From positions 1,970-65,969 of the forward strand of contig JBELJQ010000002.1 of the NCBI GenBank assembly GCA_042090305.1: a stretch of 64,000 nt of DNA. The letters run 5' to 3'. The notes beneath the pieces are model-generated. The model did not search any database. It worked only from the letters and a program-made list of their open reading frames with translations, and was not told where the DNA came from. This document shows, piece by piece, positions 1 to 64,000 of this stretch. Position 1 is the first letter of the stretch. The number at the start of each line of letters is the position of its first letter. Source of the stretch: Pelagibacteraceae bacterium (GTDB taxonomy: Bacteria > Pseudomonadota > Alphaproteobacteria > Methylaequorales > Methylaequoraceae). Position numbers and translations under genes: made by a program.

Positions 1-825
1 AATGACATCTAATTCTATTATTTTCTTTTCGTAATCAAAAAATTTAAATAAAGATGAAATTCCAAGAATAAAAAGTAAATTGTAAATGTTAGAACCAATT
101 ATATTACCAAAAATTATGGCATTTTTTCCTCTTTTTGCTGCGGCAATAGATGTTACTAATTCGGGAAGAGAGGTTCCAATTGCAATTACTGATAAACCAA
201 TAAATGAATCAGGTATATTTAAGTTATCTGATAGTTTAATTGCAGATTCAACTGAAATATTAACTCCAAATAATGTTAAAATAATTGATACTACAACAAT
301 TGGCAAACCAAAAACAACAGGCTTCTCGTATGAAAATTTTGATAGAATATCCAAATTAATTTCGGAGTCAACTTCACTATTTCTTATTGAGTTTTTAAAA
401 CTATAGATCATATAAAAAATAAATGATGTTAGAAACATAATGCCAAATAAAAAATTAAACTTGTAAAACGTAAAAATCAAAAAGAACACTAAATGAATCA
501 TTAAATGAAAAATTATATCAAATTTTAATACTTTGGGTATTTTAACCAGGTTAATGAATCCTACTGCGGATAAAACTAGAAGTATATTTGCTATATTTGA
601 ACCTAAAATATTTCCAACTGATAAGTCAGGCGAACCACTCAAGACGGCCTCAATTGATACTAATAATTCAGATATAGATGTCCCAAACCCAATAATTACA
701 AGACCAATGAAAAATTCGGAAATTTTAAACTTTCTTCCAATAGCAGTAGAGTTACCTACTAAAAGATCAGCTCCTTTAATTGCAAGATAAAGACCAAATA
801 TTAATGTTATAAAGTCAAGTGACAT
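1..825 (-). CDS. CaCA-family Ca2+/Na+ antiporter (YrbG-like), partial: C-terminus runs off the left window edge
   Basis: Not in the supplied ORF track because there is no stop inside the window. The reverse frame is open from ATG at 825..823 to base 1 (275 codons): MSLDFITLIFGLYLAIKGADLLV... It has two alpha-repeat signatures, GFGTSISELLVS and AIGTSLPELVTS, and a multi-pass hydrophobic profile. The + strand ORFs 86..406 and 533..790 are its antisense shadows. Confidence 0.75.
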   Translation of the reverse strand, partial: MSLDFITLIFGLYLAIKGADLLVGNSTAIGRKFKISEFFIGLVIIGFGTSISELLVSIEAVLSGSPDLSVGNILGSNIANILLVLSAVGFINLVKIPKVLKFDIIFHLMIHLVFFLIFTFYKFNFLFGIMFLTSFIFYMIYSFKNSIRNSEVDSEINLDILSKFSYEKPVVFGLPIVVVSIILTLFGVNISVESAIKLSDNLNIPDSFIGLSVIAIGTSLPELVTSIAAAKRGKNAIIFGNIIGSNIYNLLFILGISSLFKFFDYEKKIIELDVI

Positions 826-838
826 TTATTGCAATTTA

Positions 839-1498
839 TCATTGCTCAGAATTAGAACTTGAAAGATCTTCATTGTCATAATCTTTCAGAGATTCTTTTT
901 TATTTTCATCATTATTCTTTAAATTTTTTTTTTTAGCGCCATCATTTTTTATATCATCGGTAATTTCTTCTTCACGATGACTGTCATTTTTTAAGGATTC
1001 AATTTCTTTTTTTTTGGGTTTATTAATTTCGTCTTTTTGGATTTTTGCATTTTCTTCTGAAGTGGCTACGTTGATTTTAAGGGTACAAGAGACTTCGGCA
1101 TGTAATTTAACATTGATATCATAAATACCAATTTTCTTTATTGCACTGTGGAGATTGATATTAGATGGTTTTATATCTAATTTTTGCTCCAGAAAATATT
1201 GAGAAATATCTTTTGGTGAGACCGAACCATATAGCTGGCCATTATCACTGGCATTTCGAATGAATATAATATCTTTATTTTCGATCTTTTTTAACATTAT
1301 TTCAGCTTCATCAACAGCTTTTTTACTTTGCGCCATAAGATCATTTTTGATCTTAGAGAAATATTCTTTATTAGATTTGTTAGCTCTTAGTGCTTTCTGT
1401 TGAGGAATTAAAAAATTTCTAGCAAACCCGTCCTTAACTTTAACAACATCACCAATTTTTCCTAATCTGTCGAATGTTTCTAATAAGATAACTTCCAT
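839..1498 (-). CDS. rplI: 50S ribosomal protein L9 with ~70-aa charged C-terminal extension
   Basis: N-terminus MEVILLETFDRLGKIGDVVKVKDGFARNFLIPQQKALRA is canonical L9. rpsF-rpsR-rplI synteny. 219 aa versus ~150 aa typical. Confidence 0.95.
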   Translation of the reverse strand: MEVILLETFDRLGKIGDVVKVKDGFARNFLIPQQKALRANKSNKEYFSKIKNDLMAQSKKAVDEAEIMLKKIENKDIIFIRNASDNGQLYGSVSPKDISQYFLEQKLDIKPSNINLHSAIKKIGIYDINVKLHAEVSCTLKINVATSEENAKIQKDEINKPKKKEIESLKNDSHREEEITDDIKNDGAKKKNLKNNDENKKESLKDYDNEDLSSSNSEQ

Positions 1499-1502
1499 TA
1501 TG

Positions 1503-2438
1503 TTATTCCTTAAAAAAGTTTTTTTTTATGTTTGTATACATACCAGCAATAAATATTAATAGTAAAAGAACATACCCTAAAAATATAAAAAGTAAAAATA
1601 ATATTATAAATTTTAAAAAAGGATTGAGATTTAGTTTTTTAAGATATAAGTGTAAAATTTTATATCCCTCAATCAAATATGGAATTGAAAGTATCATTAG
1701 TGTGTTGAGTAAATATATATTTAAGGCAGAAATATCTAGAAAAAAAACAAAAAGATTCGAAAAAAAAATAATTGAAAACCATTTAGGAGTATAGAAGTCT
1801 TCAACGTGGTAAGAAAATAATGGTTTTAGTTTTAGAAAATTACAAGAAATAGTTGATAGTTTAAAATTAAACATGAAGATGGTTAAGATAATAAATATAT
1901 TCATAGCTGGTAATATCATTACTATAAAATTCGTTACTTCTTTAAAATTTAAATTTTGATCATTAATAGGTTTTTGTTGAAGTGATGATAATAAATTTGA
2001 GACTAAATTAGCAATTTCAACCTGGTCTAATTTTTGATAATAGAAAAAAATGAACATAATTAAACCAATAACTACAATTGATATAAATATAGAGAAAACC
2101 TCTCCACTTGAAGTATTATTATCTATTTTCCTTTGATTCAAAACTGAAAAAGTAGTTGGAATCAGAGAGATTATTATTAGAAAAAATAGATTTTTTGGGT
2201 GAATAGATAATATCCAATCAAATTTATGGATTGATAATAAAATTGACACGGATATAAATAAACTACTAATTAGTTGGATAGGCTTGAGAATTAAAGAAAG
2301 TAAAACGATAGGAAAATAAGATAAAAAAAAGAAAAGTTGTAAAGAGGTTTTAAGAAGAATTAACTCAATTAAAATAAAAAATATTGAAGAATAAAAAACT
2401 ATTAAAATGTGATTCGGTTTTTCAGCGAGTGGGTTCAT
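1503..2438 (-). CDS. Polytopic membrane protein, DUF2232-like by position
   Basis: 311 aa and strongly hydrophobic. A membrane protein inserted between rpsR and rplI is the conserved alphaproteobacterial arrangement. The family name is from memory of that synteny, not from a search. Confidence 0.55.
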   Translation of the reverse strand: MNPLAEKPNHILIVFYSSIFFILIELILLKTSLQLFFFLSYFPIVLLSLILKPIQLISSLFISVSILLSIHKFDWILSIHPKNLFFLIIISLIPTTFSVLNQRKIDNNTSSGEVFSIFISIVVIGLIMFIFFYYQKLDQVEIANLVSNLLSSLQQKPINDQNLNFKEVTNFIVMILPAMNIFIILTIFMFNFKLSTISCNFLKLKPLFSYHVEDFYTPKWFSIIFFSNLFVFFLDISALNIYLLNTLMILSIPYLIEGYKILHLYLKKLNLNPFLKFIILFLLFIFLGYVLLLLIFIAGMYTNIKKNFFKE

Positions 2439-2683
2439 TATCTAGAAACATAGGGTAAAAGTGCTAGAAACCTAGCTCTCTTGACCGCTAAAGATAACTC
2501 TTTTTGTTTTTTTGTTGAAACTTGTGTAACTCTGCTTGGAAGAATTTTTCCTTTTTCTGTCATGTATCTTCGTAGAAGATTTATATTTTTATAATCAACA
2601 TTAGGTGCGTCTTTACCTGATAAAGGACAATTCTTTGAAAAAAAAGACCTAGATGATGTGTTGTCAAATACTTTATTTCTCAT
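2438..2683 (-). CDS. rpsR: 30S ribosomal protein S18
   Basis: Motif [43 protein letters not shown]. Sits between rpsF and rplI. Confidence 0.95.
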
Positions 2684-2696
2684 ATTTTCTCCTTAT

Positions 2697-3020
2697 TTAT
2701 GTTTTTTGTTCGACTAGTAGTGATTGTTCTTTGATTATTTCTTTAATTCTGATATTAAAAAATCTTAAAAAGTTAATATCTTGTTTTACTTTTATATCAA
2801 AATCTTTGAATAATTTTGCATCGCATTCACAATTGATCATGTAGTAGTAACCTTTAGAGTTTTTTTTTATTTTATAGGCTAGGTCCCTAAGGCCCCAGAA
2901 TTCTGTTTTGAGTACTTTACCACCACTATCCTTTATTTTTTTTATTAAATCTTCGTAGTAATCATCTGCGGCTTTTTTTGAAAGTTGTCCGCTTACTATA
3001 TATACGTTTTCATATAACAT
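2697..3020 (-). CDS. rpsF: 30S ribosomal protein S6
   Basis: MLYENVYIV... start, 107 aa, first gene of the rpsF-rpsR-rplI operon. Confidence 0.9.
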   Translation of the reverse strand: MLYENVYIVSGQLSKKAADDYYEDLIKKIKDSGGKVLKTEFWGLRDLAYKIKKNSKGYYYMINCECDAKLFKDFDIKVKQDINFLRFFNIRIKEIIKEQSLLVEQKT

Positions 3021-3133
3021 TTTATCTCCTTACGGTTAAACTCAAAAAGTTTAGCTATTTTTAAATAGCAAGGTTATTAATAAATGTTTATAACATTATA
3101 AAATGAATATTAAAGAGATAATTTAATTTAAAG

Positions 3134-4096
3134 ATGAAAGGCATAAATATCATTTTCCCTGGTCAAGGCTCACAGTCAGTTGGAATGGGTCTCAATCTTT
3201 ATGAAAATCATAATGAGGCTAAATTAGTTTTTGAGGAAGTAAATGATACCTTGAATTTCAATTTATCAAAAATAATCTTTGAAGGACCAGAGGATGAACT
3301 AAGACTAACAGAAAATACTCAACCAGCGCTGATGGCAACTAGTATTGCTATAGTAAGAATTATAGAATTTGAGTTAAAAAAAAAGTTAGGTGAATTTACT
3401 GATATTGTACTAGGGCATTCACTTGGAGAATATTCTGCGCTATGTAGTGTCAAATCAATTACTTTGAGTGAAGCATCTAGAGCTCTAAAAATGAGGGGTA
3501 AAGCCATGCAGGAATCTGTGACCGGACTCGATACATTAATGATTGCCGTTATTGGTCTAGACATTTTAGACGTTGAAAGCGCTATTGAAGATATTGAAAT
3601 CCCTAGTGGTGAGGTTTGTGAAATTGCAAATGATAATTGTCCTGGTCAGGTTATTCTTTCAGGAACAAAGGAAATTTTGGAGAAGTTTTCAATAATATTA
3701 AAGAAAAAAGGAGCAAGAACAGTATTGCCCCTAAAAGTAAGTGCTCCTTTTCATTGCAGCTTAATGAATGATGCATCAAAAAAAATGGAAAATGTGCTAT
3801 CTCAGATAAGTTTAAAGAAGTTAGAGACAAAATATATAAGTAACGTCACGGCCAACTTTGAAGATGATCCAGATAAAATAAAAGAATTGCTCGTAAAACA
3901 AATTTTTACAAGAGTCAAATGGAGAGAAAGTATAATAAAAGCTGAAAAAGAAGGTGCCAAAAATTTTCTTGAAATAGGGAGTGGAAAAGTGTTAACAGGA
4001 ATGAATAAGAGAATATCCAAGGATATTTTTTCAGAAAATATTTCAAACATGAAAGATATCGACTCATTTCTTAAAAATAATAAGGATATCATATGA
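3134..4096 (+). CDS. fabD: Malonyl-CoA:ACP transacylase
   Basis: FPGQGSQSVGMG and GHSLGEYSAL active-site motifs. fab operon context. Confidence 0.95.
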   Translation: MKGINIIFPGQGSQSVGMGLNLYENHNEAKLVFEEVNDTLNFNLSKIIFEGPEDELRLTENTQPALMATSIAIVRIIEFELKKKLGEFTDIVLGHSLGEYSALCSVKSITLSEASRALKMRGKAMQESVTGLDTLMIAVIGLDILDVESAIEDIEIPSGEVCEIANDNCPGQVILSGTKEILEKFSIILKKKGARTVLPLKVSAPFHCSLMNDASKKMENVLSQISLKKLETKYISNVTANFEDDPDKIKELLVKQIFTRVKWRESIIKAEKEGAKNFLEIGSGKVLTGMNKRISKDIFSENISNMKDIDSFLKNNKDII

Positions 4097-4812
4097 AAAA
4101 AATTTTAATAACTGGAGCTACTGGTGGAATTGGAAAAGAAATTTGCCTCTTATTAAGAAATGATTACGACATTTACGCAATGGGAAGAAATAAAGAAAAG
4201 CTTGGTAAACTACAAGAGGAAATATCTTCCATCAAAGGTACTTTCACCGCAGATTTGAATAATAAAAAAAGTATAGAAAGCTTTTTAGATAAAATAAATA
4301 AAGATAATATTGAATTTGATATTCTCGTCAATAATGCTGGTATAACCCAAGATAGTCTTTTTATAAGGATGGATTACGAAAAATGGAGTAAGGTTATTCA
4401 AACAAATCTTAATTCAAATTTTCTTTTAACAAATTTTTTTTCAAAGCAAATGATTAAAAAAAAGTGGGGAAGAATAATTAATATTACATCTGTTGTTTGC
4501 CATACTGGTAATGCTGGTCAGAGTAATTATACCGCCTCTAAGTCAGGAATAATTGGAATGTCAAAATCAATTGCTGCTGAACTAGCCAAAAGAAATATAA
4601 CAGTTAATTGTATCTCACCTGGTTTTATCGAAACGGAAATGACTTCAGAACTCTCAGAGGAACAAAAAAAATCAATTATGGATAAAATTCCTTTAAATAG
4701 AATCGGTCAACCAAAAGATGTAGCTAATTGTGTCAAATTTCTTGCATCTGATATGTCTGAATACATAACTGGTCAAACTATTCATGTTAATGGAGGACTC
4801 GCAATGTTATAA
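4093..4812 (+). CDS. fabG: 3-oxoacyl-ACP reductase (SDR)
   Basis: TGATGGIGKE cofactor motif, NNAGIT, YTASKSG catalytic Tyr-Lys. Lies between fabD and acpP. Confidence 0.9.
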   Translation: MKKILITGATGGIGKEICLLLRNDYDIYAMGRNKEKLGKLQEEISSIKGTFTADLNNKKSIESFLDKINKDNIEFDILVNNAGITQDSLFIRMDYEKWSKVIQTNLNSNFLLTNFFSKQMIKKKWGRIINITSVVCHTGNAGQSNYTASKSGIIGMSKSIAAELAKRNITVNCISPGFIETEMTSELSEEQKKSIMDKIPLNRIGQPKDVANCVKFLASDMSEYITGQTIHVNGGLAML

Positions 4813-4878
4813 TTGTAATTGATTTAAAAAAAAAAATATTTATTAATATATATAATTAATTATTGTAAGGACAAAAGT

Positions 4879-5115
4879 ATGAGCGATATATCAGAAAGAG
4901 TAAAAAAGATTGTAGTTGAGCATTTAGGTGTTGAATCAGAAAAAGTAATTGATTCGGCAAGTTTTGTTGATGACTTGGGTGCTGACAGTTTAGATACTGT
5001 CGAGTTAGTTATGGCTTTTGAAGAAGAATTTAGCATTGAAATTCCAGATGATGTCGCAGAAAAGATCACAACTATCAAAGACGCTATAGAACATATCGAA
5101 AAATCCCAAAATTAG
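4879..5115 (+). CDS. acpP: Acyl carrier protein
   Basis: [19 protein letters not shown] phosphopantetheine-attachment motif, 78 aa. Confidence 0.97.
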
Positions 5116-5117
5116 TT

Positions 5118-6371
5118 ATGAGAAGAGTGGTTGTTACAGGTATTGGTATGTGTACACCACTTGGCTTTGGATGGAACCATTGCTGGGAAAAATTGATTTC
5201 TGGTCAGTCGGGTGTTAAAAGGTTAGAAGGCTTTGAAATTGATGATTTATCTTCAAAGATAGGTGGACAGCTATCGATGGAGGGTGATGAAAGCCTTTTT
5301 CCAGAAAAAATAATACAGTTTAAAGATAAAAAGAAAATGGAGCCTTTCATTGAGTATGCTCTTATTGCCGCGCATGAAGCTTTAAAGGATTCTGGGTGGA
5401 GCGCAAAAAATGATGATGAATCATTTAAAACAGGTGTTATGATTGGTTCAGGAATTGGCGGACTCGACGGAATAAGAAAAAGTGCAGTTAATTTAGACAG
5501 AAGTCCAAGAAAAATATCTCCATTTTTTATACCATCTTGTCTGATAAATTTAGCAAGTGGACACATATCTATTAAATATAATTTTAAGGGACCTAATCAC
5601 TCAGTTGTAACTGCATGCTCGTCAGGCGCACATGCTATAGGAGATTCCTTTAGGCTGATTTCCGAGGGGACTGCTGATGTAATGGTTGCTGGTGGTACCG
5701 AGGCAGCTTGCACTAGATTTGGAATTGCTGGATTTTGCGCAATGAGAGCTCTATCGACCCAATATAATGATGACCCTCACCTAGCTTCTAGGCCGTGGGA
5801 TAAAGATAGGGACGGTTTTGTACTATCAGAAGGCTCTGGAATACTGGTTCTTGAAGAATATGAACACGCAAAAAAGAGGTCTGCAAATATTTATGCAGAA
5901 GTTATTGGATACGGGCTATCAGGGGATGCATCACATCCGACCGCTCCTGCTCCAGATGGAAGCGGGGCATACAGAGCTATGGAGATGGCTATTAAAAGAG
6001 CTGAAATAACCCCTGAACAAATTGGCTATGTTAATGCTCATGGAACATCTACGCCACTAGGAGATGAAATTGAATTTGGTGCAGTAAAAAGAATTTTTTC
6101 AAATGCAAGTGATAAGTTGTGTATGTCATCTACAAAATCATCAACAGGACATCTTTTGGGTGCTTCAGGTTCTGTTGAAGCGATTTTCTCAATCTTATCG
6201 ATAAAATTTGGAGAAATACCACCCACATTAAATCTTAATAATATCTCGGAAAGCTGCAAAGGTATCAACCTAGTTCCACACGAAAGTCTAAAAGAAAATG
6301 TTGATATATCTTTATCTAATTCATTTGGTTTTGGTGGGACTAATGTTTCTCTTTTATTTAAAAGAATATAG
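5118..6371 (+). CDS. fabF: 3-oxoacyl-ACP synthase II
   Basis: ACSSGAHAIG active-site Cys, NAHGTSTPLGD, SNSFGFGGTN. Follows acpP. Confidence 0.95.
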   Translation: MRRVVVTGIGMCTPLGFGWNHCWEKLISGQSGVKRLEGFEIDDLSSKIGGQLSMEGDESLFPEKIIQFKDKKKMEPFIEYALIAAHEALKDSGWSAKNDDESFKTGVMIGSGIGGLDGIRKSAVNLDRSPRKISPFFIPSCLINLASGHISIKYNFKGPNHSVVTACSSGAHAIGDSFRLISEGTADVMVAGGTEAACTRFGIAGFCAMRALSTQYNDDPHLASRPWDKDRDGFVLSEGSGILVLEEYEHAKKRSANIYAEVIGYGLSGDASHPTAPAPDGSGAYRAMEMAIKRAEITPEQIGYVNAHGTSTPLGDEIEFGAVKRIFSNASDKLCMSSTKSSTGHLLGASGSVEAIFSILSIKFGEIPPTLNLNNISESCKGINLVPHESLKENVDISLSNSFGFGGTNVSLLFKRI

Positions 6372-6376
6372 AGAAC

Positions 6377-7318
6377 GTGATTTATAAATTTTTTTTTGTT
6401 TTAGTTCTCCTAGCAAATACAATTTTTGAGCTTTTTCTTAAGGAAAATAAGATAAATACTCCTCAAGATATTATAATTGAAAAAGGGATGAGATTAGATC
6501 AAATATCTTCTCTTTTATATGAAAATGAAATTATCAATAATAAGAATTTATTTAAATTATGGGTAAGATTAAACTTTTCAGAAAAAAATATTATGTTTGG
6601 TGAGTATCGATTTGAAAATAAATTATCAATAAATAACGTCTTTAAAAAAATAAGCAAAGGAGAGACCTTTCTAAGAAAATTAACAATTATCGAGGGGTGG
6701 ACAAAGTTTAATTTGTATTCAAAGATCAAGCTATTGTTTCCAGAATCAAGTTTAAAATTAGACGAAATGCCAACTTACATAATTGCAGACACTTATTTTT
6801 TTAGTATCACGGAGGGCTCTGAAAAACTTATTGAAAATATCAAAAAAAAAAGTGCTGACACAGCAGATAAATTATGGAAAAAACGTCTAATAGATTCTCC
6901 ATTATCCAATATAAGTGAAATGTTTATTTTATCTTCAATAGTTGAGAAAGAAACTTCAATCAATGAAGAAAGAAATAAAATAGCAGGAGTCTTTTATAAT
7001 AGAATAAATAAGGGAATGAGGTTGCAATCAGATCCAACTGTTGTATATGCTTTGACTCAAGGAAAATCAAAACTTGAAAGGAAGTTACTAAGAAAGGACT
7101 TAAAATATAAATCGAAATTTAATACTTATGTGAACAAGGGTTTGCCGCCTGAACCAATATGCTATCCAGGTTTAAACTCCCTTAAAGCTGTAATTTCCCC
7201 TGAAAATAATAATTTATTTTTTTTCGTTGCTGATCCTAAAAATAATGGACACATTTTTTCAAAAGATTATGATCAACATCTAAAAAATATTAAAAAAATT
7301 AAAAATACTAAAAGATGA
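6377..7318 (+). CDS. mltG: Endolytic murein transglycosylase MltG (YceG family)
   Basis: N-terminal TM helix, SIVEKET, LQSDPTVVY and PGxxSLxA-like motifs. Conserved position after fabF. GTG start. Confidence 0.85.
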   Translation: MIYKFFFVLVLLANTIFELFLKENKINTPQDIIIEKGMRLDQISSLLYENEIINNKNLFKLWVRLNFSEKNIMFGEYRFENKLSINNVFKKISKGETFLRKLTIIEGWTKFNLYSKIKLLFPESSLKLDEMPTYIIADTYFFSITEGSEKLIENIKKKSADTADKLWKKRLIDSPLSNISEMFILSSIVEKETSINEERNKIAGVFYNRINKGMRLQSDPTVVYALTQGKSKLERKLLRKDLKYKSKFNTYVNKGLPPEPICYPGLNSLKAVISPENNNLFFFVADPKNNGHIFSKDYDQHLKNIKKIKNTKR

Positions 7319-7322
7319 AATT

Positions 7323-7958
7323 TTGATGATTAATAAAACAAATAGAAGGGGGTTAATGCTAGTTTTATCATCGCCATCGGGTGCTGGCAAGACCTCAATA
7401 TGTAAGAAAGTCCTAGAAGAAGATAATGAAATCATGATGTCAATTTCTTATACAACCAGAAAAAAAAGAAAGAGTGAGAAGGAGGGGGTAGATTATTTTT
7501 TTGTTTCTAAAAAAAAATTTAACGAATTAATCAAAAAGGATTTTTTCATTGAGTATGCCAATGTATTTGATAATTTGTATGGAACTCCAAAAAAATTTGT
7601 AAGAGATAATCTTAATAGCGGGGTTGATGTTATGTTTGATATAGATTGGCAAGGTGCACAAAAATTATTTAATTTTTCGAGCTCAGATATGACCTCTATT
7701 TTTATACTCCCCCCTAGCAACGAAGTTTTACTTAAAAGACTTAAAAATAGGGCGGAGGATAGTTCCGAAATTGTATCCAAGAGAATGAGTAAAGCAAAAT
7801 CAGAAATAAGTCATTGGATTGAATATGATTATGTTTTGATTAATGAAGATTTAAGAGATTGCTCAAAAAGCGTGCTTACAATTCTTAATGCTGAAAGAAA
7901 AAAACGGAATAGACAGCGATTTTTATTTAGTATGGTGGAGAAACTTTTAAATCAATAA
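7323..7958 (+). CDS. gmk: Guanylate kinase
   Basis: SSPSGAGKTS P-loop, TTRKKR, YGT motifs. The start could be the ATG at 7326 rather than the TTG at 7323. Confidence 0.93.
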   Translation: MMINKTNRRGLMLVLSSPSGAGKTSICKKVLEEDNEIMMSISYTTRKKRKSEKEGVDYFFVSKKKFNELIKKDFFIEYANVFDNLYGTPKKFVRDNLNSGVDVMFDIDWQGAQKLFNFSSSDMTSIFILPPSNEVLLKRLKNRAEDSSEIVSKRMSKAKSEISHWIEYDYVLINEDLRDCSKSVLTILNAERKKRNRQRFLFSMVEKLLNQ

Positions 7959-8720
7959 GTTTGATAAATTAAGGTATTCCTCGACTGTGATGTCTTGTGG
8001 TCTAAGCTCGACATTTATATCGCTATCTAGGATCTTTTTCTCAACTTCTGAACTAAATTTCTTTATATTATTTTTAAGCTTTTTCCTTCTGTGTGAGAAA
8101 CAAATCTTGAGAATTTCATCTAAATTATTAAAATTAAAATTTAATCTTTTTTTTGGAATTAACTTTATTATAGATGACATGACTCTAGGTTTTGGATAAA
8201 AGTTTTCAGGAGATACATCAAAGATTTTCTCGACTGTAAAGTGAAGCTGTACTAAAATAGACGTTCTGCCGTAGTGTTTATTTGATACCTCTGCTACCAA
8301 TCTATCAGCAACCTCCCTTTGAACCATTACTATGATCGATTCAAATTTCTTTACAAATGACAACCATTTTATAATAAGTGTTGTAGCAATATTATATGGT
8401 AGGTTGGCTACTAAATTAATCTTATTACTATTTATTTTATCCAAATCAAATTTAAGTGCATCTTGAAAAATCACTTCTAATTTTTCTGGATATTCATTTT
8501 GTATTTTTTTTAGAATGAAATCTAATTCTTTGTCTTTCTCTACAGCTATAATTTTTTTTGGATTTTGTTTAAGTAAAATTTTTGTTAATGCTCCTTTTCC
8601 TGGGCCAATTTCAAGAATTAGTTTATTTGCCAAGTTTTCTAATTTAGAAATCTTATCCAGAACCTCTTTATTTTTTAGAAAATGTTGTCCTAGACTTTTT
8701 TTCTGCGAAAATTTATACAT
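7947..8720 (-). CDS. rsmA: 16S rRNA (adenine1518/1519-N6)-dimethyltransferase
   Basis: KKSLGQHFL, EIGPGKGALT SAM motif, NLPYNI. pdxA-rsmA synteny. Confidence 0.93.
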   Translation of the reverse strand: MYKFSQKKSLGQHFLKNKEVLDKISKLENLANKLILEIGPGKGALTKILLKQNPKKIIAVEKDKELDFILKKIQNEYPEKLEVIFQDALKFDLDKINSNKINLVANLPYNIATTLIIKWLSFVKKFESIIVMVQREVADRLVAEVSNKHYGRTSILVQLHFTVEKIFDVSPENFYPKPRVMSSIIKLIPKKRLNFNFNNLDEILKICFSHRRKKLKNNIKKFSSEVEKKILDSDINVELRPQDITVEEYLNLSNLLI

Positions 8721-9726
8721 TAATTTTTAAAAAGTTAATGGCTGAGCAAAGACTATTTGGACTGGCTATATTTTTTTTTGCTATATCAAACGCTGGTCCA
8801 TGATCTGGAGAAACTCTAATAAATGGGAGACCACCAGTCACATTTATTGAATTATAGAAATCTAACAGCTTTATAGGAATAAGACCTTGGTCATGATAAA
8901 AGCATACTATCCCATCAAAATTAACTCTTACATTCTTCGCAAAACAAGAATCACCACTAAAAGGACCACTCACCTTGATTCTTTTAGATATTTGTTCAAT
9001 TACAGGTTTAATTAATGATATTTCCTCGTGACCAATAAGACCACCTTCTCCAGCATGGGGATTTACAGCAGCGACAGCTATTCTAGGTTTTGAAATTTTC
9101 CAAAGCTTTTTTAAAGAATCATTAAAAATTGATATTTTTTCCTCTAAGGTTTTTTTTGTGATTTTGTTTAGACATTCTTTTAATGGTAAATGTGTTGTAA
9201 CCAAGCCTACTATCAAATTCGGTCCTTTATCCGCTGGTTTTGAAGTTGAAAGAATCATTATTTCTTTATTAATTTTATTTTTACCTTTTGATGCTAAATG
9301 AGCAAGGTATTCGGTTTGTCCGCAAAAGTTAAACCCATTCTTTTTTAATGATTTTTTACAAACTGGCAATGTAACCATTCCAGATACTTCTTTTTTTTTA
9401 ATTAAATCATAACTATCATTTATTGATTTTAATACAAACTTTGAATTAGCAGAATCTGGCTCTCCTAATTTAAAATTTAAATTAATTTTCATATCTAAAA
9501 TTGGAAGATATTTACCAAATAATTCAGAAACTTGTTCTGGAGATTCAATTTTTTTCAGATTTGCATTAAGATTAAATTTTTTATTGATAAATTCTATTTT
9601 ATTGAAATCATCAAGTAGGAAGAATGATGGGAGTTTTAGTTTCTTTCTATTTATCCAAGACTTTATAGCTATCTCTGAAGCAATCCCTGAGGGTTCCCCC
9701 ATTGTTATGACCAAAGGCTTTTTCAT
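8713..9726 (-). CDS. pdxA: 4-hydroxythreonine-4-phosphate dehydrogenase
   Basis: ITMGEPSGI, VNPHAGEGG, SPDHGPAFDIA motifs. surA-pdxA-rsmA synteny. Confidence 0.9.
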   Translation of the reverse strand: MKKPLVITMGEPSGIASEIAIKSWINRKKLKLPSFFLLDDFNKIEFINKKFNLNANLKKIESPEQVSELFGKYLPILDMKINLNFKLGEPDSANSKFVLKSINDSYDLIKKKEVSGMVTLPVCKKSLKKNGFNFCGQTEYLAHLASKGKNKINKEIMILSTSKPADKGPNLIVGLVTTHLPLKECLNKITKKTLEEKISIFNDSLKKLWKISKPRIAVAAVNPHAGEGGLIGHEEISLIKPVIEQISKRIKVSGPFSGDSCFAKNVRVNFDGIVCFYHDQGLIPIKLLDFYNSINVTGGLPFIRVSPDHGPAFDIAKKNIASPNSLCSAINFLKINV

Positions 9727-9728
9727 AT

Positions 9729-10943
9729 TTACTTTGTAAAAAACTTTATATTAGCGTTCTTTCTGAGATTCGTAAGGAAAGTATTGGAAAGCTGATTGAA
9801 TTTATTGGCAAATATTCTTGTTTCAATTTTATTTCTATTAGCCTCATCGTTATTTTGACCAGATTTATCGCATATAAAAAGTATATTATATTCGCCTGAT
9901 ATTTCAATAATATCTGTAAACTCTCCTTTATTCCTTTCTTTTAGCTGGTTTAAAAAAACTTCTGATATTTCGCTTGCTTTAATATTATTTAATTTTAATG
10001 AAGAAATATCATCAAATTCTGAAAATTTTGAATTACATTGAATATCTGAATTTTTGACCTCTTCTAAGTTCTTATCAAATGAAGAGAACTTTATAAATGA
10101 ATAAGACAATTGATCTATTCCAAAAGTTCTTTTCTTATTTAATTTTAAAATTTTATAACCATTATTTGTTTTAATATTAGATTTGATATCACCAGCATTC
10201 ATATTATGGAGTAGTTCTTTTTGTTCTGCTTCTAAATTACTCTCAAGAACCCATTTATTCTTTTTTAGATTAGATGATGAGATACTTTCATCAAATTTGT
10301 AAGCTATTAGATCAAATGATGATTCTGAATCTAATAACGTAAGAACCCTATTCATTCTATTCTTTGTATTAACCCAGTCATCAAGTTTGTTATTTTTAAA
10401 AAATATTTCCGAAAAATTATATTCAATCTTACCTACTTTATTTTGCATATTTTCGATTAATCTATCAACTTCATTTTTATTTATTGTAATTTTCGATGAA
10501 AATTTTTGACGAGTAAACTTTTTCCACAGAAGTTCAGATTTTAATTGTTCTTTAACAACATCTATATCAATGTTTTCCTCAATAAGAAATTTTTTAAATT
10601 TATCATAATCAATTACTGGGAAATCATAAATTCTTGAAATGAAGTTTTTAAGTTCATCATCCGATATTTCAACATTAGATTTTTCAGCCTCAATTTTTTT
10701 TATTTTTTCTAAAATTAACAGCTCAAGAACTCTATCGCGCACATAATCTCTATTTTTAATATTATCTTCTAGCTTTAATGATTTAAGAACTAATTTTATT
10801 CTTTCAGATAAATCGTATGTTGTTATGGCTTCTGAGTCCACAGAAACAATTAAACCTTCAAATTTTTCCTCTGACGACAAACTTGATAAATAAAAAAAAA
10901 TAAATAGTATAACGCAAGATAGATTTTTAATTTTAAATATCAC
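9729..10943 (-). CDS. surA: Periplasmic chaperone SurA-like
   Basis: Signal peptide, SurA N-domain-like region (VDSEAITTYDLSERIKLVL...). Conserved lptD-surA-pdxA order. Sequence is divergent. Confidence 0.75.
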   Translation of the reverse strand: MIFKIKNLSCVILFIFFYLSSLSSEEKFEGLIVSVDSEAITTYDLSERIKLVLKSLKLEDNIKNRDYVRDRVLELLILEKIKKIEAEKSNVEISDDELKNFISRIYDFPVIDYDKFKKFLIEENIDIDVVKEQLKSELLWKKFTRQKFSSKITINKNEVDRLIENMQNKVGKIEYNFSEIFFKNNKLDDWVNTKNRMNRVLTLLDSESSFDLIAYKFDESISSSNLKKNKWVLESNLEAEQKELLHNMNAGDIKSNIKTNNGYKILKLNKKRTFGIDQLSYSFIKFSSFDKNLEEVKNSDIQCNSKFSEFDDISSLKLNNIKASEISEVFLNQLKERNKGEFTDIIEISGEYNILFICDKSGQNNDEANRNKIETRIFANKFNQLSNTFLTNLRKNANIKFFTK

Positions 10944-13122
10944 CTTCCATAATCTCCTTTAAACTAAATAATACCATAAAGTTATTTGATGTTGGATCTT
11001 CAGCATTATGCGTATATTTTCTGTTCCATGTAAAAGATATACCTAGACATTCATCTTCATACTTAAGCTTGGTACTGATATTATTAAATTTTATTTCGTT
11101 TTTTTTATCAAATGTTGTTGAAGTCGTAAAGGACCAAAAATCACTAATAAATTGATTGTACAAAAATGAATATTGATTCTTACCTTCAATCTGAGTTTTA
11201 CCACTATCATCAAGAACGGGTGGAGAATGAATATTACTAATCTGTAAAAAGTTTTTATTTTGATTAAATGTCACGTCAGTATATGCATTTTTAAGAGATA
11301 ATTTTTCCTGATCTAGAGAAAATGTCGATTTTATAGTAAAAGAATCCACTGGTCTTATTAAAACGTTTCCAACAAAGTCTGAAAACCTTCTTGAAATACC
11401 AGTGTTTTTCTGTAGGTAACTATGATTCTTGAAGTGATAACTTTGTCCAATGGCGATTTCACTAACAAATTCAGATTCTTTTGACTTTTTTTTTAATTTA
11501 AATCCGTAATCTATTCTAGATTGATTATCCATTCTATCATTGCTTGAAAACCTATTAACATTAAATATATCGAAATAATCTAGATCAAAATTACTGATAC
11601 TATTTTCATCCGGAATTGACCTGTTAAACGCTTTTTTGTTGGATTTGATAAATAGTACATTTGGTTCAAAAATAGTTAAATAATCTTTACTATTTTTAAA
11701 ATATGGTTTTGTTAACTTAGCCGAAAAAATTGGAAAAGCATTTATTCTATTTTTATTGTATTCAAATTTGCCATTATCAGGATTTTCATACTTACTTATA
11801 TTATAAAACCCTGCATTTAGATGGGTGCCAATTTCTAACTCTGTCCCATCAGCAAGGATTGTTGGAAATAAAAGGTTCTGATTGATAAAGAATTTTTTTG
11901 TTTCAACTCCTTTCTTTCGATAAAGATTAACAAACTCTCCATTAGTATTAAGATTTATTCTATTTAAAAAGTTTTGAGAATTAAGATCAAATTTGAATCT
12001 TGGGAAGATTTTGGGTTTTGACTCTTTACTTATGTTTGTTCTAAGATCTTGAATCAAATAAGACTCAAGACTGTAAAAATTCTGTTTTCTGTGAGAAGCT
12101 AGTTTAATTGAAGATTCAAGAATATCTCTATGTCCGTATCTATAAGTATTTAAATAGTTTCTATCTGTTGCTCTTTCTAATTTTAGATTTAGATATGTAT
12201 TCTCACTTATATCAAATTTTGATTCTGTCCTTAAATGCCCTCTTTTTTTATTTTCCTTTATTGAATTTACTTTTTGATTTTCTATAGTTCCACTAAAATC
12301 TGTTCTAATTTCTCCATTTTTAAAATTTTTTCTATGTTCCATAAATAATGCTGGATTTCTTTTTTGCGAGAACTTGGGTTGTATTGTAAGATCATTGTAT
12401 TTGTTAATTGGAATGTAATAGGGGATGTCAGTAGAAAAACCAAAATAATGATTTTGTTTATAACTTGGTGCAAGAAACCCAGCTTTTCTTTTTACAAATG
12501 GTGATGGTATAGAAAAATAAGGTATATAAAATATACTTCTGCCATTTAAGTCTAAATATGAATCATAGAATTTAACTGTCATATCTTTTTTATTATGAAT
12601 AATCTTTTTAGCCTTGACCTGTACAAGAGGTTGCTCATATTTATTTGTTTTTTTATTTTTACAAATATCACATGCTGTAAAAACACCACTCTCAAGTTTT
12701 TCCCAATACTGATCTCTTCTTTCCACCTTTTTTGCGGCTATTCTAATATGCTTGTCCTTTTTTCCCTCAACCTGGGTTGGTATATAAAGATAATTTTCGT
12801 GGATTATTGCATTATCTAAAGTTTTATCTGCTACTATTTTATTTGCTCTTAAAATGGTTCCATCTTTTTTATCAAAAATTTTTACTTTATCAGTTGCAGA
12901 AATTACATTAGTTTCATTATTTAAAAAAACTTTTTCAGCAGATAATTTAAATAAATCATCAATTACCTCTACATTTCCAGTAGCATAAATTCTTGTATTA
13001 TTCTTATCGTAAGTGAATTGGTCTGCATTAATTTCTAACTCGTCACTTGAAAATACCTCTGAAAAACAAAAAAATAAAAAGATAAATATTGAAAATATAA
13101 ATAACTTAGCCATCTTCAACAT
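10933..13122 (-). CDS. lptD: LPS-assembly outer membrane protein LptD
   Basis: 729 aa, signal peptide, OstA-like N-domain (INADQFTYDKNNTRIYATGNVEV), aromatic-rich beta-barrel body. Sits upstream of surA. Confidence 0.9.
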   Translation of the reverse strand: MLKMAKLFIFSIFIFLFFCFSEVFSSDELEINADQFTYDKNNTRIYATGNVEVIDDLFKLSAEKVFLNNETNVISATDKVKIFDKKDGTILRANKIVADKTLDNAIIHENYLYIPTQVEGKKDKHIRIAAKKVERRDQYWEKLESGVFTACDICKNKKTNKYEQPLVQVKAKKIIHNKKDMTVKFYDSYLDLNGRSIFYIPYFSIPSPFVKRKAGFLAPSYKQNHYFGFSTDIPYYIPINKYNDLTIQPKFSQKRNPALFMEHRKNFKNGEIRTDFSGTIENQKVNSIKENKKRGHLRTESKFDISENTYLNLKLERATDRNYLNTYRYGHRDILESSIKLASHRKQNFYSLESYLIQDLRTNISKESKPKIFPRFKFDLNSQNFLNRINLNTNGEFVNLYRKKGVETKKFFINQNLLFPTILADGTELEIGTHLNAGFYNISKYENPDNGKFEYNKNRINAFPIFSAKLTKPYFKNSKDYLTIFEPNVLFIKSNKKAFNRSIPDENSISNFDLDYFDIFNVNRFSSNDRMDNQSRIDYGFKLKKKSKESEFVSEIAIGQSYHFKNHSYLQKNTGISRRFSDFVGNVLIRPVDSFTIKSTFSLDQEKLSLKNAYTDVTFNQNKNFLQISNIHSPPVLDDSGKTQIEGKNQYSFLYNQFISDFWSFTTSTTFDKKNEIKFNNISTKLKYEDECLGISFTWNRKYTHNAEDPTSNNFMVLFSLKEIMEGDI

Positions 13123-14203
13123 GTATTAATGCACTAATTAAAAATAAATTGAAAATTAAGGGTATTGCCCATACTGCAAAAAAGATATTTAGATTTCCTG
13201 TTTGTCCTAATGTTTTTACTAAATCACCCGTAAAATGGAATATTACACCAACTATTATACCAATAACTACCATCATAAAGTTTTTTTTTACTCTATTTTT
13301 TTTTATAGATAAAAGACACCCTAGTAGTACCATTGATAGCAAGATAAGTGGATATGAATATAAGTAATTTTTGTAGACAATATGCTTTACAACTGAAAAC
13401 CCTGATTTTTCAAGGTTTGAGATATACTCATTTAACTCCCAAAAACTTATTGATTCTGGGGGTCTAAAATTCTTTTCAATTTTTTTAGCATCTAAATTTA
13501 TTAATAACTTAATTTTTTCAAATTTAGCAGGGAGTTTATTAATTTCTAATCTATAACCCTTATTAAGTTCCCAAAGTTCATCATTGACCATTTTCACACT
13601 CTCTACATCAATTCTTTCAAGAAATTGATTATTAAGATCAAATCTAAAAATCTTAACATTTTTTAATTCTTGTTCATCAGATGAGTATAATTTAGAATTT
13701 ATTACATATTCAAATTCTTCATTCTTCTCTCTAAGCCATAAACCTGTTTGTGAAACAGAATATAAACCTGATGAACCTTTAAAATATGTATTTTCTACAT
13801 TCTTAAATTTTATATTCATGTATGAAAATACTGGATTAAAAACAAATAAAAATAAAATACTGACAATAAATACATTTATGACCGCAGGAAGAATTAGCGA
13901 CCAAATTGAAAAACCTGATGCCCTTAGAACACTGAGCTCATTATTTTTATTCAACTTCATATAGGTATTCATTGAGCTGAGTAAAAAAACAGTTGGCAAA
14001 ATTATTGGAAATAAAGTCGGTATGTGTAAAAAAGCCATCTTGAGTAATATATTTAGTTCAATATTTTTACTTGAGCTTCTTCTTATAAGTTCAATTAAAT
14101 CAATTGATACAAATAATATACATGCGAAAGAAAATATTATTATAAAAGAGAAAAAATTTTCTTTTATTAGATATCGTAAGACTAGTTTACTCTTAAAAGT
14201 CAT
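13106..14203 (-). CDS. lptG: LPS export ABC permease LptG (YjgP/YjgQ family)
   Basis: Six-TM permease with a periplasmic insert. Second gene of the lptFG pair that is divergent from pepA. Confidence 0.8.
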   Translation of the reverse strand: MTFKSKLVLRYLIKENFFSFIIIFSFACILFVSIDLIELIRRSSSKNIELNILLKMAFLHIPTLFPIILPTVFLLSSMNTYMKLNKNNELSVLRASGFSIWSLILPAVINVFIVSILFLFVFNPVFSYMNIKFKNVENTYFKGSSGLYSVSQTGLWLREKNEEFEYVINSKLYSSDEQELKNVKIFRFDLNNQFLERIDVESVKMVNDELWELNKGYRLEINKLPAKFEKIKLLINLDAKKIEKNFRPPESISFWELNEYISNLEKSGFSVVKHIVYKNYLYSYPLILLSMVLLGCLLSIKKNRVKKNFMMVVIGIIVGVIFHFTGDLVKTLGQTGNLNIFFAVWAIPLIFNLFLISALIHVEDG

Positions 14204-15285
14204 ATTTTTTTTGACTTATGTAAAAAAAACGGAATTAGTAAAAAACTTATGCAAGCAGGAAGAAAATTAATGATTTGAAGATCAATAAATTTTATTGATA
14301 AGTTTGAGGATATTATTGATAGTACTTGCAAACTTATAATAGTAGAAAAAACAAATATAGTTCTGCGAAAATTTTCTGTTCTTTTATAAGTAAAGGTAAG
14401 TATTAATACTGCAATCAAAGAGCTAAATGTCAGGACATTTATTGGCATCGAGTATCTTAAGGTCAATTCAGCTTTAAAAGCTTGCTTATTATTTTGGTCA
14501 TCTTGAGAAAAAGCATTAGGGTTTTTTAATTCTTTTATAGTCCTTTCCGCAGGAGATTTCCATCGATTTACAAAATTACTATTATCATTTTGATTTATAT
14601 CTAATAGATATTTATCAAAGTAAAGTACAGAAAGCTTTTTATCCTCGGATTGAAATTGTTGCGAACCCTCCTCTAATAAAATTTTTGTCGACTCATCAGT
14701 AGAAATTATTGTTCCCTTCTTTGCAATAAGTGTTGAAGTTTGTTCATTATTTCTTGTGTCATGAATAAATACATTATGTAACCCTTCAGAACTTCTTTCT
14801 TTTACATAAATAGTGAAATTCTTCCCAATTGTATTGAACATCCCTTCTTGAAGAAGACTAGCTGAATAATCATTTTTCAATGTGTAAAACAGTATTTTAA
14901 AATCCGAATTTGATTTTGGAGACTGATAAAGTGTAAAATATAAACTCATAAGGCTTAATATTGATGAAAAAATAACAATTGGTTTTAGCATGTCAACAAA
15001 GGTATAACTCGAAGACTGAAGAATAATAAGTTCTCTATCAGTCTGCATTCTTGAAAATACAAAATAGGTTGATAAACAAACTATAATTGGCAAAATTACA
15101 GGAATAATTTGTGGTAATGATAATGATATAAGTTTAAAAAAAATATAAAAAGGGAGGCCTCGCCCCACCATTAACTCAATTAACTGAACGCTTTTTGCTA
15201 GGCAAAATAAGGAAATCACAAGCAAAAAAATGAGTAAAGAATTATAACAAAGTTGTTTAAATATGTATTTGTCAACTAATTTCAT
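14200..15285 (-). CDS. lptF: LPS export ABC permease LptF (YjgP/YjgQ family)
   Basis: Same family as lptG. The pepA-divergent position matches the E. coli and alphaproteobacterial arrangement. Confidence 0.8.
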   Translation of the reverse strand: MKLVDKYIFKQLCYNSLLIFLLVISLFCLAKSVQLIELMVGRGLPFYIFFKLISLSLPQIIPVILPIIVCLSTYFVFSRMQTDRELIILQSSSYTFVDMLKPIVIFSSILSLMSLYFTLYQSPKSNSDFKILFYTLKNDYSASLLQEGMFNTIGKNFTIYVKERSSEGLHNVFIHDTRNNEQTSTLIAKKGTIISTDESTKILLEEGSQQFQSEDKKLSVLYFDKYLLDINQNDNSNFVNRWKSPAERTIKELKNPNAFSQDDQNNKQAFKAELTLRYSMPINVLTFSSLIAVLILTFTYKRTENFRRTIFVFSTIISLQVLSIISSNLSIKFIDLQIINFLPACISFLLIPFFLHKSKKI

Positions 15286-15351
15286 TGAATAATTTAAAAA
15301 AAAACAATATACATTATTTATTACAAATTTTAATCTTAATTAATACTGAAA

Positions 15352-16821
15352 ATGAAAATAAGTTTCTCAAGCCAATATAACAAAAATGATGATCTTCTTA
15401 TAATTTATTCTAATAAAAGCAGATTATATAAAACTTCTAAATTTGAAAAAGACACCAGAATATTTATCGATAAGGTTGATGAAGTTAATAAATCAAAGAA
15501 AAACTTTCTAGAATCTTTGAAATTAAATGATTCAAGCAATATCAAAAATTTGATTATCGCTAAATCCGACTTGAGCTCAAACCCATCCAATATAGAATCA
15601 TTATCTGGCAAGATTCTTAGTGAGTTAGAAAAAAAGAAAATAAAAAAAATATCAATATTTGTAGATTATGGAAAAAATAACCTTGAAAGAACCAACCTAC
15701 TTAAGTCATTATCGTTTGGTTTCTTGATGAAAGATTATAGATTCGAAAAATATAAAACTATTACAAAAAAAGATTTTCAGGTTGAGAATCTTAAATTTGT
15801 TGTTTCTTTAGGTAAATCTGAAGTTAAAGAACTTGAGAGTCATATGGACACCGTAAACGGCATATACTTAACAAGAGACCTTGTTTCCGAACCTGCTAAT
15901 ATTTTATTTCCACAGAAATTCGTTGAGTTTTGTAATGTATTAAAAAAGGTAGGAGTAAAATTAGAGGTTTTAGATGAAAAAAAAATTACAAAACTTGGAA
16001 TGAACGCATTAATGGGAGTTGCACAAGGTTCAGTAAAACCCCCAAGAGTGTTAATCATGAAGTGGAATGGAAAAAAAGATAAGTCATTTTCCAAACCGTT
16101 AGCTTTTGTTGGAAAAGGTGTGACATTTGACACGGGAGGAATATCGATTAAACCATCCGGTGGAATGGAGGATATGAAGTGGGATATGGGAGGAGCAGGT
16201 GTGGTTGCTGGACTAATGTACACGCTTGCTGCTAGGAAATCTAAAGTTAATGTTGTAGGCATTGTTGGTTTAGTGGAGAACATGCCAGATGGAAATGCAC
16301 AAAGACCCGGTGATATTGTTAAATCAATGTCAGGTCAAACGATAGAGGTTCTAAATACAGATGCTGAGGGTAGATTGGTATTAGCAGATATAATTACTCA
16401 TGTAAGAAAAGAATTTAACCCTAAATTAATGGTTGATTTAGCTACCCTAACAGGTGCAATAATAGTGGCACTTGGTGAAAGGTATGCTGGTCTCTTTTCT
16501 AACTCTGATAAGCTTGCAGAGCAACTCTATAAATCTTCTGTTAACACAAAAGAATTGCTTTGGAGGTTACCGTTGGACAGTCATTTTGATGGATTGCTCA
16601 ACTGTTCAGTTGCTGATATGAAAAATATAACAGGTACAAGGGGTGCTGGAAGTATAACTGCTGCGCAGTTTATTAAACGTTTTGTTGGTGAAGTGGATTG
16701 GGCTCACTTAGATATTGCAGGAGTCACATGGTCAAAAAGAGGGACAGAATTTTCAAGACCTGGCGGAACAGGCTTTGGTGTTAGACTTTTGGATGACTTT
16801 GTTAAAAAAAATTATGAATAA
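15352..16821 (+). CDS. pepA: Leucyl aminopeptidase (M17)
   Basis: GKGVTFDTGGISIKP, NTDAEGRLVLAD, LATLTGA motifs. Confidence 0.95.
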   Translation: MKISFSSQYNKNDDLLIIYSNKSRLYKTSKFEKDTRIFIDKVDEVNKSKKNFLESLKLNDSSNIKNLIIAKSDLSSNPSNIESLSGKILSELEKKKIKKISIFVDYGKNNLERTNLLKSLSFGFLMKDYRFEKYKTITKKDFQVENLKFVVSLGKSEVKELESHMDTVNGIYLTRDLVSEPANILFPQKFVEFCNVLKKVGVKLEVLDEKKITKLGMNALMGVAQGSVKPPRVLIMKWNGKKDKSFSKPLAFVGKGVTFDTGGISIKPSGGMEDMKWDMGGAGVVAGLMYTLAARKSKVNVVGIVGLVENMPDGNAQRPGDIVKSMSGQTIEVLNTDAEGRLVLADIITHVRKEFNPKLMVDLATLTGAIIVALGERYAGLFSNSDKLAEQLYKSSVNTKELLWRLPLDSHFDGLLNCSVADMKNITGTRGAGSITAAQFIKRFVGEVDWAHLDIAGVTWSKRGTEFSRPGGTGFGVRLLDDFVKKNYE

Positions 16822-17278
16822 CAGGGTAATTCCTATCCAAGTAAATTTGTACTCTATTTCATCTGACTTCAAAGACATAATGTTGAGGTTATGCGAAAGT
16901 TTTATAAAAAAATCACAAAAAGCGATTATCATGCTCAAAGACATTCAAGAGTTAGAAGATTTAGATAAATTTTTATGGACTAGAAACAAAAATAGCTTTA
17001 TTCCACATAAATCTATTACAGACCAAATATTAGAAACAGACAGTATAATTCTTTCATACAATAATTTAAATGGATTAAAAGTTGATAAAAAATTTGATAC
17101 GTTGATTATTTCACCCTATAGAAGTATAAAAACATTTAAATTATTTAAAAAGTATCTAGTCTTCTCATATAAAAAAAATAACTCAGTTCCAAAATTATAT
17201 AAAGATAAACTAGAGTCAAAGGGTTTTAATGTTGTTTGTTATGACGAATATGAAAAATTTAAATGGAAAGTATCATAA
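16814..17278 (+). CDS. holC: DNA polymerase III chi subunit
   Basis: Conserved position after pepA. About 154 aa from the ATG at 16814, which overlaps the pepA stop (ATGAATAA). The track start at 16715 lies inside pepA and is rejected. Sequence is weakly conserved. Confidence 0.65.
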   Translation: MNNRVIPIQVNLYSISSDFKDIMLRLCESFIKKSQKAIIMLKDIQELEDLDKFLWTRNKNSFIPHKSITDQILETDSIILSYNNLNGLKVDKKFDTLIISPYRSIKTFKLFKKYLVFSYKKNNSVPKLYKDKLESKGFNVVCYDEYEKFKWKVS

Positions 17279-17298
17279 ACTTAATAGGAGAAATTGTT

Positions 17299-17718
17299 AT
17301 GCAACTCACTTTATCAATAATTAAACCAGATGCTGTTAAAAGGAATATTACTGGAGAGATTAATGCAATGATTGAAAAAAAAGGAATAAAGATAGTTGGT
17401 CAGAGAATGATTAAATTATCTTTAGAGGATGCTCAAAGGTTTTATATGATTCATAAAGATAGAGCATTTTATCAGGATTTATGTAATTATATGATTTCAG
17501 GCCCAATTGTTGTTCAAGTTCTTGAGGCTAAGGATGTAATTTCAAAATATAGAGAGTTAATGGGAGCAACCAACCCAGCCAACGCTGATGATAATACCAT
17601 TAGAAAGAATTATGGATTGTCTGTTGAAGAGAATTCTGTGCATGGTTCTGATAGTGAAGAAAATGCAAAGATTGAAGTAGAATTTTTTTTTAGTAACCAA
17701 GAAACATTTAGCTCTTAA
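17299..17718 (+). CDS. ndk: Nucleoside diphosphate kinase
   Basis: LSIIKPDAV, MISGPIVVQVLE, NSVHGSDS active-site His. AGGAG Shine-Dalgarno before the ATG at 17299. The track start at 17263 adds 12 non-conserved residues. Confidence 0.95.
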   Translation: MQLTLSIIKPDAVKRNITGEINAMIEKKGIKIVGQRMIKLSLEDAQRFYMIHKDRAFYQDLCNYMISGPIVVQVLEAKDVISKYRELMGATNPANADDNTIRKNYGLSVEENSVHGSDSEENAKIEVEFFFSNQETFSS

Positions 17719-17829
17719 TAAATCAAAAAGAACCAAAGAAAAACTAAGAGTATTATGACCAATATAGACGATATAATACTAAATTTCATAAATTTACTAT
17801 AAAATTCCTCGTGCTTTTTGCTATTTACT

Positions 17830-18402
17830 TTATCCATTACAATTCTCCAAATTTCTTAATACTTTTATATATAATTTATGTTCTTTCTTCAATATTTTTT
17901 TTGATAGAGATTTTTCATTATCATCCAAACTAACTTTTACGATATCTTGATCAATTATATTACCAGAGTCAATTTTTTCATTTACATAATGAACTGTACA
18001 TCCTGCATATTTTACATTGTTTTTAATTGCATTTAGTTGAGGTTTTAGACCTTTAAATGCTGGTAATAAAGAGGGGTGAATGTTAATTATTTTATTTTTC
18101 CATTTATTTACGAAATCTTTATCCAATACTTTCATAAAGCCTGCCAAACATATTAATTCGATACCATTTTTGATAAGGCTTTTTTCTAACAATAAATAAA
18201 AATTTTTATTATCAAAATTAGATTCATCGAGAGTTAAAGTTGGAATATTTCTAATTTCAGGAATAAGTAAACCAGGTGCCTTTGCGTTATTGGAAACGAT
18301 AAGTTCAATTGATGATTTTAATTCTTTTCTTTGACAGGCTCTTACTATCTCCTTCATATTACTTCCCCTGCCAGAAATAAAAATTGCTAATTTAAATCCC
18401 AT
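17830..18402 (-). CDS. purN: Phosphoribosylglycinamide formyltransferase
   Basis: ISGRGSNM, LAGFMKVL, NIHPSLLPAFKG motifs. purM-purN pair. Confidence 0.93.
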   Translation of the reverse strand: MGFKLAIFISGRGSNMKEIVRACQRKELKSSIELIVSNNAKAPGLLIPEIRNIPTLTLDESNFDNKNFYLLLEKSLIKNGIELICLAGFMKVLDKDFVNKWKNKIINIHPSLLPAFKGLKPQLNAIKNNVKYAGCTVHYVNEKIDSGNIIDQDIVKVSLDDNEKSLSKKILKKEHKLYIKVLRNLENCNG

Positions 18403-19448
18403 TCCCCAAACTTCTTCACTATAATATTCTGATTTGAAATATTATCCTTAACCTTACCTATTTGATGACTCTTAATTTTATTTTTTTTAAAATAATTTAA
18501 GAGTATATTTTTTTTCTCATTTGGTACAATCATAATCAAACCTAGACCACAATTAAATGTTTTAAGCATTTCTAAATTATCAATTTTACCTAATTTTTTT
18601 AACCATAAAAATTCATCTGGAATTTTGAAATTAGGTGCATCAATCACACCACAAAGATTATCTGGTAAAACTCGTGGAAGATTTTCAAAAATTCCTCCTC
18701 CAGTGATATGAGCGATTGTATTAACACATTTTTTTTTTATAAGTGGTAGCACATCATTTACATAAATACGTGTTGGCTTAAGAAGGATGTCACCTATTTT
18801 TTTTCTTTGTAATTTAAAATTATCATTTAATGAAATTTTATTAATTTCTAGTATTTTTCTTATCAATGAAAAACCGTTAGAATGAAATCCATTTGATTCA
18901 AGACCAAATATTAAATCATTAGCCTTAACACTACCTTTATTTAGAATATTCTCTCTCTCGACAACCCCTACAGAAAAACCCGCTAAATCGAAATCATTAT
19001 TTTGGTATAAACCAGGCATTTCCGCTGTTTCCCCCCCAACTAGAGAGCACTTTGACTCCATACATGCTTTATTAATACTCTTTATCAAATTTAGAAAGTC
19101 CTTTTTAATTATTTTAGATGATGAAATGTAATCTAGGAAAAATAGCGGCTCACCCCCACTAGCTAAAATATCGTTAACACACATAGCTACAAGATCAAAT
19201 CCAAGGTATTGAATTTTATTAAAGTCTAATGCAACCTTTAACTTTGTACCAACCCCATCGGTACTACTTAAAAGAATAGGATCCCTATAGTTTAATTTTT
19301 TTAGATCAAATAGTGAACAAAATCCTCCTTTATTATTAATAACTTCACGTCTATAGTTTCTAGAGGTAATTCTCTCAAGATTTTTTACTAATTTTGATGC
19401 TTTCTTAGTATCGACACCAGAGGATTTATAGGTAATCTTTATAGTCAA
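18387..19448 (-). CDS. purM: Phosphoribosylformylglycinamidine cyclo-ligase
   Basis: TDGVGTKLK, DLVAMCVNDI, GGETAEMPG, AHITGGG motifs. Confidence 0.95.
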   Translation of the reverse strand: MTIKITYKSSGVDTKKASKLVKNLERITSRNYRREVINNKGGFCSLFDLKKLNYRDPILLSSTDGVGTKLKVALDFNKIQYLGFDLVAMCVNDILASGGEPLFFLDYISSSKIIKKDFLNLIKSINKACMESKCSLVGGETAEMPGLYQNNDFDLAGFSVGVVERENILNKGSVKANDLIFGLESNGFHSNGFSLIRKILEINKISLNDNFKLQRKKIGDILLKPTRIYVNDVLPLIKKKCVNTIAHITGGGIFENLPRVLPDNLCGVIDAPNFKIPDEFLWLKKLGKIDNLEMLKTFNCGLGLIMIVPNEKKNILLNYFKKNKIKSHQIGKVKDNISNQNIIVKKFGEWDLN

Positions 19449-19526
19449 CTCCTAATTTTCTTTATTAATTACCTTAATAAAGATTTAATGTTATAAAATG
19501 ATCTAAACATAACAACTTTTGAATAT

Positions 19527-20621
19527 TTGCAAAATTTTTTTAGATATTTTTTTATTATATTTATTATAAACTTTCATGTACATGGAAATGATTCACTATA
19601 TCTCGTGAAAGATAATCAAATTTTCATTCAAAATGAAGATAACATTTCAGATTTAAGAGAAAAAGCAAAAAATATAGCATTTGAAAATGCCTTTGGAATT
19701 CTTGTAAAAAAAATTGCTGAACCACGAGATTTTTCAAAGTTGAATTTTCTTGAAGATATTAAAATAAATAGCTTGGTAACAGACTATAATATTACAAATG
19801 AAATCATTTCTGATATTAGTTATTCAGCAAATATTGCAGTAAATTTCAATCCGGGTCTAATTTTAGAGTTCTTTTCAAATAATAATATTAGGGTCCAAAC
19901 TCTAGTATCCGATCAATACTTAGTTTTACCAGTTATGAAAAAATTTAATACATTATACTTATGGGAGGCAAATAATCTTTGGTACGAGAATCTAAGAATA
20001 GAATATGATGATGTAAGCTTACTTAAATTATACTTTCCTGAGAAAAATCATCTCAATAAATTAAGAATTTCAGCAAATAAGATAATTAATAAAGATATAG
20101 AAAGTTTAAAAAAATTTCTTAAATTTCATAGTAAGAAAAATGCTATCATTGTAATACTTGAAGAAAACTTTGATAATAAAATAAAAAAATTTAAAAGTAG
20201 GGTTGAATTAATTACTTATACTAATGATAAATTTGAAATAATTAAATTTCCTCAAGACGAAAGATTTAATCAGATATCTTCAACCTCACAAATAAAACTT
20301 ATAGCTAAAATTACTATCAACGAGTTACAAAATTGGTGGAAAAATAAAATTGATTCTTTGGATTCTTTATCATCAAGTATTAGCACCTTTTTTATTCAAT
20401 ATAATTTCAATGATATTAAACGAAGTGTTTTTATAGAAAATGTATTACTTCAAGTTTTTAATGAAGAGGATCTCACTTTCAATGAAATTAAAGGAAACTC
20501 GGTATCCTTCAAAGTCAATTCCAGCTTTTCAGAAGATAAAATAAATCTTGCATTAGAGAAATATGGCTTAAAAATTTCATTAGTAGAAAAAAATATTTTT
20601 TTAATCAAAGAAACTAATTAA
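19527..20621 (+). CDS. Secreted hypothetical protein (DUF2066-like by synteny)
   Basis: Hydrophobic N-terminus. It sits between purM (divergent) and hda, where proteobacteria usually carry a DUF2066 protein. There is no sequence-level confirmation. Confidence 0.4.
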   Translation: MQNFFRYFFIIFIINFHVHGNDSLYLVKDNQIFIQNEDNISDLREKAKNIAFENAFGILVKKIAEPRDFSKLNFLEDIKINSLVTDYNITNEIISDISYSANIAVNFNPGLILEFFSNNNIRVQTLVSDQYLVLPVMKKFNTLYLWEANNLWYENLRIEYDDVSLLKLYFPEKNHLNKLRISANKIINKDIESLKKFLKFHSKKNAIIVILEENFDNKIKKFKSRVELITYTNDKFEIIKFPQDERFNQISSTSQIKLIAKITINELQNWWKNKIDSLDSLSSSISTFFIQYNFNDIKRSVFIENVLLQVFNEEDLTFNEIKGNSVSFKVNSSFSEDKINLALEKYGLKISLVEKNIFLIKETN

Positions 20622-21298
20622 TGAAACAAGATATAATTAGGTTTAATTTTAAATTCAATAATAATGATTTTTTTGTTAGTGAGAAAAACGAATTAGCATA
20701 CACAATAATTAAAAGTTGGCCCAATTGGTCTAATAAATTTGTATATATTTATGGTCCAGATAAGTGTGGTAAGTCCCAAATATGTTCTATTTGGAGAGGG
20801 TTATCTCAATGTATTTTCATAAATAAAGAAAACTTTTCTAAAAAGTTACTTAACTTGAATGATATTGAACACATTCAAAGTGAGAATTGGGTTATCGATG
20901 ATGTTGATCATATCATTGAGTTTAATAATAATTTTTATCAAGAAAAAATATTAAATCTTATTAATATAATTAAAACAAGTAACGAGTCCCATATGCTAAT
21001 GACAGCTAAAAAAACACCTAAATTTATAAATTCTAGTCTTAAGGATTTAATTTCAAGACTATCATCGTCTATTGTTGTTGAGATGAATGACCCAGATGAA
21101 AGTCTATTAAAAAAAATAATTGAGAAATATTTAAGTGATAGGAATATCTATATTTCAGAAGAAGAATTGAATTATCTTATTTGTAGAATAGAAAGGTCAT
21201 ATAAATCTGCTATCAAAGTTGCTAAATTAGTTGATGAAAAGTCACTGCAAAATAAAAGGAAAATAAATAAGTTATTCCTGAAAACAATTATTGACTAG
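20621..21298 (+). CDS. hda: DnaA-related regulatory inactivator Hda/HdaA
   Basis: 225 aa, AAA+ Walker A-like YIYGPDKCGKSQI. Conserved purM-neighbour position. Confidence 0.6.
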   Translation: MKQDIIRFNFKFNNNDFFVSEKNELAYTIIKSWPNWSNKFVYIYGPDKCGKSQICSIWRGLSQCIFINKENFSKKLLNLNDIEHIQSENWVIDDVDHIIEFNNNFYQEKILNLINIIKTSNESHMLMTAKKTPKFINSSLKDLISRLSSSIVVEMNDPDESLLKKIIEKYLSDRNIYISEEELNYLICRIERSYKSAIKVAKLVDEKSLQNKRKINKLFLKTIID

Positions 21299-22127
21299 AG
21301 AGATTAATTAATTCATCTAATTTTTTTCTTAGTTCTCTATCTTTTATTTTCTTTATAATATTTTCTTTTAATTTGTTTGATGATTTTTTCATTAAAAGTA
21401 ATTTAATTTCATGATTTTTAATTATCCATTTTATTGGAATATTTTTTTTGATTGCTACTTTTTCTCTCAATTCACAAATATATTTTAATAGGTTTAATTC
21501 CCTATCTGTTTTTGGAAAAAATTTTAATTTTCTCCAAGCGTATTTTGGTTTTTCTGTGTAGGTTTTAGGATCTGATATTTTTTTATGTAGTTGATTTACT
21601 TTATCTTTTCTTTTGACCCTTTTTAGCTCTCTATTTAATTTTTCATAAAGAGGTAAAAGGTATTTAACATCATTAATGGCATACAAAATTTTATCTTTTT
21701 TTAAAGGTCTTTTCCTCCAATCTATAAATTGATTATTTTTATTTAAACTGATTGCTAAAAAAAATTTGCAGGCTGCCGAATAACTTAATGAATAATTTTT
21801 TATAATTAATGAAATACATATTTGAAGATCAACTAACGGGGATGGGACTCTTTTAAAAATATTGAATAAGACCTCAATATCTTGACTTGCTGCAAAAAAT
21901 ACTTTTGTTATCTTATCATTGAACAATAAATCTTTTAAGAAATTTTCATCTAAATTATTTTCAATTGGATCTAAAATAATACTATTATTCAAGTTTGATA
22001 GTTGAATTAAACAAAGTTCAGGACGATAACTATTTACTCGGTAAAACTCAGTATCTATACCTAATAATTTATCCTTTTGACATTCTAAATAGAATTGTTT
22101 TAATTTATCTTTACTTAAAGTAGACAT
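21288..22127 (-). CDS. rnd: Ribonuclease D-like 3'-5' exonuclease (short form)
   Basis: DEDDy exonuclease motifs ([23 protein letters not shown]). 279 aa. Confidence 0.75.
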
Positions 22128-22166
22128 TTAATTAATTATTATCATTATAAATTATTTTCATCAATT

Positions 22167-23936
22167 ATGAGTATATATAGAACAAATACATGTGGAGAGC
22201 TATCTAGTCGAAATATAGACGAGGAAGTTTATTTATCAGGTTGGGTAAATAAAAAACGTGACCATGGTGGACTTTTGTTTATTGACCTTAGAGACCACTA
22301 TGGCATCACACAATGTGTATTTGACTCACAGATCAACAATTTTATTGATATAGAGTCAATAAAGCTTGAGAGTGTTATCAAAGTAAAAGGCAAAGTAATT
22401 AAAAGGTCAGATGAGACAATCAACAAATCACTTATCACCGGTGAAATTGAGATATTTGCTAATTCTTTTGAAATATTAAACCCCTCATTTCAAATCCCAT
22501 TCCAAGTTGCTATAGATGATGATTCACCTGAGGAATTACGCTTAAAATTCAGATATCTAGATTTGAGAAGAGATAAAATTCATAATAATATAGTTTTACG
22601 TTCGAATGTTATCAAATCATTAAGGGAAAAAATGAGTAATGCAGGTTTTCAAGAGATACAAACACCAATTCTAACCGCTTCATCTCCAGAAGGCGCTAGA
22701 GATTTTCTGGTACCAAGCAGACTAAATAAAGGTAAATTTTACGCCTTACCTCAAGCTCCACAGATATTTAAGCAACTATTAATGGTTTCAAATTTTGATA
22801 AATATTTTCAAATTGCTCCATGCTTCAGAGATGAAGATGCTAGGGCAGATAGGTCACCTGGAGAGTTTTATCAATTAGATTTTGAAATGTCATTTGTTGA
22901 ACAAGAGGATATATTCAATGAAATTGAGCCAATAATATTCGAAATTTTTAATGAATTTTCCAAAAGGAAGATTTCTAAACCACCATTCAAAAAAATATCC
23001 TATAAGGAATCTATGTTAATGTATGGAACTGATAAACCTGATCTACGAAACCCATTAGTGGTTATTGATGTTACAAGTTATTTTATAGATTCTGGTTTTA
23101 AAATATTTGAATCAAACATTTCTAATGGGTTTATTGTTAAGGCAATTGTTTGTCCCAAATCTGCAGATAAACCAAGAGCATGGTTTGATAAATTAAATAA
23201 TTGGGCCAGAGAGAATGGACAAAAGGGACTTGGTTATATTATCTTTTCAGAAAATAATTTAAAAGGACCAATAGCAAGTAATCTCAAAGAAGATAACTTA
23301 AAAAAAATTGTAGAATTTTCGAATATAAAAAATGGAGATTCAATCTTTTTTATATGTGATGAACCAAAGACCGCGACAAAATTTTCTGGAATAGCTAGAG
23401 AAAAATTATGTAAAGAATTAGATTTACTAAAAAAAGATAGTTTTGAATTTTGTTGGATTATTGATTATCCGATGTACGAAATAAACGAAAACTCAGAAAT
23501 AGATTTTAGTCATAATCCGTTTTCGATGCCACAAGGAGGAATGGATGCACTTCAAAATAAAGACCCACTTGAAATATTAGCCTATCAATTTGATATTGTT
23601 TGCAATGGAATTGAATTATCTTCTGGTGCGATAAGGAATCACAAGCCAGAGATTATGGTCAAAGCTTTTGAAGTTGCAGGTTATTCTGAAAAACAACTTA
23701 AAGATCAATTTGGTTTTCTCTTTGATGCATTTCAATATGGCGCCCCTCCTCATGGTGGGTCTGCGCCAGGAATTGATAGAATAGTAATGCTTTTAGCAGG
23801 GGAAGAAAATTTGAGAGAAGTTGTTGCTTTTCCAATGAATCAGAGAGCTGAAGACTTGATGCTAGGTTCGCCAAACACAGTTTCAGATAAACATCTAAAA
23901 GAGCTGGGACTAACAATAAAAAAAAATACTACTTAA
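22167..23936 (+). CDS. aspS: Aspartyl-tRNA synthetase
   Basis: FIDLRDHYG, class II motifs ([28 protein letters not shown]). 589 aa. Confidence 0.97.
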
Positions 23937-24096
23937 TTTTTTGTTCTTTGAAAATTACGTGTTTGCGAGCTTTTGGATCGTACTTTTTTAACTCAAGCTT
24001 CTCAGCTTTAGTCTTAGGATTTCTGAATTTCACGTAAAAGTAACCTGTATCAGCTGTACTGACCATTTTTACTTGTATAGTATTAGATTTTGCCAT
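23929..24096 (-). CDS. rpmG: 50S ribosomal protein L33
   Basis: Not in the ORF track (55 aa). Hand translation: [55 protein letters not shown]. Its stop overlaps the aspS 3' end by 8 nt (convergent). Confidence 0.9.
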
Positions 24097-24132
24097 GTAG
24101 TCTTTATAAAATATTTATCTGGACTGTCAAGT

Positions 24133-24489
24133 TTATATCGATTTATCATCAACAAAGATTTGAAAACCGATGAATGCTCCTTTTATTTTTGGAAGTAACC
24201 AAAGACATAAAATTATAGTTATAATTGGCCAAATTATCATTTGTAAGACGATAGGTGGACTTAAATTTTTCTCTATCAGCAGAACAATCGGAATAATTAC
24301 ATGTCCCACAATTAATATTGTAATGTATGCTGGACCATCATCAGATTTATAAGCTGATAAATTTTTCCCACAATTTTGACATTTAGGAAATATTTTTAGA
24401 AATTTAGAAAAAAGTGGAGACTCTCCACAGGAGGGGCATTTTTTCTTAAATCCTCTTTTCATAAATTTAGTTTTACTCATTACTGTCAA
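24133..24489 (-). CDS. DUF983 zinc-ribbon membrane protein
   Basis: CPSCG...CQNCG zinc ribbon followed by DDGPAYITILIVGHV and two TM helices. This is the typical DUF983 pattern. Confidence 0.7.
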   Translation of the reverse strand: MTVMSKTKFMKRGFKKKCPSCGESPLFSKFLKIFPKCQNCGKNLSAYKSDDGPAYITILIVGHVIIPIVLLIEKNLSPPIVLQMIIWPIITIILCLWLLPKIKGAFIGFQIFVDDKSI

Positions 24490-25930
24490 TTATTTTTACA
24501 TTCCCTAGTAAAATTTTTCCATTATTAATATTATTTTTTATAATTTTAAAATTAACTAACTGCCCAAGTTGAATGCTATTTTTTGAAATCTCTCTCGAAA
24601 TATGCCTAAACCTAGCAAGACCTGAGAAAGGTAAATCAATAGCCTTAATGAAAATACCAAAATCTTCTACACCATCTACAATTCCGTTAAAATAGTATTT
24701 TTTTTTTTTATTTATATACAAACTACAAGCTCTTTCAGTTACTTTTCGTTCTAAGTCATCTCCTCTTTTTTCTTGATTTGTAAGATATTCCATAAGATCT
24801 TTACTATTTTTATTTGAACTTTTACTAAAAATTATCTCTAGTAAGTCTCTATGAACAATTAAATCAGAATAACGTCTTATAGGTGAGGTGAAATGTGTGT
24901 AGTATTCAAGACCTAAACCGAAATGACCAATATTATTTATATCATAATAAGCTTTTGATTGTGTCCTCAACATTACATCATTTAAAAAGTTAAAATCCTT
25001 CGATGAGATATTTTGCAAATAAAAGTTAAAGTCACTTTGTGTATTAAAATCCCTATTATTTTTTATTTGTCTATCTGCTAGGGCTCTTTTCAATTCAACT
25101 ATTTTTTCTTTCTTGGGCTTGTCATGATTTCTAAATGCTGATTTTACTCCTTTAGAAAATAATAACTTGGCCGTTACATTATTGGCGAGCACCATTAATT
25201 CTTCAATTAGCCTATATGATTTATAATTTTTTTTTTTTTTAAATTCAAAATCCTCAGAGTTTTTAAAGTTCACCTCGTACTCTTGATTACTAAATTTTAA
25301 TTTCCCCCTTTTTTCTGAAACGTTAACCAAAATGTCTTGTGCGTGAAATAGATTTTTAACTAAACAAAAATACTTGCTTTTTTTATTACTTTGAATTTCA
25401 TCAACCTCTTGGTAAGTCAGTCTAGCTACCGACCTAATCTTACCTCTATGAAACTGATACTTATCAATTTTATTCCCTTTGATCTGAATTTCACAAATAA
25501 CACATGCCCTTATTTTTCTTGGTATAAGTGAACAAATATCATTTGATAATTTTTCAGGAAGCATAGGAATAACTCTATCTGGAAAATAAAACGAATTACC
25601 TCTTTTCCTCGCTTCCAAATCGATTGGGTCATTTTTTTCCACAAAAAAACTAACATCTGCTATTGCAACCATAATTCTTGTATTATTACTGTTAACTTCA
25701 CAATATACTGCATCATCAAAATCTTTACTATTTTCACCATCAATTGTTATGAAAGGGATAGAAGTGAAATCTTTATGCGAATTATCATCAAATTTTCTTA
25801 TAGATTTTAGTTGGGATATGATCTTATTTGAAAACCCTTGTCTTAATGATGTGTTTTTGATTTCTGCGTCAATAATATCTGAAAGATTAATTCTTTTTGA
25901 TAGCTTCTTTTTTTTTTTGTACTTTTTCAT
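24473..25930 (-). CDS. rnr: RNase II/R-family exoribonuclease, minimal form (RNB + S1, no N-terminal cold-shock domains)
   Basis: RNB motifs ITIDGENSKDFDDAVY, HFGLGLEYYTHFTSPIRRYSDL. C-terminal S1-like FNGIVDGVEDFGIFIK. Only 485 aa. Confidence 0.8.
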   Translation of the reverse strand: MKKYKKKKKLSKRINLSDIIDAEIKNTSLRQGFSNKIISQLKSIRKFDDNSHKDFTSIPFITIDGENSKDFDDAVYCEVNSNNTRIMVAIADVSFFVEKNDPIDLEARKRGNSFYFPDRVIPMLPEKLSNDICSLIPRKIRACVICEIQIKGNKIDKYQFHRGKIRSVARLTYQEVDEIQSNKKSKYFCLVKNLFHAQDILVNVSEKRGKLKFSNQEYEVNFKNSEDFEFKKKKNYKSYRLIEELMVLANNVTAKLLFSKGVKSAFRNHDKPKKEKIVELKRALADRQIKNNRDFNTQSDFNFYLQNISSKDFNFLNDVMLRTQSKAYYDINNIGHFGLGLEYYTHFTSPIRRYSDLIVHRDLLEIIFSKSSNKNSKDLMEYLTNQEKRGDDLERKVTERACSLYINKKKKYYFNGIVDGVEDFGIFIKAIDLPFSGLARFRHISREISKNSIQLGQLVNFKIIKNNINNGKILLGNVKIIDSNE

Positions 25931-28352
25931 CTATTACTTTTAATGCTTCCTGAAGAGATATTTTCTTATCAGTAAGTTCTTTTGGAATTGAGAAATTTTT
26001 TTTATTGTATGATAAATAGTCTGGTCTTCCTTTTATACCTTTTTTTTGAATAATTAATTTTTTTGAATCTGGATGTATACCAATTTCTATTTCTTTTTTT
26101 AACTTAAGATTTTCTTCAATCAATTCAATTGCTCTATTTATACCGATCTCCGTAACATCATCCTCCTTTAATGAAATAAATTTATTATTATGCTTGAGGT
26201 AAGGTCCATAAGGACCAATTGAAGCAACAATAATCTTTTTTGATTCTGGATGTTCACCAATTTTTCTTGGTAATGATAAAAGTTTTATAGATTTATCCAA
26301 ATCAACTTCTTCATTTTTCATTTTTTTTGGTATGCTGATTCTTTTTGGTTTGTTCTCATCTGAAGGGGTTTCAAGATATCTACCATATCTTCCAATTTTT
26401 AATAAAATCTGATTGTTTGAGCTAGGATCTATGCCTATTAATTTTCCATCACCAGATAATTCTTTATTTTCCTCATCGTCACCTATAGCATGGCTATAAT
26501 TACACCCATTGGAATCTTTATTGTAGTTTGTACATCCAATAAATGGACCAGTGTACGAAAATTTGATTGTTAAAGCACCATCTTTACATTTAGGACACTT
26601 TTGTTCTTTCAAAATTTCCGGACTTTCTTCATTTATTTTATCTATTACTTGAGAAATACTGTGTTTTTCAACTTCATCTACAGTTTGATTAAGTAAATCT
26701 AAGAATTTCTGAAGCGTAGTTTTCCAATCAAGTTTTGATTCTGTAATTTTATCTAATTGCTCTTCTAATCCAGCTGTGAAACTATAATCTACAAATTTAT
26801 CAAAAAATCCATCGAGAAATTTTGAGAGAATTTTACCTTTAGAAGTTGGTATTAAAGCTTTATTTTTAATGTTTATATAGGTATTTTTTTCAAGTTTTGT
26901 GAAAATTGCTACATAAGTTGAGGGTCTTCCAATGCCAAGCTCTTCTAACTTTTTAATTAATCCCGCTTCTGAATATCTATTAGGAGGTTTTGTAAAATTT
27001 TGTTTGATATTTAAATTATTGACTAAAATTTTTTCTCCTTTTTCTAGTTCAGGGAGGGTTTGTTCTTCTTCTTTAGGATCTTTAAAGTTATAAATTTTTT
27101 TAAAACCATCAAAAACCTGTATGGAACCTGATGCTTTCAAAATAAACTCACCACCCTTAAAATAATATAACGTTTCAAGGGTTTGACTTTGAGACATTTG
27201 CGATGCAACAGTTCTTTTCCATATTAAATCATATAATTTAAATTGATCATTAGTTAGGATATCTTTGATATCATCTGGTTTTATTTTTAATTGTGTAGGT
27301 GTGACTGCTTCGTGGCCTTGTTGAACAAATTTAGATTTTTCTTTGTATATGATTTCTTTTTCAGAAAGATAATTACCTCCAATCTGGCTATTAATCATTT
27401 CTCTTAGCTCATCAATTTCGCCCTTTTTCATCTTATTAGAGTCTGTTCTATGATAGGTGATAAGAGCACCTAATTTTCCTAAACCATCACCATCTTTTAA
27501 TTGTTGAGCAAGTGTATTAGTGTATTTAGGACTGAAACCTAATTTTGATGAGGCATCTTGAAGTAAAAGTGAGTTTGAATATGGTGAATATGGATTTCTT
27601 CTCTTTTCTCTTTTAACAACGTTTTCCACAAAAAACTCTGAATTGATTATTTTCTTTTTAAGTTCTAGAGCATCTTTTTCATTCTCTACTGACAATTTAT
27701 TAAATTTTTTTTCTTTTACTGAAATTAATTCACATGAAATTTTATTATTACTTTTATCCTTCAAACTAATATCTAACTCCCAAAATTCTTTCTTAATAAA
27801 TAAATCTATTTCTTTTTCTTTTTCACATAATAATTTCAATGTAGGCGATTGTACTCTCCCAGCTGAATTACCAAATATAGTTCTTCTTTTTGTAATTGGA
27901 GAGATTTTGTATCCAAAAAATCTATCGAGAAACCTCCTAGTCATTGCTGCATTTACCAGACTTTGATTTATTTCTCTTGGTTTATTTATAGCATCAATAA
28001 TATCCTCTTTTCTAATTGCAGAAAATTCAATTCTTTTAAAGGTTTTATTATCAAGTAATTTTTTTTCTCTACATATTTCAATTAAATGCCAAGCAATCAA
28101 CTCACCCTCTCTGTCAGGGTCAAGAGCTAGAAATATTTCATCGGATTTTTTTATGAGACTCAGAATGGGCTCAATCTTTTTTTTATCCACTTCCCACTTT
28201 TTAACAATGAAATCATTATTCTCTTCGATTCCCATTCCACTTGTTGGTAGATCTCGAAAGTGTCCAATGCTCGCCATTACTTCAAAATCCTGGTCTAAGT
28301 AGCCCTTTATTGTTTTGGCTTTGGCTGGTGATTCAACGACTAGTAGTTTCAT
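25887..28352 (-). CDS. topA: DNA topoisomerase I
   Basis: Toprim start MKLLVVESPAKAKTI, DPDREGE, active-site region ITYHRTDS, C-terminal zinc-ribbon CPKC. Confidence 0.97.
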   Translation of the reverse strand: MKLLVVESPAKAKTIKGYLDQDFEVMASIGHFRDLPTSGMGIEENNDFIVKKWEVDKKKIEPILSLIKKSDEIFLALDPDREGELIAWHLIEICREKKLLDNKTFKRIEFSAIRKEDIIDAINKPREINQSLVNAAMTRRFLDRFFGYKISPITKRRTIFGNSAGRVQSPTLKLLCEKEKEIDLFIKKEFWELDISLKDKSNNKISCELISVKEKKFNKLSVENEKDALELKKKIINSEFFVENVVKREKRRNPYSPYSNSLLLQDASSKLGFSPKYTNTLAQQLKDGDGLGKLGALITYHRTDSNKMKKGEIDELREMINSQIGGNYLSEKEIIYKEKSKFVQQGHEAVTPTQLKIKPDDIKDILTNDQFKLYDLIWKRTVASQMSQSQTLETLYYFKGGEFILKASGSIQVFDGFKKIYNFKDPKEEEQTLPELEKGEKILVNNLNIKQNFTKPPNRYSEAGLIKKLEELGIGRPSTYVAIFTKLEKNTYINIKNKALIPTSKGKILSKFLDGFFDKFVDYSFTAGLEEQLDKITESKLDWKTTLQKFLDLLNQTVDEVEKHSISQVIDKINEESPEILKEQKCPKCKDGALTIKFSYTGPFIGCTNYNKDSNGCNYSHAIGDDEENKELSGDGKLIGIDPSSNNQILLKIGRYGRYLETPSDENKPKRISIPKKMKNEEVDLDKSIKLLSLPRKIGEHPESKKIIVASIGPYGPYLKHNNKFISLKEDDVTEIGINRAIELIEENLKLKKEIEIGIHPDSKKLIIQKKGIKGRPDYLSYNKKNFSIPKELTDKKISLQEALKVIDEKVQKKKEAIKKN

Positions 28353-28395
28353 AATTTATCAGATTTACTATATTGATAAATTGAAAAAGTCAAAA

Positions 28396-28992
28396 TTAAT
28401 TTTCTTTTTTTAAAATTATTTTTGACTCTTGACCTTTGAAAAGTCTTAATATGTTAGCTTTATGTTTATAAATAATCAAAGTTAAGATAAATAACATTAC
28501 AAATAATAAGTCGTCATTTTTTGTAAAAACAAATAAAGAAGTGGAAATCAAAGCTACCAACGCTGCTAAAGAAGAATATCTTGTTATTAACGCGGTTAGC
28601 AACCAGATGAGAACATAAAATTGTCCATAAATTGGATTGTATGCGAGTAAGGAACCAATTAAAACTGCAATTCCTTTACCTCCTTTAAATTTTATCCAAA
28701 CTGGAAAGAGGTGACCTATAAATATTGCAAGTATAGCTTCTTCGATATGAGTAAAATTTAAACTCTTTATCAAAAGCATTAAAGGAATATAAGCCTTTGC
28801 TACATCAAGTATAAGTGTTAAAAGACCAACTTTCCACCCACTTATTCTCAACATGTTGGTTGCCCCAATATTTTTTGAACCAGACTGTCTTGGATCATCT
28901 TTTCTTAATAATTTTGAAATAAGCAAACCACATGGTATTGAGCCAAGAAAGTAACATATTAAAATTATTAAAAGGTCAGAGTTTGTAAACAA
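28396..28992 (-). CDS. plsY: Glycerol-3-phosphate acyltransferase PlsY
   Basis: GSKNIGATNMLR and FKGGKGIA motifs. Polytopic, 198 aa. Confidence 0.93.
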   Translation of the reverse strand: MFTNSDLLIILICYFLGSIPCGLLISKLLRKDDPRQSGSKNIGATNMLRISGWKVGLLTLILDVAKAYIPLMLLIKSLNFTHIEEAILAIFIGHLFPVWIKFKGGKGIAVLIGSLLAYNPIYGQFYVLIWLLTALITRYSSLAALVALISTSLFVFTKNDDLLFVMLFILTLIIYKHKANILRLFKGQESKIILKKEN

Positions 28993-30295
28993 GTCGTCCT
29001 CTTACGAATGTCATAATATTTTTCCCCTCTAATAGCATTCCATCAAATGGAGAGTTTTTAGATTTTGAAAAGAACTTTTCAGGAACTACTTTCCACGATT
29101 TTTCGGGATCAAATATTGAAATATCAGCTTCCATTTTCTCTTCAATCATTCCTGAGTTTAGTCCAAGTATTTTTGATGGATTATAAGATACTAGAGAAAT
29201 AGCTTTGAAAATATCAAGGTAATTATTTTTGACTAGAGATAAAGTGCATGACAAAAGAGTTTCAAGTCCTACTCCTCCAAATTCTGCTTGATTAAAAGGG
29301 AGTCTTTTTCCATCCTGATCATGGGGGGTATGATCAGATACAATTGAATCTATTGTGCCATCAATCAACCCCTTGATAATTTCCTGTCTATCCTCTTCAT
29401 TTCTTAGTGGTGGCGATAACTTCAAAAAAGTTCTATAACTCTCTAAAGATATATCATTTAATAAGAAATAGGGGGGGGCTGTATCACATGTAATTGGTAA
29501 TCCTTCTTTCTTTGCTTTTCTGATTACATCAACTGATTCTTTGGTGGAAATATGACTAACATGGTATCTGCAACCAGTGTCCTTTACCAACCAGATGTCT
29601 CTTTCAATTATCATTGCTTCTGCATAACTAGGTATACCAACCAACCCAAGTCTTGTTGAAATTTCACCTTCATTAATTACACCTTCTCCCGATAAATCAG
29701 GCTCCTCAGCATGTTGAATTATTAAACCATTGAAAGATTTAGCGTAATTCAAAGCTCTTTTCATGACTCTTGCATTTGCAACAGTTCTTAAACCATCAGT
29801 GAATCCTAATGCTCCTGATTTTTCCATTAACTGTAACTCACATATTTCCTTTCCAATGAACCCTCGCGTAATACAACCAGTACAGAATATTTTACTTAAT
29901 GCAACTTCTCTGGCCTTTCTTTGAATACTTTGAATTATCGCAGGTTGATCAATAGGAGGGGAAGTATTTGGCATGCATAATAATGAAGTAACTCCACCAC
30001 TTGTGGCTGACATGGATACACTTTTTATTGTTTCTTTATGCTCAAGTCCAGGTTCGCCAATATTGACCCTCATATCCACAAGACCTGGAGAAACTAATAG
30101 GTTCTTACAATCTATTATTTCAATATTAGAGTCATTTTTTTTTAAGTTTTCACCAATTTTCTCAATTACTTTACCATTAATAAGAATATCTTTTTTTTCT
30201 AAAGCTTTTCTTTTAAGATTTATTATTTTCCCATCTTTTAACAAATAATTTTTAGATTGCTTTTTATTATTATCAAAGGGATCGTCAATACTCAT
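28976..30295 (-). CDS. pyrC: Dihydroorotase-like protein, probably the non-catalytic PyrC' partner of ATCase
   Basis: Class I DHOase fold motifs ([22 protein letters not shown]). The N-terminal metal-binding DxHxH is replaced by [11 protein letters not shown]. Overlaps pyrB by 4 nt. Confidence 0.8.
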
Positions 30296-31251
30296 TTCTT
30301 TCCTTTTTCATGAGTTAGTGCTTTAAGACATGCCATTCTTACAGCAACACCCATTCTTACTTGTTCAAAAATTGCTGACCTATCAATATCATCTGCGAGT
30401 TCAGAATCAATTTCGACTCCTCTGTTCATTGGTCCTGGATGTAAAATAAGTGCTTCTGGTTTAGCATATTTTAGTTTTTCTCTATCAATACCATAAAATC
30501 TAAAGTATTCTCTCACAGATGGAACAAATGAACCCGACATTCTTTCCAATTGCAGCCTTAGCATAATTATTATATCAACATTTTCTAGACCACTTCGCAT
30601 GTCATAGAATACTTTAACACCAAGTGATTCTATAGCTTTAGGTATTAACGTAGCTGGGCCTATTACTCTTACTTCAGCTCCCAATGTATTTAAAAGGTGT
30701 ATATTTGATCTTGCCACTCTGCTATGCATTATATCTCCACAAATAGCAACGCGTAATCCACAAATTGTTTTTTTCCTACTTAGTATTGTTAATGCATCAA
30801 GCAGTGCTTGCGTTGGGTGTTCATGTGGACCATCGCCGGCATTGATAACACCACAATTAACTTTTTCAGAAAGCAGTTTTACAGCTCCGGCATCATAATG
30901 TCTCACAACTAAAATATCTGGTTGCATCGCGTTCAATGTCATAGCAGTATCAATCATTGTTTCACCTTTTTTGATTGAACTTGATCCTAGGGCGATATTA
31001 AGTATGTCAGCATTAAGTTTTTTTCCTGCCAATTCAAATGAAGTTCTGGTTCTCGTTGAGTTTTCAAAGAAAAGGTTTATACATATTTTATTTTTAAGAA
31101 AGTCAAATTTCTTTTTCTTATCTGACTTCAAATGATTAACAAATTTTTTTGAGAGTTCTAATAGATAGTTTATCTCACTTGGAATCAATCCCTCGATACC
31201 TAGTAAATGCCTGTGAGGATAGCTATCTAATTTAAGTTCCTCTTTCATCAA
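30292..31251 (-). CDS. pyrB: Aspartate carbamoyltransferase catalytic chain
   Basis: [27 protein letters not shown] motifs. Confidence 0.96.
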
Positions 31252-31293
31252 GTGGAATCATATAATTAAAAAAAAAAATGTTCAACTAACTTG

Positions 31294-32517
31294 TTAAATA
31301 ATCTTTTTTTCTTTTAGAATCTTAATTTGTTTTTTACTTAATTTTAGAAATTTAGATAAGATTTTTTCAGTATCCTCTCCTAATGATGGGGGGCTTTTTT
31401 TATACTTAACTTTGCTTTCTGAAAACTTTATTGGATTTCCAATTATCTTAATCTTTCTATTTAATTTTTTGTGAGTCATTTCAATTTTCATTTTTCTGGA
31501 ATTCACTTGAGGGTCGTCGAATACTTGTTTTATATTATTTATTGGCCCACATGGAACATTTAATTTATTGAGTCCTGAAACCCATTGATTTATAGTTTTA
31601 AGTTTCAAGATTTTTAGTATTTTTTTATTAAGTTGGTCTCTATTTTTTACCCTCAATGAGTTTGTATTAAATTTTGGGTCTTTATGTAAGTCAGGTATAC
31701 CAGCAAACTCACAAAATTTTCTAAACTGTCTATCATTTGCTATAGCTAAAACCATCAAGCCATCTTTTGCCTCAACAGTTTGATAAGGGACAATCGAGGG
31801 GTGGTCATTACCAATTCTAGTTGGTATTTTTTTTGAAATAAGATAACTTTGCGCAACATAACTTAACCATGATACTTGAGAATCCATTAATGATATATCC
31901 AAATGCTGACCTTTTGATGTTATATCTCTAAATCTAAGAGCAGCTAAGATTGCATTTGATGCATACAAACCCGTAATAATATCTGAAACTCCTACACCTA
32001 TTTTAGTAGGGTCTCCATTTCTTTCTCCTGTGATACTCATAATCCCACCCATTGCTTGGACTAAATAGTCATAACCACCTCTTTTTGAGTAAGGTCCACT
32101 TTGACCAAAACCTGTTATGGAACAATATATTATTTTAGGGTTAATTTTTATTATACTTTTGTAATCTAAACCATATTGTTTTAAATTACCGGCTCTAAAA
32201 TTTTCAACTAAAACATCACATTTTTTTATTAATTTTAGAATTAGGGTTTGTCCCTCTTTTTTTGTTAGATCGATGGTTATGGAATGCTTATTTCTATTAA
32301 CACTTAGAAAATATGCGCTTTCTTTTGGTTGTTTTGAGTCATTATCAAGATAAGGAGGACCAAGGTTCCTTGAGTCATCACCTGTAATGGGTCGTTCGAT
32401 TTTAATAATATTCGCACCAAGATCACCTAATAGTTGTGTCGATGTGGGACCAGCCAGAACTCTTGTTAAATCTAATATGTTTATACCTTCAAGAGGTTGT
32501 CTAATTTTGTTTTTCAT
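31294..32517 (-). CDS. Family III CoA-transferase (CaiB/BaiF)
   Basis: LDLTRVLAGPTSTQLLGDLGANIIKIERPITGDDSR N-terminal signature. 407 aa. Confidence 0.85.
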   Translation of the reverse strand: MKNKIRQPLEGINILDLTRVLAGPTSTQLLGDLGANIIKIERPITGDDSRNLGPPYLDNDSKQPKESAYFLSVNRNKHSITIDLTKKEGQTLILKLIKKCDVLVENFRAGNLKQYGLDYKSIIKINPKIIYCSITGFGQSGPYSKRGGYDYLVQAMGGIMSITGERNGDPTKIGVGVSDIITGLYASNAILAALRFRDITSKGQHLDISLMDSQVSWLSYVAQSYLISKKIPTRIGNDHPSIVPYQTVEAKDGLMVLAIANDRQFRKFCEFAGIPDLHKDPKFNTNSLRVKNRDQLNKKILKILKLKTINQWVSGLNKLNVPCGPINNIKQVFDDPQVNSRKMKIEMTHKKLNRKIKIIGNPIKFSESKVKYKKSPPSLGEDTEKILSKFLKLSKKQIKILKEKKII

Positions 32518-32971
32518 TAGGTTTATTTTCTCTTAAAAAATCATCTAAAATTATTTTTGCGGCATATTTATCAATTTTTTGTTTTTTTTTTAAAATACCT
32601 TTAGTAAGAATTTCTGCCTCAAAACTAGAATAATTTTCATCCCAAAAGTGAATAGGAATATTTATCTTACTATCTAGTAAATTAAAATCCATATTTTTAG
32701 TAATATCTACTATAAATTGTGAAATTTTATTTAAAGAACCATTTTCATTAAGCGGCAAACCAACAAGAATAGCCCCAACTTCGTATTCTTTTATTATTTT
32801 TATTATTTTTTCATAGAAGTTTTTATCTCGTATCAATGTATCAATTGGTGTTGCTATACTTTGTAATTTATTAGATATTGCTAGCCCAATCTTTTTTTTT
32901 CCAAAATCGATGCATAAAATCTTTTCATCATCAATAGAATTTAAGAATTCTTTTATATTGCGAATTATCAT
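32501..32971 (-). CDS. ruvX: Putative pre-16S rRNA nuclease / Holliday junction resolvase-like YqgF
   Basis: ILCIDFGKKKIGLAISN and GLPLNENGS motifs. Divergent from gatC, as in alphaproteobacteria. Confidence 0.85.
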   Translation of the reverse strand: MIIRNIKEFLNSIDDEKILCIDFGKKKIGLAISNKLQSIATPIDTLIRDKNFYEKIIKIIKEYEVGAILVGLPLNENGSLNKISQFIVDITKNMDFNLLDSKINIPIHFWDENYSSFEAEILTKGILKKKQKIDKYAAKIILDDFLRENKPNEKQN

Positions 32972-33017
32972 AACCAGTGTTATTTATAATCTATCATATA
33001 TCTATAATATATTAAAA

Positions 33018-33305
33018 ATGTCCATTGATAATTCTACAGTAAAAAAAGTTGCAATGTTAGCTAGAATAAAAATCGAAACTAGCGATGAGGAAAACTTAAA
33101 GGGAGAGCTCAACAATATTTTAGAATGGGTTGATATGCTTAAAAAGGTTAATACGGAGAACACTGATCCAATGCTTTCAGTGTTCAATGAATCTATGCCT
33201 ATGAGAGATGATAACCCTAATTGTTTGTATTCTAATGAAGATATTCTATCAAATGCTCCTGATAGAAAATCTGGTTTTTTTATCGTGCCCAAGGTTATTG
33301 AGTGA
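33018..33305 (+). CDS. gatC: Glu/Asp-tRNA amidotransferase subunit C
   Basis: [20 protein letters not shown]...NILEWVDML is typical GatC. The track start at 32910 would overlap ruvX and add 36 unrelated residues. Confidence 0.9.
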
Positions 33306-34756
33306 CAGATTTTTCAAAGTTAAATATTCGAAGTGCTCTGAAAGGATTGAAAAACAAAGAGTTTACATCAACTGAGTTAACGGAATTTTTTATAAAAAAA
33401 ATAGAATCAAATAACAAACTTAATTGTTTTATAACAAATACTTTTGATATTGCACTTGAAATGGCAAAGAAATCTGATCTTAAAATACAAAAAAATGAAA
33501 ATATCGGTCCCTTACAGGGTATTCCAATAGGAATGAAAGATCTATTTTGTACTAAAAATGTAAGAACAACGGCTGGTTCAAAGATTCTAGAAAAATTTGT
33601 ACCATTTTATGAGTCTACAGTTTCACAAAATTTGTGGAATTCTGGAGCTGTTCTTTTAGGTAAAACAAATATGGATGAGTTTGCCATGGGTTCAGCAAAT
33701 ACAACGAGTTTTTTTGGTAATGTTATAAACCCGATTAAATCAAAGAATAATCCAAAAGAATTAGTACCTGGAGGATCATCTGGTGGGTCAGCAGCCTCTG
33801 TTGCTTCATATCAATGTCTTGCTGCAACTGGTTCAGATACTGGCGGATCAATTAGGCAACCGGCATCATTTTGTGGGCTCGTGGGTTTAAAACCGACATA
33901 TGGAAGGTGTTCACGGTTTGGAATGGTTGCATTTGCATCCTCTTTAGACCAAGCTGGACCAATCACTCTTACTGTTGAAGATTCAGCTATAATGCTTCAG
34001 TCGATGGTTAGTTATGATTCCAAGGATTCAACTAGTTCGAAAAAAGAAATACCTGATTTTCTTGATTTTAAAAACTTTGATTGTAAAGGAAAAAAAATTG
34101 GAATTCCTAAAGAGTATTCTTTAGATGGATTGAATTCTGAAATTAAAAAAATATGGGATAACGGAATAAATTGGCTCAAGTCTGCTGGGGCAGAAATTAT
34201 TGATATTTCCTTACCTCATACAGAATCGGCTTTACCAACTTACTATATAATTGCTCCAGCTGAGGCGTCAGCTAATTTAGCTAGGTATGACGGTATTAGG
34301 TATGGGTATAGAGCAGAAAATAAAAGTGAACTCAATGATCTTTATGAATATACAAGGGCAGAGGGTTTTGGAAAGGAAGTTAAAAGAAGACTTATGATTG
34401 GAACTTATGTTTTATCTGCAGGTTATTATGATGCTTATTATCTTAAAGCACTTAAAGTTAGAAAGTTAATTTCTGATGATTTCGCAAAAGTCTTTAAGGA
34501 ATGCGATGTAATTTTAACCCCAACAACCCCTAATGTTGCTTTTCCCATAGGTGAAAAACAATCGGATCCAATTGAGATGTATTTGAATGATGTTTTAACG
34601 GTTCCAGCAAGCCTTGCTGGACTTCCTGCTATTTCGATTTCTTCTGGATTTAATAAAGAACAGTTACCGGTGGGTTTGCAAATAATAGGTAAACCATTCG
34701 ACGAAGTTTCTATTCTTGGAGTAGCAAAAACTATTGAGGATTCTAGAGGTTTTTAA
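33302..34756 (+). CDS. gatA: Glu/Asp-tRNA amidotransferase subunit A
   Basis: Amidase signature [12 protein letters not shown]...[15 protein letters not shown] start overlaps the gatC stop. Confidence 0.96.
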
Positions 34757-36208
34757 ATGGAATATTTTATTGAAGGAAAATCAAGTAATTGGGAGGTGGT
34801 CTTAGGACTAGAGGTTCACGCTCAAATTAGTTCTAAATCTAAGCTTTTTTCAAGTGCACCAACTGATTGGGGAGGAGAGCCTAACACCCAAGTTGAATTA
34901 GTTGATTGCGGAATGCCAGGTGCACTTCCCGTAATAAACGAATATTGTGTGAATCAGGCTATTTTAACTGGACTTAGCCTTGATGCTGTCATCAACAAAA
35001 AATCAGTTTTTGATAGAAAAAACTATTTTTACCCAGATTTACCCCAGGGATATCAAATCTCTCAGTTTGAATTTCCAATTATTGGAAAAGGTTCATTGAG
35101 TATTAACATAGATGGTAATGAAAAAGTAATAGGTATAACAAGAATTCACCTAGAACAAGATGCGGGAAAAAGTATTCATGATCAGGAAGTTAATAATTCT
35201 TTTATAGATTTAAATAGATCTGGTTGTGCTTTAATGGAAATCGTTTCTGAGCCAGATATGAGTAGTCCAATTGAAGCTGCAGAATATGTTAAAAAGTTAA
35301 GAAATATTTTAAAATATATAGGTAGTTGTGATGGGAATATGGAAAAAGGAAACCTTAGAGCTGATGTTAATGTATCAGTGAGAAAAAAGGGGGGCGAGTT
35401 GGGAACAAGGTGTGAGATAAAAAATGTAAATTCAATAAAATATATTCAACAAGCGATTGAATATGAGGCTAACCGTCAAGTAAATCTCATTGAAGCGGGT
35501 AAAACAATAACACAAGAAACACGTTTATTTGATCCTGATAAGAATGAAACTCGATCAATGCGAGGAAAAGAAGAGTCTCATGATTATAGATACTTTCCAG
35601 ATCCTGATTTACCCCCTCTTATTTTGGATGATAAAATGATTGATAACCTTCGTTCAAATCTTCCAGAACTTCCGGATCAAAAAAAGGCGAGATTCATTAA
35701 AGATTTTAAAATATCAAGTTATGACGCTGAAGTTCTTATTAATGATAAGTTTATATCAGACTTTTTTGAAGAAATTGTTAAAGGAAGAGATTCAAAGGTT
35801 GTTATAAGTTGGATAACGGTTGAGTTATTCTCATACTTAAAAAAAATTAACAAAACTCTCGAAGAAACTGCAATTAAAACAAAAAAAATCAGCTCGCTCA
35901 TTGATTTAATTATCAATGGTAAAATATCTAATCGACAAGCAAAAGATATCTTTGAGGATTACTTGAAAAGTGAAATCTATGCAAATGATTATATTGAAGA
36001 AAAAGGACTTGTTCAGTTATCTGATTCATCACAAATTGAGGGTTTAATTCAAAAAGTATTAGATGAAAATATAAAAATGGTAGAACAATACAAACAAGGA
36101 AAAGACAAATTATTTGGTTTTTTTGTTGGCCAAGTTATGAAAGTTTCTAATGGTAAAGCAAACCCAAAAATGGTAAATGAGATTTTAAAAAGCAAATTAT
36201 CAAATTGA
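34757..36208 (+). CDS. gatB: Glu/Asp-tRNA amidotransferase subunit B
   Basis: GLEVHAQ, DRKNYFYPDLPQGYQISQ, RIHLEQDAGK motifs. Confidence 0.96.
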   Translation: MEYFIEGKSSNWEVVLGLEVHAQISSKSKLFSSAPTDWGGEPNTQVELVDCGMPGALPVINEYCVNQAILTGLSLDAVINKKSVFDRKNYFYPDLPQGYQISQFEFPIIGKGSLSINIDGNEKVIGITRIHLEQDAGKSIHDQEVNNSFIDLNRSGCALMEIVSEPDMSSPIEAAEYVKKLRNILKYIGSCDGNMEKGNLRADVNVSVRKKGGELGTRCEIKNVNSIKYIQQAIEYEANRQVNLIEAGKTITQETRLFDPDKNETRSMRGKEESHDYRYFPDPDLPPLILDDKMIDNLRSNLPELPDQKKARFIKDFKISSYDAEVLINDKFISDFFEEIVKGRDSKVVISWITVELFSYLKKINKTLEETAIKTKKISSLIDLIINGKISNRQAKDIFEDYLKSEIYANDYIEEKGLVQLSDSSQIEGLIQKVLDENIKMVEQYKQGKDKLFGFFVGQVMKVSNGKANPKMVNEILKSKLSN

Positions 36209-36218
36209 ATAACCTTAT

Positions 36219-36310
36219 GGAGAGGTGGCCGAGTGGCTGAAGGCGACGGTTTGCTAAACCGTTATAGGTGGCAACACCTATCGTGGGTTCGAATCCCATC
36301 CTCTCCGCCA
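36219..36310 (+). tRNA. tRNA-Ser (anticodon GCT), CCA encoded
   Basis: Hand-folded. Acceptor GGAGAGG/CCTCTCC, anticodon stem ACGGT/ACCGT with loop TTGCTAA, long variable arm (TATAGGTGGCAACACCTATC), T-loop GGTTCGAATCC, 3' GCCA. Confidence 0.93.
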
Positions 36311-36379
36311 CTAATAGCATATTAAAATTCCTAATAAATAAAACTTAATAAAAGAAATCCATTAAGATAATTGTGGTAT

Positions 36380-36814
36380 TTATATGGTAGTATTAAAATT
36401 TGCTAAAGTGAAATAATAAATCAAATTGCAGATATGAAAAAGGATTCCGATGATAATGATTAAAAAAGAGATTGCGGTAATTCGCATTCCTAATCTTCTT
36501 TTAGCTAAGTCCTCATTCGAATTTAAAATAGAATCTGAGTGTACCTTTCTTCCTATGCAAAGCATTAAAACTGATGCGAATGATATGTAATGGTAACTGT
36601 TAAAATATAAAATCAAACTTAGTAGTAAGCAAAATGGAACTGTTTCGCAAAAATTAGAGTGCGCCCTTATGGCTCTATGAAGGTCTTCATTGTTATATCC
36701 AAGAGGTGTTTTATTACCTCTTCTTAGTCTGGTTACATTTTTGAATAGTGAAAAATAAAGAACCACAAGATATAATATTGTAACTAGGTAAAGAATTTGA
36801 AAAAGCGTGTTCAT
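36380..36814 (-). CDS. MAPEG-family membrane protein (glutathione-transferase-like)
   Basis: 144 aa, four hydrophobic helices, RAHSNFCETVPF motif resembling the MAPEG RAHxNxxExxP signature. Confidence 0.5.
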   Translation of the reverse strand: MNTLFQILYLVTILYLVVLYFSLFKNVTRLRRGNKTPLGYNNEDLHRAIRAHSNFCETVPFCLLLSLILYFNSYHYISFASVLMLCIGRKVHSDSILNSNEDLAKRRLGMRITAISFLIIIIGILFHICNLIYYFTLANFNTTI

Positions 36815-36867
36815 TTTATAAGTTTAAGTATTACATATTAATTATTATTTATAAATAAGGAATAATT

Positions 36868-38289
36868 ATGAAAGATAAAGTATCAATTCATTGGTTTAGA
36901 CAGGACCTAAGGCTAAATGATAACCCTTCTCTAACTTACTTATCAAATAAATCTAGTAAAGTTGTTTGTGTATATATATACGATAATATAAATTGTGACA
37001 GAGAGCTTGGTTCAGCAAGTAAAATCTGGTTACATCATTCTCTTAATTCGTTAAATAGTGACTTAAATGGAAAACTTATTATTTTAAAGGGTGATCCTTT
37101 AAAAGAAATTGATAAACTCAGGAATTTTTTTGATATTCAGGAAATTACATGGAATAGATGTTATGAACCTTGGTCAATTAAAAGAGACGTTAAAATAAAG
37201 GAATATTTTAAAGATATTTTTTCCGTAAGATCATTTAATGGTTTACTATTATGGGAACCGTGGAATATACTTAAAGATAATGGAACTCCATATAAGGTGT
37301 TCACTCCTTATTATAAAAGGGGGTGTTTAGCAAATCCTTTGCCTGCGAAGCCTCAGTCATATGTTCCAAACTTTTCAAATCATAATTTTAAAGATACAGG
37401 GCCGGATAGCTTAGGTCTGCTTAGTGGGAAAATATGGGAAAAAAAAATTCAGGCCAATTGGCAAATAAGTGAACTTTCTGGTTTAAATTTAATGAAAAGT
37501 TTTTTTTCTGATAAATTAAATAACTATGCAGAGGGAAGAAACTTTCCTTCGCAACAGAATGTATCTAGACTCTCCCCCTACATTCACTGGGGACAGTTAT
37601 CTGTAAATACACTTTGGAATGAAGCTGAGAAATTGGAGTCAAAAGGTAATGATATAAATTTAGAAATATTTAAGAGTGAATTAGCATGGAGAGAGTTCGC
37701 ATATTATTTACTTTATCATTGTCCTAAGCTTTCTAAAGAAAACCTTCAAACTAAATTTGATAAATTTCCCTGGAAAAAAAATACTGATTTTTTTAATTCA
37801 TGGATAGAGGGAAAGACCGGTTATCCTATTATAGACGCTGGAATGAGAGAACTCTATCAAACTGGTTATATGCATAATAGAGTAAGAATGATTGTGGGTT
37901 CATTTCTTGTTAAGAACTTATTAATCGACTGGAGAGATGGAGAAAATTGGTTTTGGGATTGTCTATTTGACGCCAGCCCTGCTAGTAATCCTGCAAGCTG
38001 GCAATGGGTTTCAGGTACCGGAACTGATTCTGCACCATACTTCAGAATATTTAACCCTATTACGCAAGGTAAAAAGTTCGATCCTGATGGAGAATATATT
38101 AAAAAATTTGTTCCCGAATTAAAAAACTTACCGGATAAATATATATTCTGCCCTTGGGAAACCCCATGTGAAATCCAAAAAAAAGTGAATCTTTTTTTAG
38201 GAAAAGACTATCCGACTCCTCTAGTTGATATTAAAGAATCTAGAGAGAGAGCTCTTCATGCATTTACATCAATAAAACAAAAAAATTAA
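36868..38289 (+). CDS. phrB: Deoxyribodipyrimidine (CPD) photolyase, class I
   Basis: WFRQDLRLNDNPSL, TGYPIIDAGMRELYQTGYMHNRVRMIVGSFL, NPASWQWVSGTGTDSAPYFRIFNP. Confidence 0.93.
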   Translation: MKDKVSIHWFRQDLRLNDNPSLTYLSNKSSKVVCVYIYDNINCDRELGSASKIWLHHSLNSLNSDLNGKLIILKGDPLKEIDKLRNFFDIQEITWNRCYEPWSIKRDVKIKEYFKDIFSVRSFNGLLLWEPWNILKDNGTPYKVFTPYYKRGCLANPLPAKPQSYVPNFSNHNFKDTGPDSLGLLSGKIWEKKIQANWQISELSGLNLMKSFFSDKLNNYAEGRNFPSQQNVSRLSPYIHWGQLSVNTLWNEAEKLESKGNDINLEIFKSELAWREFAYYLLYHCPKLSKENLQTKFDKFPWKKNTDFFNSWIEGKTGYPIIDAGMRELYQTGYMHNRVRMIVGSFLVKNLLIDWRDGENWFWDCLFDASPASNPASWQWVSGTGTDSAPYFRIFNPITQGKKFDPDGEYIKKFVPELKNLPDKYIFCPWETPCEIQKKVNLFLGKDYPTPLVDIKESRERALHAFTSIKQKN

Positions 38290-39776
38290 TGAAAAAAAAA
38301 CTATTCTTAATATTAGGAAATCAACTTTTTAATCCCCAATATTTAATGGAATTTAAAAGTGATCATATTTTTTTTATGTGCGAAGATTACCATCTTTGTT
38401 CCTATGAAAAGCATCATAAACACAAAATACTGCTTTTCTTATCTTCAATGAGGTCTTTTAAAGATGAAATGGATACGAATAAGTTTGAATTAATATATAA
38501 AAAAATTAATGAAGAAAGTTTCAAAGTTCAATATTTAGAAAAGTTAGTAAGCGAACTGGAAAATTTAAAAGTTAAAGAAGTTTCTATGTTTGAAATTGAA
38601 GATAAACCGTTTGAAAAAATAATCCTAGATGGATTAGTAAATTTTAAGGTAAATTATATCGATTCACCATCTTTCTTAAGTACAAGGGAAGATTTCAAAA
38701 TTTATCTATCTAATTCTAAGAAGCCATTTATGGCAAATTTTTATAAAACGCAAAGAATAAAACACAATTTATTAATTGATAATGACAATAAACCAGTTGG
38801 AGGAAAGTGGAGCTTTGACTCTGAAAATAGAAAAAAATTACCTAAAAATATAGAAATTCCTGAAAATATTATTTTTAAGGAGACTTTTCATACGAAAGAA
38901 CTAAAAAAAGAAGTTAATCAGAAATTCACAGAAAACCCAGGAGATACAAGAGATTTCTGGCTTGGTACAACAAGAAAAAATGCACAGGAATCTCTTGATC
39001 ATTTTATAAAGTTTAAACTTAATTTATTTGGTGATTATGAAGATGCAGTTGATCAAAGGAATAATATTTTATTTCACTCAGCTTTAAGCCCTTATATAAA
39101 TTTAGGCTTGATAACACCATCAGAAATCTTGTTGAAGCTTAAGTCAATTGATAAAGAAACTAATATTAATTCACTTGAAGGATATATCAGACAAGTTGTT
39201 GGGTGGAGAGAGTTTATCAGAGGTATATACCAGAATTATAGTGAAGAATTAGAATCCAAAAATTTTTTTAATAATAAACGTAAAATGAAAAAAAGTTGGT
39301 ATACCGGAACCACTGGGATACCGCCTCTTGACTATTCTATAAATAATGCATTGAAATACGGTTGGTCTCATCACATAGAAAGATTAATGATATTATCAAA
39401 TATTATGAATCTATCTGGCATAAATCCAAAAGAGGTTTATAGGTGGTTTATGGAAATGTTTGTTGATTCATCAGAGTGGGTTATGACACCAAATGTTTAC
39501 GGTATGGGTTTGTTTAGTGATGGAGGAATATTTGCTACTAAACCTTATATTTGTGGTTCTGCATATTTTCTCAAAATGATGGACTTTAAAAAGGGTGATT
39601 GGTGTCATACAATGGATGGTTTATATTGGAATTTTATAAATAAAAATAGAAATTTTTTTCAAAAAAACCCTAGACTTTCAATGATGGTTAGAATACTTGA
39701 TAAAATGAATAAAGAAAGAAAAGATAAAATCTTTAAAGCAGCTAATGAATTTATAGATAAAAATACTGAAGATTAA
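38289..39776 (+). CDS. Cryptochrome/photolyase-family protein of the CryPro / FeS-BCP (6-4)-photolyase-related group (COG3046-like)
   Basis: GGKWSFDSENRK, YEDAVDQ, LSPYINLGLITP, GWREFIRGIY, GWSHHIERLM, MTPNVYGM motifs. ATGA overlap with phrB. Only 4 Cys in total (31, 37, 422, 439). Confidence 0.8.
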   Translation: MKKKLFLILGNQLFNPQYLMEFKSDHIFFMCEDYHLCSYEKHHKHKILLFLSSMRSFKDEMDTNKFELIYKKINEESFKVQYLEKLVSELENLKVKEVSMFEIEDKPFEKIILDGLVNFKVNYIDSPSFLSTREDFKIYLSNSKKPFMANFYKTQRIKHNLLIDNDNKPVGGKWSFDSENRKKLPKNIEIPENIIFKETFHTKELKKEVNQKFTENPGDTRDFWLGTTRKNAQESLDHFIKFKLNLFGDYEDAVDQRNNILFHSALSPYINLGLITPSEILLKLKSIDKETNINSLEGYIRQVVGWREFIRGIYQNYSEELESKNFFNNKRKMKKSWYTGTTGIPPLDYSINNALKYGWSHHIERLMILSNIMNLSGINPKEVYRWFMEMFVDSSEWVMTPNVYGMGLFSDGGIFATKPYICGSAYFLKMMDFKKGDWCHTMDGLYWNFINKNRNFFQKNPRLSMMVRILDKMNKERKDKIFKAANEFIDKNTED

Positions 39777-39923
39777 ATGGTACATAAAAAACTGCATCTT
39801 CAAACAAAAATTTGTTTTTCTTGTAAAAAAGAATTTTCATGGCGAAAAAAATGGGAAAAGAATTGGGAGAATATAAAGTTCTGCTCTAGGAAATGTTCTA
39901 AGAATTTTACTAAAGTTTTGTAA
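39777..39923 (+). CDS. DUF2256 zinc-ribbon protein (photolyase-associated small protein)
   Basis: Not in the ORF track (48 aa). Hand translation: MVHKKLHLQTKICFSCKKEFSWRKKWEKNWENIKFCSRKCSKNFTKVL. It has the CxxC...WRKKW...CSxxC pattern. Starts immediately after the upstream TAA. Confidence 0.75.
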   Translation: MVHKKLHLQTKICFSCKKEFSWRKKWEKNWENIKFCSRKCSKNFTKVL

Positions 39924-40554
39924 AACGAAGGTAAGGTTTTACAGTCCTAAATGATTTGAAAATATCTCTTGCTTCGTTATCTGATATAGCCGGGATTATT
40001 ATTACCTCCTCACCTTTTTTCCAGTTCACAGGGGTAGCCACTTTTTGCTTTGATGTTAATTGAATCGAGTCAAGGACCCTTAAAATTTCGTTGAAGTTTC
40101 TGCCTGTTGTCATTGGATAAGTCAACATCATTCTAATTTTTTTTTCTGTATCAACTAAAAATACTGATCTAACAGTAGCGTTCGTCATTGCTGTTCTGTT
40201 TTCACTTGCATTTTCATCGGATGGTAACATATTAAATAACTTTGCAACGTGGAGGTTTGAATCAGATATTAAAGGATAATCAATTTTAACACCACTAACT
40301 TCCTCGATATCATTTTTCCATTTATTATGGTCTTCAACCGAATCAATGCTCAGACCTAGTATTTTACAATTTCGTTTTTCAAATTCTTTTTGAATTTGTC
40401 CCATATAGCCAAGTTCTGTTGTACAAACTGGAGTAAAATCTTTTGGGTGTGAAAAAAGTATTGCCCATGAATTATTGATATAATCATGAAATTTTATGGT
40501 CCCGTGAGTAGAATTCGCTTCAAAATCTGGAGACAAACTATTTATTCTTAACAT
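39910..40554 (-). CDS. 1-Cys peroxiredoxin (Prx6-type)
   Basis: HPKDFTPVCTTELG peroxidatic Cys motif. 214 aa with a Prx6-like C-terminal domain. Confidence 0.93.
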   Translation of the reverse strand: MLRINSLSPDFEANSTHGTIKFHDYINNSWAILFSHPKDFTPVCTTELGYMGQIQKEFEKRNCKILGLSIDSVEDHNKWKNDIEEVSGVKIDYPLISDSNLHVAKLFNMLPSDENASENRTAMTNATVRSVFLVDTEKKIRMMLTYPMTTGRNFNEILRVLDSIQLTSKQKVATPVNWKKGEEVIIIPAISDNEARDIFKSFRTVKPYLRFTKL

Positions 40555-40568
40555 AATTAGATATTAAT

Positions 40569-40586
40569 AAAAAAAAAAAAAAAAAA
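40569..40586. repeat. A18 homopolymer in the divergent peroxiredoxin / decarboxylase intergenic region
   Basis: Counted directly: 18 consecutive A, followed 10 nt later by T-rich runs. Confidence 0.9.
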
Positions 40587-40639
40587 TATAACTTTTTTGT
40601 TTTTTTTTCTTGTAATGTTTAAATCCAAGTAAAGATTTT

Positions 40640-41776
40640 TTGATAATAAAATTTTTGGTGAAGAAAGTCCTGATTTTGCTAAAACAATTAAACTTAAATA
40701 ATAATGAGCCTTTTTTTTGCTTCTCGCCTCATATTCTGAGGAAGAATGTAATACAATTTAAAGATAAATTTCCTGGACGTTTAATATATTCGGTTAAAGC
40801 AAATCCATCAAAACATGTTTTGAAATTAATGAAAAATTGTGGTGTTAACTCTTTTGATGCTGCATCAATCAAAGAAATTGAGACTGTCTATAATGTACTT
40901 GATAATGTGAGAATTTACTTTATGAATACGGTTAAATCCAGATGCTCTATAAGAGAAGCTTATTTTAAATATAATATTAAAGATTTTTCATTAGATACCT
41001 TAGAAGAACTAAATAAGATTTTAGAAGAAACTCTTTATGCTGAAGATTTGAATCTTCATTTAAGATTATCAATTCCAAATAACTTTTCAAAAATTAATTT
41101 GTCGAGTAAGTTTGGAGCAACTGTAAACGAGGCAAAGATTATTTTAGATAAAATGAGAAAAATTTCATGTAAGGTAGGTATTAGTTTTCATGCAGGTTCA
41201 CAATGTATGAACCCAAAAGCATACAAAACCGCTATAAAAATTTCTAATGAAGTTATTAAAGAAAATTCAGCTATTATAGATTATTTTAATGTGGGAGGGG
41301 GATTTCCTGCAAAATACCCAGGTTCAAAGATATTACCACTAACTGAATATTTCAGTGTAATCAATAAAGAATTTAAAAATCTGGGCTTGCCCAAAAAAGT
41401 AAAATTAATGGCTGAACCTGGGAGGTGCTTAGTTTCTGATTCAATGAGCCTGAATGTCAAAGTTACCCTACGTAAATTTAACTTTTTATATATAAACGAC
41501 GGGGTTCACGGCTCTCTTTACGATGCTGGAGTAAATAAATTTAAGCATTCGGTGAATATTATTAACAGAAAAGTTTCAAATAAAAAATTATTTCCATTTA
41601 GTTTTTATGGACCAACATGTGATTCGAGTGATTTCATGGAGGGCCCTTTTTTACTTCCTAATTGTATAAGAGAAGGTGATTGGATACAAATTCATGAAAT
41701 GGGGGCGTATGCCATTACAATGCAATCAGATTTCAATGGATTTTTCTCAAAAAAAAAAATTTTTATAAACAAGTAG
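40640..41776 (+). CDS. Group IV PLP decarboxylase, ornithine/lysine decarboxylase-like
   Basis: YSVKANP (PLP Lys), HAGSQC, GGGFP, EPGR, GPTCDSSD motifs. The start is uncertain (TTG at 40640 or GTG a few codons downstream). Confidence 0.8.
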   Translation: MIIKFLVKKVLILLKQLNLNNNEPFFCFSPHILRKNVIQFKDKFPGRLIYSVKANPSKHVLKLMKNCGVNSFDAASIKEIETVYNVLDNVRIYFMNTVKSRCSIREAYFKYNIKDFSLDTLEELNKILEETLYAEDLNLHLRLSIPNNFSKINLSSKFGATVNEAKIILDKMRKISCKVGISFHAGSQCMNPKAYKTAIKISNEVIKENSAIIDYFNVGGGFPAKYPGSKILPLTEYFSVINKEFKNLGLPKKVKLMAEPGRCLVSDSMSLNVKVTLRKFNFLYINDGVHGSLYDAGVNKFKHSVNIINRKVSNKKLFPFSFYGPTCDSSDFMEGPFLLPNCIREGDWIQIHEMGAYAITMQSDFNGFFSKKKIFINK

Positions 41777-41780
41777 GGTT

Positions 41781-42638
41781 TTAGAGAATAAAAAACACTC
41801 CAGTAGACAAAATTATTACACCTACTATTTTTTGTACATTTATTTTTTCTTTAAAAATTAAAAATCCAAAAAGAACCGCACATGTTTGCCCTAATGTCCT
41901 TTTTATAGCTTCCATAATTGCTACATAGTTCTCTAATACTGAATAAAATTGTAATACCGTAGCAATAGTTCCCACACACAAAGTTATAATAATTAAGCCA
42001 GAATTTTTATATATTTTATTTAAATTAGTTAGATCTTTTCGCGAAATAATGAGTAGGAAGAGAAGCATACCAAATGATTGAATTAAACCGTGCATATTAA
42101 CGGATGTATAATTCAAGCAAATTTTATCAAAAATTGGAGTGATACTCCACAATACTGAAACAAGAATCATTAAGCGTGCCCCTAAGTTCAAACTTATTAC
42201 TTTAAAACTTTTAAAAATAGATTTGATTTCAAATTTTTCAGCGTACAAGATTAATGTTCCTAGAACTATTATTAAGATTCCGAAATATTCTATTTTTTTA
42301 AGTGTCTCATTCAATATCAGATATGAAAAAAAAGAACTGAATATTGGTGTTAATGACAAAAGTGGGATTGTTAAACTCAAATCGGAAAGAACTAAAGATC
42401 TTAAAAATATTATTGCTGAAATCACGCTGATTAAAACTAAAATCAAGCCTGGTACAAAATATGGTTTTTCAATTTTAAAATTCTCTTCAAAAAAAAACCA
42501 AAAAAAAAAAAATATAAATTGAACAATCATAAATAATATTAATAAAACTTTAGGACTAATGTATTTGAGCGATAATTTTCTTGTAATATCAAATAATGCC
42601 CAGAAAAAACCATTTAAAATACAGATAAATATAGACAT
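41781..42638 (-). CDS. EamA/DMT-family transporter
   Basis: 285 aa, about 10 TM helices in two repeated halves. Confidence 0.75.
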   Translation of the reverse strand: MSIFICILNGFFWALFDITRKLSLKYISPKVLLILFMIVQFIFFFFWFFFEENFKIEKPYFVPGLILVLISVISAIIFLRSLVLSDLSLTIPLLSLTPIFSSFFSYLILNETLKKIEYFGILIIVLGTLILYAEKFEIKSIFKSFKVISLNLGARLMILVSVLWSITPIFDKICLNYTSVNMHGLIQSFGMLLFLLIISRKDLTNLNKIYKNSGLIIITLCVGTIATVLQFYSVLENYVAIMEAIKRTLGQTCAVLFGFLIFKEKINVQKIVGVIILSTGVFFIL

Positions 42639-42848
42639 TAGTTATGTGTTCCTTTTTTCGTTTTTAATTTTTAAATTTGTGAACATACAAAGCTCACGAA
42701 GTTAGCAATTATGCAAAATTGGACGAAAACAATAGATATGTCAATAACTACATTTTAAAATTAGAACCTCAAACTTTAAATATTATCGAGGAGAAATTTA
42801 AAATTTTAAAACACTATAAAACTTTTATTTTAGAAAAATAAATTTGAT

Positions 42849-43640
42849 TTACATTCCTGGCAGTCTCATAAGACTAGCACCAACAGAGTCAAGTTCTTCA
42901 GTCATTTGAATCATTTTCACATGCATTTCAAATTTTCTTTGTTGATCAATAGTATTGACCATTTCTTCAACTGCATTAACATTACTTTTTTCTAATGTGC
43001 CGGCAACAAGCTTGCCTTGATTATTTGGCTCAATATCTACTAAACCTATCTGCCCATTCTCGTTAGGCTCAGATTCTAATCTGATATGACCATCAAGAGT
43101 TTTCTTTAGTCGATCATTTTCGGTGGGAACAAATGTAGCAATTAATGCAGCATTTACTGGAAGAGCATCTGGCTCTGCACCTGTTGGCTCAATAATGATT
43201 TCACCATTTGGTGAAATATCAATTCGCCTAAATGCTGGTAAAACAATTGGTTGCAACCCATCATCTAATATTTTATTTCCAGCTCCATCTAGAAGTTCAC
43301 CATTTTCACTAGTTTGTAGGTCACCTCTTCTCGAAAGTGCTGGCTTGCCTCCATCTCTAGGCTCAATTAGGAAATATCCGTTTCCATCGATTGCAATATC
43401 GAGAGGGTTACCAGTAGTGTCCATAGATCCTTGTTGTGTTGAAAATCCACCAACATTTCTACTGGAAACGATTCTTGGCTCAACTCCATTCTGCCTGTTA
43501 AGATAAATTGAACCAAAGTCTGTAACAACATCTTGACGATATCCAGGAGTACTAAGATTAGATAAATTATGAGAAGTGGCCGTTTGATTTTCCATCAACA
43601 TTTTTAGACTATTAAGAGCCGTTTGTGCCATTCTATCCAT
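42849..43640 (-). CDS. flgF: Flagellar basal-body rod protein FlgF
   Basis: N-terminus TSHNLSNLSTPGYR. C-terminus LEKSNVNAVEEMVNTIDQQRKFEMHVKMI matches FlgF (E. coli ...ANARRFEMQMKVI). Follows flgE. Confidence 0.85.
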   Translation of the reverse strand: MDRMAQTALNSLKMLMENQTATSHNLSNLSTPGYRQDVVTDFGSIYLNRQNGVEPRIVSSRNVGGFSTQQGSMDTTGNPLDIAIDGNGYFLIEPRDGGKPALSRRGDLQTSENGELLDGAGNKILDDGLQPIVLPAFRRIDISPNGEIIIEPTGAEPDALPVNAALIATFVPTENDRLKKTLDGHIRLESEPNENGQIGLVDIEPNNQGKLVAGTLEKSNVNAVEEMVNTIDQQRKFEMHVKMIQMTEELDSVGASLMRLPGM

Positions 43641-43669
43641 AACTTTTCTCCAAAAATAATACCGAATTA

Positions 43670-46600
43670 TTACATTCTAATATTTACAATCGCCTGTGTT
43701 GTTGCAGCTGTTGTTTCAATCGATTTAGCATTCGCCTGAAAGTTTCTTTGAGCTGTGATTAAATTAACAAGTTCTTCTGTAATATCAACATTAGATCTTT
43801 CAAGTGAACCTGAAAGAACAGTACCAAAACCCTCGGCACCTGCTTCACCAACTGTTGCAGTTCCTGATACAGCTGTTTCTACATATGTTGCATTACCAAT
43901 TTGTTTCAAACCATTTTGGTTGTTAAAGTTTGCCAATACAATCTTACCAAGTGGATTATTCTGTCCATTGGTATAGTTTGCTCTAACGGTACCTGATGCA
44001 TCAATCTCTAGACCATCCAATCTTCCAGATGTAAAACCATCCTGATTAACAGTCGATACGAAGAATGGCTGTGCTAACTGAGTTGACTTTGTAAAGTCAA
44101 TATCAAGGTCAATACTAAAACCAGCTTCCTGTTTCTCGTAATGAACTCCCTGTTTAGGACTTAGAATACTTCCTGATTTGTCAAATGTAAGTTCACCCTC
44201 GTCAATGTATAGTGGAAAATATCCATCTACCAAATTTGCAGGAGGCGTGGTAACTTTATTACCAGCAGCGTCAACAAATAGATTAAGTCCGTCCGCGTTA
44301 GTTGCCTGTTTAAGATTATAAATCTGAGGGACTGATCCTACGCCTAAATCAACGTTATCCAGCCCAAATTTAGAAGCACCTCTGACTTTAATAGTTGATT
44401 CCTTACCAGTTGTTCCGTTGGTAAATGTGAAATTATTAGTGGATGAGTTATATTTTACAGTAATACCCCCACCAACTACTCCGGTACTATCTTCAATCTG
44501 ATTAATTCTTTCTTGAAGAGCTTCTGCAAGAGTTGTTCCCACATAAAATCCCTGAGGTATCTCAATAACCCCAGCGACACCATTTACAGATACGTTAAAA
44601 ATATTTTCATTACTTTGATTTGTTAATCTAAAAACCTGAGATAAATCTTCAGTAGCTGATGAGCCAACTGCTTGTGCTGGCTGGGCGGCTAATCCTTTAG
44701 CATCAGTTGTAATTGCATTAGTTTTAGTAACACCAATTCCCAATAGGTTGTTATCTCCCGAGAAAAAGTCCGTACTGTCAGTCACTGATCCATCGGTAGT
44801 AGATAATAGGTACCTTCCAACAACAATACTTGAAGCAGTTTGAGCTTGGTTAACTCCAATTGCACCATTAGCTGCAATTGTTTCACCTGTTGTACCACTG
44901 CTAAATTCAAAAGATTTTAACTCACTATTATAGCCAACCTTAACTCCAAATCGTTTATCGTTGAGTTGAATTTCAGCTCCGTCAGCAACAAAAGTACTTG
45001 CAGAAAATTTAACACCACCTCTGATGAGTGTTTCAGAAGTATCATCAGCGGTTGGTATTCCAAGATTATTTTCATTAGTTGCAGTTGTTGAACCAAAAAT
45101 CTTGAAACTATTAAAATTACTATTTGTTCCCGTACCTATGAGATTTCTATCCACTTCAAACTGAAGTCTTTGATTTAACACATCATAAGAAACTTCAATT
45201 GGCGGATCTTGCTCATCAACCCAATGTGTTGCTGGTATTGTTTTATCAGTTGATGTTCCATCACCGTTAAGATAAACATCTCTTGTAGTTGCAGATGTAT
45301 TTTCTCCTAATCCTAGTAATTCATAAGAATCAATCGTTGCACCAGAAGTTACTTCACCAACTTTTAGTGTAAATACTTCGGCTAAGTCATCAATGATATT
45401 CTTAGCTGCACCATCTGCAGTTGTTTTTGTTACCATTGCTGCATTTGTATAATCATGCTTAGTCGTTGTTCCTATTTCCCTTACGACAATCTTTGAGCTA
45501 CTAAAGTTGACCGGTGCTCCAGAATAAACGTTTTGTGCTCCCTCAAAGAATGCCTCTACTGATGTAGATTCTTCAGAATAGATTTTCGCTGAATCATTTG
45601 CATCAGCTACAGACAAAGAAAAATCTGAATCTGGAAAATTTAATCCTGCAGTACTAGCTTCAACATAATAATAAGTAGTACCACCCACACTTTCAGACCC
45701 TGTTGTAGAAATAGTAAACTCTCGACCATTCACAAAATCAGAATTTGTATTCATTGTTGTATCTGAATAAAATGATCCAATAAATCTAACTTTTTCATTA
45801 GCTGTGAGTGCTGGGTCAGATGACCCAAAATAAAATCTAACAGTATTTTCAGATTGATCGTATGACACGGCTGTTGTGCTTGCGTTATCACCTAGTGAAT
45901 CTACCTCATCATAAACATGAAGTTCAGGACTTTTACCATGATATGAATAAGTCAGATTTCTAGCTGTAGAAGTAGCTCCAGATGCCGTTAACGCTGCTGC
46001 ATCAGTTGCAGTACGATGATTAAAAGTGAATGCCTGACTTTGGTCCAGTATAGTACTAATAGACTTACCAGATGCTCTGTAGAATAAGCTATCACCCACA
46101 CCTAAAGCAGTTGCACTAGCTACTGCATCGGTAGATGGTGTAACAGCATATTCATTTAGAGCTGCATTTAAACGAGCCTGAGTATGCGCTAAAAATTGGT
46201 CTCTTGTAAAATCCGGTGAAGCTCCAGTTAGGGTGATTCCCTCTAAATCAGAAACATATGAATCACTTAGTAGATCCACTGAAACTGGTGTAGTTAAACC
46301 CGTAGATGTTCCATCAGCGTTTAATTTTAATAAATCAATTGTTAAAGTATCATCAACATTTTGTACAATTTGAATTTTTTTATCATCTCCATAAGCTGCA
46401 TTAACAGCTCTTTGGATCTCTGTAGATAATTGTGCTGCATTATAAGCGCCTGGTCTAATATCAATGTTTACAGGTTGGTCACTATTATCAACGTTAATTG
46501 TCATAAAATTTGTCCCCCAATATACACTGGAAGTTGTGTCACCACTTTCACGAGTTGAGTTAAATTTCATTGGGTCTGTAACAATAGTTACAGTTTTGTC

Positions 46601-47542
46601 TCCTTCTTCACCAAAATCAAACGCACTTGATTCACCTGTTACCTTAGCTGGTGTTGAATCAATTAATGTTTGTAAATCATCTAACTTATACAAGGCAGAG
46701 CCTTTTCCTTCCAAGAAATAGTTATCATCTGGAACTGATGTAGTTTGTTGACCGAAACGATCAATAAAAATAGGTTGTTGAGTATCTGTAACTGAACGCA
46801 CTAAATCTGGATCAATTACCGTATCGTTAATGACCAATCTAGTTTCAAATTTATTGGTAGGATCATCAGCTGATGCTGCTTGTGTACGAATAAAAAATAT
46901 AGTTGCAATTGTGGGGTTACCTAAATCATCAAAGATTGTGATTGATGTTGAGTTATTGTAGGTAGTTGGATCATTAGGATCAAAAACATAACCATTTTCA
47001 AATTGTGGTTTATCGGTAATAATTTCACTTGTAGCAGAAACGTTTACACCTAATTCGATAGATGTTGTTGCCTTCGGAGTTCCTGAAGTTACTGGTAGTT
47101 GAAGAGGCACAGCACTAACTAAATCTTTTGCTGTAACTGATCCATCCTCGTTAACCGGAAAAGTAAGTAAAAACTGACCAGATGAATCTGTAACATATCT
47201 ATCATTATTCACGTTAAATGAACCGTTCCTTGTATAAACCGTCTGACCAGAAGTAAGTGATGGTTTTAATGAAAAGAAACCCTGTCCAGAAATTGCTACA
47301 TCTAAAACGTTAAGAGATGATGTAATATTACCCTGAGTAAACTGCTGCTTTACACTTTTTAGAATTGTACCAGAACCGATCGATGACGATGCATTCTGTA
47401 GTGGAGAAGTTGCAAAAATATCACCAAATTCAGCTCTTGACCTTTTGAAACCGGTTGTATTAACGTTTGCTATATTATTCGAAGTTGCAGAAATATCTGA
47501 CTGTGCTCCGTTTAACCCTGTTAATGCAGTATAAAATGACAT
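43670..47542 (-). CDS. flgE: Flagellar hook protein FlgE, giant form (1290 aa)
   Basis: N-terminus MSFYTALTGLNGAQSDISATSNNIANVNTTGFKRSRAEF. C-terminus LERSNVDITEELVNLITAQRNFQANAKSIETT. Follows flgD. Residues ~235-1085 are an extra Thr/Ser/Gly/Asp/Asn-rich, Cys-free insertion. Confidence 0.85.
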   Translation of the reverse strand: MSFYTALTGLNGAQSDISATSNNIANVNTTGFKRSRAEFGDIFATSPLQNASSSIGSGTILKSVKQQFTQGNITSSLNVLDVAISGQGFFSLKPSLTSGQTVYTRNGSFNVNNDRYVTDSSGQFLLTFPVNEDGSVTAKDLVSAVPLQLPVTSGTPKATTSIELGVNVSATSEIITDKPQFENGYVFDPNDPTTYNNSTSITIFDDLGNPTIATIFFIRTQAASADDPTNKFETRLVINDTVIDPDLVRSVTDTQQPIFIDRFGQQTTSVPDDNYFLEGKGSALYKLDDLQTLIDSTPAKVTGESSAFDFGEEGDKTVTIVTDPMKFNSTRESGDTTSSVYWGTNFMTINVDNSDQPVNIDIRPGAYNAAQLSTEIQRAVNAAYGDDKKIQIVQNVDDTLTIDLLKLNADGTSTGLTTPVSVDLLSDSYVSDLEGITLTGASPDFTRDQFLAHTQARLNAALNEYAVTPSTDAVASATALGVGDSLFYRASGKSISTILDQSQAFTFNHRTATDAAALTASGATSTARNLTYSYHGKSPELHVYDEVDSLGDNASTTAVSYDQSENTVRFYFGSSDPALTANEKVRFIGSFYSDTTMNTNSDFVNGREFTISTTGSESVGGTTYYYVEASTAGLNFPDSDFSLSVADANDSAKIYSEESTSVEAFFEGAQNVYSGAPVNFSSSKIVVREIGTTTKHDYTNAAMVTKTTADGAAKNIIDDLAEVFTLKVGEVTSGATIDSYELLGLGENTSATTRDVYLNGDGTSTDKTIPATHWVDEQDPPIEVSYDVLNQRLQFEVDRNLIGTGTNSNFNSFKIFGSTTATNENNLGIPTADDTSETLIRGGVKFSASTFVADGAEIQLNDKRFGVKVGYNSELKSFEFSSGTTGETIAANGAIGVNQAQTASSIVVGRYLLSTTDGSVTDSTDFFSGDNNLLGIGVTKTNAITTDAKGLAAQPAQAVGSSATEDLSQVFRLTNQSNENIFNVSVNGVAGVIEIPQGFYVGTTLAEALQERINQIEDSTGVVGGGITVKYNSSTNNFTFTNGTTGKESTIKVRGASKFGLDNVDLGVGSVPQIYNLKQATNADGLNLFVDAAGNKVTTPPANLVDGYFPLYIDEGELTFDKSGSILSPKQGVHYEKQEAGFSIDLDIDFTKSTQLAQPFFVSTVNQDGFTSGRLDGLEIDASGTVRANYTNGQNNPLGKIVLANFNNQNGLKQIGNATYVETAVSGTATVGEAGAEGFGTVLSGSLERSNVDITEELVNLITAQRNFQANAKSIETTAATTQAIVNIRM

Positions 47543-47564
47543 TTTTTATTTCTCCTTTAAGTTA

Positions 47565-48269
47565 TTAATCGTTTGTTTTAAGCTTGATTGCATCATTTGC
47601 TGAAATCTCACCATAATCTTTTGTTTCTAAAATTACATCCTCACTATTTTTTGGAGCAGAAGCTGCTATAACCTTATTATAGACGGCTGTACTTATTCCA
47701 TCACTTGCTTGACCATTCCCAGCATATGCTTGGATTGTAAGACGTGTTTTATTGCGTTTTATATCATCAGGTAAATCCGTCCAACTAAAACCAACCAAAC
47801 CTCTATCATTTGAACCAAGATTCATCGTATGAACAATTTCACCACTTGGGTTTGTGAAGGTTATACCCACATCATTTGAGTAAGCCGGCAAATCTACAAC
47901 TCCATGTATTTCACCTTTATCATCTGGGCTCGCAACTTGACCTGGAACTAAAACGGAATGACCTAAAAATTGAGCTGCCGTTGCCACTCTGTTAGGTTCT
48001 AACTTTGATCCTAAATTAGTTAAATTATTATTAATTTCAGTTATACCTGTTACAGTAGAAAATTGTGCCATTTGTGCGATAAAGTCACCATTATCCATTG
48101 GTGCAAATGGATCTTGATTCTGAAGCTGTGTTGTCATTAATTTCAAAAAATCTTCTTGACCAAGCGTATTTTTATTACCTTCTTTTTTTACATCATCTTG
48201 TGTTTTAACTCCCAACTTAGAGAGAATTTTGTTTAATGATTGTTCAGATGTATTTGAAATGTCAGTCAT
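47565..48269 (-). CDS. flgD: Flagellar hook capping/assembly protein FlgD
   Basis: LGQEDFLKLMTTQLQNQDPFAPMDNGDFIAQMAQFSTV is the FlgD signature. flgC-flgD-flgE order. Confidence 0.9.
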   Translation of the reverse strand: MTDISNTSEQSLNKILSKLGVKTQDDVKKEGNKNTLGQEDFLKLMTTQLQNQDPFAPMDNGDFIAQMAQFSTVTGITEINNNLTNLGSKLEPNRVATAAQFLGHSVLVPGQVASPDDKGEIHGVVDLPAYSNDVGITFTNPSGEIVHTMNLGSNDRGLVGFSWTDLPDDIKRNKTRLTIQAYAGNGQASDGISTAVYNKVIAASAPKNSEDVILETKDYGEISANDAIKLKTND

Positions 48270-48282
48270 AATTTACCCCTAT

Positions 48283-48696
48283 TTATTTTCCTAAACTTGC
48301 AGTTTTAAGCATTAGTGCTTTTATTGTTGATATTACTTCAACATTGTTTTGATAGTGTCTAGATGCTTCAAGCATATCTACATATTCTTCTTCAATATTG
48401 ACTGGAGCTCTATAAATAAAACCCTCTTGGTCAGCCATTGGATGGCCAGGTTTATACTCTTTAATTGGCTCAACATCCATTTTTTCTACAGAAACCGCAT
48501 CTACTGTCGAGATTCCCCTTTTCCTAATTAAGTCAAAATATTTAGTTTCGAAAACTGGTTTAACCGGTTTGTAAGCGTCTTGAGGACTAGAAGCAATATT
48601 ATCAGCATTAGCAAGATTACTAGCAGTTGCATTTAGTCTGACTAATTGAGCTCCCATTGCTCTTTGAGCTATATGATATATGTTTTTAATATCCAT
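48283..48696 (-). CDS. flgC: Flagellar basal-body rod protein FlgC
   Basis: LNATASNLANADN and VDMLEASRHYQNNVEV motifs. 137 aa. Confidence 0.92.
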   Translation of the reverse strand: MDIKNIYHIAQRAMGAQLVRLNATASNLANADNIASSPQDAYKPVKPVFETKYFDLIRKRGISTVDAVSVEKMDVEPIKEYKPGHPMADQEGFIYRAPVNIEEEYVDMLEASRHYQNNVEVISTIKALMLKTASLGK

Positions 48697-49085
48697 TATT
48701 CTCCTCTAATTGCGCTTAGCAAACCTCTGATTTTTGAATTTACAAAATCTAAGGTTGTTTGGTATCTAACTGAGTTTTGTGCGAATTCCATTTGCTCTAC
48801 AGCTAATTCAACCGTATTTCCATCAACTGATGGGTTTATAGACTGTCTATACTGGACTTTTCCTGGTAAATACTTTGTTGTTAATGCAATGTGACTATCA
48901 CTTGAAGTTTTTAGTGGACCGTTATTTAACGATCTTGCTAGTTCTACTTCAAAATCAACATCTCTTGCTTTAAAATTTGGAGTAGATGCATTTGCAATAT
49001 TAGATGCTAAAATTTCATTCTTCTTGTTTCTAATACTTAATGCATTGCTGTATACATCAAATTGTTGTTTAATATTGTTAACCAT
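48696..49085 (-). CDS. flgB: Flagellar basal-body rod protein FlgB
   Basis: ILASNIANASTPNFKARDVDFE and FAQNSVRYQTTLDF motifs. I place the start at ATG 49085. The track start at 49130 lies on top of the sigma-54 promoter. Confidence 0.85.
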   Translation of the reverse strand: MVNNIKQQFDVYSNALSIRNKKNEILASNIANASTPNFKARDVDFEVELARSLNNGPLKTSSDSHIALTTKYLPGKVQYRQSINPSVDGNTVELAVEQMEFAQNSVRYQTTLDFVNSKIRGLLSAIRGE

Positions 49086-49101
49086 AATTTTTTTTCGCTT
49101 T

Positions 49102-49117
49102 TGGTTTGGAATTTGCA
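49102..49117 (+). promoter_or_regulatory. Possible sigma-54 promoter for the divergent 369-aa gene
   Basis: The + strand reads TGGTTTGGAATTTGCA. GG-N10-GC spacing is exact and the -12 TTGCA is perfect. The -24 element deviates (TGGTTT). It shares the palindrome ATTTGCAAAT with the flgB promoter. The predicted +1 is near 49128, with a GAAAGG SD before the ATG at 49149. Confidence 0.45.
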
Positions 49118-49129
49118 AATTGAATGCCA
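49113..49129 (-). promoter_or_regulatory. Sigma-54 (-24/-12) promoter of the flgBCDEF operon
   Basis: Reverse strand reads TGGCATTCAATTTGCAA, versus consensus TGGCACG-N4-TTGCW. GG and GC have the exact spacing. The predicted +1 is near 49103, 18 nt before the flgB ATG. Confidence 0.75.
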
Positions 49130-49148
49130 AAAGAAAGGTTTTTAAATT

Positions 49149-50258
49149 ATGACTGAAAATAGAACATTTGAAACAAACTTAGATCCCGAGGTTGAAAAAA
49201 TAAGAGATCAGATAATTTCTAAGATTGGAGATAAACCTTTAGAAGAAGTAAATAAGATAATTAAAAAGCTTCTAATGGAAAATATGGATGAAACTATGAG
49301 ATTAGCTGCTCTAGCAGCAAGAGTTAAAATCATAAGAGGCAAAATAGCTCTACTTTATGATAGAAAAGTCCAAATCAAGCCTAATTTAAAAACTAAAATA
49401 CCAACCGAAGAAAAAATTATTGAATCAAAAAGAAATGAAACTAGGTGGGTAAGAATAAAAATGCTTGAGGCTGGCGAGGTGAATGGTAAACAAATTGATA
49501 AAGATGTAATTCTAGATGTTAAAGAAGAAGATTCAAAAATCTTAATTGATGCAAAAAAAGCAGAGATCATTAAAGAAAACGCAGAAAATGCTGAACCAAT
49601 TAGTAAAGCAGAACCTTTAAAAAAGGAAACTCCACCAAAAGAGAGCGAAAATTTAAAGGACTCAGAAAAGAAAGAAAATGTGAAAGATGAAACAACGAAT
49701 GACACAAATATTGAAAAAACAGTTCCAGATAATGATGACCCTAAGGAAAAAAAAATAAATTCGGATGCTAAAGAACCCAAAGATGAAAAGGTGAATCCCG
49801 ATACAGAAGCTACAAAAGATGAGAATGTAAATTCAAATAAAGAATCATTAAGTGATGATAAATCTAGTAAAGATTTACTAGATAAACATTTAGAAAAAGA
49901 AAAAATAGAGGATAAAGATATAAATGAAGAAGAGGGGAGTGATGCAAATAAAGAAATAAAAAATTCCAGTACGGAAGAAACTAGATCTAAAACTGTTAAA
50001 GATAATCAGAATAAAGATAAGGTTAGCGAGGCAGCTGAAGAAGTTGAAACCGATAAATTAGAAAAAGTTGATGAAAATAAAAAAGTGGAGAGCAAAACTT
50101 TGGACGATAAACCTAAAGCTTCATCTGAAGATTCTAAGCAAAATGGTGTAGAAAGTAATGAAGCAATAGATAATTCTAAAAATGATGATTCTGAAAAAAA
50201 AATATCTGAAGAAAATGAATCAACAGAAAATGAATCAACAGAAAATAAAAAATTATAG
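49149..50258 (+). CDS. Hypothetical protein: ~140-aa N-terminal domain plus ~230-aa Lys/Glu/Asp/Asn-rich disordered tail
   Basis: 369-aa ORF divergent from flgB. I recognise no motif. The tail has no Cys or aromatic residues and ends in a TENESTENESTEN repeat. Confidence 0.6.
   Translation: MTENRTFETNLDPEVEKIRDQIISKIGDKPLEEVNKIIKKLLMENMDETMRLAALAARVKIIRGKIALLYDRKVQIKPNLKTKIPTEEKIIESKRNETRWVRIKMLEAGEVNGKQIDKDVILDVKEEDSKILIDAKKAEIIKENAENAEPISKAEPLKKETPPKESENLKDSEKKENVKDETTNDTNIEKTVPDNDDPKEKKINSDAKEPKDEKVNPDTEATKDENVNSNKESLSDDKSSKDLLDKHLEKEKIEDKDINEEEGSDANKEIKNSSTEETRSKTVKDNQNKDKVSEAAEEVETDKLEKVDENKKVESKTLDDKPKASSEDSKQNGVESNEAIDNSKNDDSEKKISEENESTENESTENKKL
50211..50246 (+). repeat. 15-bp tandem repeat (GAAAATGAATCAACA x2.4) in the 3' end of the 369-aa ORF
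   Basis: Read directly: gaaaatgaatcaaca gaaaatgaatcaaca gaaaat. It is in frame and encodes ENEST ENEST EN. Confidence 0.9.
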
Positions 50259-50262
50259 AATT

Positions 50263-50628
50263 ATGCTAATTCGAAAGCACTTATTTAATTTGAAGTTAAT
50301 ATTCTTTTTAATGTTTATTTTTTTTTTAAATAGCTGTGAAGACTTATTTTTGAGGTTTAAGTATGAAACATATGAATGTCAGGAAAATAATATGGACCTT
50401 AGAAAGGTTTCAATTAAAGACAACGACGTCGGTGATCTCGTTGATGTGGAAATAGGTAACTATCTTTATAAATTCAAAATCATTGCAGTGAGTGACAAAG
50501 ATATGATTATAGAAGAGGAAGTTGAGGATTTCTCAATCAAAATAAATCATAACACCAATAACATGGAAGCAAAATTGAATAACTTAATATTTAAAGTAAA
50601 TTGTGATAAAAAAACTTTTAAAATGTAG
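50263..50628 (+). CDS. Putative small lipoprotein
   Basis: From the ATG at 50263: MLIRKHLFNLKLIFFLMFIFFLNSCEDLF. This is a signal peptide plus a lipobox-like LNSC. 121 aa. The track start at 50182 overlaps the upstream gene. Confidence 0.5.
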   Translation: MLIRKHLFNLKLIFFLMFIFFLNSCEDLFLRFKYETYECQENNMDLRKVSIKDNDVGDLVDVEIGNYLYKFKIIAVSDKDMIIEEEVEDFSIKINHNTNNMEAKLNNLIFKVNCDKKTFKM

Positions 50629-50637
50629 TTCTATTAG

Positions 50638-51063
50638 TTAACGTTTACCATGAAATTTTATAATTGGTTCAACTTCTTCGGTAGATAAGTTAGTTGCTTC
50701 AGAAATTTCTGAAATATTTTTTCCCTGATTAGCCATTTGAATGGCCATCGTAATTTTTGATTCACCGCTTGATGAATCCGCTAAACGTGCAATCTCTAAA
50801 TCAATCTTTTCTAATGTATACTTATAATCTTCAATAACTTTCTTCTGGTCTGTAAATAAAAGTTCTAGTCTTCTAAACTCTTCAATGAGATCTTTGATTG
50901 CCCTTTCAAGCATATAAACTTTCTTCGCGTTATCTTTATTCTTTTTATTATCCAGATAATACCCTAATGCAATAATGGATAACATAAATAAAGATATAAG
51001 AGTCAAGAGCAAAATAAAGTTATTTGATGATTCATTAGAAAAAAGATTATTAATAAAGTTCAT
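50638..51063 (-). CDS. Membrane-anchored coiled-coil protein with C-terminal HTH-like segment (DUF2802-like?)
   Basis: N-terminal TM helix, coiled-coil middle, C-terminus ITMAIQMANQGKNISEISEATNLSTEEVEPIIKF. This resembles the DUF2802 proteins of gamma-proteobacterial flagellar/chemotaxis clusters. Assignment is from memory only. Confidence 0.35.
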   Translation of the reverse strand: MNFINNLFSNESSNNFILLLTLISLFMLSIIALGYYLDNKKNKDNAKKVYMLERAIKDLIEEFRRLELLFTDQKKVIEDYKYTLEKIDLEIARLADSSSGESKITMAIQMANQGKNISEISEATNLSTEEVEPIIKFHGKR

Positions 51064-51094
51064 AAAACAATGATATTATTATAGTGAAACAATC

Positions 51095-51379
51095 TCAACT
51101 TGTATTAATTTTTCTATCTTTAAGGAATTTAACGAAGTCAGTTAAAATTTGGCTTTGAGATTTCTGTTTTGAGACAAGTATAGACAAAGTCTTTTCCAAC
51201 TCATTGATTTTTTCTTTAAGGTCAGTCTCTTGATTATTATTTTCTGAGCTTGCTAAAAGTTCTGTGATTAGCTTCGACTCTGTTATTATTTCTTCTTCTA
51301 TTTTAAGTATTTCAGTATTATTTTTTGCATCTATAAGACTTTTTAGAAGAGACACAACATAATCAATTTTTTTTTTCAT
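51095..51379 (-). CDS. Possible FlgN-like export chaperone
   Basis: 94 aa, all-helical, Leu/Glu/Lys-rich. It lies directly downstream of flgM, as in the flgA-flgM-flgN operons. The call is by position only. Confidence 0.35.
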   Translation of the reverse strand: MKKKIDYVVSLLKSLIDAKNNTEILKIEEEIITESKLITELLASSENNNQETDLKEKINELEKTLSILVSKQKSQSQILTDFVKFLKDRKINTS

Positions 51380-51395
51380 TGATATGTGAGGTCTA

Positions 51396-51707
51396 CTATT
51401 TCATTTCTTTATATGCATCAAACAAAGCATCTGTGAGTTTATCTAAGTCAATAGGATAATCACCATTAGCAATAGCTGCTTTAATTCTAGATGTTGTTTG
51501 TTTGTCAATTGGTGGTTCCTTAGCCATATCCTTTACTCTCTCTTTGGAAATGAACTGCGAAACTTTCCCAAAATTACTATCAATTCCAGCTTTTGAATGA
51601 TCAACTTTAGAAACTTCGCTACTTTTCTTGTTAGCTGAGGGTTCGCTAGATACTTTAGTATCTTTAAACGTCGAACTTAAGTTTTTTATGTTAATCTTAT
51701 CAATCAT
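51396..51707 (-). CDS. flgM: Anti-sigma-28 factor FlgM
   Basis: 103 aa, disordered Ser/Lys-rich N-half. C-terminus IDKQTTSRIKAAIANGDYPIDLDKLTDALF matches the FlgM sigma-28-binding region. Follows flgA. Confidence 0.8.
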   Translation of the reverse strand: MIDKINIKNLSSTFKDTKVSSEPSANKKSSEVSKVDHSKAGIDSNFGKVSQFISKERVKDMAKEPPIDKQTTSRIKAAIANGDYPIDLDKLTDALFDAYKEMK

Positions 51708-51728
51708 TTTTTATATTCCTTTTAATTA

Positions 51729-51755
51729 TTAACGACAATAACCTAAAATTGTTTA
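51729..51755 (-). promoter_or_regulatory. Candidate sigma-28 (FliA) promoter for flgM
   Basis: Reverse strand reads TAAA-N15-GTCGTTAA, versus consensus TAAA-N15-GCCGATAA (6/8 in the -10). It overlaps the flgA stop and lies ~20 nt upstream of the flgM SD and ATG. Confidence 0.5.
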
Positions 51756-52438
51756 GCATGCATTATAACTTTTTTTTCATTTTTTGCATAAACTCGCAAA
51801 ATTTTTCCACTTTTAACATTCTTAACTGTTAGTTTATCCATAAAATTTGCATTTTCAAGCGCAATACCTGATTCTTTTATAGTTATACTAGATTTATTGT
51901 TGACTATTGTGACAATTGAATTTTTTTCAATCAGCCAATCTTGTTCAACATCATTAAATTGGATTGCGATATTCTTATTCATATTTCTTTTTAGTTTTTT
52001 ACCCAAGATCTCTGATTTATTTGTAATAAAAGCACTGTTATTACTTTTTTTACTTAATTCTATTAGATTTTCTTCTTTTATTACTGTTCCACTCCTTAGG
52101 TTTTCTTTTAATGCAAATGTTTTTAATACGCTGTAACTTCTAACTTTTTGTTTAATATTTTTTTTATTTCTTACTATAAATTGCCAAGGATTTTTCCCTA
52201 TACATTTTACTTTTATAAGTTTAAATTCTCCTGAAATATCATTGATAATTAAGTCTGAATATTTACAAAATGGATATTTTAATTCTTCTAAAATTTCAAT
52301 ATTTGAAGTTTGACCTTTATTATCTAACCAAGTTTCAATAGCTACTTGTAAGTCTTTTCCATTAACAGTTTTAGATAAACATGGAGTAAAACTCAGTGAT
52401 ACTAAAAAAAATATTATATTTCTAACTCTTTTTTTCAT
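51743..52438 (-). CDS. flgA: Flagellar P-ring assembly chaperone FlgA
   Basis: Signal peptide, SAF-like segment LKENLRSGTVIKEENL. C-terminus LTVKNVKSGKILRVYAKNEKKV is typical of FlgA. Confidence 0.75.
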   Translation of the reverse strand: MKKRVRNIIFFLVSLSFTPCLSKTVNGKDLQVAIETWLDNKGQTSNIEILEELKYPFCKYSDLIINDISGEFKLIKVKCIGKNPWQFIVRNKKNIKQKVRSYSVLKTFALKENLRSGTVIKEENLIELSKKSNNSAFITNKSEILGKKLKRNMNKNIAIQFNDVEQDWLIEKNSIVTIVNNKSSITIKESGIALENANFMDKLTVKNVKSGKILRVYAKNEKKVIMHAKQF

Positions 52439-52440
52439 AT

Positions 52441-52869
52441 TTATGGGTTAAAAAAGTATATATGTTGACTGTTTGTATTAGATGAATGGTCAATATTTTT
52501 AATGTTTTTTATGAGGTTCATTATTTGATTTAATGAAGGGATAGTTAAACTTTTTCCAGCAAACATATAATTCGGGTTGTTTCTAACAAATGCATGTTTA
52601 TTCATTTCTAGTACTGAAACTTCTATCATTCTCATATTTAAACCACTATTACCGTAATATTTTTTTAAAATATCACTTAAAGATTCTCCTTTTTTTATCT
52701 TATGTTTGACGTGATGACTTGGATTTTTTACAAAATCATTGTTTTTATTTGGAGATGTGCCCTTAGAATAATTTCCTTTGTAATCAAGAACAACAAATGG
52801 TTCCTGAGAGAATGAAAAGGTGGATATTAATAGTGTTATAAATAAAATTTTAATTTGAATAATTCTCAT
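52441..52869 (-). CDS. Secreted small protein with FimV-type LysM peptidoglycan-binding motif
   Basis: Signal peptide, then HKIKKGESLSDILKKYYGNSGLNMRMIEVSVLEMNKHAFVRNNPNYMFAGKSLTIPS. This resembles the FimV/HubP N-terminal LysM (..GDTL..IA......Q....L...NP.AF...N.N.L..G..L.IP). Confidence 0.55.
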   Translation of the reverse strand: MRIIQIKILFITLLISTFSFSQEPFVVLDYKGNYSKGTSPNKNNDFVKNPSHHVKHKIKKGESLSDILKKYYGNSGLNMRMIEVSVLEMNKHAFVRNNPNYMFAGKSLTIPSLNQIMNLIKNIKNIDHSSNTNSQHIYFFNP

Positions 52870-52878
52870 ATAACTTTC

Positions 52879-54060
52879 CTAGTTAATAAATTTTATAAAT
52901 TTACCTTCAATAAATTCGTTTTTATTATTTGGGTTTAAGGGTTCAATCTCAGAAAAATCTTCATTTATGTTTTTAACTGTAACAACAATCCAATCATTCA
53001 TACTGACATCCATTCCATTTGGGGAAATTATACCAAGCTTATCTTTACTAAGACCTTGATTACTTCCTAATGAAACAATTAGCTTGTTGTTGATTTTTTT
53101 TACAACCGCTTCAAGTGGACGACATTTTAGCTGATCCATAACTCTGTACTGAACTTTTGATAAACTTTTTTCAACTAATACTCTTATTTTATCGTATGAC
53201 TTTTTGTAAAAGGCGTCAATATGCTGATATCCAGTTTTTTGTCCTAAAAATAAAGAAAAGTCATATTCTAAACTATCTATGAGATTAAAATTACTATTTT
53301 GATAAACGTCCAGTCTAAGTTTTATTAATATCTCTTTTGAGAATCTACCAATATTTCCGTCAATACTGTCTATGATTACAGTTGGATGAACAGCAAATTC
53401 ACCATCTTTTAGAGACATAGATTTTCCTTCCACAATACTGTCGTAGTCTAAGTCTGAAGATTTGATTGGTATTTTCTTTACATTAAAAAAAACATTTGAT
53501 TTATCTCTTAACCTTATAAAATCAATATTTCTTAAATTTTTTCTAATATTTTCTGAAATAACATTTGGAAGTTTATGAGTCCATGGTTCAAGCTTACTTG
53601 AAACTGTAAAGTGAGGAGAAAGAAATGACAAATTTACAAAATTTCTATCAGAGCAATCAGAAGATGTATTTATATTTATTAGATATGCCTTAATTTTTAT
53701 TACATAATGACTTTTATCCTCTTTTTCATCCAATATCACAAAATCAGTAATGGTAGACGCTGGTCTAACTAAAAGGTTTTCGCTTAATCTAGTTAAATTG
53801 TCTACATTAGAATATCCGTCAATTTTCGCACCACCTCTTAAACTTGCAAGATATAATGCATCATCAAGAGCTCTTTTTTTTGCAATTTCCTTATTACCAT
53901 CACTTATAACAGCTCTTCCTTCTGTAATAATTTCTTTTAGACCAAAACTATCAGCCAAAGCATATGTGGAAATAAGCAAAAGAAATAATACACTTAAAAA
54001 AAATGAAACTAGTTCTCTTAAAACTACATCAAATAAGCTATATTCAACTTTTCTAAACAT
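52879..54060 (-). CDS. FlgT-like periplasmic flagellar protein (tentative)
   Basis: 393 aa, N-terminal signal/anchor. EGRAVISDGNKEIAKKRALDDALYLASLRGGAKIDGYSNV resembles an FlgT_N/LPP20-type fold. Size and position next to flgP match Vibrio flgT (~380 aa). Confidence 0.4.
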   Translation of the reverse strand: MFRKVEYSLFDVVLRELVSFFLSVLFLLLISTYALADSFGLKEIITEGRAVISDGNKEIAKKRALDDALYLASLRGGAKIDGYSNVDNLTRLSENLLVRPASTITDFVILDEKEDKSHYVIKIKAYLININTSSDCSDRNFVNLSFLSPHFTVSSKLEPWTHKLPNVISENIRKNLRNIDFIRLRDKSNVFFNVKKIPIKSSDLDYDSIVEGKSMSLKDGEFAVHPTVIIDSIDGNIGRFSKEILIKLRLDVYQNSNFNLIDSLEYDFSLFLGQKTGYQHIDAFYKKSYDKIRVLVEKSLSKVQYRVMDQLKCRPLEAVVKKINNKLIVSLGSNQGLSKDKLGIISPNGMDVSMNDWIVVTVKNINEDFSEIEPLNPNNKNEFIEGKFIKFIN

Positions 54061-54063
54061 ATT

Positions 54064-54570
54064 CTATAAAGTTTGGGCAGACCTAAATAAATAGGCAACC
54101 ATGTCTTGGTCTATTTCTAAAACAGTTTCATAAGTGTCTTGACCAGTTGGATTTATTCTTACTGTTCTCGCGCCTCTGATAACTCCGGATACTACACCTC
54201 TAAAAGTGTCATTTTGAACCATTAAATCAATAACAGTTGTATTACTGTCTACTTTTAATCCATGAATTTGTTCAGCTAAATCTCTCATTGCCGACATTCT
54301 CGCAGCTCTTATAGCCATCAATCTTTTCTGTTCAATACTCTGGCCTGGTTGACTAGATACCACTGCATAACCCGTTGCAGTGAGTGTCGGAAAATTAATA
54401 GATGCACCATCAAGTAACTCTCTTGTTTTGTTTAACTGATCAGTAGGGGTTGAATAATCCTGACTATTAGCTAACTTTTGATTATTGTTTGGTAATCCTA
54501 TATTATCTAATAAGTTTGTCGAACATGATTGCACCAAAATTGCAATAATAAATAAATATATGTACTTCAT
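54064..54570 (-). CDS. FlgP-like LPP20-family flagellar lipoprotein
   Basis: Lipobox-like ILVQSCS. LPP20 core TATGYAVVSSQPGQSIEQKRLMAIRAARMSAMRDLAEQIHGLKVDSNTTV. Confidence 0.6.
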   Translation of the reverse strand: MKYIYLFIIAILVQSCSTNLLDNIGLPNNNQKLANSQDYSTPTDQLNKTRELLDGASINFPTLTATGYAVVSSQPGQSIEQKRLMAIRAARMSAMRDLAEQIHGLKVDSNTTVIDLMVQNDTFRGVVSGVIRGARTVRINPTGQDTYETVLEIDQDMVAYLFRSAQTL

Positions 54571-54602
54571 TTTTTATCCTCAAATGTTGTTTTTGGTAAT
54601 TT

Positions 54603-54619
54603 GTGCATAAATTATGCCA
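54603..54619 (-). promoter_or_regulatory. Sigma-54 promoter of the flgP-flgT-LysM-flgA(-flgM...) operon
   Basis: Reverse strand reads TGGCATAATTTATGCAC. GG/GC spacing is exact; the -12 is ATGCA. The predicted +1 is near 54593, 23 nt before the ATG at 54570. Confidence 0.65.
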
Positions 54620-54656
54620 AGAAGATAATTATCAGAAAACTCTCCATAGTAGATAA

Positions 54657-54673
54657 TGGCATAGCCCTTGCAT
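54657..54673 (+). promoter_or_regulatory. Sigma-54 promoter of the flhA-flhF-flhG-fliA operon
   Basis: The + strand reads TGGCATAGCCCTTGCAT, a near-perfect match to TGGCACG-N4-TTGCW. The predicted +1 is near 54683, 88 nt before the flhA ATG. Confidence 0.75.
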
Positions 54674-54770
54674 CTTATATGTTAATGAATTTTATTTTTA
54701 AAATAATAGGGATTTCTGGGATTTTTAACAGTCAATTTTTTGACTATAAAAATCTTATTAAAGGATAATT

Positions 54771-56918
54771 ATGGATTTAGTACTAAAAACATTCCGATCA
54801 CAAAACTTAATAAGTTTTCTAAGAACATTCAGTATTCCTATCGGAATAATGGTCTTAGTTGCAATGATGGTAATTCCACTAAATCCTTGGATGTTAGATA
54901 TCTTATTCACAACAAATATTCTTGTTTCACTATTAGTACTTATGGTGGCTCTGCAGACCTTTAGACCATTAGATTTTTCAAGTTTTCCTACTGTACTTTT
55001 ATTTGCCACAGTTTTGAGACTTGGATTAAATGTAGCATCGACCCGTGTAATTCTAAAATCTGGGCATAATGGAACTGACTCAGCAGGAAGTATTATCGAG
55101 GCATTTGGAGAATTTGTAATGTCAGGAAGTTATGCTGTGGGACTTTTTGTATTCTCAATTTTAGTAATAATAAATTTAATTGTAATAACTAAGGGAGCAG
55201 GAAGAGTTTCAGAGGTCGCAGCACGGTTTACCCTTGACGCTATGCCAGGAAAGCAAATGGCAATAGATGCTGACTTAAATGCTGGAGTAATTACAAGTGA
55301 AGAAGCAAAAGAAAGAAGAAGTGAAATTGCTAAGGAAGGAGAATTTTACGGAGCAATGGATGGTGCAGCAAAATTTGTTAAGGGTGATGCTGTTGCAGGT
55401 ATTCTAATTTTAGTAATAAACATAATTGGTGGTTTGATAATAGGGACAACACAGCATGATTTAACTCTTAATCAGTCGGCTGAGTCATATATTTTATTAA
55501 CAGTAGGTGATGGTCTTGTTGCTCAGATACCTTCTTTACTTTTAGCGATGGCAACGGCAACCATCGTTACAAGAATCTCGTCCGACAATGATGATCTAGC
55601 CGGTCAAATTTCAAATCAGATGGGTTTGTCAAAAGCATGGACGCCTGTTTCAGCAGTATTACTAGTATTTGGACTTGTTCCAGGAATGCCAAATACCCTT
55701 TTCATAGCTGGATCAATAATTGCTGGAACAATAGCATGGATTACCTCTAAAAAAACAAAAAAAGAGAGCGATGAAGAATTGAATAATAATGATACTGAAG
55801 ATTCTGATTCAATTGGACAAATTGATATCGAAGACGTATCAGATAATGCATCAATTTCTCTTGATTTAGGTTATGGCTTAATTTCAATGGTTGATTCAAG
55901 TGATAAAAAGTCTGCAGGACCTCTTATTTCTAAAATCACGGGTATAAGAAAACAGGTATCAAAAGATCTAGGCTTTGTTATTCCTAATGTCAGAGTAAAG
56001 GATGACCTCACATTAGAAGCTAATTCTTACAGAATAAGGATTGGTCATACAATAGTTGCGCAGGATAAAGTTTATGTCGATAGAAAATTAGCAATGCCAA
56101 GTGATGAAACTCAATTAAAAATTCAAGGTATTCAAGTAAAAGACCCAACTTTTGGTTTAGATTCTTTTTGGATAGAGCAGCATTTAGTATCAAAGGCTGA
56201 AGCAAATCATTATATGATAATTGAGCCAGAGGCAGTGATTGCAACTCATCTTAATCATATTTTACTTAGATTTTCAGGAGAGTTGATAAGTCAAGATGAT
56301 GTTCAGTCTTTAGTAGATAATCTTGGCAAAACTAATCCTCAATTGATTCAGTCAGTTATACCAAAGCTAGTTCCTTTACATCACTTAACAATAATTCTTA
56401 GGAATCTTTTATCTGAGCGAGTTCCAATAAATGATTTAAAAAAAATATTAGAAGCATTAACGAATTTATCAGAGAAAAAACTTAGTCCAGAAGAGTTGTC
56501 AGAAGCAGTAAGACCAGCAATCTCATCACTTCTTATCCAAAAAATATCAAATATAAATGAAGCATTGGATGTTGTTACATTTAATCCTGAATTTGAGCAA
56601 ATGCTGATTTCAATGTCTAAAAAAAGTGGTTCAGATGGAATTCTTATTGATCCTCAATTAGCTAAACAAATGATAAGCTCTTTAATTGAGGTTGGTGAAA
56701 AATTTTCAATGGATGGCAATCCTCTTGTTATTGTTACAGCGCCAGTCATTAGAAAAGATATAGCTGTATTGTTAAGACAGCATATTGAAGATCTCGTGGT
56801 TTTATCATTTACAGAACTACCTGAAAATAAAAGAGTAAAAGTTGTCTCAACTATCGGAGAAAAAATCATTAATAATAATACACAAAAGGAGAAATCTAAT
56901 GAAAACGCAACTGTTTAA
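54771..56918 (+). CDS. flhA: Flagellar type III export gate protein FlhA
   Basis: 715 aa. FHIPEP-family motifs (RFTLDAMPGKQMAIDADL, GAMDGAAKFVKGDA, LLTVGDGLVAQIPSLL) plus a cytoplasmic C-domain. Confidence 0.95.
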   Translation: MDLVLKTFRSQNLISFLRTFSIPIGIMVLVAMMVIPLNPWMLDILFTTNILVSLLVLMVALQTFRPLDFSSFPTVLLFATVLRLGLNVASTRVILKSGHNGTDSAGSIIEAFGEFVMSGSYAVGLFVFSILVIINLIVITKGAGRVSEVAARFTLDAMPGKQMAIDADLNAGVITSEEAKERRSEIAKEGEFYGAMDGAAKFVKGDAVAGILILVINIIGGLIIGTTQHDLTLNQSAESYILLTVGDGLVAQIPSLLLAMATATIVTRISSDNDDLAGQISNQMGLSKAWTPVSAVLLVFGLVPGMPNTLFIAGSIIAGTIAWITSKKTKKESDEELNNNDTEDSDSIGQIDIEDVSDNASISLDLGYGLISMVDSSDKKSAGPLISKITGIRKQVSKDLGFVIPNVRVKDDLTLEANSYRIRIGHTIVAQDKVYVDRKLAMPSDETQLKIQGIQVKDPTFGLDSFWIEQHLVSKAEANHYMIIEPEAVIATHLNHILLRFSGELISQDDVQSLVDNLGKTNPQLIQSVIPKLVPLHHLTIILRNLLSERVPINDLKKILEALTNLSEKKLSPEELSEAVRPAISSLLIQKISNINEALDVVTFNPEFEQMLISMSKKSGSDGILIDPQLAKQMISSLIEVGEKFSMDGNPLVIVTAPVIRKDIAVLLRQHIEDLVVLSFTELPENKRVKVVSTIGEKIINNNTQKEKSNENATV

Positions 56919-58023
56919 AGCTAAAGATATGAAGTCTGCTATAAACCTTGTAAACGATCAATTTGGCGAAAAGGCTATAATTTTATCTACTAGGAAAAAT
57001 AATGGTCTTGTTGAGGTGGAAGCTTCTGATACCGAGGATGTAATTCAAAAACATAAAGAGAAAATCAAAGATAAGGAAAGTTTCTCAAAAGTTTTTATGA
57101 AAGAAATTAAGGAAAAGAATGATAATGTTTCATTTTTTGATACAGAAAATAAGACAAAGTACGAAAGTAGTCAAAAACTTGAAGTTTATGATGAAATTAA
57201 GCAACAAATTTATTCTTTAAGGGATGATTTAAGTAGAATGGTTTTAACTGACCAGTCAGGAATTTCTGATGAACTCTCTCACTTAACACCTATTAAACTT
57301 CGACAAGAAAAGTTTTTACCAGAAGTCATTAATAAATTTAGTCATTCATTTATTGGAAAAAATAGTGAAGATGGCAGGATTGCTTTTTTCAGAGAATTAT
57401 CTAGAAAACTTGCATCTAACGATTTTTCTAGAATGTTAAATTCCAATAATATATTTATTTTTGGAAACTCTGGGTCTGGAAAATCTACATTATCTGCTAA
57501 AATTGCTTCATTTCTATCGGATAAAAGGTCAACAAAAGAAATAAACTTTATTGATGTTTCTAATTCAGGAACTTCACACAGTGATATTCTTAGATCATAT
57601 AGTAGGGTTCTAAGCTTTCCCGTAAAAGATTATAAATATTTTGATTTCAATCAAAATCAAAATGATCGCTCAAAAATTAATATTTTTGATTTTTCAGGAG
57701 ATCTTAATTTTAGTTTGCAAAAAATTAATGAGATAAAAAATTCATTTCCGTCTTTTGATTTTTGTTCTATATTAGCTATACCAAGTGGTTCTAATTCTGA
57801 AATGATAAAAGGAATGTGCGAGAGAGTTTCAGATGTAAGACCAATGGTTGCTATCACAAAGCTTGATGAATGCTGGGTGGGAGCTGAAGAATTTTCTTCA
57901 CTTGCATTAAATAATGCAAGAATAGGCTTAGTTACTGGTACAAAAGTATTGATTAACTCAGTAATCGAAGCTAATGAGAATTCTCTAACGAAATATATGA
58001 AAGAGAACTTAAAAGGTGTCTGA
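56899..58023 (+). CDS. flhF: Flagellar placement SRP-type GTPase FlhF (divergent G motifs)
   Basis: From the ATG at 56899 (AGGAG SD): MKTQLFKAKDMKSAINLVNDQFGEKAIILS is a typical FlhF B-domain start. G1 is GNSGSGKST, G3 is DFSG, G4 is TKLDE. Follows flhA. Confidence 0.8.
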   Translation: MKTQLFKAKDMKSAINLVNDQFGEKAIILSTRKNNGLVEVEASDTEDVIQKHKEKIKDKESFSKVFMKEIKEKNDNVSFFDTENKTKYESSQKLEVYDEIKQQIYSLRDDLSRMVLTDQSGISDELSHLTPIKLRQEKFLPEVINKFSHSFIGKNSEDGRIAFFRELSRKLASNDFSRMLNSNNIFIFGNSGSGKSTLSAKIASFLSDKRSTKEINFIDVSNSGTSHSDILRSYSRVLSFPVKDYKYFDFNQNQNDRSKINIFDFSGDLNFSLQKINEIKNSFPSFDFCSILAIPSGSNSEMIKGMCERVSDVRPMVAITKLDECWVGAEEFSSLALNNARIGLVTGTKVLINSVIEANENSLTKYMKENLKGV

Positions 58024-58810
58024 TTCGGTTGCAATTACTAGTGGAAAAGGTGGGGTAGGCAAAACAACTTTTGCTGTCAACTTATCCATAGCTTTTAAAA
58101 AAATCTCTGATGAGGTTTTCTTATTAGATACTGATCTAGGTATGGCTAACTCTCATGTTCTTCTTGGAGACAACCCTAACTATACTATAGCTGATGTAAT
58201 TTCAGGTAATAAAAAAGTTTCTGAAATCATTTATAAAAATAAATATGGAATAAATCTTATATCTGGAGGAACTGCCTCAAACAATGTTCTTAACATAGAA
58301 AATAAGGCCAGATATTCCATATTAAATGGAATTGAAAATCATTTAATGAAATACAATAGTCTTAAACTTATTGTGGATATAGCTGCAGGAGCTGATGATA
58401 ATTCACTTATTTTCTCTATGGCATGCGATAGGATCGTGATAGTTATTGTTGGCGAGCCTACTAGTTTTATTGATTCATATGCTCTTATAAAAGCTTTATA
58501 TGCAAAATCATCCTTTAAAAACTATTGCATTGCCGTCAATCAAGTTGATGATGAGGCAAATGGAGTGGAATTATTCAAAAAATTTCAAGCAATTACATCT
58601 AAGTTTTTAGATGTTAATCTTCATTATGTAGGTTCTGTTAAAAGCTCAAGAAAGATTTCAAGATCTATTGTAGATAGAAAACCAATAACGGTCAGCGATC
58701 CTAAATCTGATATATCTCTAAATTTTTTTAAAATAGCAAAGAAGGTTACAGAGACACCTGTTAACGAATGGGGGGGCTTAACTTTTCTTTCACAAAAAAA
58801 AAGAGCGTAA
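58016..58810 (+). CDS. flhG: MinD/ParA-type ATPase FlhG (FleN)
   Basis: Deviant Walker A SGKGGVGKTT at residues 9-18. Sits between flhF and fliA. GTG start overlaps the flhF stop. Confidence 0.85.
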   Translation: MSDSVAITSGKGGVGKTTFAVNLSIAFKKISDEVFLLDTDLGMANSHVLLGDNPNYTIADVISGNKKVSEIIYKNKYGINLISGGTASNNVLNIENKARYSILNGIENHLMKYNSLKLIVDIAAGADDNSLIFSMACDRIVIVIVGEPTSFIDSYALIKALYAKSSFKNYCIAVNQVDDEANGVELFKKFQAITSKFLDVNLHYVGSVKSSRKISRSIVDRKPITVSDPKSDISLNFFKIAKKVTETPVNEWGGLTFLSQKKRA

Positions 58811-58819
58811 AATATCAGT

Positions 58820-59521
58820 ATGAATAATTTATATTCTCAAAATTCAGATACTATAGTCAATGATCTAATTGAAAAAAACCTCGATTTGGTAAAAAAAATT
58901 GCATGGCAAATTCATGGAAGAGTTAATAATGTAATTGAAATTGAGGATCTGGTTCAACAAGGTATGGAAGGTCTTGTGCATGCTGCTCAAAAATATTCTC
59001 AAAGAGAAAATATAACTTTCCCTCAATATGCCCAATTAAGAATAAGAGGAAGTATAATTGATTTTTTAAGAAAAAATTCAAATCTTTGTAGGACTACAAT
59101 AAAGAAAAAACAAGACTTTGAAAGAAAAAGAAATAATCTACAACAGGAATTGGGAAGAGAACCAACTCAAGATGAAATAGTCAATTATTTAGGTATTTCA
59201 TTTGATGAGTATGATTACTGGAAAAAATCATTTGAGGCAAATAATATTCAAAGTTTAGACAATGCGTATAATGAGTATTCCTTGTTATATGCTTCCCATG
59301 AAGAAAGTCCAGAAAAGAAATTAGAGAATAAAGAGTTAAAGGAACAAATTAAAAGTGCATTAAAAGTTTTAAATCAAAGAGAGGCATTAATTGCACAACT
59401 TTATTATGTTGAGGAATTAAACATATACGAGATTTCAGATGTTCTTGAAATAAGTACTGGAAGAATATCTCAAATAAAAAAGAAGATTGTTGAAAAATTA
59501 AGATATGAAATCATCAAATAA
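58820..59521 (+). CDS. fliA: Flagellar sigma factor FliA (sigma-28)
   Basis: Region 2 DLVQQGMEGLVHAAQKY...YAQLRIRGSIIDFLR. Region 4 LNIYEISDVLEISTGRISQIKKKIVEKLR. 233 aa. Confidence 0.92.
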   Translation: MNNLYSQNSDTIVNDLIEKNLDLVKKIAWQIHGRVNNVIEIEDLVQQGMEGLVHAAQKYSQRENITFPQYAQLRIRGSIIDFLRKNSNLCRTTIKKKQDFERKRNNLQQELGREPTQDEIVNYLGISFDEYDYWKKSFEANNIQSLDNAYNEYSLLYASHEESPEKKLENKELKEQIKSALKVLNQREALIAQLYYVEELNIYEISDVLEISTGRISQIKKKIVEKLRYEIIK

Positions 59522-59906
59522 TTGGAAAAGCCTGAATAATGTTGTTTTAAGAGTTGATAATGTAGAAGCAATCTACACTAAAAAAACAGAAATAATTCTA
59601 AATTGTGGTTTCGAAAATATTTCTAAAGGAAGATGCAACTTGAGAGTGAGTGTAAATAATAAAAATAAAAAAAACAACTTATATGTTTTTACTGATAAGG
59701 CATTGATGGAGGTTGAGTTATACTATAGTAAATCTGAAATTGATGAAATTTTGAAACTTATTTTTCTTAAGAAATCTTCAAAAAAATCTATTATTATTCT
59801 AAATATTTCTGATAATTTATTAATAAATGAAAATAACTACTTATATATAAAAAACAATATAACTATCGCTATAAACTCAATCGATTGGAAAATTCCTTTA
59901 TCTTAA
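59505..59906 (+). CDS. Hypothetical protein (133 aa) translationally coupled to fliA
   Basis: ORF overlaps the fliA 3' end by 17 nt. Asn/Lys/Ile-rich, no signal peptide, no motif I recognise. Confidence 0.45.
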   Translation: MKSSNNWKSLNNVVLRVDNVEAIYTKKTEIILNCGFENISKGRCNLRVSVNNKNKKNNLYVFTDKALMEVELYYSKSEIDEILKLIFLKKSSKKSIIILNISDNLLINENNYLYIKNNITIAINSIDWKIPLS

Positions 59907-59907
59907 T

Positions 59908-60693
59908 TTACCTGGATGAAAACTTTTTTGTTATTTCTACTTCTGACTGAAGAATTTTTGAACATCCATTAAATGCACGTTGTGTCCTCAACATTAAAAC
60001 AATTTCATCAGTAATGTCTGTATTAGATCTCTCAAGAAATCCAGGCTCAATCTTTCCGATTGTCCCTTCCTTTGGTCTTCCAAACTCAGGTAAACCACTT
60101 TCACCAGTTCTTTTAAACCTTGCATTACCTATATTTTGAAGTCCGTGTTCATTTACAAAGTCAGCAAGCTCAAGCTGCCCTACATTTTCAGTATTATCTA
60201 GTCCATAAGTTGCTAAAATAGAACCATCAGATTTTACAGAAATCTCAGAGAGTAATTGCTGACCAGCCCCTTCGAAAGGTATGTTTATGGGTTGCTGACC
60301 TTCACCTAGTAGCGGTAGTCCATCAGTATTAACAAGGTTACCTGTTCTATCTAATTGAAATGAACCATCTCTTGTAAAAACTGGTTCATCAGTTGATGTT
60401 TCTCTCCCAATTGGTGTTCCCAGAGCAAAAAAACCTTCGCCCATGATTGCTAAATCTAAACTACCATTAGTTTGTTGAAGTGAGCCTTGTGAAAAGTTTT
60501 GTCTTGGCTTAATTGTCCTAACTCCAATACCATTTGCTTTTTCTGTAGAATCATTGTGAATTGACCTGTACATATCCTCAAACTGAGCTTCACTTTTTTT
60601 GAATCCGTTTGTACCGGCATTAGCAATATTATTTGAAATTACTGATAAATCTCTATTAGATGCATCTAGACCAGTTCTAATTATATTAAACAT
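59908..60693 (-). CDS. flgG: Flagellar rod/hook-family protein, FlgG-like (261 aa)
   Basis: From the ATG at 60693: MFNIIRTGLDASNRDLSVISNNIANAGTNGFKKSEAQFED. C-terminus LERSNTDITDEIVLMLRTQRAFNGCSKIL. GEGFFAL and FTRDGSF motifs. The 350-aa track ORF is extended artefactually through the antisense of tRNA-Val. Confidence 0.75.
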   Translation of the reverse strand: MFNIIRTGLDASNRDLSVISNNIANAGTNGFKKSEAQFEDMYRSIHNDSTEKANGIGVRTIKPRQNFSQGSLQQTNGSLDLAIMGEGFFALGTPIGRETSTDEPVFTRDGSFQLDRTGNLVNTDGLPLLGEGQQPINIPFEGAGQQLLSEISVKSDGSILATYGLDNTENVGQLELADFVNEHGLQNIGNARFKRTGESGLPEFGRPKEGTIGKIEPGFLERSNTDITDEIVLMLRTQRAFNGCSKILQSEVEITKKFSSR

Positions 60694-60704
60694 GAAGCAT
60701 GAAC

Positions 60705-60720
60705 AGCAATTATTATGCCA
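60705..60720 (-). promoter_or_regulatory. Sigma-54 promoter of the flgG-like gene
   Basis: Reverse strand reads TGGCATAATAATTGCT, with exact GG-N10-GC spacing and a TTGCT -12. The C of the GC is only 13 nt upstream of the ATG. Confidence 0.65.
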
Positions 60721-60768
60721 TTTTTTATTGTTGAGATTCTTTTTTAAATGTATATTGGGATTGTTATC

Positions 60769-60844
60769 GGGCGGATAGCTCAGCTGGGAGAGCAATTGCT
60801 CGACACGCAATAGGTCGCAGGTTCGAACCCTGTTCCGCCCACCA
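60769..60844 (+). tRNA. tRNA-Val (anticodon GAC), CCA encoded, with C at position 33
   Basis: Hand-folded. Acceptor GGGCGGA/TCCGCCC, D arm GCTC-AGCTGGGA-GAGC, anticodon stem ATTGC/GCAAT with loop TCGACAC, T arm GCAGG-TTCGAAC-CCTGT, A73, CCA. Confidence 0.85.
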
Positions 60845-60856
60845 ACATATTGAAAA

Positions 60857-61936
60857 ATGAAAAGAAGAAAATTTTTAGATAAATCAATTAAAGGCGTTTT
60901 AGCGGGTGGTGCCTCAACAATGTTTATTCCTAATATTGTTAAAGCCAAAAAAAAGCACACATGGGTTGCAGTATCAGCATTTGATAAAGCTGGAATACTT
61001 GGAAGAGCTTTTCAAAAACTTTGTGAAGAGATTACTAGAATATCATCAGGGGAGTTAAATATCAGATTATTCCATGCAAATGAGTTGGTAAGTGCTTTTG
61101 AATCTTTTGATGTTGTTCAAAGTGGTACCTGTCAAATGGGTTTTGGGTCACCTTATTATTGGGCAGGAAAGTCAAAGGCAATTTCATTCTTGTCTGGTAT
61201 ACCTTTTGGAATGAATTATCAGGAGATGAGCGCTTGGTTTTATAAAGGTGATGGTATCAAGTTAGCTGATTCTATTTACAACCAGTTTAATCTAAAATTC
61301 TTTCCAGCTGGTAATACTGGAAATCAAATGGGTGGATGGTTCAATAAAGAAATAAACATAACCAGTGATTTTAAGGGTTTAAAATTTAGAATGCCTGGTT
61401 TAGGCGGTGAAGTATTAAAGAGCTTTGGAACAAATGTAGTTTTATTGCCAGGTCCAGACGTGGTTCCAGCGATTTCATCAGGAACTATTGACGGAACTGA
61501 GTGGATTGGGCCTGCAGCAGATTTAGGTAAGGGACTTCATAAAGTTTGCAAATATTACTATTATCCTGGGTGGCATGAACCAGGAACATGTTTAGAAGCA
61601 TTTATAAATTTAAAATATTGGAATAAACTTGATAATAATTTAAAAAAACTTGTTAGTACATGTTGCGCTAAGTCTAACTCATCCATTGCTGCTGAGTTTT
61701 TTATAAGGAATAGTTTTGCTATTAAGAAGCTTAAAGATGATTATAACGTCAACTTTAAAAAATACCCTAAAGATTTATTAATAAAATTAAAAAAGCAATC
61801 AGATGAAATAACCCAGAACTTAGCATCCCAAGATCCTAAGGGAACTCAAATATTAGATAATATATTAAAACATCGTGAGATTTTTATGTTTTGGTCAAAT
61901 TACTCTGAGAAAAGTTTTTTAGAGTCCAGACTATAA
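60857..61936 (+). CDS. TRAP transporter substrate-binding protein (DctP family, Tat signal)
   Basis: Twin-arginine signal MKRRKFLDKSIKGVLAGGAS. DctP-family body (COG4663-like). Adjacent to the dctQM genes. Confidence 0.85.
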   Translation: MKRRKFLDKSIKGVLAGGASTMFIPNIVKAKKKHTWVAVSAFDKAGILGRAFQKLCEEITRISSGELNIRLFHANELVSAFESFDVVQSGTCQMGFGSPYYWAGKSKAISFLSGIPFGMNYQEMSAWFYKGDGIKLADSIYNQFNLKFFPAGNTGNQMGGWFNKEINITSDFKGLKFRMPGLGGEVLKSFGTNVVLLPGPDVVPAISSGTIDGTEWIGPAADLGKGLHKVCKYYYYPGWHEPGTCLEAFINLKYWNKLDNNLKKLVSTCCAKSNSSIAAEFFIRNSFAIKKLKDDYNVNFKKYPKDLLIKLKKQSDEITQNLASQDPKGTQILDNILKHREIFMFWSNYSEKSFLESRL

Positions 61937-61937
61937 T

Positions 61938-63311
61938 TTATAGCTCACTTGGCAACCATGTAATTAAATTTGGAAAGTAAAATAAAATGATTAGTAATAT
62001 TATTTGTATAAAAATAAAAGGTAAAACTCCCAAATAAATTTCTGAAGTTTTTACTAAATTATTAGAAACACCCCTCAAATAAAAAAGTGCAAAACCAAAT
62101 GGTGGTGTTAAAAAGCTGGTTTGAAGATTAATAGCAAACATAATTGCTAGCCAAACTGGGTCAAACCCCATAGAAATTAAGGCAGGTCCAACGATTGGTA
62201 CAATAACAAAAACAATTTGAAAAAAGTCAAGAAAAAATCCGAGTAAAAAAATTGTTACCATTACGATAATGAATGCGTATATCTTCCCTCCAGGAATATC
62301 TACTAAAAAATCTTCTACTAAAATATCCCCACCAAAACCACGAAATACTAAGGAAAATAAAGAAGCCCCAATCAGTACAAAAAATACCATAGAATTGATT
62401 TTAATAGATTGAATACAAACATCGTTAAGAGTCTCAAAGTTAAATTTTCCTCTGGTCATGGCTATTATAATCGAACCTAATGCACCTAACGAGGCTGATT
62501 CTGTGGGGGTTGCAACGCCGAATAAAATTGAACCAAGTACAGTTAAAATCAATAAAGTTGGAGGCATAACTATTTTGAGAAAATCTCTTAAGTTAATCTT
62601 AGTTAAATTATTTTTCCTCGGTAATTTATTAGGATAGAAAATAGAATACATAAAAATCCAAACTGCATACATTAAAACTAAAATTAATCCAGGTATAATT
62701 GCGCCTGCAAAAAGATCTACACTACTTACAGGAGTTGGTGCAAAGTCTCCAGATATTTGAGAAGCTTGTTCATTTGCTCCCTGAAATACATCGGCTAGTA
62801 ACACTAAAACTATTGATGGAGGTATAATTTGACCAAGAGTTCCACTTGCACAGATCACTCCTGCTGCAATCTTTTTATCGTAGTTCCACTTGAGCATTAA
62901 GGGAAGGCTTAAGATTCCCATTGTTACAACAGTTGCTCCAACAATGCCGGTTGAAGCTGCCATCAAAACACCAACTACTAAGACAGAGTATACCAATCCC
63001 CCTTTCACATTACCCCAAATTCGACTAATACTCTCCAAAAGTTCTGATGCAATGCCTGACTTTTCAAGCATAATTCCCATAAAAATAAAAAGAGGAACTG
63101 CAATTAATGTTTCATTTCCTATTATTCCAAAGATTCTATTAGGTAAAACATTTAAAAGAATAATTGGGAAAAGATCGAGAAAATATCCAATTGAACCAAT
63201 TATTATTGAAACTCCGGCCAAAGTAAGAGCAACAGGAAAGCCCATTAAAAGAAAAATTGCTAATATAAAGAATAACAAAAAACAAAAGAATTCGTGGCTA
63301 ATTATTTCCAT
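61938..63311 (-). CDS. TRAP transporter large permease (DctM family)
   Basis: 457 aa polytopic protein, Gly/Ile/Leu-rich. Follows the small permease with a 14-nt overlap. Confidence 0.85.
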   Translation of the reverse strand: MEIISHEFFCFLLFFILAIFLLMGFPVALTLAGVSIIIGSIGYFLDLFPIILLNVLPNRIFGIIGNETLIAVPLFIFMGIMLEKSGIASELLESISRIWGNVKGGLVYSVLVVGVLMAASTGIVGATVVTMGILSLPLMLKWNYDKKIAAGVICASGTLGQIIPPSIVLVLLADVFQGANEQASQISGDFAPTPVSSVDLFAGAIIPGLILVLMYAVWIFMYSIFYPNKLPRKNNLTKINLRDFLKIVMPPTLLILTVLGSILFGVATPTESASLGALGSIIIAMTRGKFNFETLNDVCIQSIKINSMVFFVLIGASLFSLVFRGFGGDILVEDFLVDIPGGKIYAFIIVMVTIFLLGFFLDFFQIVFVIVPIVGPALISMGFDPVWLAIMFAINLQTSFLTPPFGFALFYLRGVSNNLVKTSEIYLGVLPFIFIQIILLIILFYFPNLITWLPSEL

Positions 63312-63798
63312 TATTTCTCACAAAATTTATTAAAAATCTAATTATCTCGAAAACAAAAAGTATACCTAAGAAGAAAATAAAGAACTTTAATATAAATATA
63401 TTTGAGAGTCCTCCGGTTTCTTTTGAGCTTTCATCAAGTAAAAAAGATCTTAAAAAATAGTCGTAGCCACTTGTCAGAAGAATAAACGTGAATGGTACGC
63501 AAAAAATTAGATAACCGATAATATTAACAAATCTTTTTTTTCGTTTACTTAGATTTCTATATATTATATCAATTCGTACGTGCTCATCTTTGTATAAGGT
63601 ATAACAAATTCCAAGAAGAATAAATAAACAATGAACCCAAATATACAAATCTTGTAGCCAAATGAATCCAATTGAGAATACATATCTTAGCAAAACAGTT
63701 AAAGAGACTAACAAGATTAAAATAACTATAAAAAAACAAGACATTCTTCCAGATAAGTCAATTAATTTAGTGATCGATGATAGAATTTTATTTAGCAT
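63298..63798 (-). CDS. TRAP transporter small permease (DctQ family)
   Basis: 166 aa, four TM helices, immediately upstream of dctM. Confidence 0.8.
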   Translation of the reverse strand: MLNKILSSITKLIDLSGRMSCFFIVILILLVSLTVLLRYVFSIGFIWLQDLYIWVHCLFILLGICYTLYKDEHVRIDIIYRNLSKRKKRFVNIIGYLIFCVPFTFILLTSGYDYFLRSFLLDESSKETGGLSNIFILKFFIFFLGILFVFEIIRFLINFVRNNGNN

Positions 63799-63867
63799 TG
63801 AATAATATTAATTAATTTTCTTTAATTGACAATTTTTAAGAATTAATTATTTTACAAACATATTATT

Positions 63868-63993
63868 ATGAAAGTTTTAAGATCCATAAAATCAGCAAAG
63901 CTAAGACATAGAGATTGTCGCGTCGTTAAGAGAAAAGGGCGCCTCTATGTTATAAACAAAACAGATGCGAGGTTTAAAGCCAGACAAGGTTAG
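63868..63993 (+). CDS. rpmJ: 50S ribosomal protein L36
   Basis: Not in the ORF track (41 aa). Hand translation: [41 protein letters not shown]. This is the alphaproteobacterial-type L36. Confidence 0.9.
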
Positions 63994-64000
63994 CTTATTT

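What the first reader, a model, noticed from the sequence alone, without database searches (positions are those of the whole stretch)
42849..60720. Gamma-proteobacterial-style polar flagellar cluster embedded in a streamlined alphaproteobacterial core genome
An ~18 kb block of flagellar genes sits between an EamA transporter and tRNA-Val, in a genome segment that otherwise looks like a minimal SAR11/HIMB59-type alphaproteobacterium. Lineages with this degree of compaction are generally regarded as non-motile.

The organisation is not the classical alphaproteobacterial one:
- flhA-flhF-flhG-fliA are contiguous.
- A flgA-flgM-(flgN-like) unit is present.
- FlgP/FlgT-like outer-disk proteins are present.
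- The operons have sigma-54 promoters.

These are hallmarks of Vibrio/Pseudomonas polar flagella, and of the horizontally acquired Fla1 system of Rhodobacter sphaeroides.

The set in the window is incomplete. I saw no fliF/G/M/N/P/Q/R, flhB, fliI, motAB, flgHIJKL, flagellin or che genes. Either a second locus exists or this is a reduced or repurposed apparatus.
Basis: partly seen in the sequence, partly recalled or inferred. Interest (0 to 1): 0.75.

Follow-up and report, generated by a model that had tools for sequence, protein, structure and literature searches.

The report
Fla1/fla3-type flagellar genes, streamlined marine alphaproteobacterium
A very compact, AT-rich marine alphaproteobacterium carries an intact and conserved half of a polar-flagellum gene set of the kind known from Rhodobacter sphaeroides "Fla1", and its relatives carry a second half, so this small-genome plankton lineage is probably motile, which is unusual but uses a known type of machine.

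Summary
Window 42849-60720 holds about 20 intact flagellar genes between an EamA gene and tRNA-Val. Everything else in the window is housekeeping, with about 94% coding and a median 7-bp spacer. Four sigma-54 promoter elements sit before flgB, flgP, flhA and a lone FlgG-like gene, and they are conserved in relatives.

The block is not a chimera or a recent island.
- Both junctions recur in independent assemblies and in single-cell genomes.
- GC3 matches the flanking genes.
- There is no integrase and no tRNA repeat.
- Three more distant clade members (FlhA 80-84% identical) have it at the same site.

A second locus exists. It carries fliF-fliR, flhB, motAB and rpoN, and it lies in relatives' genomes, apparently on the same contigs as FlhA and AspS.

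The closest labelled relative is the fla3-type cluster on Octadecabacter arcticus plasmid pOA238_118, which is the R. sphaeroides "Fla1" type. FlhA is 55% identical, and the gene blocks, the giant hook protein and the extra rod paralog are shared. In a neighbour-joining tree this group is sister to gamma/beta FlhA and separate from classical alphaproteobacterial FlhA.

I did not find flgGHIJKL, flagellin, fliD/S/E, enhancer-binding proteins or che genes. The host's order is unresolved.

Verdict: new member of a known kind, of moderate interest.

The parts
42849..43640 (-). flgF (proximal rod), last gene of a flgBCDEF operon
   Evidence: Pfam Flg_bbr_C and LlgE_F_G_D1. Best match is O. arcticus FlgF, 38% identity.
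43670..47542 (-). flgE, giant hook protein of 1290 aa
   Evidence: Pfam Flg_bb_rod, D1, FlgE_D2 and Flg_bbr_C. It is homologous over almost its whole length to the 1410-aa O. arcticus FlgE. Many cluster representatives of 900-1700 aa exist.
47565..48269 (-). flgD (hook cap)
   Evidence: Pfam FlgD, 83 bits.
48283..48696 (-). flgC (rod)
   Evidence: Pfam. 91% identical in L004 and L213.
48696..49085 (-). flgB (rod)
   Evidence: Pfam Flg_bb_rod. Called as 129 aa in independent contigs.
49114..49129 (-). sigma-54 promoter element TGGCATTCAATTTGCA before flgB
   Evidence: Conserved in L004, L213 and L005.
49149..50258 (+). Conserved N-terminal domain followed by a variable K/E-rich tail. Divergent from flgB. 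Function unknown.
   Evidence: No HMM hit. The N-terminus is 61-64% identical in relatives and 25% identical to the O. arcticus gene divergent from flgB.
50182..50628 (+). Small conserved ORF of unknown function
   Evidence: No HMM hit. 40-51% identical in relatives.
50638..51063 (-). DUF2802-like protein
   Evidence: Pfam DUF2802, 27 bits, below the cut-off. Present in relatives.
51095..51379 (-). 94-aa ORF in the position where flgN is expected
   Evidence: Position only. No HMM hit.
51396..51707 (-). flgM (anti-sigma-28 factor)
   Evidence: Pfam FlgM, 28 bits against a cut-off of 25.
51743..52438 (-). flgA (P-ring chaperone)
   Evidence: Pfam ChapFlgA, 66 bits.
52441..52869 (-). LysM/FimV-core-like small protein
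   Evidence: NCBIfam FimV_core, 29.7 bits, and LysM, both below cut-off. Faint LysM hits in relatives. A homologous stretch lies between flgA and flgT in O. arcticus.
52879..54060 (-). flgT-like (outer-membrane-associated ring)
   Evidence: Pfam FlgT_N, 37 bits against a cut-off of 28.8. No PDB sequence match.
54064..54570 (-). flgP (LPP20 lipoprotein, basal disk)
   Evidence: Pfam LPP20. PDB FlgP 8z5n, E 1e-16.
54604..54619 (-). sigma-54-like element TGGCATAATTTATGCA before flgP
   Evidence: Conserved in L004, L213 and L005.
54657..54672 (+). sigma-54 promoter element TGGCATAGCCCTTGCA before flhA
   Evidence: Conserved.
54771..56918 (+). flhA (export gate)
   Evidence: Pfam FHIPEP, 770 bits. 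Tree.
56899..58023 (+). Divergent flhF (SRP-type GTPase)
   Evidence: TIGR03499, 71 bits, below the cut-off. PDB FlhF 2px0, E 4e-9, and 9en1.
58016..58810 (+). flhG/fleN (MinD-like ATPase)
   Evidence: Pfam ParA/CbiA and its position.
58820..59521 (+). fliA (sigma-28)
   Evidence: TIGR02479, 206 bits against a cut-off of 190.
59505..59906 (+). 133-aa ORF overlapping the end of fliA. Function unknown.
   Evidence: A gene of the same size follows fliA in O. arcticus and in L005. The structure model was too poor to use.
59908..60693 (-). Lone FlgG-like rod/hook paralog
   Evidence: Pfam. Reciprocal best hit is the lone O. arcticus gene OA238_RS27015 (164 bits), not its operon FlgG (135 bits).
60705..60720 (-). 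sigma-54 promoter element TGGCATAATAATTGCT before the FlgG-like gene
   Evidence: Conserved in L004 and L213.
60769..60844 (+). tRNA-Val(GAC), the right boundary. Not part of the machine.
   Evidence: No repeat of it at the other border.

Best explanation
The block is locus 1 of a multi-locus, sigma-54/sigma-28-controlled polar flagellar system of the fla3 / R. sphaeroides 'Fla1' type. It is a long-standing, vertically inherited part of the genome of an abundant, AT-rich, streamlined marine alphaproteobacterial clade.

Locus 1 encodes:
- the proximal rod (FlgB, FlgC, FlgF), the hook cap (FlgD), a giant hook (FlgE) and an extra rod-like paralog;
- the P-ring chaperone FlgA;
- the outer ring/disk proteins FlgT and FlgP;
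- the export gate FlhA;
- the placement and number pair FlhF/FlhG;
- the late-gene switch FliA/FlgM.

Four operons start at sigma-54 promoters.

Shown in relatives only: a second locus supplies the MS ring, C ring, export apparatus, ATPase, FliK, FliL, the MotAB stator and rpoN.

Inferred, not shown:
- A third locus holds flgGHIJKL, flagellin, fliD/S/E, the enhancer-binding activators and possibly che genes.
- The cell swims with a single polar or subpolar flagellum.

Unresolved: whether the clade's ancestor received the cluster by horizontal operon transfer, as fla3 spreads in Rhodobacterales, or inherited it from a deeper alphaproteobacterial ancestor.
For: Intact genes and families.

Sigma-54 sites at all four operon starts, conserved while their spacers vary.

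The junctions are real:
- EamA-FlgF appears in 8 of 8 independent contigs.
- FliA-orf133-FlgG-like-DctP-DctM appears in L085 and L086.
- The same layout and right flank appear in single-cell genomes L004 and L213 and in JGI contig L237 of 215,832 bp.

Conservation equals or exceeds that of the flanking genes.

The second locus is seen in L126, L098, L212 and L230. Its FlhB hits share longest-contig lengths with FlhA and AspS hits: 222,865, 215,832, 160,635, 121,077 and 72,759 bp.

Fla3 relationship:
- FlhA is 55.4% identical to the O. arcticus pOA238_118 protein.
- Gene blocks are shared.
- In the neighbour-joining tree the fla3-group clade has 100% bootstrap support.
- O. arcticus carries a fla3 cluster, and fla3 is the R. 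sphaeroides 'Fla1' type (PMC5030684, PMC12363192).
Against: - Flagellin, FliD, FliS, FliE, FlgG-L, sigma-54 activators and chemotaxis genes were not seen in any sequence I could reach.
- FlhF is below NCBIfam's cut-off.
- FlgT rests on one domain.
- Only four relatives' sites were inspected.
- There is no expression or microscopy evidence.
- The two Octadecabacter type strains, which carry fla3, were described as non-motile (PMC5030684).
Confidence: 0.78

Rival explanations
1. The apparatus is reduced or repurposed. The lineage keeps a basal body and export machine, for example for protein secretion, but no longer swims, as with the flagellar remnants of Buchnera.
For: No flagellin, cap, junction proteins or che genes were found. 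FlhF is divergent. Octadecabacter strains that carry fla3 were described as non-motile (PMC5030684).
Against: - Those genes were simply outside the sequence I could reach.
- Relatives keep the stator MotAB, the switch FliG/M/N, FliL and FliK.
- The window keeps FliA/FlgM, whose known role is to time late genes including flagellin.
- The hook and rod proteins are among the most conserved in the region, at 85-91% identity.
Confidence: 0.12
2. The block is a recently acquired genomic island from a gammaproteobacterium, inserted next to tRNA-Val.
For: tRNA-Val lies next to it. The gene content is gamma-like. All non-clade genome hits apart from two MAGs (L005 and L006) were gamma or beta, at 40-46% identity.
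Against: - GC3 is 0.198 against 0.218 for housekeeping genes.
- No integrase or IS gene is present, and the tRNA has no repeat.
- The site and flanks are the same in relatives whose FlhA is 80-84% identical.
- No donor is closer than 46% identity among gamma/beta sequences.
- The nearest labelled relatives are alphaproteobacterial.
Confidence: 0.03
3. The contig is an assembly or binning chimera that joins a flagellated organism to a streamlined one.
For: None found.
Against: Both junctions recur in independent ENA, Logan, TARA and JGI assemblies and in single-cell genomes. Composition is uniform.
Confidence: 0.01

Closest known systems
fla3-type flagellar gene cluster of Rhodobacterales, whose reference is Cereibacter (Rhodobacter) sphaeroides 2.4.1 RSP_0032-RSP_0083, the 'Fla1' flagellum. 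Compared here through Octadecabacter arcticus 238 plasmid pOA238_118.
   Same: - FlhA is 55% identical and groups with it at 100% bootstrap.
- The block flgP-flgT-(LysM-like)-flgA-flgM-x-x is divergent from flhA in both.
- fliA is followed by a 133-aa ORF in both.
- The flgBCDE(F) order is shared.
- The hook protein is giant in both (1290 and 1410 aa).
- Both have a lone extra rod paralog.
- In relatives, flhB is followed by two conserved unknown genes with rpoN further downstream, and motAB sits next to an Lcl_C-domain gene.
- From my own memory, R. sphaeroides also has a separate flgBCDEF operon, sigma-54 control through FleQ/FleT, FlgT, FlgP and a very large FlgK.
   Different: - The cluster here is chromosomal and split into at least two, probably three, loci among housekeeping genes. 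In O. arcticus it lies on a plasmid, split up among many IS elements.
- The host is AT-rich with a small genome.
- A recognisable FlhF follows flhA here, whereas the O. arcticus gene in that position shows no detectable similarity.
- C. sphaeroides itself was not compared.
Polar flagellar systems of Vibrio and Pseudomonas
   Same: - flhA-flhF-flhG-fliA are contiguous.
- FlgM/FliA are present.
- Early operons depend on sigma-54.
- FlgT and FlgP are present.
- In relatives, the fliF-fliR-flhB order is shared.
   Different: - FlhA is only 41-46% identical and lies in a sister clade, not inside the gamma/beta clade.
- FlgO, MotX, MotY and FleQ/FlrA were not found in the sequence in hand.
- The flg operon is broken after flgF.
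- The hook is giant.
Classical alphaproteobacterial flagellar clusters (Rhodobacterales fla1, Rhizobiales, Azospirillum plasmid copies)
   Same: Host class. The core proteins are universal.
   Different: FlhA is 34-37% identical and forms a separate clade. No flaF/flbT-type genes are present. FliA/FlgM/FlhF/FlhG are present here.
Flagellar remnants of reduced-genome symbionts such as Buchnera
   Same: Small AT-rich genome. Only part of the gene set is visible in the window.
   Different: The context is free-living plankton with full housekeeping genes. Stator, switch and regulatory genes are retained in relatives.

Membership tests
fla3 / R. sphaeroides 'Fla1'-type flagellar gene cluster | FlhA groups with fla3 reference sequences and apart from other cluster types. 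Published typing uses FlhA, FliF, FlgH and FlgI. | tested here: met
   FlhA only. It is 55.4% identical to the O. arcticus fla3 protein, and the clade has 100% bootstrap in a neighbour-joining tree of 33 sequences. O. arcticus is fla3 according to PMC5030684.
fla3 / R. sphaeroides 'Fla1'-type flagellar gene cluster | Shared gene blocks and accessory genes | tested here: met
   Annotated O. arcticus cluster. tblastn of window and L212 proteins against it. Rod-paralog reciprocal best hits.
fla3 / R. sphaeroides 'Fla1'-type flagellar gene cluster | Sigma-54-dependent promoters and an rpoN gene inside the cluster | tested here: met
   Four conserved sites in the window. rpoN is present in L098, L212 and L230 of relatives, not in the window.
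fla3 / R. sphaeroides 'Fla1'-type flagellar gene cluster | Sigma-54 enhancer-binding activators (FleQ/FleT-like) next to fliE-fliF | not testable with these tools
   They are present in O. arcticus. The region upstream of fliF in the clade lay about 1 kb beyond the 10-kb flank that could be fetched.
fla3 / R. sphaeroides 'Fla1'-type flagellar gene cluster | flgGHIJKL operon with a rod-binding-only FlgJ and a very large FlgK, plus flagellin, FliD and FliS | not testable with these tools
   No hit in any locus held.
Vibrio/Pseudomonas-type polar flagellum | FlhF GTPase encoded next to flhA | tested here: inconclusive
   TIGR03499, E 1.6e-19, but 71 bits against a cut-off of 174. PDB FlhF 2px0 and 9en1 are the best hits. 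By my reading of the sequence, G1 and G4 are present and G2 is degenerate. The structure model was unusable.
Vibrio/Pseudomonas-type polar flagellum | FlhG/FleN, FliA and FlgM | tested here: met
Vibrio/Pseudomonas-type polar flagellum | FlgT and FlgP ring/disk proteins | tested here: met
   FlgT_N scores 37 bits and LPP20 33.5 bits, both above cut-off. FlgP matches PDB 8z5n at E 1e-16. FlgT has no PDB sequence match.
Vibrio/Pseudomonas-type polar flagellum | Core proteins fall inside the gammaproteobacterial clade | tested here: not met
   The window clade is sister to the gamma/beta clade. The two together have 99% bootstrap support. Sampling was limited and the method was neighbour-joining only.
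Vibrio/Pseudomonas-type polar flagellum | FlgO, and the MotX/MotY T-ring | tested here: inconclusive
   None appeared among the Pfam or NCBIfam hits of the ORFs scanned from the window, L126, L098 and L212. The rest of the genome was not seen.
Classical alphaproteobacterial flagellar cluster | FlhA groups with Rhizobiales, Azospirillum or Rhodobacterales plasmid copies of the classical type | tested here: not met
   34-37% identity and a separate clade.
Recently acquired genomic island | Deviant composition, mobility genes, tRNA-derived direct repeats, and patchy presence among close relatives | tested here: not met
   - GC3 is 0.198 against 0.218, and the tRNA-Val has no repeat.
- No integrase or IS gene is present.
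- The site is occupied in 8 of 8 contigs that span the left junction and in the two (L085, L086) that span the right junction.
- It is also occupied in L004, L213 and L237.

The most novel reading that the evidence does not exclude
An abundant, globally distributed marine alphaproteobacterial clade has genomes of about 1.5-1.6 Mb and about 30% GC. These metrics match AEGEAN-169/HIMB59-like plankton, and the genomics papers on that group that I read never mention flagella. This clade is actively motile by a sigma-54-controlled, disk-bearing polar flagellum with a giant hook. It spends roughly 3% or more of a streamlined genome on motility, and this has gone unremarked. That would be a counter-example to the rule that streamlined oligotrophs do not swim.
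Probability: 0.35. Interest if true: 0.65.

Novelty: new member of a known kind. Interest (0 to 1): 0.45.

Why it matters
Genome-streamlined ocean bacteria are usually treated as passive, non-motile osmotrophs. A conserved flagellar system in such a lineage would mean that some of them can exploit nutrient patches, which would change how their niche and carbon uptake are modelled.

It also widens the host range of the fla3/'Fla1' flagellar type beyond Rhodobacterales. There the type is seen as horizontally spread. Here it is a lineage in which the same type is stably inherited, which bears on where that system came from.

Tried and rejected
- **Host order.**
  - NCBI labels of relatives say only 'Alphaproteobacteria bacterium' or 'Rickettsiales bacterium'.
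  - SAG AG-901-J22 is not in the HIMB59 genome table or the SAR116 table. Other supplements held nothing.
  - Papers on HIMB59/AEGEAN-169 and SAR116 never mention flagella or motility.
  - Mitibacteraceae differ: they have larger genomes and higher GC than other Rickettsiales and lack a complete glycolysis pathway.
  - The order therefore stays open.
- **Third locus.** O. arcticus FlgH, FlgI, FlgK, FlgL, FliD, FliS, FliE, flagellin and activator proteins found no clade sequence in any locus held. The region upstream of fliF lay just beyond the fetchable flank.
- **Structures.** Single-sequence models of FlhF and of the 133-aa ORF had mean pLDDT of 38-39 and were not used.
- **Promoter and terminator scans.** The sigma-70 and terminator scan was no better than shuffles. 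No convincing sigma-28 promoter was found.
- **FlhG.** I considered that FlhG lacks the N-terminal FlhF-activating motif, but most gamma/beta homologues in hand (30 of 39), including the Pseudomonas ones, lack it too. I dropped the point.
- **Rfam.** It found only the two tRNAs.

Full report
**What is in the window**

The ORFs between 42849 and 60693 were scanned against Pfam and NCBIfam and compared with PDB sequences.

On the minus strand lies an operon flgB-flgC-flgD-flgE-flgF (49085 down to 42849). FlgE is 1290 aa. Divergent from flgB are two conserved ORFs of unknown function (49149-50628).

A second minus-strand operon runs from 54570 down to 50638. In order it encodes:
- flgP (LPP20 family; PDB FlgP 8z5n, E 1e-16);
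- a flgT-like gene (FlgT_N domain only);
- a small LysM/FimV-core-like gene;
- flgA;
- flgM;
- a 94-aa ORF with no detectable family;
- a DUF2802-like gene.

Divergent from flgP, on the plus strand, are flhA, a divergent flhF, flhG, fliA and a 133-aa ORF that overlaps the end of fliA (54771-59906). The flhF scores 71 bits on TIGR03499 against a cut-off of 174, but its best PDB matches are FlhF 2px0 and 9en1.

A lone FlgG-like gene (59908-60693, minus strand) ends the block just before tRNA-Val.

Every gene is intact.

**Surroundings**

All other ORFs of at least 100 aa in the window were scanned. Apart from two with no family match, every one is housekeeping. They include rpsF-rpsR-rplI, fabDGF and acpP, gmk, ksgA, pdxA, surA, lptD/F/G, pepA, holC, ndk, purNM, hda, aspS, RNase R, topA, plsY, pyrBC, gatCAB, two photolyase-family genes, ahpC, an ornithine-decarboxylase-like gene and EamA. 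On the other side lies a TRAP transporter.

A greedy ORF cover gives 94% coding and a median spacer of 7 bp. Window GC is 30.0%. No further flagellar or chemotaxis gene is in the window or within 10 kb beyond either end of it on the source contig's relatives.

**Sigma-54 promoters**

Five sites in the 64-kb window lie within one mismatch of TGGCAC-N5-TTGCW, against 0.94 expected by chance. Three of them keep both the GG and the GC. All three read TGGCAT-N5-TTGC[AT]. All three lie in the correct orientation in the short intergenic regions before flgB, flhA and the FlgG-like gene. A two-mismatch site lies before flgP.

The same four sites occur at the same places in two relatives (L004, L213), with the conserved elements kept and the spacer varying. 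Three occur in a high-GC relative (L005). In the second locus of a relative (L212), such sites precede fliK, motA, an Lcl_C-domain gene and a lytic transglycosylase gene.

**Not a chimera and not a recent island**

Exact-protein look-ups found the EamA-FlgF junction in 8 of 8 independent contigs from ENA, TARA and Logan assemblies. They found the FliA-orf133-FlgG-like-DctP-DctM junction in two further assemblies.

The whole block has the same order and the same right-hand neighbours (DctPQM, pyruvate kinase) in three places:
- single-cell genome AG-901-J22 (L004, FlhA 81%);
- single-cell genome GCA_902599235.1 (L213, FlhA 84%);
- a 215,832-bp JGI contig (L237, FlhA 80%).

Third-position GC is 0.198 in the flagellar genes and 0.218 in the housekeeping genes. 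No piece of tRNA-Val is repeated at the other border. No integrase or IS gene is present.

Flagellar proteins are as conserved as the flanking transporter or more so. Against L004 and L213, FlgC is 91% identical, FlgD 85-89%, FlhA 81-84% and DctP 75-80%.

**The relatives**

More than 120 clusters of FlhA at 78-98% identity exist in marine metagenomes, some on contigs of hundreds of kilobases. Clade proteins sit on contigs of 1.46, 1.49, 1.54, 1.58 and 1.62 Mb. I read this as genomes of roughly 1.5-1.6 Mb, which is an inference.

NCBI labels are only 'Alphaproteobacteria bacterium' and 'Rickettsiales bacterium'. These metrics equal those published for AEGEAN-169/HIMB59: 1.26-1.84 Mb and 27-32.5% GC (PMC10308909). 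However, AG-901-J22 is missing from the HIMB59 and SAR116 genome tables I could read, and the papers on those groups never mention flagella. The host's order is therefore unresolved.

**A second locus exists**

I scanned the metagenome collection for the FlhB autocleavage motif TNPTH[YF][AS][VI]AL written with A/T at fourfold third positions. A group of marine contigs at about 30% GC carried fliL-M-N-O-P-Q-R-flhB, motA, motB and rpoN (L126, L098).

A protein search with that FlhB returned hits whose longest contigs have exactly the lengths already seen for FlhA and AspS hits: 222,865, 215,832, 160,635, 121,077 and 72,759 bp. One search shows the 215,832-bp contig carrying locus 1 directly.

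In single-cell genome GCA_902522465.1 the locus reads as follows (the order is the same in L230):
- fliF-G-H-I-(J?)-K-L-M-N-O-P-Q-R-flhB;
- four small or unknown genes;
- an RRF-like gene;
- an unknown gene;
- motB and motA;
- an Lcl_C gene;
- two small unknown genes;
- rpoN;
- a small unknown gene;
- a lytic transglycosylase;
- an M23 peptidase.

So the window holds one part of a larger set, not a stump. I could not reach flgGHIJKL, flagellin, fliD, fliS, fliE, the sigma-54 activators or che genes.

**What kind of flagellar system**

Against annotated plasmids, the best FlhA match by far is Octadecabacter arcticus 238 plasmid pOA238_118, at 55.4%. The other matches are lower:
- Ralstonia, Salmonella and Cupriavidus: 39-42%;
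- Azospirillum, Phyllobacterium, Paroceanicella and Sinorhizobium copies: 34-37%;
- injectisome SctV proteins (Yersinia, Shigella): 31-33%.

Gamma and beta genomes give 40-46%.

The annotated plasmid cluster shares these features with the window and with locus 2:
- the flgP-flgT-(LysM-like)-flgA-flgM-x-x block divergent from flhA;
- fliA followed by a 133-aa ORF;
- the flgBCDE order with a giant FlgE (1410 aa);
- a lone rod paralog, which is the reciprocal best hit of the window's FlgG-like gene;
- flhB followed by two conserved unknown genes, with rpoN further downstream;
- motAB next to an Lcl_C gene.

The literature types the Octadecabacter cluster as fla3. The fla3 reference is C. sphaeroides RSP_0032-0083, the flagellum first called Fla1. 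Fla3 is reported as spread by horizontal operon transfer within Rhodobacterales (PMC5030684; PMC12363192).

I built a neighbour-joining tree of 33 FlhA sequences rooted on Yersinia LcrD.
- The window, the two single-cell genomes, the 'Rhodobiaceae' MAG and O. arcticus form a clade with 100% bootstrap support.
- That clade is sister to the gamma/beta clade, and the two together have 99% support.
- The classical alphaproteobacterial copies fall outside.

The sampling is modest and the method simple. 'Sister to' rather than 'inside' gamma/beta should be taken as provisional.

**How it most likely works**

Shown:
- the genes;
- their intactness;
- the four sigma-54 promoter elements;
- the presence in relatives of rpoN, the export apparatus, the rings, the switch and the stator.

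Inferred from established knowledge of these families:
- Sigma-54 with an activator turns on the early operons.
- FlhA with FliPQR-FlhB exports rod and hook subunits.
- FlgD caps the growing FlgE hook.
- FlgA helps P-ring assembly.
- FlgT and FlgP build an extra periplasmic or outer-membrane ring or disk.
- FlhF and FlhG set the polar site and number.
- Export of FlgM frees FliA to switch on late genes such as flagellin.

The break after flgF matches what I recall of R. sphaeroides, where flgBCDEF and flgG-L are separate operons. That rests on memory and was not tested.

**Verdict**

It is wrong in implying a foreign insert: the block is an old, ameliorated, syntenic part of this clade's genome. 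The system is a new member of a known kind. Interest lies in the host: a very compact, abundant marine lineage that keeps dozens of flagellar genes.

Noticed in passing
window 43670-47542; L223 20434-24666 and 28505-32815: The hook protein is giant (1290 aa) and rich in Thr, Ser and Gly, with essentially no internal repeats. It is the best-conserved protein of the block between the window and L004 (91% over the part held). O. arcticus fla3 has a 1410-aa FlgE and a 1436-aa FlgK. A search with the central 1110 residues found more than 50 cluster representatives of 900-1700 aa, and one of 2492 aa. Giant hooks are therefore a sizeable family, not a one-off.
   Followed up: partly
window 59908-60720: The lone FlgG-like gene is an extra rod/hook paralog, orthologous to O. 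arcticus OA238_RS27015, and not the operon flgG. The -12 element of its sigma-54 promoter ends only about 12 nt before the ATG, so the mRNA may be leaderless or nearly so. The same spacing is seen in L004 and L213.
   Followed up: partly
L212 13069-13668; L126 5040-5639; L230 13116-13718: A divergent ribosome-recycling-factor-like gene lies inside the second flagellar locus between flhB and motB. It is 199-200 aa, with Pfam RRF at E 3e-11 and TIGR00496 at only 30 bits against a cut-off of 149. It is conserved in three clade members. Its role there is unexplained.
   Followed up: no
L212 16633-17183; L222 about 25501-25899: An Lcl_C-domain protein of about 158 aa is transcribed divergently from motA. 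The two sigma-54-like sites overlap back to back. A homologue sits next to motA in O. arcticus. It may be a stator-associated periplasmic protein.
   Followed up: no
L212 19936-20568; L098 2967-3607: A lytic transglycosylase (SLT domain) gene beside rpoN has its own TGGCAT-N5-TTGCT site. This suggests a flagellum-dedicated peptidoglycan-cutting enzyme, like SltF of R. sphaeroides (from memory).
   Followed up: no
L001 6066-7248; L214 3-2780: In one TARA scaffold, flgT is called as two ORFs (179 and 220 aa). In one KOPF15 scaffold, flgE is called as two pieces (508 and 371 aa). The cause is either population variants with frameshifts or assembly errors in these genes.
   Followed up: no
window 49149-50258: The ORF divergent from flgB has a conserved N-terminal region of about 140 aa followed by a long K/E/D/N-rich low-complexity tail. 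The tail differs in length between relatives (277-369 aa).
   Followed up: partly
window 36868-39776: Two adjacent photolyase/cryptochrome-family genes. One is a clear CPD photolyase. The other is a divergent DPRP/FAD_binding_7 protein. This fits a sunlit surface-ocean lifestyle.
   Followed up: no
L088 14448-15743 (about 8 kb beyond the window's left end): A flavocytochrome-c sulfide dehydrogenase-like gene (FCSD domains) lies near the window on a contig of the same population.
   Followed up: no

What the first reader, a model, noticed from the sequence alone, without database searches (positions are those of the whole stretch)
44290..46840. Giant 1290-aa hook protein FlgE with an ~850-aa modular central insertion
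The canonical FlgE termini are intact. The D0/D1 N-terminus spans residues 1 to ~230, and the D1/D0 C-terminus runs from ~1085 to 1290. Between them lies ~850 aa of Thr/Ser/Gly/Asp/Asn/Ala-rich, Cys-free sequence.

For comparison, Salmonella FlgE is ~400 aa and the large epsilonproteobacterial hooks are ~700-870 aa.

The insertion is visibly modular. Helix-like IN-type motifs recur:
- AAQLSTEIQRAVNAAYG (~370)
- RDQFLAHTQARLNAALNEY (~448)
- TTLAEALQERINQIEDSTG (~1003)

Strand motifs of the form (V)xY(N/D)x6-7FxF(S/T)xGTTG also recur:
- VSYDQSENTVRFYFGSS (~559)
- VSYDVLNQRLQFEV (~784)
- VGYNSELKSFEFSSGTTGE (~869)
- VKYNSSTNNFTFTNGTTGK (~1029)

Extra outer domains on ~120 hook subunits would create a thick decorated or reinforced hook. 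That is a very costly investment for a streamlined cell.
Basis: seen in the sequence. Interest (0 to 1): 0.8.

Follow-up and report, generated by a model that had tools for sequence, protein, structure and literature searches.

The report
Giant flagellar hook protein, widespread family
This is an intact 1290-residue flagellar hook protein with about 850 extra residues forming outer domains; the same giant hook gene occurs in at least 161 marine bacterial species, including cultured ones, yet I found no paper describing it.

Summary
The ORF at 43670..47542 (-) encodes an uninterrupted, Cys-free 1290-aa FlgE sitting in flgB-C-D-E-F order.

**Size of the insertion.** Against the closest solved hook (434 aa), 923 residues replace 77. 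The net gain is about 846 aa, inserted inside domain D2.

**Not a misassembly.**
- Colinear genes of 1244-1547 aa occur in about 70 species genomes (single-cell, metagenome-assembled and isolate).
- The whole insert is under purifying selection.

**Distribution.** It is not peculiar to this window.
- The insert's signature module is in at least 161 GTDB species: this HIMB59/AEGEAN-169-like clade, SAR116, PS1 and Rhodobacterales.
- These include the cultured Nereida ignava and Plastorhodobacter daqingensis.
- More distant relatives occur in marine Gammaproteobacteria.

**Architecture.**
- Conserved blocks 231-470 and 776-1085 flank a fast-evolving block, 471-775.
- A beta-beta-helix-beta-beta module recurs at about 343-410 and 978-1050.

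**Similarity to known domains.**
- Pfam and PDB sequence searches find nothing for the insert.
- Flagellin_IN is not supported.
- The only fold hint is the outer domain of phage tail-sheath proteins.

**Likely role (inferred).** Outer domains thicken the hook to roughly 30-35 nm and reinforce it, as D3/D4 do in Campylobacter, beneath a variable exposed surface.

**Verdict.** A new variant of a known kind, of moderate interest.

The parts
43670..47542 (-). flgE, 1290-aa hook protein (complete ORF including stop)
47108..47542 (-). Residues 1-145: D0 helix, Dc stretch and the N-terminal part of D1 (conserved core)
   Evidence: Pfam Flg_bb_rod 3-33 and D1 83-127. 97-100 % identical among close relatives, with dN/dS 0.00-0.07.
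46853..47107 (-). Residues 146-230: N-terminal half of domain D2
   Evidence: Pfam FlgE_D2 begins at 186. The alignment to 9yee FlgE runs to residue 221.
46133..46852 (-). Insert block A, residues 231-470: conserved, mixed alpha/beta. It contains module copy M1 and a long helix at 447-466.
   Evidence: Conserved in alignment A1. dN/dS 0.02-0.09. AF2 pLDDT 80-96 from about residue 309.
46313..46516 (-). Module copy M1, residues about 343-410 (beta-beta-helix-beta-beta)
   Evidence: hhalign 343-382 with 978-1015, probability 94 %. AF2 secondary structure.
45218..46132 (-). Insert block B, residues 471-775: beta-rich and fast-evolving, presumably the outermost part. The 1537-1547-aa variants carry a further ~280-aa nested insertion here.
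   Evidence: aa identity 37-82 % against 84-100 % for the core, and dN/dS 0.10-0.35. AF2 pLDDT mostly above 85. P0099 breaks colinearity between residues 705 and 736.
44693..45217 (-). Insert block C, residues 776-950: conserved beta domain with two partial module copies (782-820 and 845-890), followed by a low-confidence linker at 884-952
44288..44692 (-). Insert block D, residues 951-1085: the signature domain shared by all giant FlgEs found, including gammaproteobacterial ones
   Evidence: Alignment A4. AF2 pLDDT above 90 for 951-1073. Foldseek best match is phage tail sheath 8kee_C. 161 GTDB loci.
44393..44611 (-). Module copy M2, residues about 978-1050 (FNVSVNG..IEIP..Y.G.TLAEALQERINQ..ITVKYNS.TNNFTFTNGTTG)
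   Evidence: hhalign probabilities 96 % and 94 %
44063..44287 (-). Residues 1086-1160: C-terminal half of D2
   Evidence: NCBIfam FlgE models align from about 1070-1117 onward. 5jxl aligns from 1055.
43670..44062 (-). Residues 1161-1290: C-terminal part of D1 and the D0 helix
   Evidence: Pfam Flg_bbr_C 1244-1287. Alignment to 9yee 290-434.
47565..48269 (-). flgD (hook cap/scaffold), 234 aa, ordinary size
48283..49130 (-). flgC (48283-48696) and flgB (48696-49130)
42849..43640 (-). flgF, 263 aa
51743..60960 (.). The rest of the flagellar cluster in this window. The genes are flgA (51743-52438 -), flgT-like (52879-54060 -), an LPP20/FlgO-P-like lipoprotein (54064-54570 -), flhA (54771-56918 +), flhF (56842-58023 +), flhG/MinD-like (58016-58810 +), fliA (58820-59521 +) and flgG (within 59908-60960 -).

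Best explanation
This gene encodes the only hook subunit found in this window's polar, gammaproteobacterial-type flagellar cluster (flhF/flhG/fliA, flgT, an FlgO/P-like lipoprotein). The organism is a low-GC marine alphaproteobacterium related to HIMB59/AEGEAN-169.

**Core (shown).** The D0-D1-D2 core is conventional and closest in sequence to solved 434-437-aa hook proteins (PDB 9yee, 8z5u).

**Insert (shown).** About 846 extra residues are inserted into D2. They fold into at least four additional domains: A (231-470), B (471-775), C (776-950) and D (951-1085).

**Geometry (inferred).** D2 is the outermost domain of an ordinary hook, so the extra domains should stack outward as concentric layers on each of the roughly 120 subunits. 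That would widen the hook from about 18 nm to roughly 30-35 nm.

**Function (inferred by analogy with Campylobacter D3/D4).**
- The strongly conserved inner blocks A, C and D make additional contacts within and between protofilaments. [quoted passage not shown]
For: **Identity and context.**
- Pfam and NCBIfam hits plus the flgBCDEF gene order.
- The cluster also contains flgA, flgT, LPP20, flhA, flhF, flhG, fliA and flgG.

**Insertion inside D2.** Pfam FlgE_D2 is split, and the alignment to 9yee stops at residue 221 and resumes at 1145.

**Real and functional.**
- An identical protein occurs on an independent ENA contig, and there are hundreds of 90 %-identity clusters of 1251-1657 aa.
- In about 70 GTDB species genomes the complete genes are 1244-1547 aa, across 31-67 % GC.
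- dN/dS is 0.02-0.19 in blocks A, C and D and 0.10-0.35 in B.

**Folded domains.** AF2 pLDDT is 80-96 over about 309-849 and above 90 for 951-1073.

**Nested, outward-growing architecture.**
- Conserved flanks surround a variable centre.
- The extra 280 aa of the 1537-aa variants lies inside block B.

**Precedent.** The C. jejuni FlgE domains D3 and D4 are inserted through D2. They widen the hook from 180 to 280 A and make it more robust (PMC5097172, PMC5069557).
Against: - There is no direct evidence of expression, assembly or hook width in any organism carrying this gene.
- Nereida ignava, a cultured carrier, was described as non-motile (PMC4770636).
- The insert shows no sequence or fold similarity to Campylobacter D3/D4, so the mechanical analogy rests on position, not homology.
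- AF2 was run on a monomer fragment and I could not inspect coordinates. Inter-domain nesting and lattice contacts are therefore inferred, not modelled.
- The diameter estimate assumes the packing density I back-calculated for C. jejuni.
- dS is saturated, so dN/dS values are approximate.
Confidence: 0.5

Rival explanations
1. The outer domains are primarily an interaction or protection surface rather than a mechanical reinforcement. The variable block B would act as an adhesin or lectin-like tip, or as a decoy or shield against flagellotropic phages, grazers or proteases, with A, C and D as a scaffold. This is not exclusive of the best explanation.
For: - Block B evolves 5-10 times faster in dN than the flanking blocks, and it accepts large nested repeat insertions in relatives.
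- The conserved module's only fold relatives are the surface-exposed domains of phage tail-sheath proteins, i.e. decorations of another helical tube.
Against: - dN/dS in B is still well below 1 (0.10-0.35), so there is no signal of positive selection at this resolution.
- No lectin, Ig-adhesin or enzyme domain was detected by Pfam, PDB sequence search or Foldseek.
- The hook is a tiny fraction of the flagellar surface, so it is a poor adhesin or decoy.
Confidence: 0.2
2. The insert is selectively near-neutral baggage. It would have been acquired once in a horizontally mobile flagellar cluster and carried along, with no specific function beyond not disturbing hook assembly.
For: - The same gene, with an identical MSFYTALTGLNG start, is found across several alphaproteobacterial orders with very different GC. 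That is consistent with horizontal spread of the cluster.
- fla3-type clusters are reported to spread by horizontal operon transfer in Rhodobacterales (PMC12363192). I did not classify this window's cluster by that scheme.
Against: - Blocks A, C and D are under strong purifying selection (dN/dS 0.02-0.19) at saturated dS.
- The 2.5-kb insert is retained in genomes with about 31 % GC and compact gene spacing.
- Length is conserved at 1244-1547 aa in about 70 species.
Confidence: 0.08
3. Artefact: a misassembly, a chimera, a fused or frameshifted gene, or a pseudogene.
For: Nothing specific to this ORF. Some database relatives are clearly fragmented or chimeric, for example P0143 and the short fragments.
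Against: - The reading frame is intact.
- An identical protein occurs on an independent contig, and colinear genes occur in single-cell, metagenome-assembled, long-read and isolate assemblies.
- The insert is under purifying selection throughout, and AF2 confidently predicts folded domains.
Confidence: 0.02

Closest known systems
Campylobacter jejuni / Helicobacter FlgE with extra domains D3 and D4 (865 aa; PDB 5JXL, 5AZ4; TIGR02489 flgE_epsilon)
   Same: - A hook protein enlarged by outer domains inserted through D2.
- Those domains widen the hook (280 A against 180 A) and add stabilising contacts.
- The surface-exposed parts are variable (PMC5097172, PMC5069557).
   Different: - The insert here is about twice as large: 846 against roughly 460 extra residues.
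- It is unrelated in sequence (TIGR02489 scores 149 bits against a 412.85 cutoff, through the core only).
- It is unrelated in predicted fold (no Foldseek match).
- The host lineage and flagellar cluster type are also different.
Ordinary 434-437-aa FlgE of solved polar flagella (PDB 9yee, 8z5u)
   Same: These are the closest core sequences. D0, D1 and both D2 halves align with E about 1e-69. The window's cluster also has flhF, flhG, fliA and flgT.
   Different: Those proteins have 77 residues where this one has 923.
Giant flagellins of marine Oceanospirillales (Bermanella marisrubri, Oleibacter marinus; PMC6248924)
   Same: - The same phenomenon occurs in the next axial component: proteins over 1000 aa made by expansion of the outer, variable region, giving thick filaments in marine bacteria.
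- A distant giant FlgE sharing block D is annotated from an Oceanospirillaceae bacterium.
   Different: - That is a different protein (flagellin, not hook).
- The paper does not analyse hook protein sizes.
- No sequence relation to this insert was tested.
Surface domains of contractile phage tail-sheath proteins (cyanophage A-1(L) sheath, PDB 8kee chain C; BFVD 'Sheath tube')
   Same: - Block D (beta-beta-helix-beta-beta-beta) superposes over 124 columns at 4.9 A, probability 1.0, E 3.7e-3.
- A BFVD sheath protein matches over 252 columns at probability 1.0.
- Both decorate the outside of a helical tube.
   Different: - Identity is only 18 % and the E-values are marginal. This is a fold resemblance only.
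- No sequence-level relation was found, apart from one weak DUF3383 hit at E 0.025 in 1 of 16 sequences.

Membership tests
FlgE, flagellar hook protein (FlgE/F/G superfamily) | N-terminal D0 rod-type helix (Pfam Flg_bb_rod) | tested here: met
   Residues 3-33, 35.4 bits against a cutoff of 20.7
FlgE, flagellar hook protein (FlgE/F/G superfamily) | C-terminal D0 helix (Pfam Flg_bbr_C) | tested here: met
   Residues 1244-1287, 54.7 bits against a cutoff of 23
FlgE, flagellar hook protein (FlgE/F/G superfamily) | D1 domain and the FlgE-specific D2 domain | tested here: met
   PF22692 at 41.9 bits and PF07559 FlgE_D2 at 52.5 bits against a cutoff of 22.7, in two stretches
FlgE, flagellar hook protein (FlgE/F/G superfamily) | Position between flgD and flgF in a flgBCDEF operon | tested here: met
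FlgE, flagellar hook protein (FlgE/F/G superfamily) | Score above an NCBIfam FlgE equivalog cutoff | tested here: inconclusive
   The best equivalog, NF004238, scores 377.3 bits against a cutoff of 400, because the hit is split by the insert. The subfamily model TIGR03506 is passed at 282 against 70.25.
FlgE, flagellar hook protein (FlgE/F/G superfamily) | Polymerises into the hook in vivo | not testable with these tools
   Needs purification or cryo-EM of hooks from a carrier strain
Epsilonproteobacterial large FlgE (D3/D4 type, TIGR02489) | TIGR02489 score above cutoff | tested here: not met
   149 bits against 412.85, and only residues 1156-1288 align
Epsilonproteobacterial large FlgE (D3/D4 type, TIGR02489) | D3/D4 folds as in PDB 5JXL/5AZ4 | tested here: not met
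   Neither Foldseek PDB search lists 5jxl or 5az4 among its top 50 matches. The PDB profile search matches only core residues.
Flagellin_IN motif repeats (Pfam PF07196) | Significant match to PF07196 | tested here: not met
   No hit at E<=10 on eight segments. Only 1 of 16 diverse block-D sequences hits, at E=0.04.
Phage tail-sheath surface domain | Shared fold of block D with a sheath outer domain | tested here: inconclusive
   8kee_C: probability 1.0, E 3.7e-3, 124 columns, rmsd 4.9 A, 18 % identity. BFVD sheath proteins at probability 0.99-1.0. No significant sequence relation.

The most novel reading that the evidence does not exclude
The giant FlgEs define an undescribed class of flagellar hook. 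In it, four or more extra domain layers would form a continuous proteinaceous coat around the joint, 30-40 nm thick.

Such a coat would put the hook in a different mechanical regime, for example one that does not buckle. That would alter the run-reverse-flick behaviour of small polar-flagellated marine bacteria.

The building block would be a small alpha/beta module shared with phage tail-sheath decorations.

The class would be widespread in abundant ocean clades: the HIMB59/AEGEAN-169-like clade of this window, SAR116, roseobacters and oligotrophic gammaproteobacteria.
Probability: 0.2. Interest if true: 0.75.

Novelty: new variant of a known kind. Interest (0 to 1): 0.55.

Why it matters
**Gap in the literature.** The structural literature treats the 865-aa Campylobacter FlgE as 'one of the longest' hook proteins. 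It describes extra hook domains as a speciality of Epsilonproteobacteria (PMC5069557, PMC5097172).

**What this family adds.**
- It shows that hook proteins 1.4-1.9 times longer exist.
- They carry an unrelated set of outer domains.
- They are standard equipment in several of the most abundant marine bacterial lineages.

**What it makes testable.**
- It gives structural biologists a concrete target, with cultured carriers available.
- It allows a test of whether hook reinforcement evolved convergently.
- It raises the question of how hook stiffness shapes swimming and turning in very small ocean bacteria.

**For annotation.** It identifies about 850 residues of conserved, foldable sequence with no Pfam family.

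Tried and rejected
**Searches for repeats or known domains that found nothing.**
- Self-BLASTP of the protein found no internal repeat, and Tandem Repeats Finder found none in the DNA. Repeats are visible only at profile level.
- Pfam on eight segments of the insert at E<=10 returned nothing meaningful.
- A PDB sequence profile search matched only the FlgE/FlgG/FlgF cores.

**Structure-based searches.**
- Foldseek with the 1031-residue model against PDB gave no convincing match. The endosialidase hits have TM 0.07-0.11 and rmsd 34 A, and I reject them.
- The many antibody or nanobody hits have probabilities mostly below 0.5 and rmsd of 7-15 A. I treat them as generic beta-sandwich noise.

**Database scans that misfired.**
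It succeeded with 4 sequences.
- The third homologue search, with the block-D profile, returned only short fragment ORFs and added little to the alignment.

**Questions left open.**
- I tried to see whether FlgK is also enlarged. In many loci an FlgK-like ORF starts about 4.4 kb downstream of the block-D match but runs off the fetched flank at 360-530 aa, so this is undecided.
- Literature searches for hook proteins over 1000 aa, and for SAR116 or AEGEAN-169 hooks, found nothing.

**Discarded sequence.** P0143 (2492 aa) was considered as a non-FlgE carrier of the module. I rejected it as a probable chimeric or frameshifted ORF, because it holds FlgE pieces plus an FlgD-like tail.


Full report
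**1. What is in the sequence**

The minus strand of 43670..47542 holds one uninterrupted ORF of 1290 codons starting with ATG.

- Pfam finds the four hallmarks of a hook protein:
  - the rod-type N-terminal helix at 3-33;
  - the D1 domain at 83-127;
  - the FlgE-specific D2 domain, split into two stretches from 186;
  - the C-terminal helix at 1244-1287.
- NCBIfam's FlgE models align to residues 1 to about 230-270 and again from about 1070-1160 to the end. They fall just short of their equivalog cutoffs only because the hit is split (best 377 bits against 400). The FlgE/F/G subfamily model is passed easily.
- The flanking genes are flgB, flgC and flgD upstream and flgF downstream.
- The protein has no cysteine, and the middle is rich in Thr, Ser, Ala, Gly, Asp and Asn.
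- The finding's coordinates 44290..46840 correspond to residues about 235-1085.

The descriptive part of the finding is correct.

**2. How big the insertion is and where it sits**

- The closest solved proteins by sequence are 434-437-aa hook proteins (PDB 9yee, 8z5u; E about 1e-69).
- In the residue-level alignment, window residues 4-221 match 3-212 of 9yee and residues 1145-1289 match 290-434.
- So 923 residues stand where the ordinary protein has 77, a net gain of about 846.
- Both boundaries lie inside D2, the outermost domain of an ordinary hook.
The insertion is a D2 insertion, which is also where C. jejuni and Caulobacter add their extra domains (PMC5069557).

**3. It is not an assembly artefact**

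- A 100 % identical protein is on an independent ENA contig. The first homologue search listed about 110 further clusters of 1254-1547 aa at 66-95 % identity, apart from a few truncated ORFs.
- A profile search listed about 100 more clusters of 1251-1657 aa.
- A scan of one genome per GTDB species, using the last insert domain as query, found 161 loci.
  - In the 80 loci retrieved, every gene not cut by a contig end or interrupted is 1244-1547 aa.
  - All of these begin MSFYTALTGLNG.
  - The genomes have 31-67 % GC and come from single-cell, short-read MAG, long-read MAG and isolate assemblies.
- I computed Nei-Gojobori dN/dS against 11 relatives:

| Region | dN/dS |
|---|---|
| Core | 0.00-0.07 |
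| Block 231-470 | 0.02-0.09 |
| Blocks 776-1085 | 0.03-0.19 |
| Block 471-775 | 0.10-0.35 |

- dS is saturated, so these ratios are rough. Even so, the whole insert is clearly a constrained coding sequence.
- Read mapping could not be run.

**4. Whose gene is it**

- The nearest genomes (92 % identity in the query domain) are uncultured alphaproteobacterial single-cell genomes. MAGs in this group are labelled Pelagibacteraceae TMED13, Rickettsiales SP101/MED715 and 'alpha proteobacterium MED-G10'.
- MED-G10 was placed next to HIMB59 (SAR11 subclade V) by its authors (bioRxiv 10.1101/134635).
- The window is about 30 % GC.
- The same gene family is present in:
  - SAR116/Puniceispirillales, including a 2.4-Mb 'Ca. 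Ponderosibacter' contig;
  - the PS1 clade and Rhodobiaceae;
  - many Rhodobacterales.
- The Rhodobacterales carriers include cultured strains:
  - Nereida ignava CECT 5292, 1364 aa;
  - Plastorhodobacter daqingensis CGMCC 1.12750, 1250 aa;
  - Rhodobacteraceae nBUS_22, 1364 aa.
- More distant complete FlgEs of 933-1650 aa share parts of the insert. Two of them carry gammaproteobacterial names: Oceanospirillaceae, 1153 aa, and Ca. Azotimanducaceae, 933 aa.
- The giant hook protein is therefore a widespread family, not a peculiarity of this cell.

**5. Anatomy of the insert**

- Alignment of close relatives shows two conserved blocks, A (231-470) and C+D (776-1085). They flank a fast-evolving block B (471-775).
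- In the 1537-1547-aa variants a further ~280 residues of ~55-aa repeats sit inside B. That is the pattern expected if domains are nested and the structure grows outward at its tip.
- AlphaFold2 on residues 140-1170 with 34 family sequences gave mean pLDDT 69.7.
  - Confidence is 80-96 across about 309-849 and 954-1069.
  - Confidence is low for the D2 pieces, which were modelled without D1/D0, and for a linker at 884-952.
- A second run on 776-1085 gave pLDDT above 90 for 951-1073.
- Block A is mixed alpha/beta with a long helix at 447-466. Block B is mainly beta. Blocks C and D are small beta or alpha/beta domains.
- Profile-profile comparison of sub-alignments supports a recurring module of two strands, a helix and two strands.
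  - It is complete at about 343-410 and about 978-1050 (probability 94-96 %).
  - It is partial at about 782-820 and 845-890 (67-96 %).

**6. Comparison with known domains**

- Pfam finds nothing for the insert even at E<=10.
- A PDB sequence profile search matches only the axial-protein cores.
- Foldseek does not list the Campylobacter FlgE structures (5jxl, 5az4) among its top 50 matches in either PDB search.
- A P. aeruginosa flagellin appears only at probability 0.6.
- The one consistent signal is block D against the tail-sheath protein of cyanophage A-1(L): 8kee_C, 124 columns, 4.9 A, probability 1.0, E 3.7e-3.
- BFVD sheath proteins also match at probability 0.99-1.0.
- I read this as a shared small fold used to decorate the outside of helical tubes. 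It is not demonstrated homology.

**7. How it most likely works**

*Shown:*
- It is the hook gene.
- The insert is in D2.
- The insert is conserved and predicted to fold.
- Its centre is the most variable part.

*Inferred:*
- The domains project from the hook surface in layers.
- I used the published widths (180 A for Salmonella, 280 A for C. jejuni; PMC5097172) and an axial rise of about 4.1 A per subunit.
  - The roughly 460 extra residues of C. jejuni then fill about 40 % of their annulus.
  - The same density for 846 residues gives a radius of about 17 nm, i.e. a hook of roughly 30-35 nm. This is my arithmetic.
- By analogy with D3/D4, which add contacts within and between protofilaments and are needed for a robust hook (PMC5097172), the conserved blocks A, C and D would reinforce the joint. 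Block B would be the exposed surface.
- The cluster context is a polar system with flhF, flhG, fliA, a FlgT-like protein and an LPP20 lipoprotein. That is compatible with a motor that loads a single hook heavily, but the link is circumstantial.
About 120 x 846 extra residues is about 1x10^5, which is 1-2 % of a typical filament.

*Rivals:*
- A surface-interaction or protective role for block B, which is not exclusive of reinforcement.
- Neutral baggage of a horizontally mobile cluster, which purifying selection argues against.
- An artefact, which is excluded in practice.

**8. Novelty**

- Enlarged hooks are a known kind. The literature I could search describes extra hook domains as confined to Epsilonproteobacteria and 865 aa as near the maximum (PMC5097172, PMC5069557).
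- The giant-flagellin paper does not analyse hook protein sizes. Searches for hook proteins over 1000 aa, SAR116 hooks and AEGEAN-169 flagella found nothing.
- The proteins are in public databases, annotated simply as hook or hook-basal-body proteins.
- Nereida ignava's genome paper lists flagellar genes without comment on FlgE size and reports the strain as non-motile (PMC4770636).
- I therefore rate this as a new variant of a known kind: real, conserved, widespread and uncharacterised, but not unique to this window and not a new principle.

Noticed in passing
P0099, P0104; L031: Variants of the same FlgE of 1537-1547 aa carry an extra ~280-aa segment inside block B. It is made of about three ~55-aa repeats with the pattern 'HG(K/R)TYY...FKLA.S...A...T.I.LT'. 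Pfam gives only a weak E1_FCCH hit (E 0.0025).
   Followed up: partly
window 59908..60960 (-): flgG is separated from flgF by about 16 kb and by the rest of the cluster. The mechanical ORF is 350 aa, but FlgG homology starts at about residue 90, so the true start is probably internal. flgF is followed directly by a non-flagellar membrane protein gene (41781..42638).
   Followed up: partly
window 49149..50258 (+): A 369-aa, extremely Lys/Glu/Asp-rich ORF lies divergent from flgB. It ends in ENESTENESTENKKL and has no Pfam or NCBIfam hit. Its function is unknown. It may be a low-complexity flagellar accessory protein or a spurious long ORF in AT-rich DNA.
   Followed up: no
window 52441..54570 (-): Three genes sit next to flgA. 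They are a FlgT_N-domain protein (393 aa), an LPP20-family lipoprotein (168 aa, FlgO/FlgP-like) and a small LysM/FimV-core-like protein (142 aa). These are components associated with the outer rings and polar landmark of gammaproteobacterial polar flagella, here in a low-GC alphaproteobacterium.
   Followed up: partly
L074, L051: Contigs carrying a SAR116-type giant flgE are deposited in bins named 'Methanobacteriota archaeon IN35' and 'Gammaproteobacteria bacterium WB5_5_057'. These are probably binning contaminants.
   Followed up: no
P0143: A 2492-aa predicted protein contains FlgE insert pieces out of order and ends in an FlgD-like Ig domain, without FlgE termini. It is probably a chimeric or frameshifted gene call.
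   Followed up: partly
P0378-P0424: Many short ORFs of 80-260 aa consist only of block D, and several lie on contigs of 0.1-1.5 Mb. This suggests that giant flgE genes are often broken by frameshifts in some (probably long-read) assemblies.
   Followed up: no
L024-L080, about 4.4 kb downstream of the block-D match: In many SAR116 and Rhodobacterales loci an ORF with an axial-protein N-terminus (probably flgK) begins after flgF-G-H-I. It runs off the fetched flank at 360-530 aa, so its full length is unknown, as is whether the junction protein is also enlarged.
   Followed up: partly
window 36868..39776 (+): Two adjacent photolyase-family genes are present: a DNA photolyase with FAD_binding_7, and a DPRP/cryptochrome-like protein. 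This is consistent with a sunlit surface-ocean organism.
   Followed up: no

What the first reader, a model, noticed from the sequence alone, without database searches (positions are those of the whole stretch)
49102..49129. Overlapping bidirectional sigma-54 promoters sharing one palindromic -12 element (ATTTGCAAAT)
On the minus strand, TGGCATTCAATTTGCAA sits 18 nt upstream of the flgB ATG at 49085. On the plus strand, TGGTTTGGAATTTGCA sits 21 nt upstream of the 369-aa ORF (ATG at 49149, with a GAAAGG SD).

Both have the invariant GG and GC exactly 12 nt apart. Both use the very same G:C/C:G base pairs (49115/49116) as their -12 GC.

Two sigma-54 holoenzymes could not occupy both at once. This would therefore be a mutually exclusive, direction-choosing promoter.

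It also argues two further points. The flgB start is 49085, not 49130. The unknown 369-aa protein belongs to the flagellar regulon.
Basis: seen in the sequence. Interest (0 to 1): 0.65.

Follow-up and report, generated by a model that had tools for sequence, protein, structure and literature searches.

The report
Two-way sigma-54 flagellar promoter
A 39-bp stretch between the flagellar rod gene flgB and an unknown divergent gene reads as a sigma-54 promoter in both directions around one shared palindromic -12 element. It is almost unchanged across dozens of uncultured marine alphaproteobacterial species, so it is probably a natural two-way, mutually exclusive sigma-54 promoter, although no transcript has been mapped.

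Summary
TGGCATTCAATTTGCA (minus, 49129->49114) and TGGTTTGGAATTTGCA (plus, 49102-49117) share the GC at 49115/49116 inside the palindrome AATTTGCAAATT, within a 63-bp intergenic region.

I built a weight matrix from 135 E. coli sigma-54 ChIP-seq sites. Its five best hits in the whole window are exactly five sites in three flagellar intergenic regions:
- flgP-like: 19.0 bits
- flgF: 17.7 bits
- flgB: 17.7 bits
- the plus-strand site: 15.1 bits
- flhA: 14.9 bits

Chance expectation is 0.66 hits.

In 39 related loci (36 distinct sequences), TTTGGTT...TTTGCAAAT...TGCCAAA is invariant with fixed spacing, while the flanks are scrambled. In three one-way sigma-54 promoters of the same genomes, only the -24 and -12 elements are conserved. 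In the most distant relatives the spacers change but both TGG elements and the spacing stay. That argues against a hairpin or a long operator.

A relative carries rpoN on the same contig as this locus. The flgB start at 49085 is confirmed.

The flgB promoter is near certain. The reverse promoter for the 369-aa gene is probable (about 0.5) but unproven. I rate it a new variant of a known kind, the sigma-54 counterpart of symmetric sigma-70 bidirectional promoters.

The parts
49100..49138 (.). Ultraconserved 39-bp intergenic block, TTTGGTTTGGAATTTGCAAATTGAATGCCAAAAGAAAGG. It contains both sigma-54-like sites and the Shine-Dalgarno sequence of the plus gene.
   Evidence: Anchored comparison of 38 loci, 36 of them distinct. 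TTTGGTT, TTTGCAAAT and TGCCAAA are invariant. Only 3 R/Y positions vary in the main clade. The flanks are not alignable.
49114..49130 (-). Sigma-54 promoter of flgBCDE: TTGGCATTCAATTTGCA. The -24 GG is at 49128/49127 and the -12 GC at 49116/49115. Predicted +1 is about 49103.
   Evidence: PWM score is 17.66 bits, the 93rd percentile of E. coli bound sites. The site scores 17.1-18.5 bits in all relatives. It has the same TGGCAT-N5-TTGC form as the flgP-like, flhA and flgF promoters.
49101..49117 (+). Reverse-oriented sigma-54-like site: TTGGTTTGGAATTTGCA. The -24 GG is at 49103/49104 and it shares the -12 GC at 49115/49116. Predicted +1 is about 49128. It is the putative promoter of the 369-aa gene.
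   Evidence: PWM score is 15.06 bits, 4th best in the window and the 65th percentile of real sites. The site scores 14.05-15.06 bits in all 39 clade loci. The TGG register is kept in the distant L041/L043 although the spacer differs.
49110..49121 (.). Perfect 12-bp palindrome AATTTGCAAATT, the shared -12 element. The dyad centre lies between 49115 and 49116.
   Evidence: Read directly. It is invariant in the main clade, and the core TTTGCAAAT is invariant in all loci.
48696..49085 (-). flgB (129 aa). Its true start is ATG 49085. It is the first gene of flgB-flgC-flgD-flgE.
   Evidence: TIGR01396 gives E = 5.8e-31 and NF009262 aligns residues 1-129 to model positions 1-130. Gene calls of 129 aa are.
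49149..50258 (+). Divergent 369-aa gene. The conserved N-terminal 145 aa form three helices plus a small beta domain. The tail is variable, acidic, Lys-rich and low in complexity. Function is unknown.
   Evidence: The family has 101 hits and 362 representatives at 50% identity. It lies divergent from flgB in all 33 genome loci. There is no Pfam, NCBIfam or PDB match. The AlphaFold2 model has pLDDT 66 and no fold match.
49133..49138 (+). Shine-Dalgarno sequence GAAAGG of the 369-aa gene, 10 nt before the ATG. It lies just downstream of the predicted plus +1.
   Evidence: Read. AAAAGAAAGG is conserved in the main clade. In L041/L043 the SD has moved (GAGGAAA) but TGCCAAAA is kept.
54604..54620 (-). 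Sibling sigma-54 promoter of the flgP-like (LPP20)-flgT-...-flgA-flgM operon. It serves as control promoter 1.
   Evidence: PWM score is 19.0 bits. Only TGGCAT and ATGCA are conserved in 5 species, and the -11..+1 region varies.
54656..54672 (+). Sibling sigma-54 promoter of flhA-flhF-flhG-fliA. It serves as control promoter 2.
   Evidence: PWM score is 14.9 bits. TGGCAT-N5(variable)-CTTGCATCT is conserved in 5 species.
60705..60721 (-). Sibling sigma-54 promoter of flgF. It serves as control promoter 3 and as a calibrator of TSS distance.
   Evidence: PWM score is 17.7 bits. In 5 species TGGCATA..TTGCT is conserved. The ATG begins 12-13 nt after the -12 C, and the intervening sequence varies.

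Best explanation
The 63-bp flgB/369-aa intergenic region carries one compact, dyad-symmetric sigma-54 promoter unit.

RNA polymerase-sigma-54 can dock on it in either orientation. In both orientations it uses the same palindromic -12 element (TTTGCAAA, GC at 49115/49116). The two -24 elements sit 12 bp to either side.
- The strong one is TTTGGCA (read on the minus strand, 49131->49125). It drives flgBCDE from about 49103.
- The weaker one is TTTGGTT (plus strand, 49100-49106). It drives the conserved 369-aa gene from about 49128, just upstream of its invariant AAAAGAAAGG ribosome-binding site.

Each -24 element lies over the other promoter's start site, and each spacer is the other promoter's melting region. 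Only one holoenzyme can therefore sit there at a time.

The 2.5-4.5-bit difference in match, kept in all relatives, would bias occupancy towards flgB. It would let a minority of enhancer-protein-triggered initiations go to the divergent gene. Both genes would then fall under the same sigma-54/activator control, in a set ratio.

What is shown: the sequence anatomy, the PWM ranks, the phylogenetic footprint, three one-way control promoters, rpoN in a relative, and the flgB start.

What is inferred: that the plus site fires, the TSS positions, mutual exclusion, the ratio-setting role, and the identity of the activator.
For: 1. An independent PWM (135 E. coli ChIP-seq sites, PMC4591121) puts the plus site 4th of about 128,000 window positions. 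It scores above the conserved flhA promoter, with a gap to the next hit at 13.1 bits. The null expectation is 0.66 hits.
2. TTTGGTT, TTTGCAAAT and TGCCAAA are invariant with fixed spacing in 36 distinct sequences. The encoded protein is only 38-78% identical across them, and the adjacent intergenic DNA is scrambled.
3. In the flgP-like, flhA and flgF promoters of the same genomes, only -24 and -12 are conserved. Their spacers and -11..+1 regions vary freely. The conserved TTTGGTTTRGAA downstream of the flgB -12 therefore needs a second function.
4. In the distant L041/L043 both N7 spacers are replaced and are not complementary. TGG-N8-TTGCAAAT-...-TGCCA is kept exactly. Symmetry is thus limited to the sigma-54 elements.
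5. No sigma-70-like promoter fits in the 63 bp, and the conserved 5' leader starts where the plus +1 is predicted.
6. The positions that vary inside the block (49108, 49122, 49124) are low-information or tolerated PWM positions in both readings.
7. rpoN lies on the same contig as the locus in a relative.
8. The flgF ATG sits 12-13 nt after the -12 C in 5 species, which calibrates the +1 distance.
Against: - No transcript 5' ends are available for either direction.
- TGGTT is a poor -24. T at the A position occurs in 7 of 135 E. coli sites, and TGGTT as a whole occurs in 1 of 135 (one search counts, one search list).
- TGGTT never drifts towards TGGCA in any relative. That suggests the TT is held by something other than promoter strength alone.
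- The PWM comes from E. coli, not from this lineage.
- No activator binding site was identified near the block. The only FleQ-type box in the window is at flhA.
- A sigma-54 holoenzyme bound in the plus orientation could be silent, as most E. coli sites are (PMC4591121).
- rpoN was shown in a relative, not in the window's own genome.
Confidence: 0.5

Rival explanations
1. There is only one promoter, flgB. The reverse match is a by-product of a palindromic -12. The conserved TTTGGTTTRGAA is held for another reason. It could be the binding site of a dimeric regulator, or of the class III activator, on the dyad TTTGG-N22-CCAAA or AATTTGCAAATT. It could also be a start-site or downstream element of the flgB promoter. 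The 369-aa gene would then be transcribed from elsewhere.
For: - Dyad symmetry and a perfect 12-bp palindrome are typical of operators.
- AATT on each side of TTGCAA is conserved beyond what sigma-54 needs.
- TGGTT is never improved towards TGGCA.
- From my own knowledge: flagellar sigma-54 activators such as FleQ and FlrC can bind downstream of the start site. A FleQ-type box does lie downstream of the flhA promoter here.
- The 369-aa protein has a three-helix N-terminal domain and is encoded divergently, as autoregulators often are.
Against: - Three control promoters show no conserved start-site region.
- In L041/L043 everything between the sigma-54 elements changes, while the GG and GC registers are kept.
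- The three conserved blocks are about 14 bp apart centre to centre. That is the sigma-54 -24/-12 geometry, not helical-repeat half-sites.
- No known motif (FleQ box, CtrA box, sigma-28) fits the block (and inspection).
- The plus gene would be left without any conserved promoter.
Confidence: 0.25
2. The 369-aa gene is transcribed by a sigma-70-type (or other) promoter, either overlapping the block or inside the flgB coding region. One candidate is a -10-like TTRAAT/TACAAT at 49120-49125. Sigma-54 bound at the flgB promoter would then act as a competitor or repressor of it.
For: - TTGAAT/TTAAAT, and TACAAT in L041/L043, lie 7-8 nt upstream of the conserved leader (inspection).
- Sigma-54 binding is reported to repress overlapping promoters (PMC4591121).
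- The AT-rich genome offers many weak -10 elements.
- A 9/12 sigma-70-like match exists at 48948-48976 inside flgB.
Against: - There is no acceptable -35 or extended -10 at the right distance, and the region where a -35 would lie is variable.
- The promoter scan finds no site in the intergenic region. The intragenic site is at chance level (1 found, 1.9 expected).
- This model does not explain the invariant TTTGGTT.
Confidence: 0.17
3. The plus-strand match is pure coincidence and has no function of any kind.
For: TTGCA followed by A is self-complementary, so the reverse -12 comes free. GG in register has p = 0.023 per promoter.
Against: The site is invariant across 36 distinct sequences whose flanks are saturated with change. 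The chance of reaching the observed score is p = 0.002.
Confidence: 0.03

Closest known systems
Symmetric bidirectional sigma-70 promoters (Warman et al., preprint 10.1101/2020.01.31.928960; regulatory rules in PMC12825309)
   Same: - One pseudo-symmetric core element is read on both strands.
- The divergent TSSs are closely spaced (7-25 bp in that work; about 25 bp predicted here).
- Each start site overlaps an element of the opposite promoter.
- One polymerase binding event excludes the other.
   Different: - In that work the shared element is the -10 hexamer of sigma-70, initiation is spontaneous, and most cases are weak or non-coding.
- Here the shared element would be the sigma-54 -12 (TTGCAA). 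The closed complexes are stable and wait for an ATPase activator, and both products are conserved mRNAs.
- Neither paper mentions sigma-54 (0 occurrences).
Back-to-back divergent sigma-54 promoter pairs (E. coli hycA/hypA and zraP/zraSR; the flgP-like/flhA pair in this window)
   Same: Two sigma-54 promoters fire in opposite directions from one intergenic region, under a common activator.
   Different: - The motif centres are 128 and 154 bp apart in E. coli (table) and 52 bp apart at flgP-like/flhA here. They are separate -12 elements and can be occupied at the same time.
- At flgB the centres are 13 bp apart and the -12 is shared.
Sigma-54-dependent flagellar hierarchies of polar flagellates (Pseudomonas FleQ/FleSR, Vibrio FlrA/FlrBC)
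   Same: - flhA-flhF-fleN(flhG)-fliA lies behind a sigma-54 promoter, as in P. putida (PMC6424431).
- A box identical to the P. putida FleQ consensus GTCAaAAAAtTGAC sits at flhA.
- flgB, flgF and flgP-like carry sigma-54 promoters.
- FlgT, LPP20/FlgP, FlhF, FlhG and DUF2802 are present.
   Different: - The host is an AT-rich alphaproteobacterial lineage.
- In the described systems the divergent neighbour of flgB is not this unknown gene.
- To my knowledge no shared-element promoter has been reported there.

Membership tests
Sigma-54 (RpoN)-dependent promoter: minus-strand flgB site | GG and GC dinucleotides in the TGGCAC-N5-TTGCW register, with an overall match comparable to experimentally bound sites | tested here: met
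   TTGGCATTCAATTTGCA scores 17.66 bits, the 93rd percentile of 135 E. coli ChIP-seq sites.
Sigma-54 (RpoN)-dependent promoter: minus-strand flgB site | -24 and -12 elements conserved in orthologous promoters, and position suitable for the downstream gene | tested here: met
   The site scores 17.1-18.5 bits in 39 loci. The predicted +1 is 18 nt before ATG 49085.
Sigma-54 (RpoN)-dependent promoter: minus-strand flgB site | rpoN present in the genome | tested here: met
   Shown for a relative, not for the window's own genome. RpoN P0147 and the homologous locus lie on one 377,894-bp contig. No rpoN or activator gene lies in the 64-kb window.
Sigma-54 (RpoN)-dependent promoter: minus-strand flgB site | Transcription depends on sigma-54 and an AAA+ enhancer-binding protein, with the TSS about 12 nt after the -12 C | not testable with these tools
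   No expression data or TSS data are available.
Sigma-54 (RpoN)-dependent promoter: plus-strand site for the 369-aa gene | GG/GC register and overall match comparable to bound sites | tested here: met
   The site scores 15.06 bits, the 65th percentile, and ranks 4th in the window. However, the -24 reads TGGTT rather than TGGCA.
Sigma-54 (RpoN)-dependent promoter: plus-strand site for the 369-aa gene | Elements conserved in relatives independently of the overlapping flgB promoter | tested here: inconclusive
   TTTGGTT is invariant, and control promoters show no such constraint. No genome separates the two genes, so independence cannot be shown.
Sigma-54 (RpoN)-dependent promoter: plus-strand site for the 369-aa gene | Productive, rpoN-dependent initiation | not testable with these tools
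   This needs TSS mapping or reporters.
Bidirectional promoter by core-element symmetry (Warman type) | Core elements of the two orientations coincide on opposite strands | tested here: met
   The GC at 49115/49116 is shared within the 12-bp palindrome.
Bidirectional promoter by core-element symmetry (Warman type) | Divergent TSSs detected 7-25 bp apart | not testable with these tools
   The predicted pair is 49103 and 49128, 25 bp apart. Nothing has been measured.
Bidirectional promoter by core-element symmetry (Warman type) | Sigma-70 -10 element as the symmetric unit | tested here: not met
   The symmetric unit is a sigma-54 -12 element. No sigma-70-like promoter is found in the intergenic region. 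It works like this class but is not a member as the class is defined.
FlgB (flagellar proximal rod protein), start at 49085 | Full-length match to FlgB equivalog models from residue 1 | tested here: met
   TIGR01396 scores 107 bits against a cut-off of 59. NF009262 aligns residues 1-129 to model positions 1-130.

The most novel reading that the evidence does not exclude
The orientation in which a single sigma-54 holoenzyme docks on a symmetric -24/-12/-24 unit is itself the regulated or ratio-setting step. One activator-dependent site would then split initiations between the rod/hook operon and an unknown conserved flagellar gene. This would be the first natural bidirectional sigma-54 promoter with a shared -12 element. 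It is maintained across a whole order-level marine lineage whose flagellar genes also include a leaderless sigma-54 transcript (flgF).
Probability: 0.35. Interest if true: 0.75.

Novelty: new variant of a known kind. Interest (0 to 1): 0.58.

Why it matters
Sigma-54 promoters are treated as strictly one-way. The holoenzyme sits in a stable closed complex until an ATPase activator fires it.

A natural site that binds the holoenzyme in two exclusive orientations would be a clean system for three questions:
- How is orientation chosen?
- Do closed complexes compete?
- Can one activator serve both directions?

The sigma-70 bidirectional promoters cannot address these questions, because their basal occupancy is too low for competition (PMC12825309).

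The finding also shows how a streamlined genome packs two regulated promoters into about 32 bp. It ties an uncharacterised protein family (362 representative clusters at 50% identity) to flagellar assembly. It corrects flgB and flgF start calls in public records.

Tried and rejected
- **Wrong spacer at first.** My first pattern, TGG-N9-TTGC, missed the site. I corrected it to N8.
- **RNA or DNA hairpin, or a long operator.** Rejected. The N7 segments are not complementary, and they are replaced without compensation in L041/L043.
- **Sigma-70 promoter in the intergenic region.** None found.
- **Sigma-28, CtrA or FleQ motifs in the block.** None by inspection. The only exact GTCA-N6-TGAC in the window is at flhA.
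- **'CCAAAA at +1 is a general start-site feature'.** The window's flgP-like promoter has TTTTTGG downstream, but this is not conserved in relatives and is out of register by 2 nt.
- **Logan contigs from six runs all starting at 49111.** These looked like a possible TSS signal. They are k = 31 assembly breaks, because sister species share 31-mers in the block.
- **Function of the 369-aa protein.** Pfam, NCBIfam, a PDB sequence search, AlphaFold2 plus Foldseek, and Pfam on distant members all came back empty.
- **rpoN or activator genes in the window and 10-kb flanks of relatives.** Absent. rpoN was found only through a chain: metagenome scan, then homologue search, then matching contig.
- **Literature.** Searches for overlapping or bidirectional sigma-54 promoters found nothing relevant. 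Two searches on AEGEAN-169/HIMB59 flagella gave nothing usable. The lineage name is therefore left open.

Full report
**What is there.** The window is AT-rich (about 29% GC). Between 42.8 and 60.7 kb it carries a flagellar gene cluster (Pfam):
- a flgG-like gene
- a 1290-aa flgE, then flgD, flgC and flgB
- the 369-aa ORF and a 137-148-aa ORF
- DUF2802, flgM, flgA, a LysM/FimV-like gene, flgT and an LPP20/FlgP-like gene
- flhA, flhF, flhG and fliA
- flgF

flgB (minus) and the 369-aa ORF (plus) are divergent and only 63 bp apart (49086-49148).

**Checking the observation.**
- Minus strand: TGGCATTCAATTTGCA, 49129->49114.
- Plus strand: TGGTTTGGAATTTGCA, 49102-49117.
- Both follow the TGG-N8-TTGC register, and both use the GC at 49115/49116.
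- That GC is the centre of the 12-bp palindrome AATTTGCAAATT (49110-49121).

**Is it more than chance?** I built a position weight matrix from the 135 high-stringency E. coli sigma-54 ChIP-seq motifs printed in Bonocora et al. 2015 (PMC4591121). I scored every position of the window on both strands. The five best hits are:

| Site | Strand | Score (bits) |
|---|---|---|
| flgP-like | - | 19.0 |
| flgF | - | 17.7 |
| flgB | - | 17.7 |
| plus-strand site | + | 15.06 |
| flhA | + | 14.9 |

- The next hit scores 13.1 bits.
- First-order Markov sequences give 0.66 hits of 14.9 bits or more per window, with a maximum of 3 in 100.
- The plus site sits at the 65th percentile of real E. coli sites.
- With the palindromic right half fixed, a random left half reaches 15 bits with p = 0.002. 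GG falls in register with p = 0.023.

A single sequence is suggestive. The comparative data carry the weight.

**Relatives.** The N-terminal 145 residues of the 369-aa protein define an unannotated family:
- 101 hits, aligned as A1.
- 362 representative clusters at 50% identity.

A scan of one genome per species found 33 loci. All come from uncultured marine Alphaproteobacteria (single-cell genomes and MAGs, some titled Rickettsiales, Pelagibacteraceae or Rhodospirillaceae). In all of them the gene is divergent from flgB. Five more loci came from long ENA contigs.

I anchored the 38 loci, window included, on the central GC; 36 of the sequences are distinct. They show TTTGGTT, TTTGCAAAT and TGCCAAA invariant at fixed spacing. 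In the main clade the whole 39-bp block 49100-49138 varies at only three R/Y positions. The DNA between the block and the flgB ATG, and after GAAAGG, differs in both sequence and length.

The plus site keeps 14.05-15.06 bits and the minus site 17.1-18.5 bits in the 39 loci scored, which adds L170.

**Controls.** Three other sigma-54 promoters of the same genomes are one-way.
- At flgP-like and flhA (5 species) and at flgF (5 species), only the -24 (TGGCAT) and -12 elements are conserved.
- Their spacers and the -11 to +1 regions vary freely.
- The conserved TTTGGTTTRGAA downstream of the flgB -12 is therefore not a general property of these promoters.

In the most distant loci (L041/L043, protein 41% identical) both 7-nt inter-element segments are replaced and are not complementary to each other. 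TGG-N8-TTGCAAAT...TGCCA is kept to the base.
- The symmetry is thus confined to the sigma-54 elements. This argues against a hairpin or an extended operator.
- The three variable positions of the block fall on PWM positions that tolerate those changes in both readings.

**Other requirements.**
- *rpoN.* No rpoN or activator gene lies in the window or the flanks I fetched. A metagenome scan for an AT-rich RpoN box gave an alphaproteobacterial-type RpoN (L110). Its homologue P0147 is 484 aa with the Sigma54_AID, Sigma54_CBD and Sigma54_DBD domains. P0147 lies on the same 377,894-bp contig (ERZ28548063, broomfield_1 contig_8037) as the flgB/divergent-gene locus. It is about 87 kb away and next to motAB. 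That locus carries the block.
- *Alternative promoters.* A sigma-70 scan finds nothing in the intergenic region.
- *flgB start.* FlgB models align from residue 1 of the ATG-49085 product. The upstream stretch is non-coding in relatives, because its length differences are not multiples of 3.

**Mechanism proposed.** The flgB promoter is close to certain. The most economical reading of the extra conservation is a second, weaker sigma-54 promoter in the opposite orientation.
- It would share the -12 element.
- Its +1 (about 49128 by the 12-nt rule of PMC4591121) lies just upstream of the invariant AAAAGAAAGG leader.
- The flgF ATG position supports that 12-nt distance.

Each -24 element overlies the other's start site, and each spacer is the other's melting region. 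This explains why nearly every base pair is fixed, and it implies mutual exclusion. Mutual exclusion is inferred from the known extent of sigma-54 closed complexes. It has not been tested.

The constant score gap suggests occupancy is biased towards flgB.

**Rivals.**
- A regulator site on the dyad.
- A sigma-70-type promoter using TTRAAT/TACAAT at 49120-49125.
- Coincidence.

All three are set out separately with their tests.

The main weakness of the proposed reading is the poor -24 (TGGTT). Only 1 of the 135 E. coli sites has it. It never improves in any relative. No transcript data exist.

**Comparison with known systems.**
- Divergent sigma-54 pairs are known but lie 128-154 bp apart in E. 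coli. The flgP-like/flhA pair here is 52 bp apart.
- Bidirectional promoters built on a symmetric core element are described for sigma-70 (10.1101/2020.01.31.928960; PMC12825309). Neither paper mentions sigma-54.
- Six literature searches found no report of a shared -12 bidirectional sigma-54 promoter. The library is not complete, so prior description cannot be excluded.

I therefore rate this a new variant of a known kind.

**Verdict.**
The flgB promoter and the flgB start are solid, and rpoN is present in the lineage.
- The reverse promoter is probable (about 0.5).
- Mutual exclusion and regulon membership of the 369-aa gene are inferred.
- The function of the 369-aa protein remains unknown.

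Noticed in passing
window 60691-60721 (minus); L171-L174 around position 1480-1503: The flgF sigma-54 promoter (TGGCATAATAATTGCT) ends so close to the gene that the ATG begins 12-13 nt after the -12 C. This holds in the window and in four other species, although the intervening bases differ. The prediction is a leaderless (0-1 nt leader) sigma-54-dependent mRNA, which I have not seen described. Public 278-aa gene calls start inside the -24 element and look wrong.
   Followed up: partly
window 54731-54744; aligned in L044-L047: GTCAATTTTTTGAC lies about 60 nt downstream of the flhA sigma-54 promoter. Its reverse complement is GTCAAAAAATTGAC, which matches the P. putida FleQ consensus GTCAaAAAAtTGAC at 14 of 14 positions. 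GTCA-N6-TGAC is conserved in 5 species. It is the only exact copy in the window. This implies a Pseudomonas-type FleQ activator acting from downstream.
   Followed up: partly
window 54604-54672: The flgP-like operon and flhA have back-to-back divergent sigma-54 promoters whose motif centres are only 52 bp apart. That is much closer than the E. coli hyc/hyp or zraP/zraS pairs (128-154 bp).
   Followed up: partly
window 43670-47542 (minus); L045 4556-8392: The hook protein FlgE is 1290 aa here and 1278 aa in a relative, about three times the usual size. The extra length is large inserted domains between the conserved ends.
   Followed up: no
window 49111; loci L002, L004, L006, L007, L009, L010: Logan assemblies from six independent sequencing runs all break at exactly 49111, inside the block. 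The best explanation is that co-occurring sister species share 31-mers there. This is an assembly side effect of the ultraconservation, not a biological end.
   Followed up: yes
window 42849-60693: The flagellar cluster has parts typical of Vibrio/Pseudomonas polar flagella (FlgT, LPP20/FlgP, FlhF, FlhG, DUF2802, a FimV/LysM-like gene). The records of all relatives are labelled Alphaproteobacteria. This may be a horizontally acquired gamma-type flagellar system, as is known for Rhodobacter fla1 (from my own knowledge).
   Followed up: no
window 49086-49099 and the same stretch in L011-L047: The flgB leader is only about 18-26 nt long, is A/T-rich, and has no Shine-Dalgarno sequence in any species. 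The divergent gene has an invariant GAAAGG. The two mRNAs from one promoter unit would be translated by different initiation modes.
   Followed up: no
L168 3425-7455: In the relative that carries rpoN, the gene sits next to motA/motB and near three bactofilin genes. It is not in the usual lptB-rpoN-hpf-ptsN arrangement.
   Followed up: no
window 50182-50628 (plus): A second unannotated ORF (137-148 aa, overlapping the end of the 369-aa gene) follows on the same strand. It is also called in relatives (119-120 aa in L044/L045). It is probably co-transcribed with the 369-aa gene. It has no family match.
   Followed up: no
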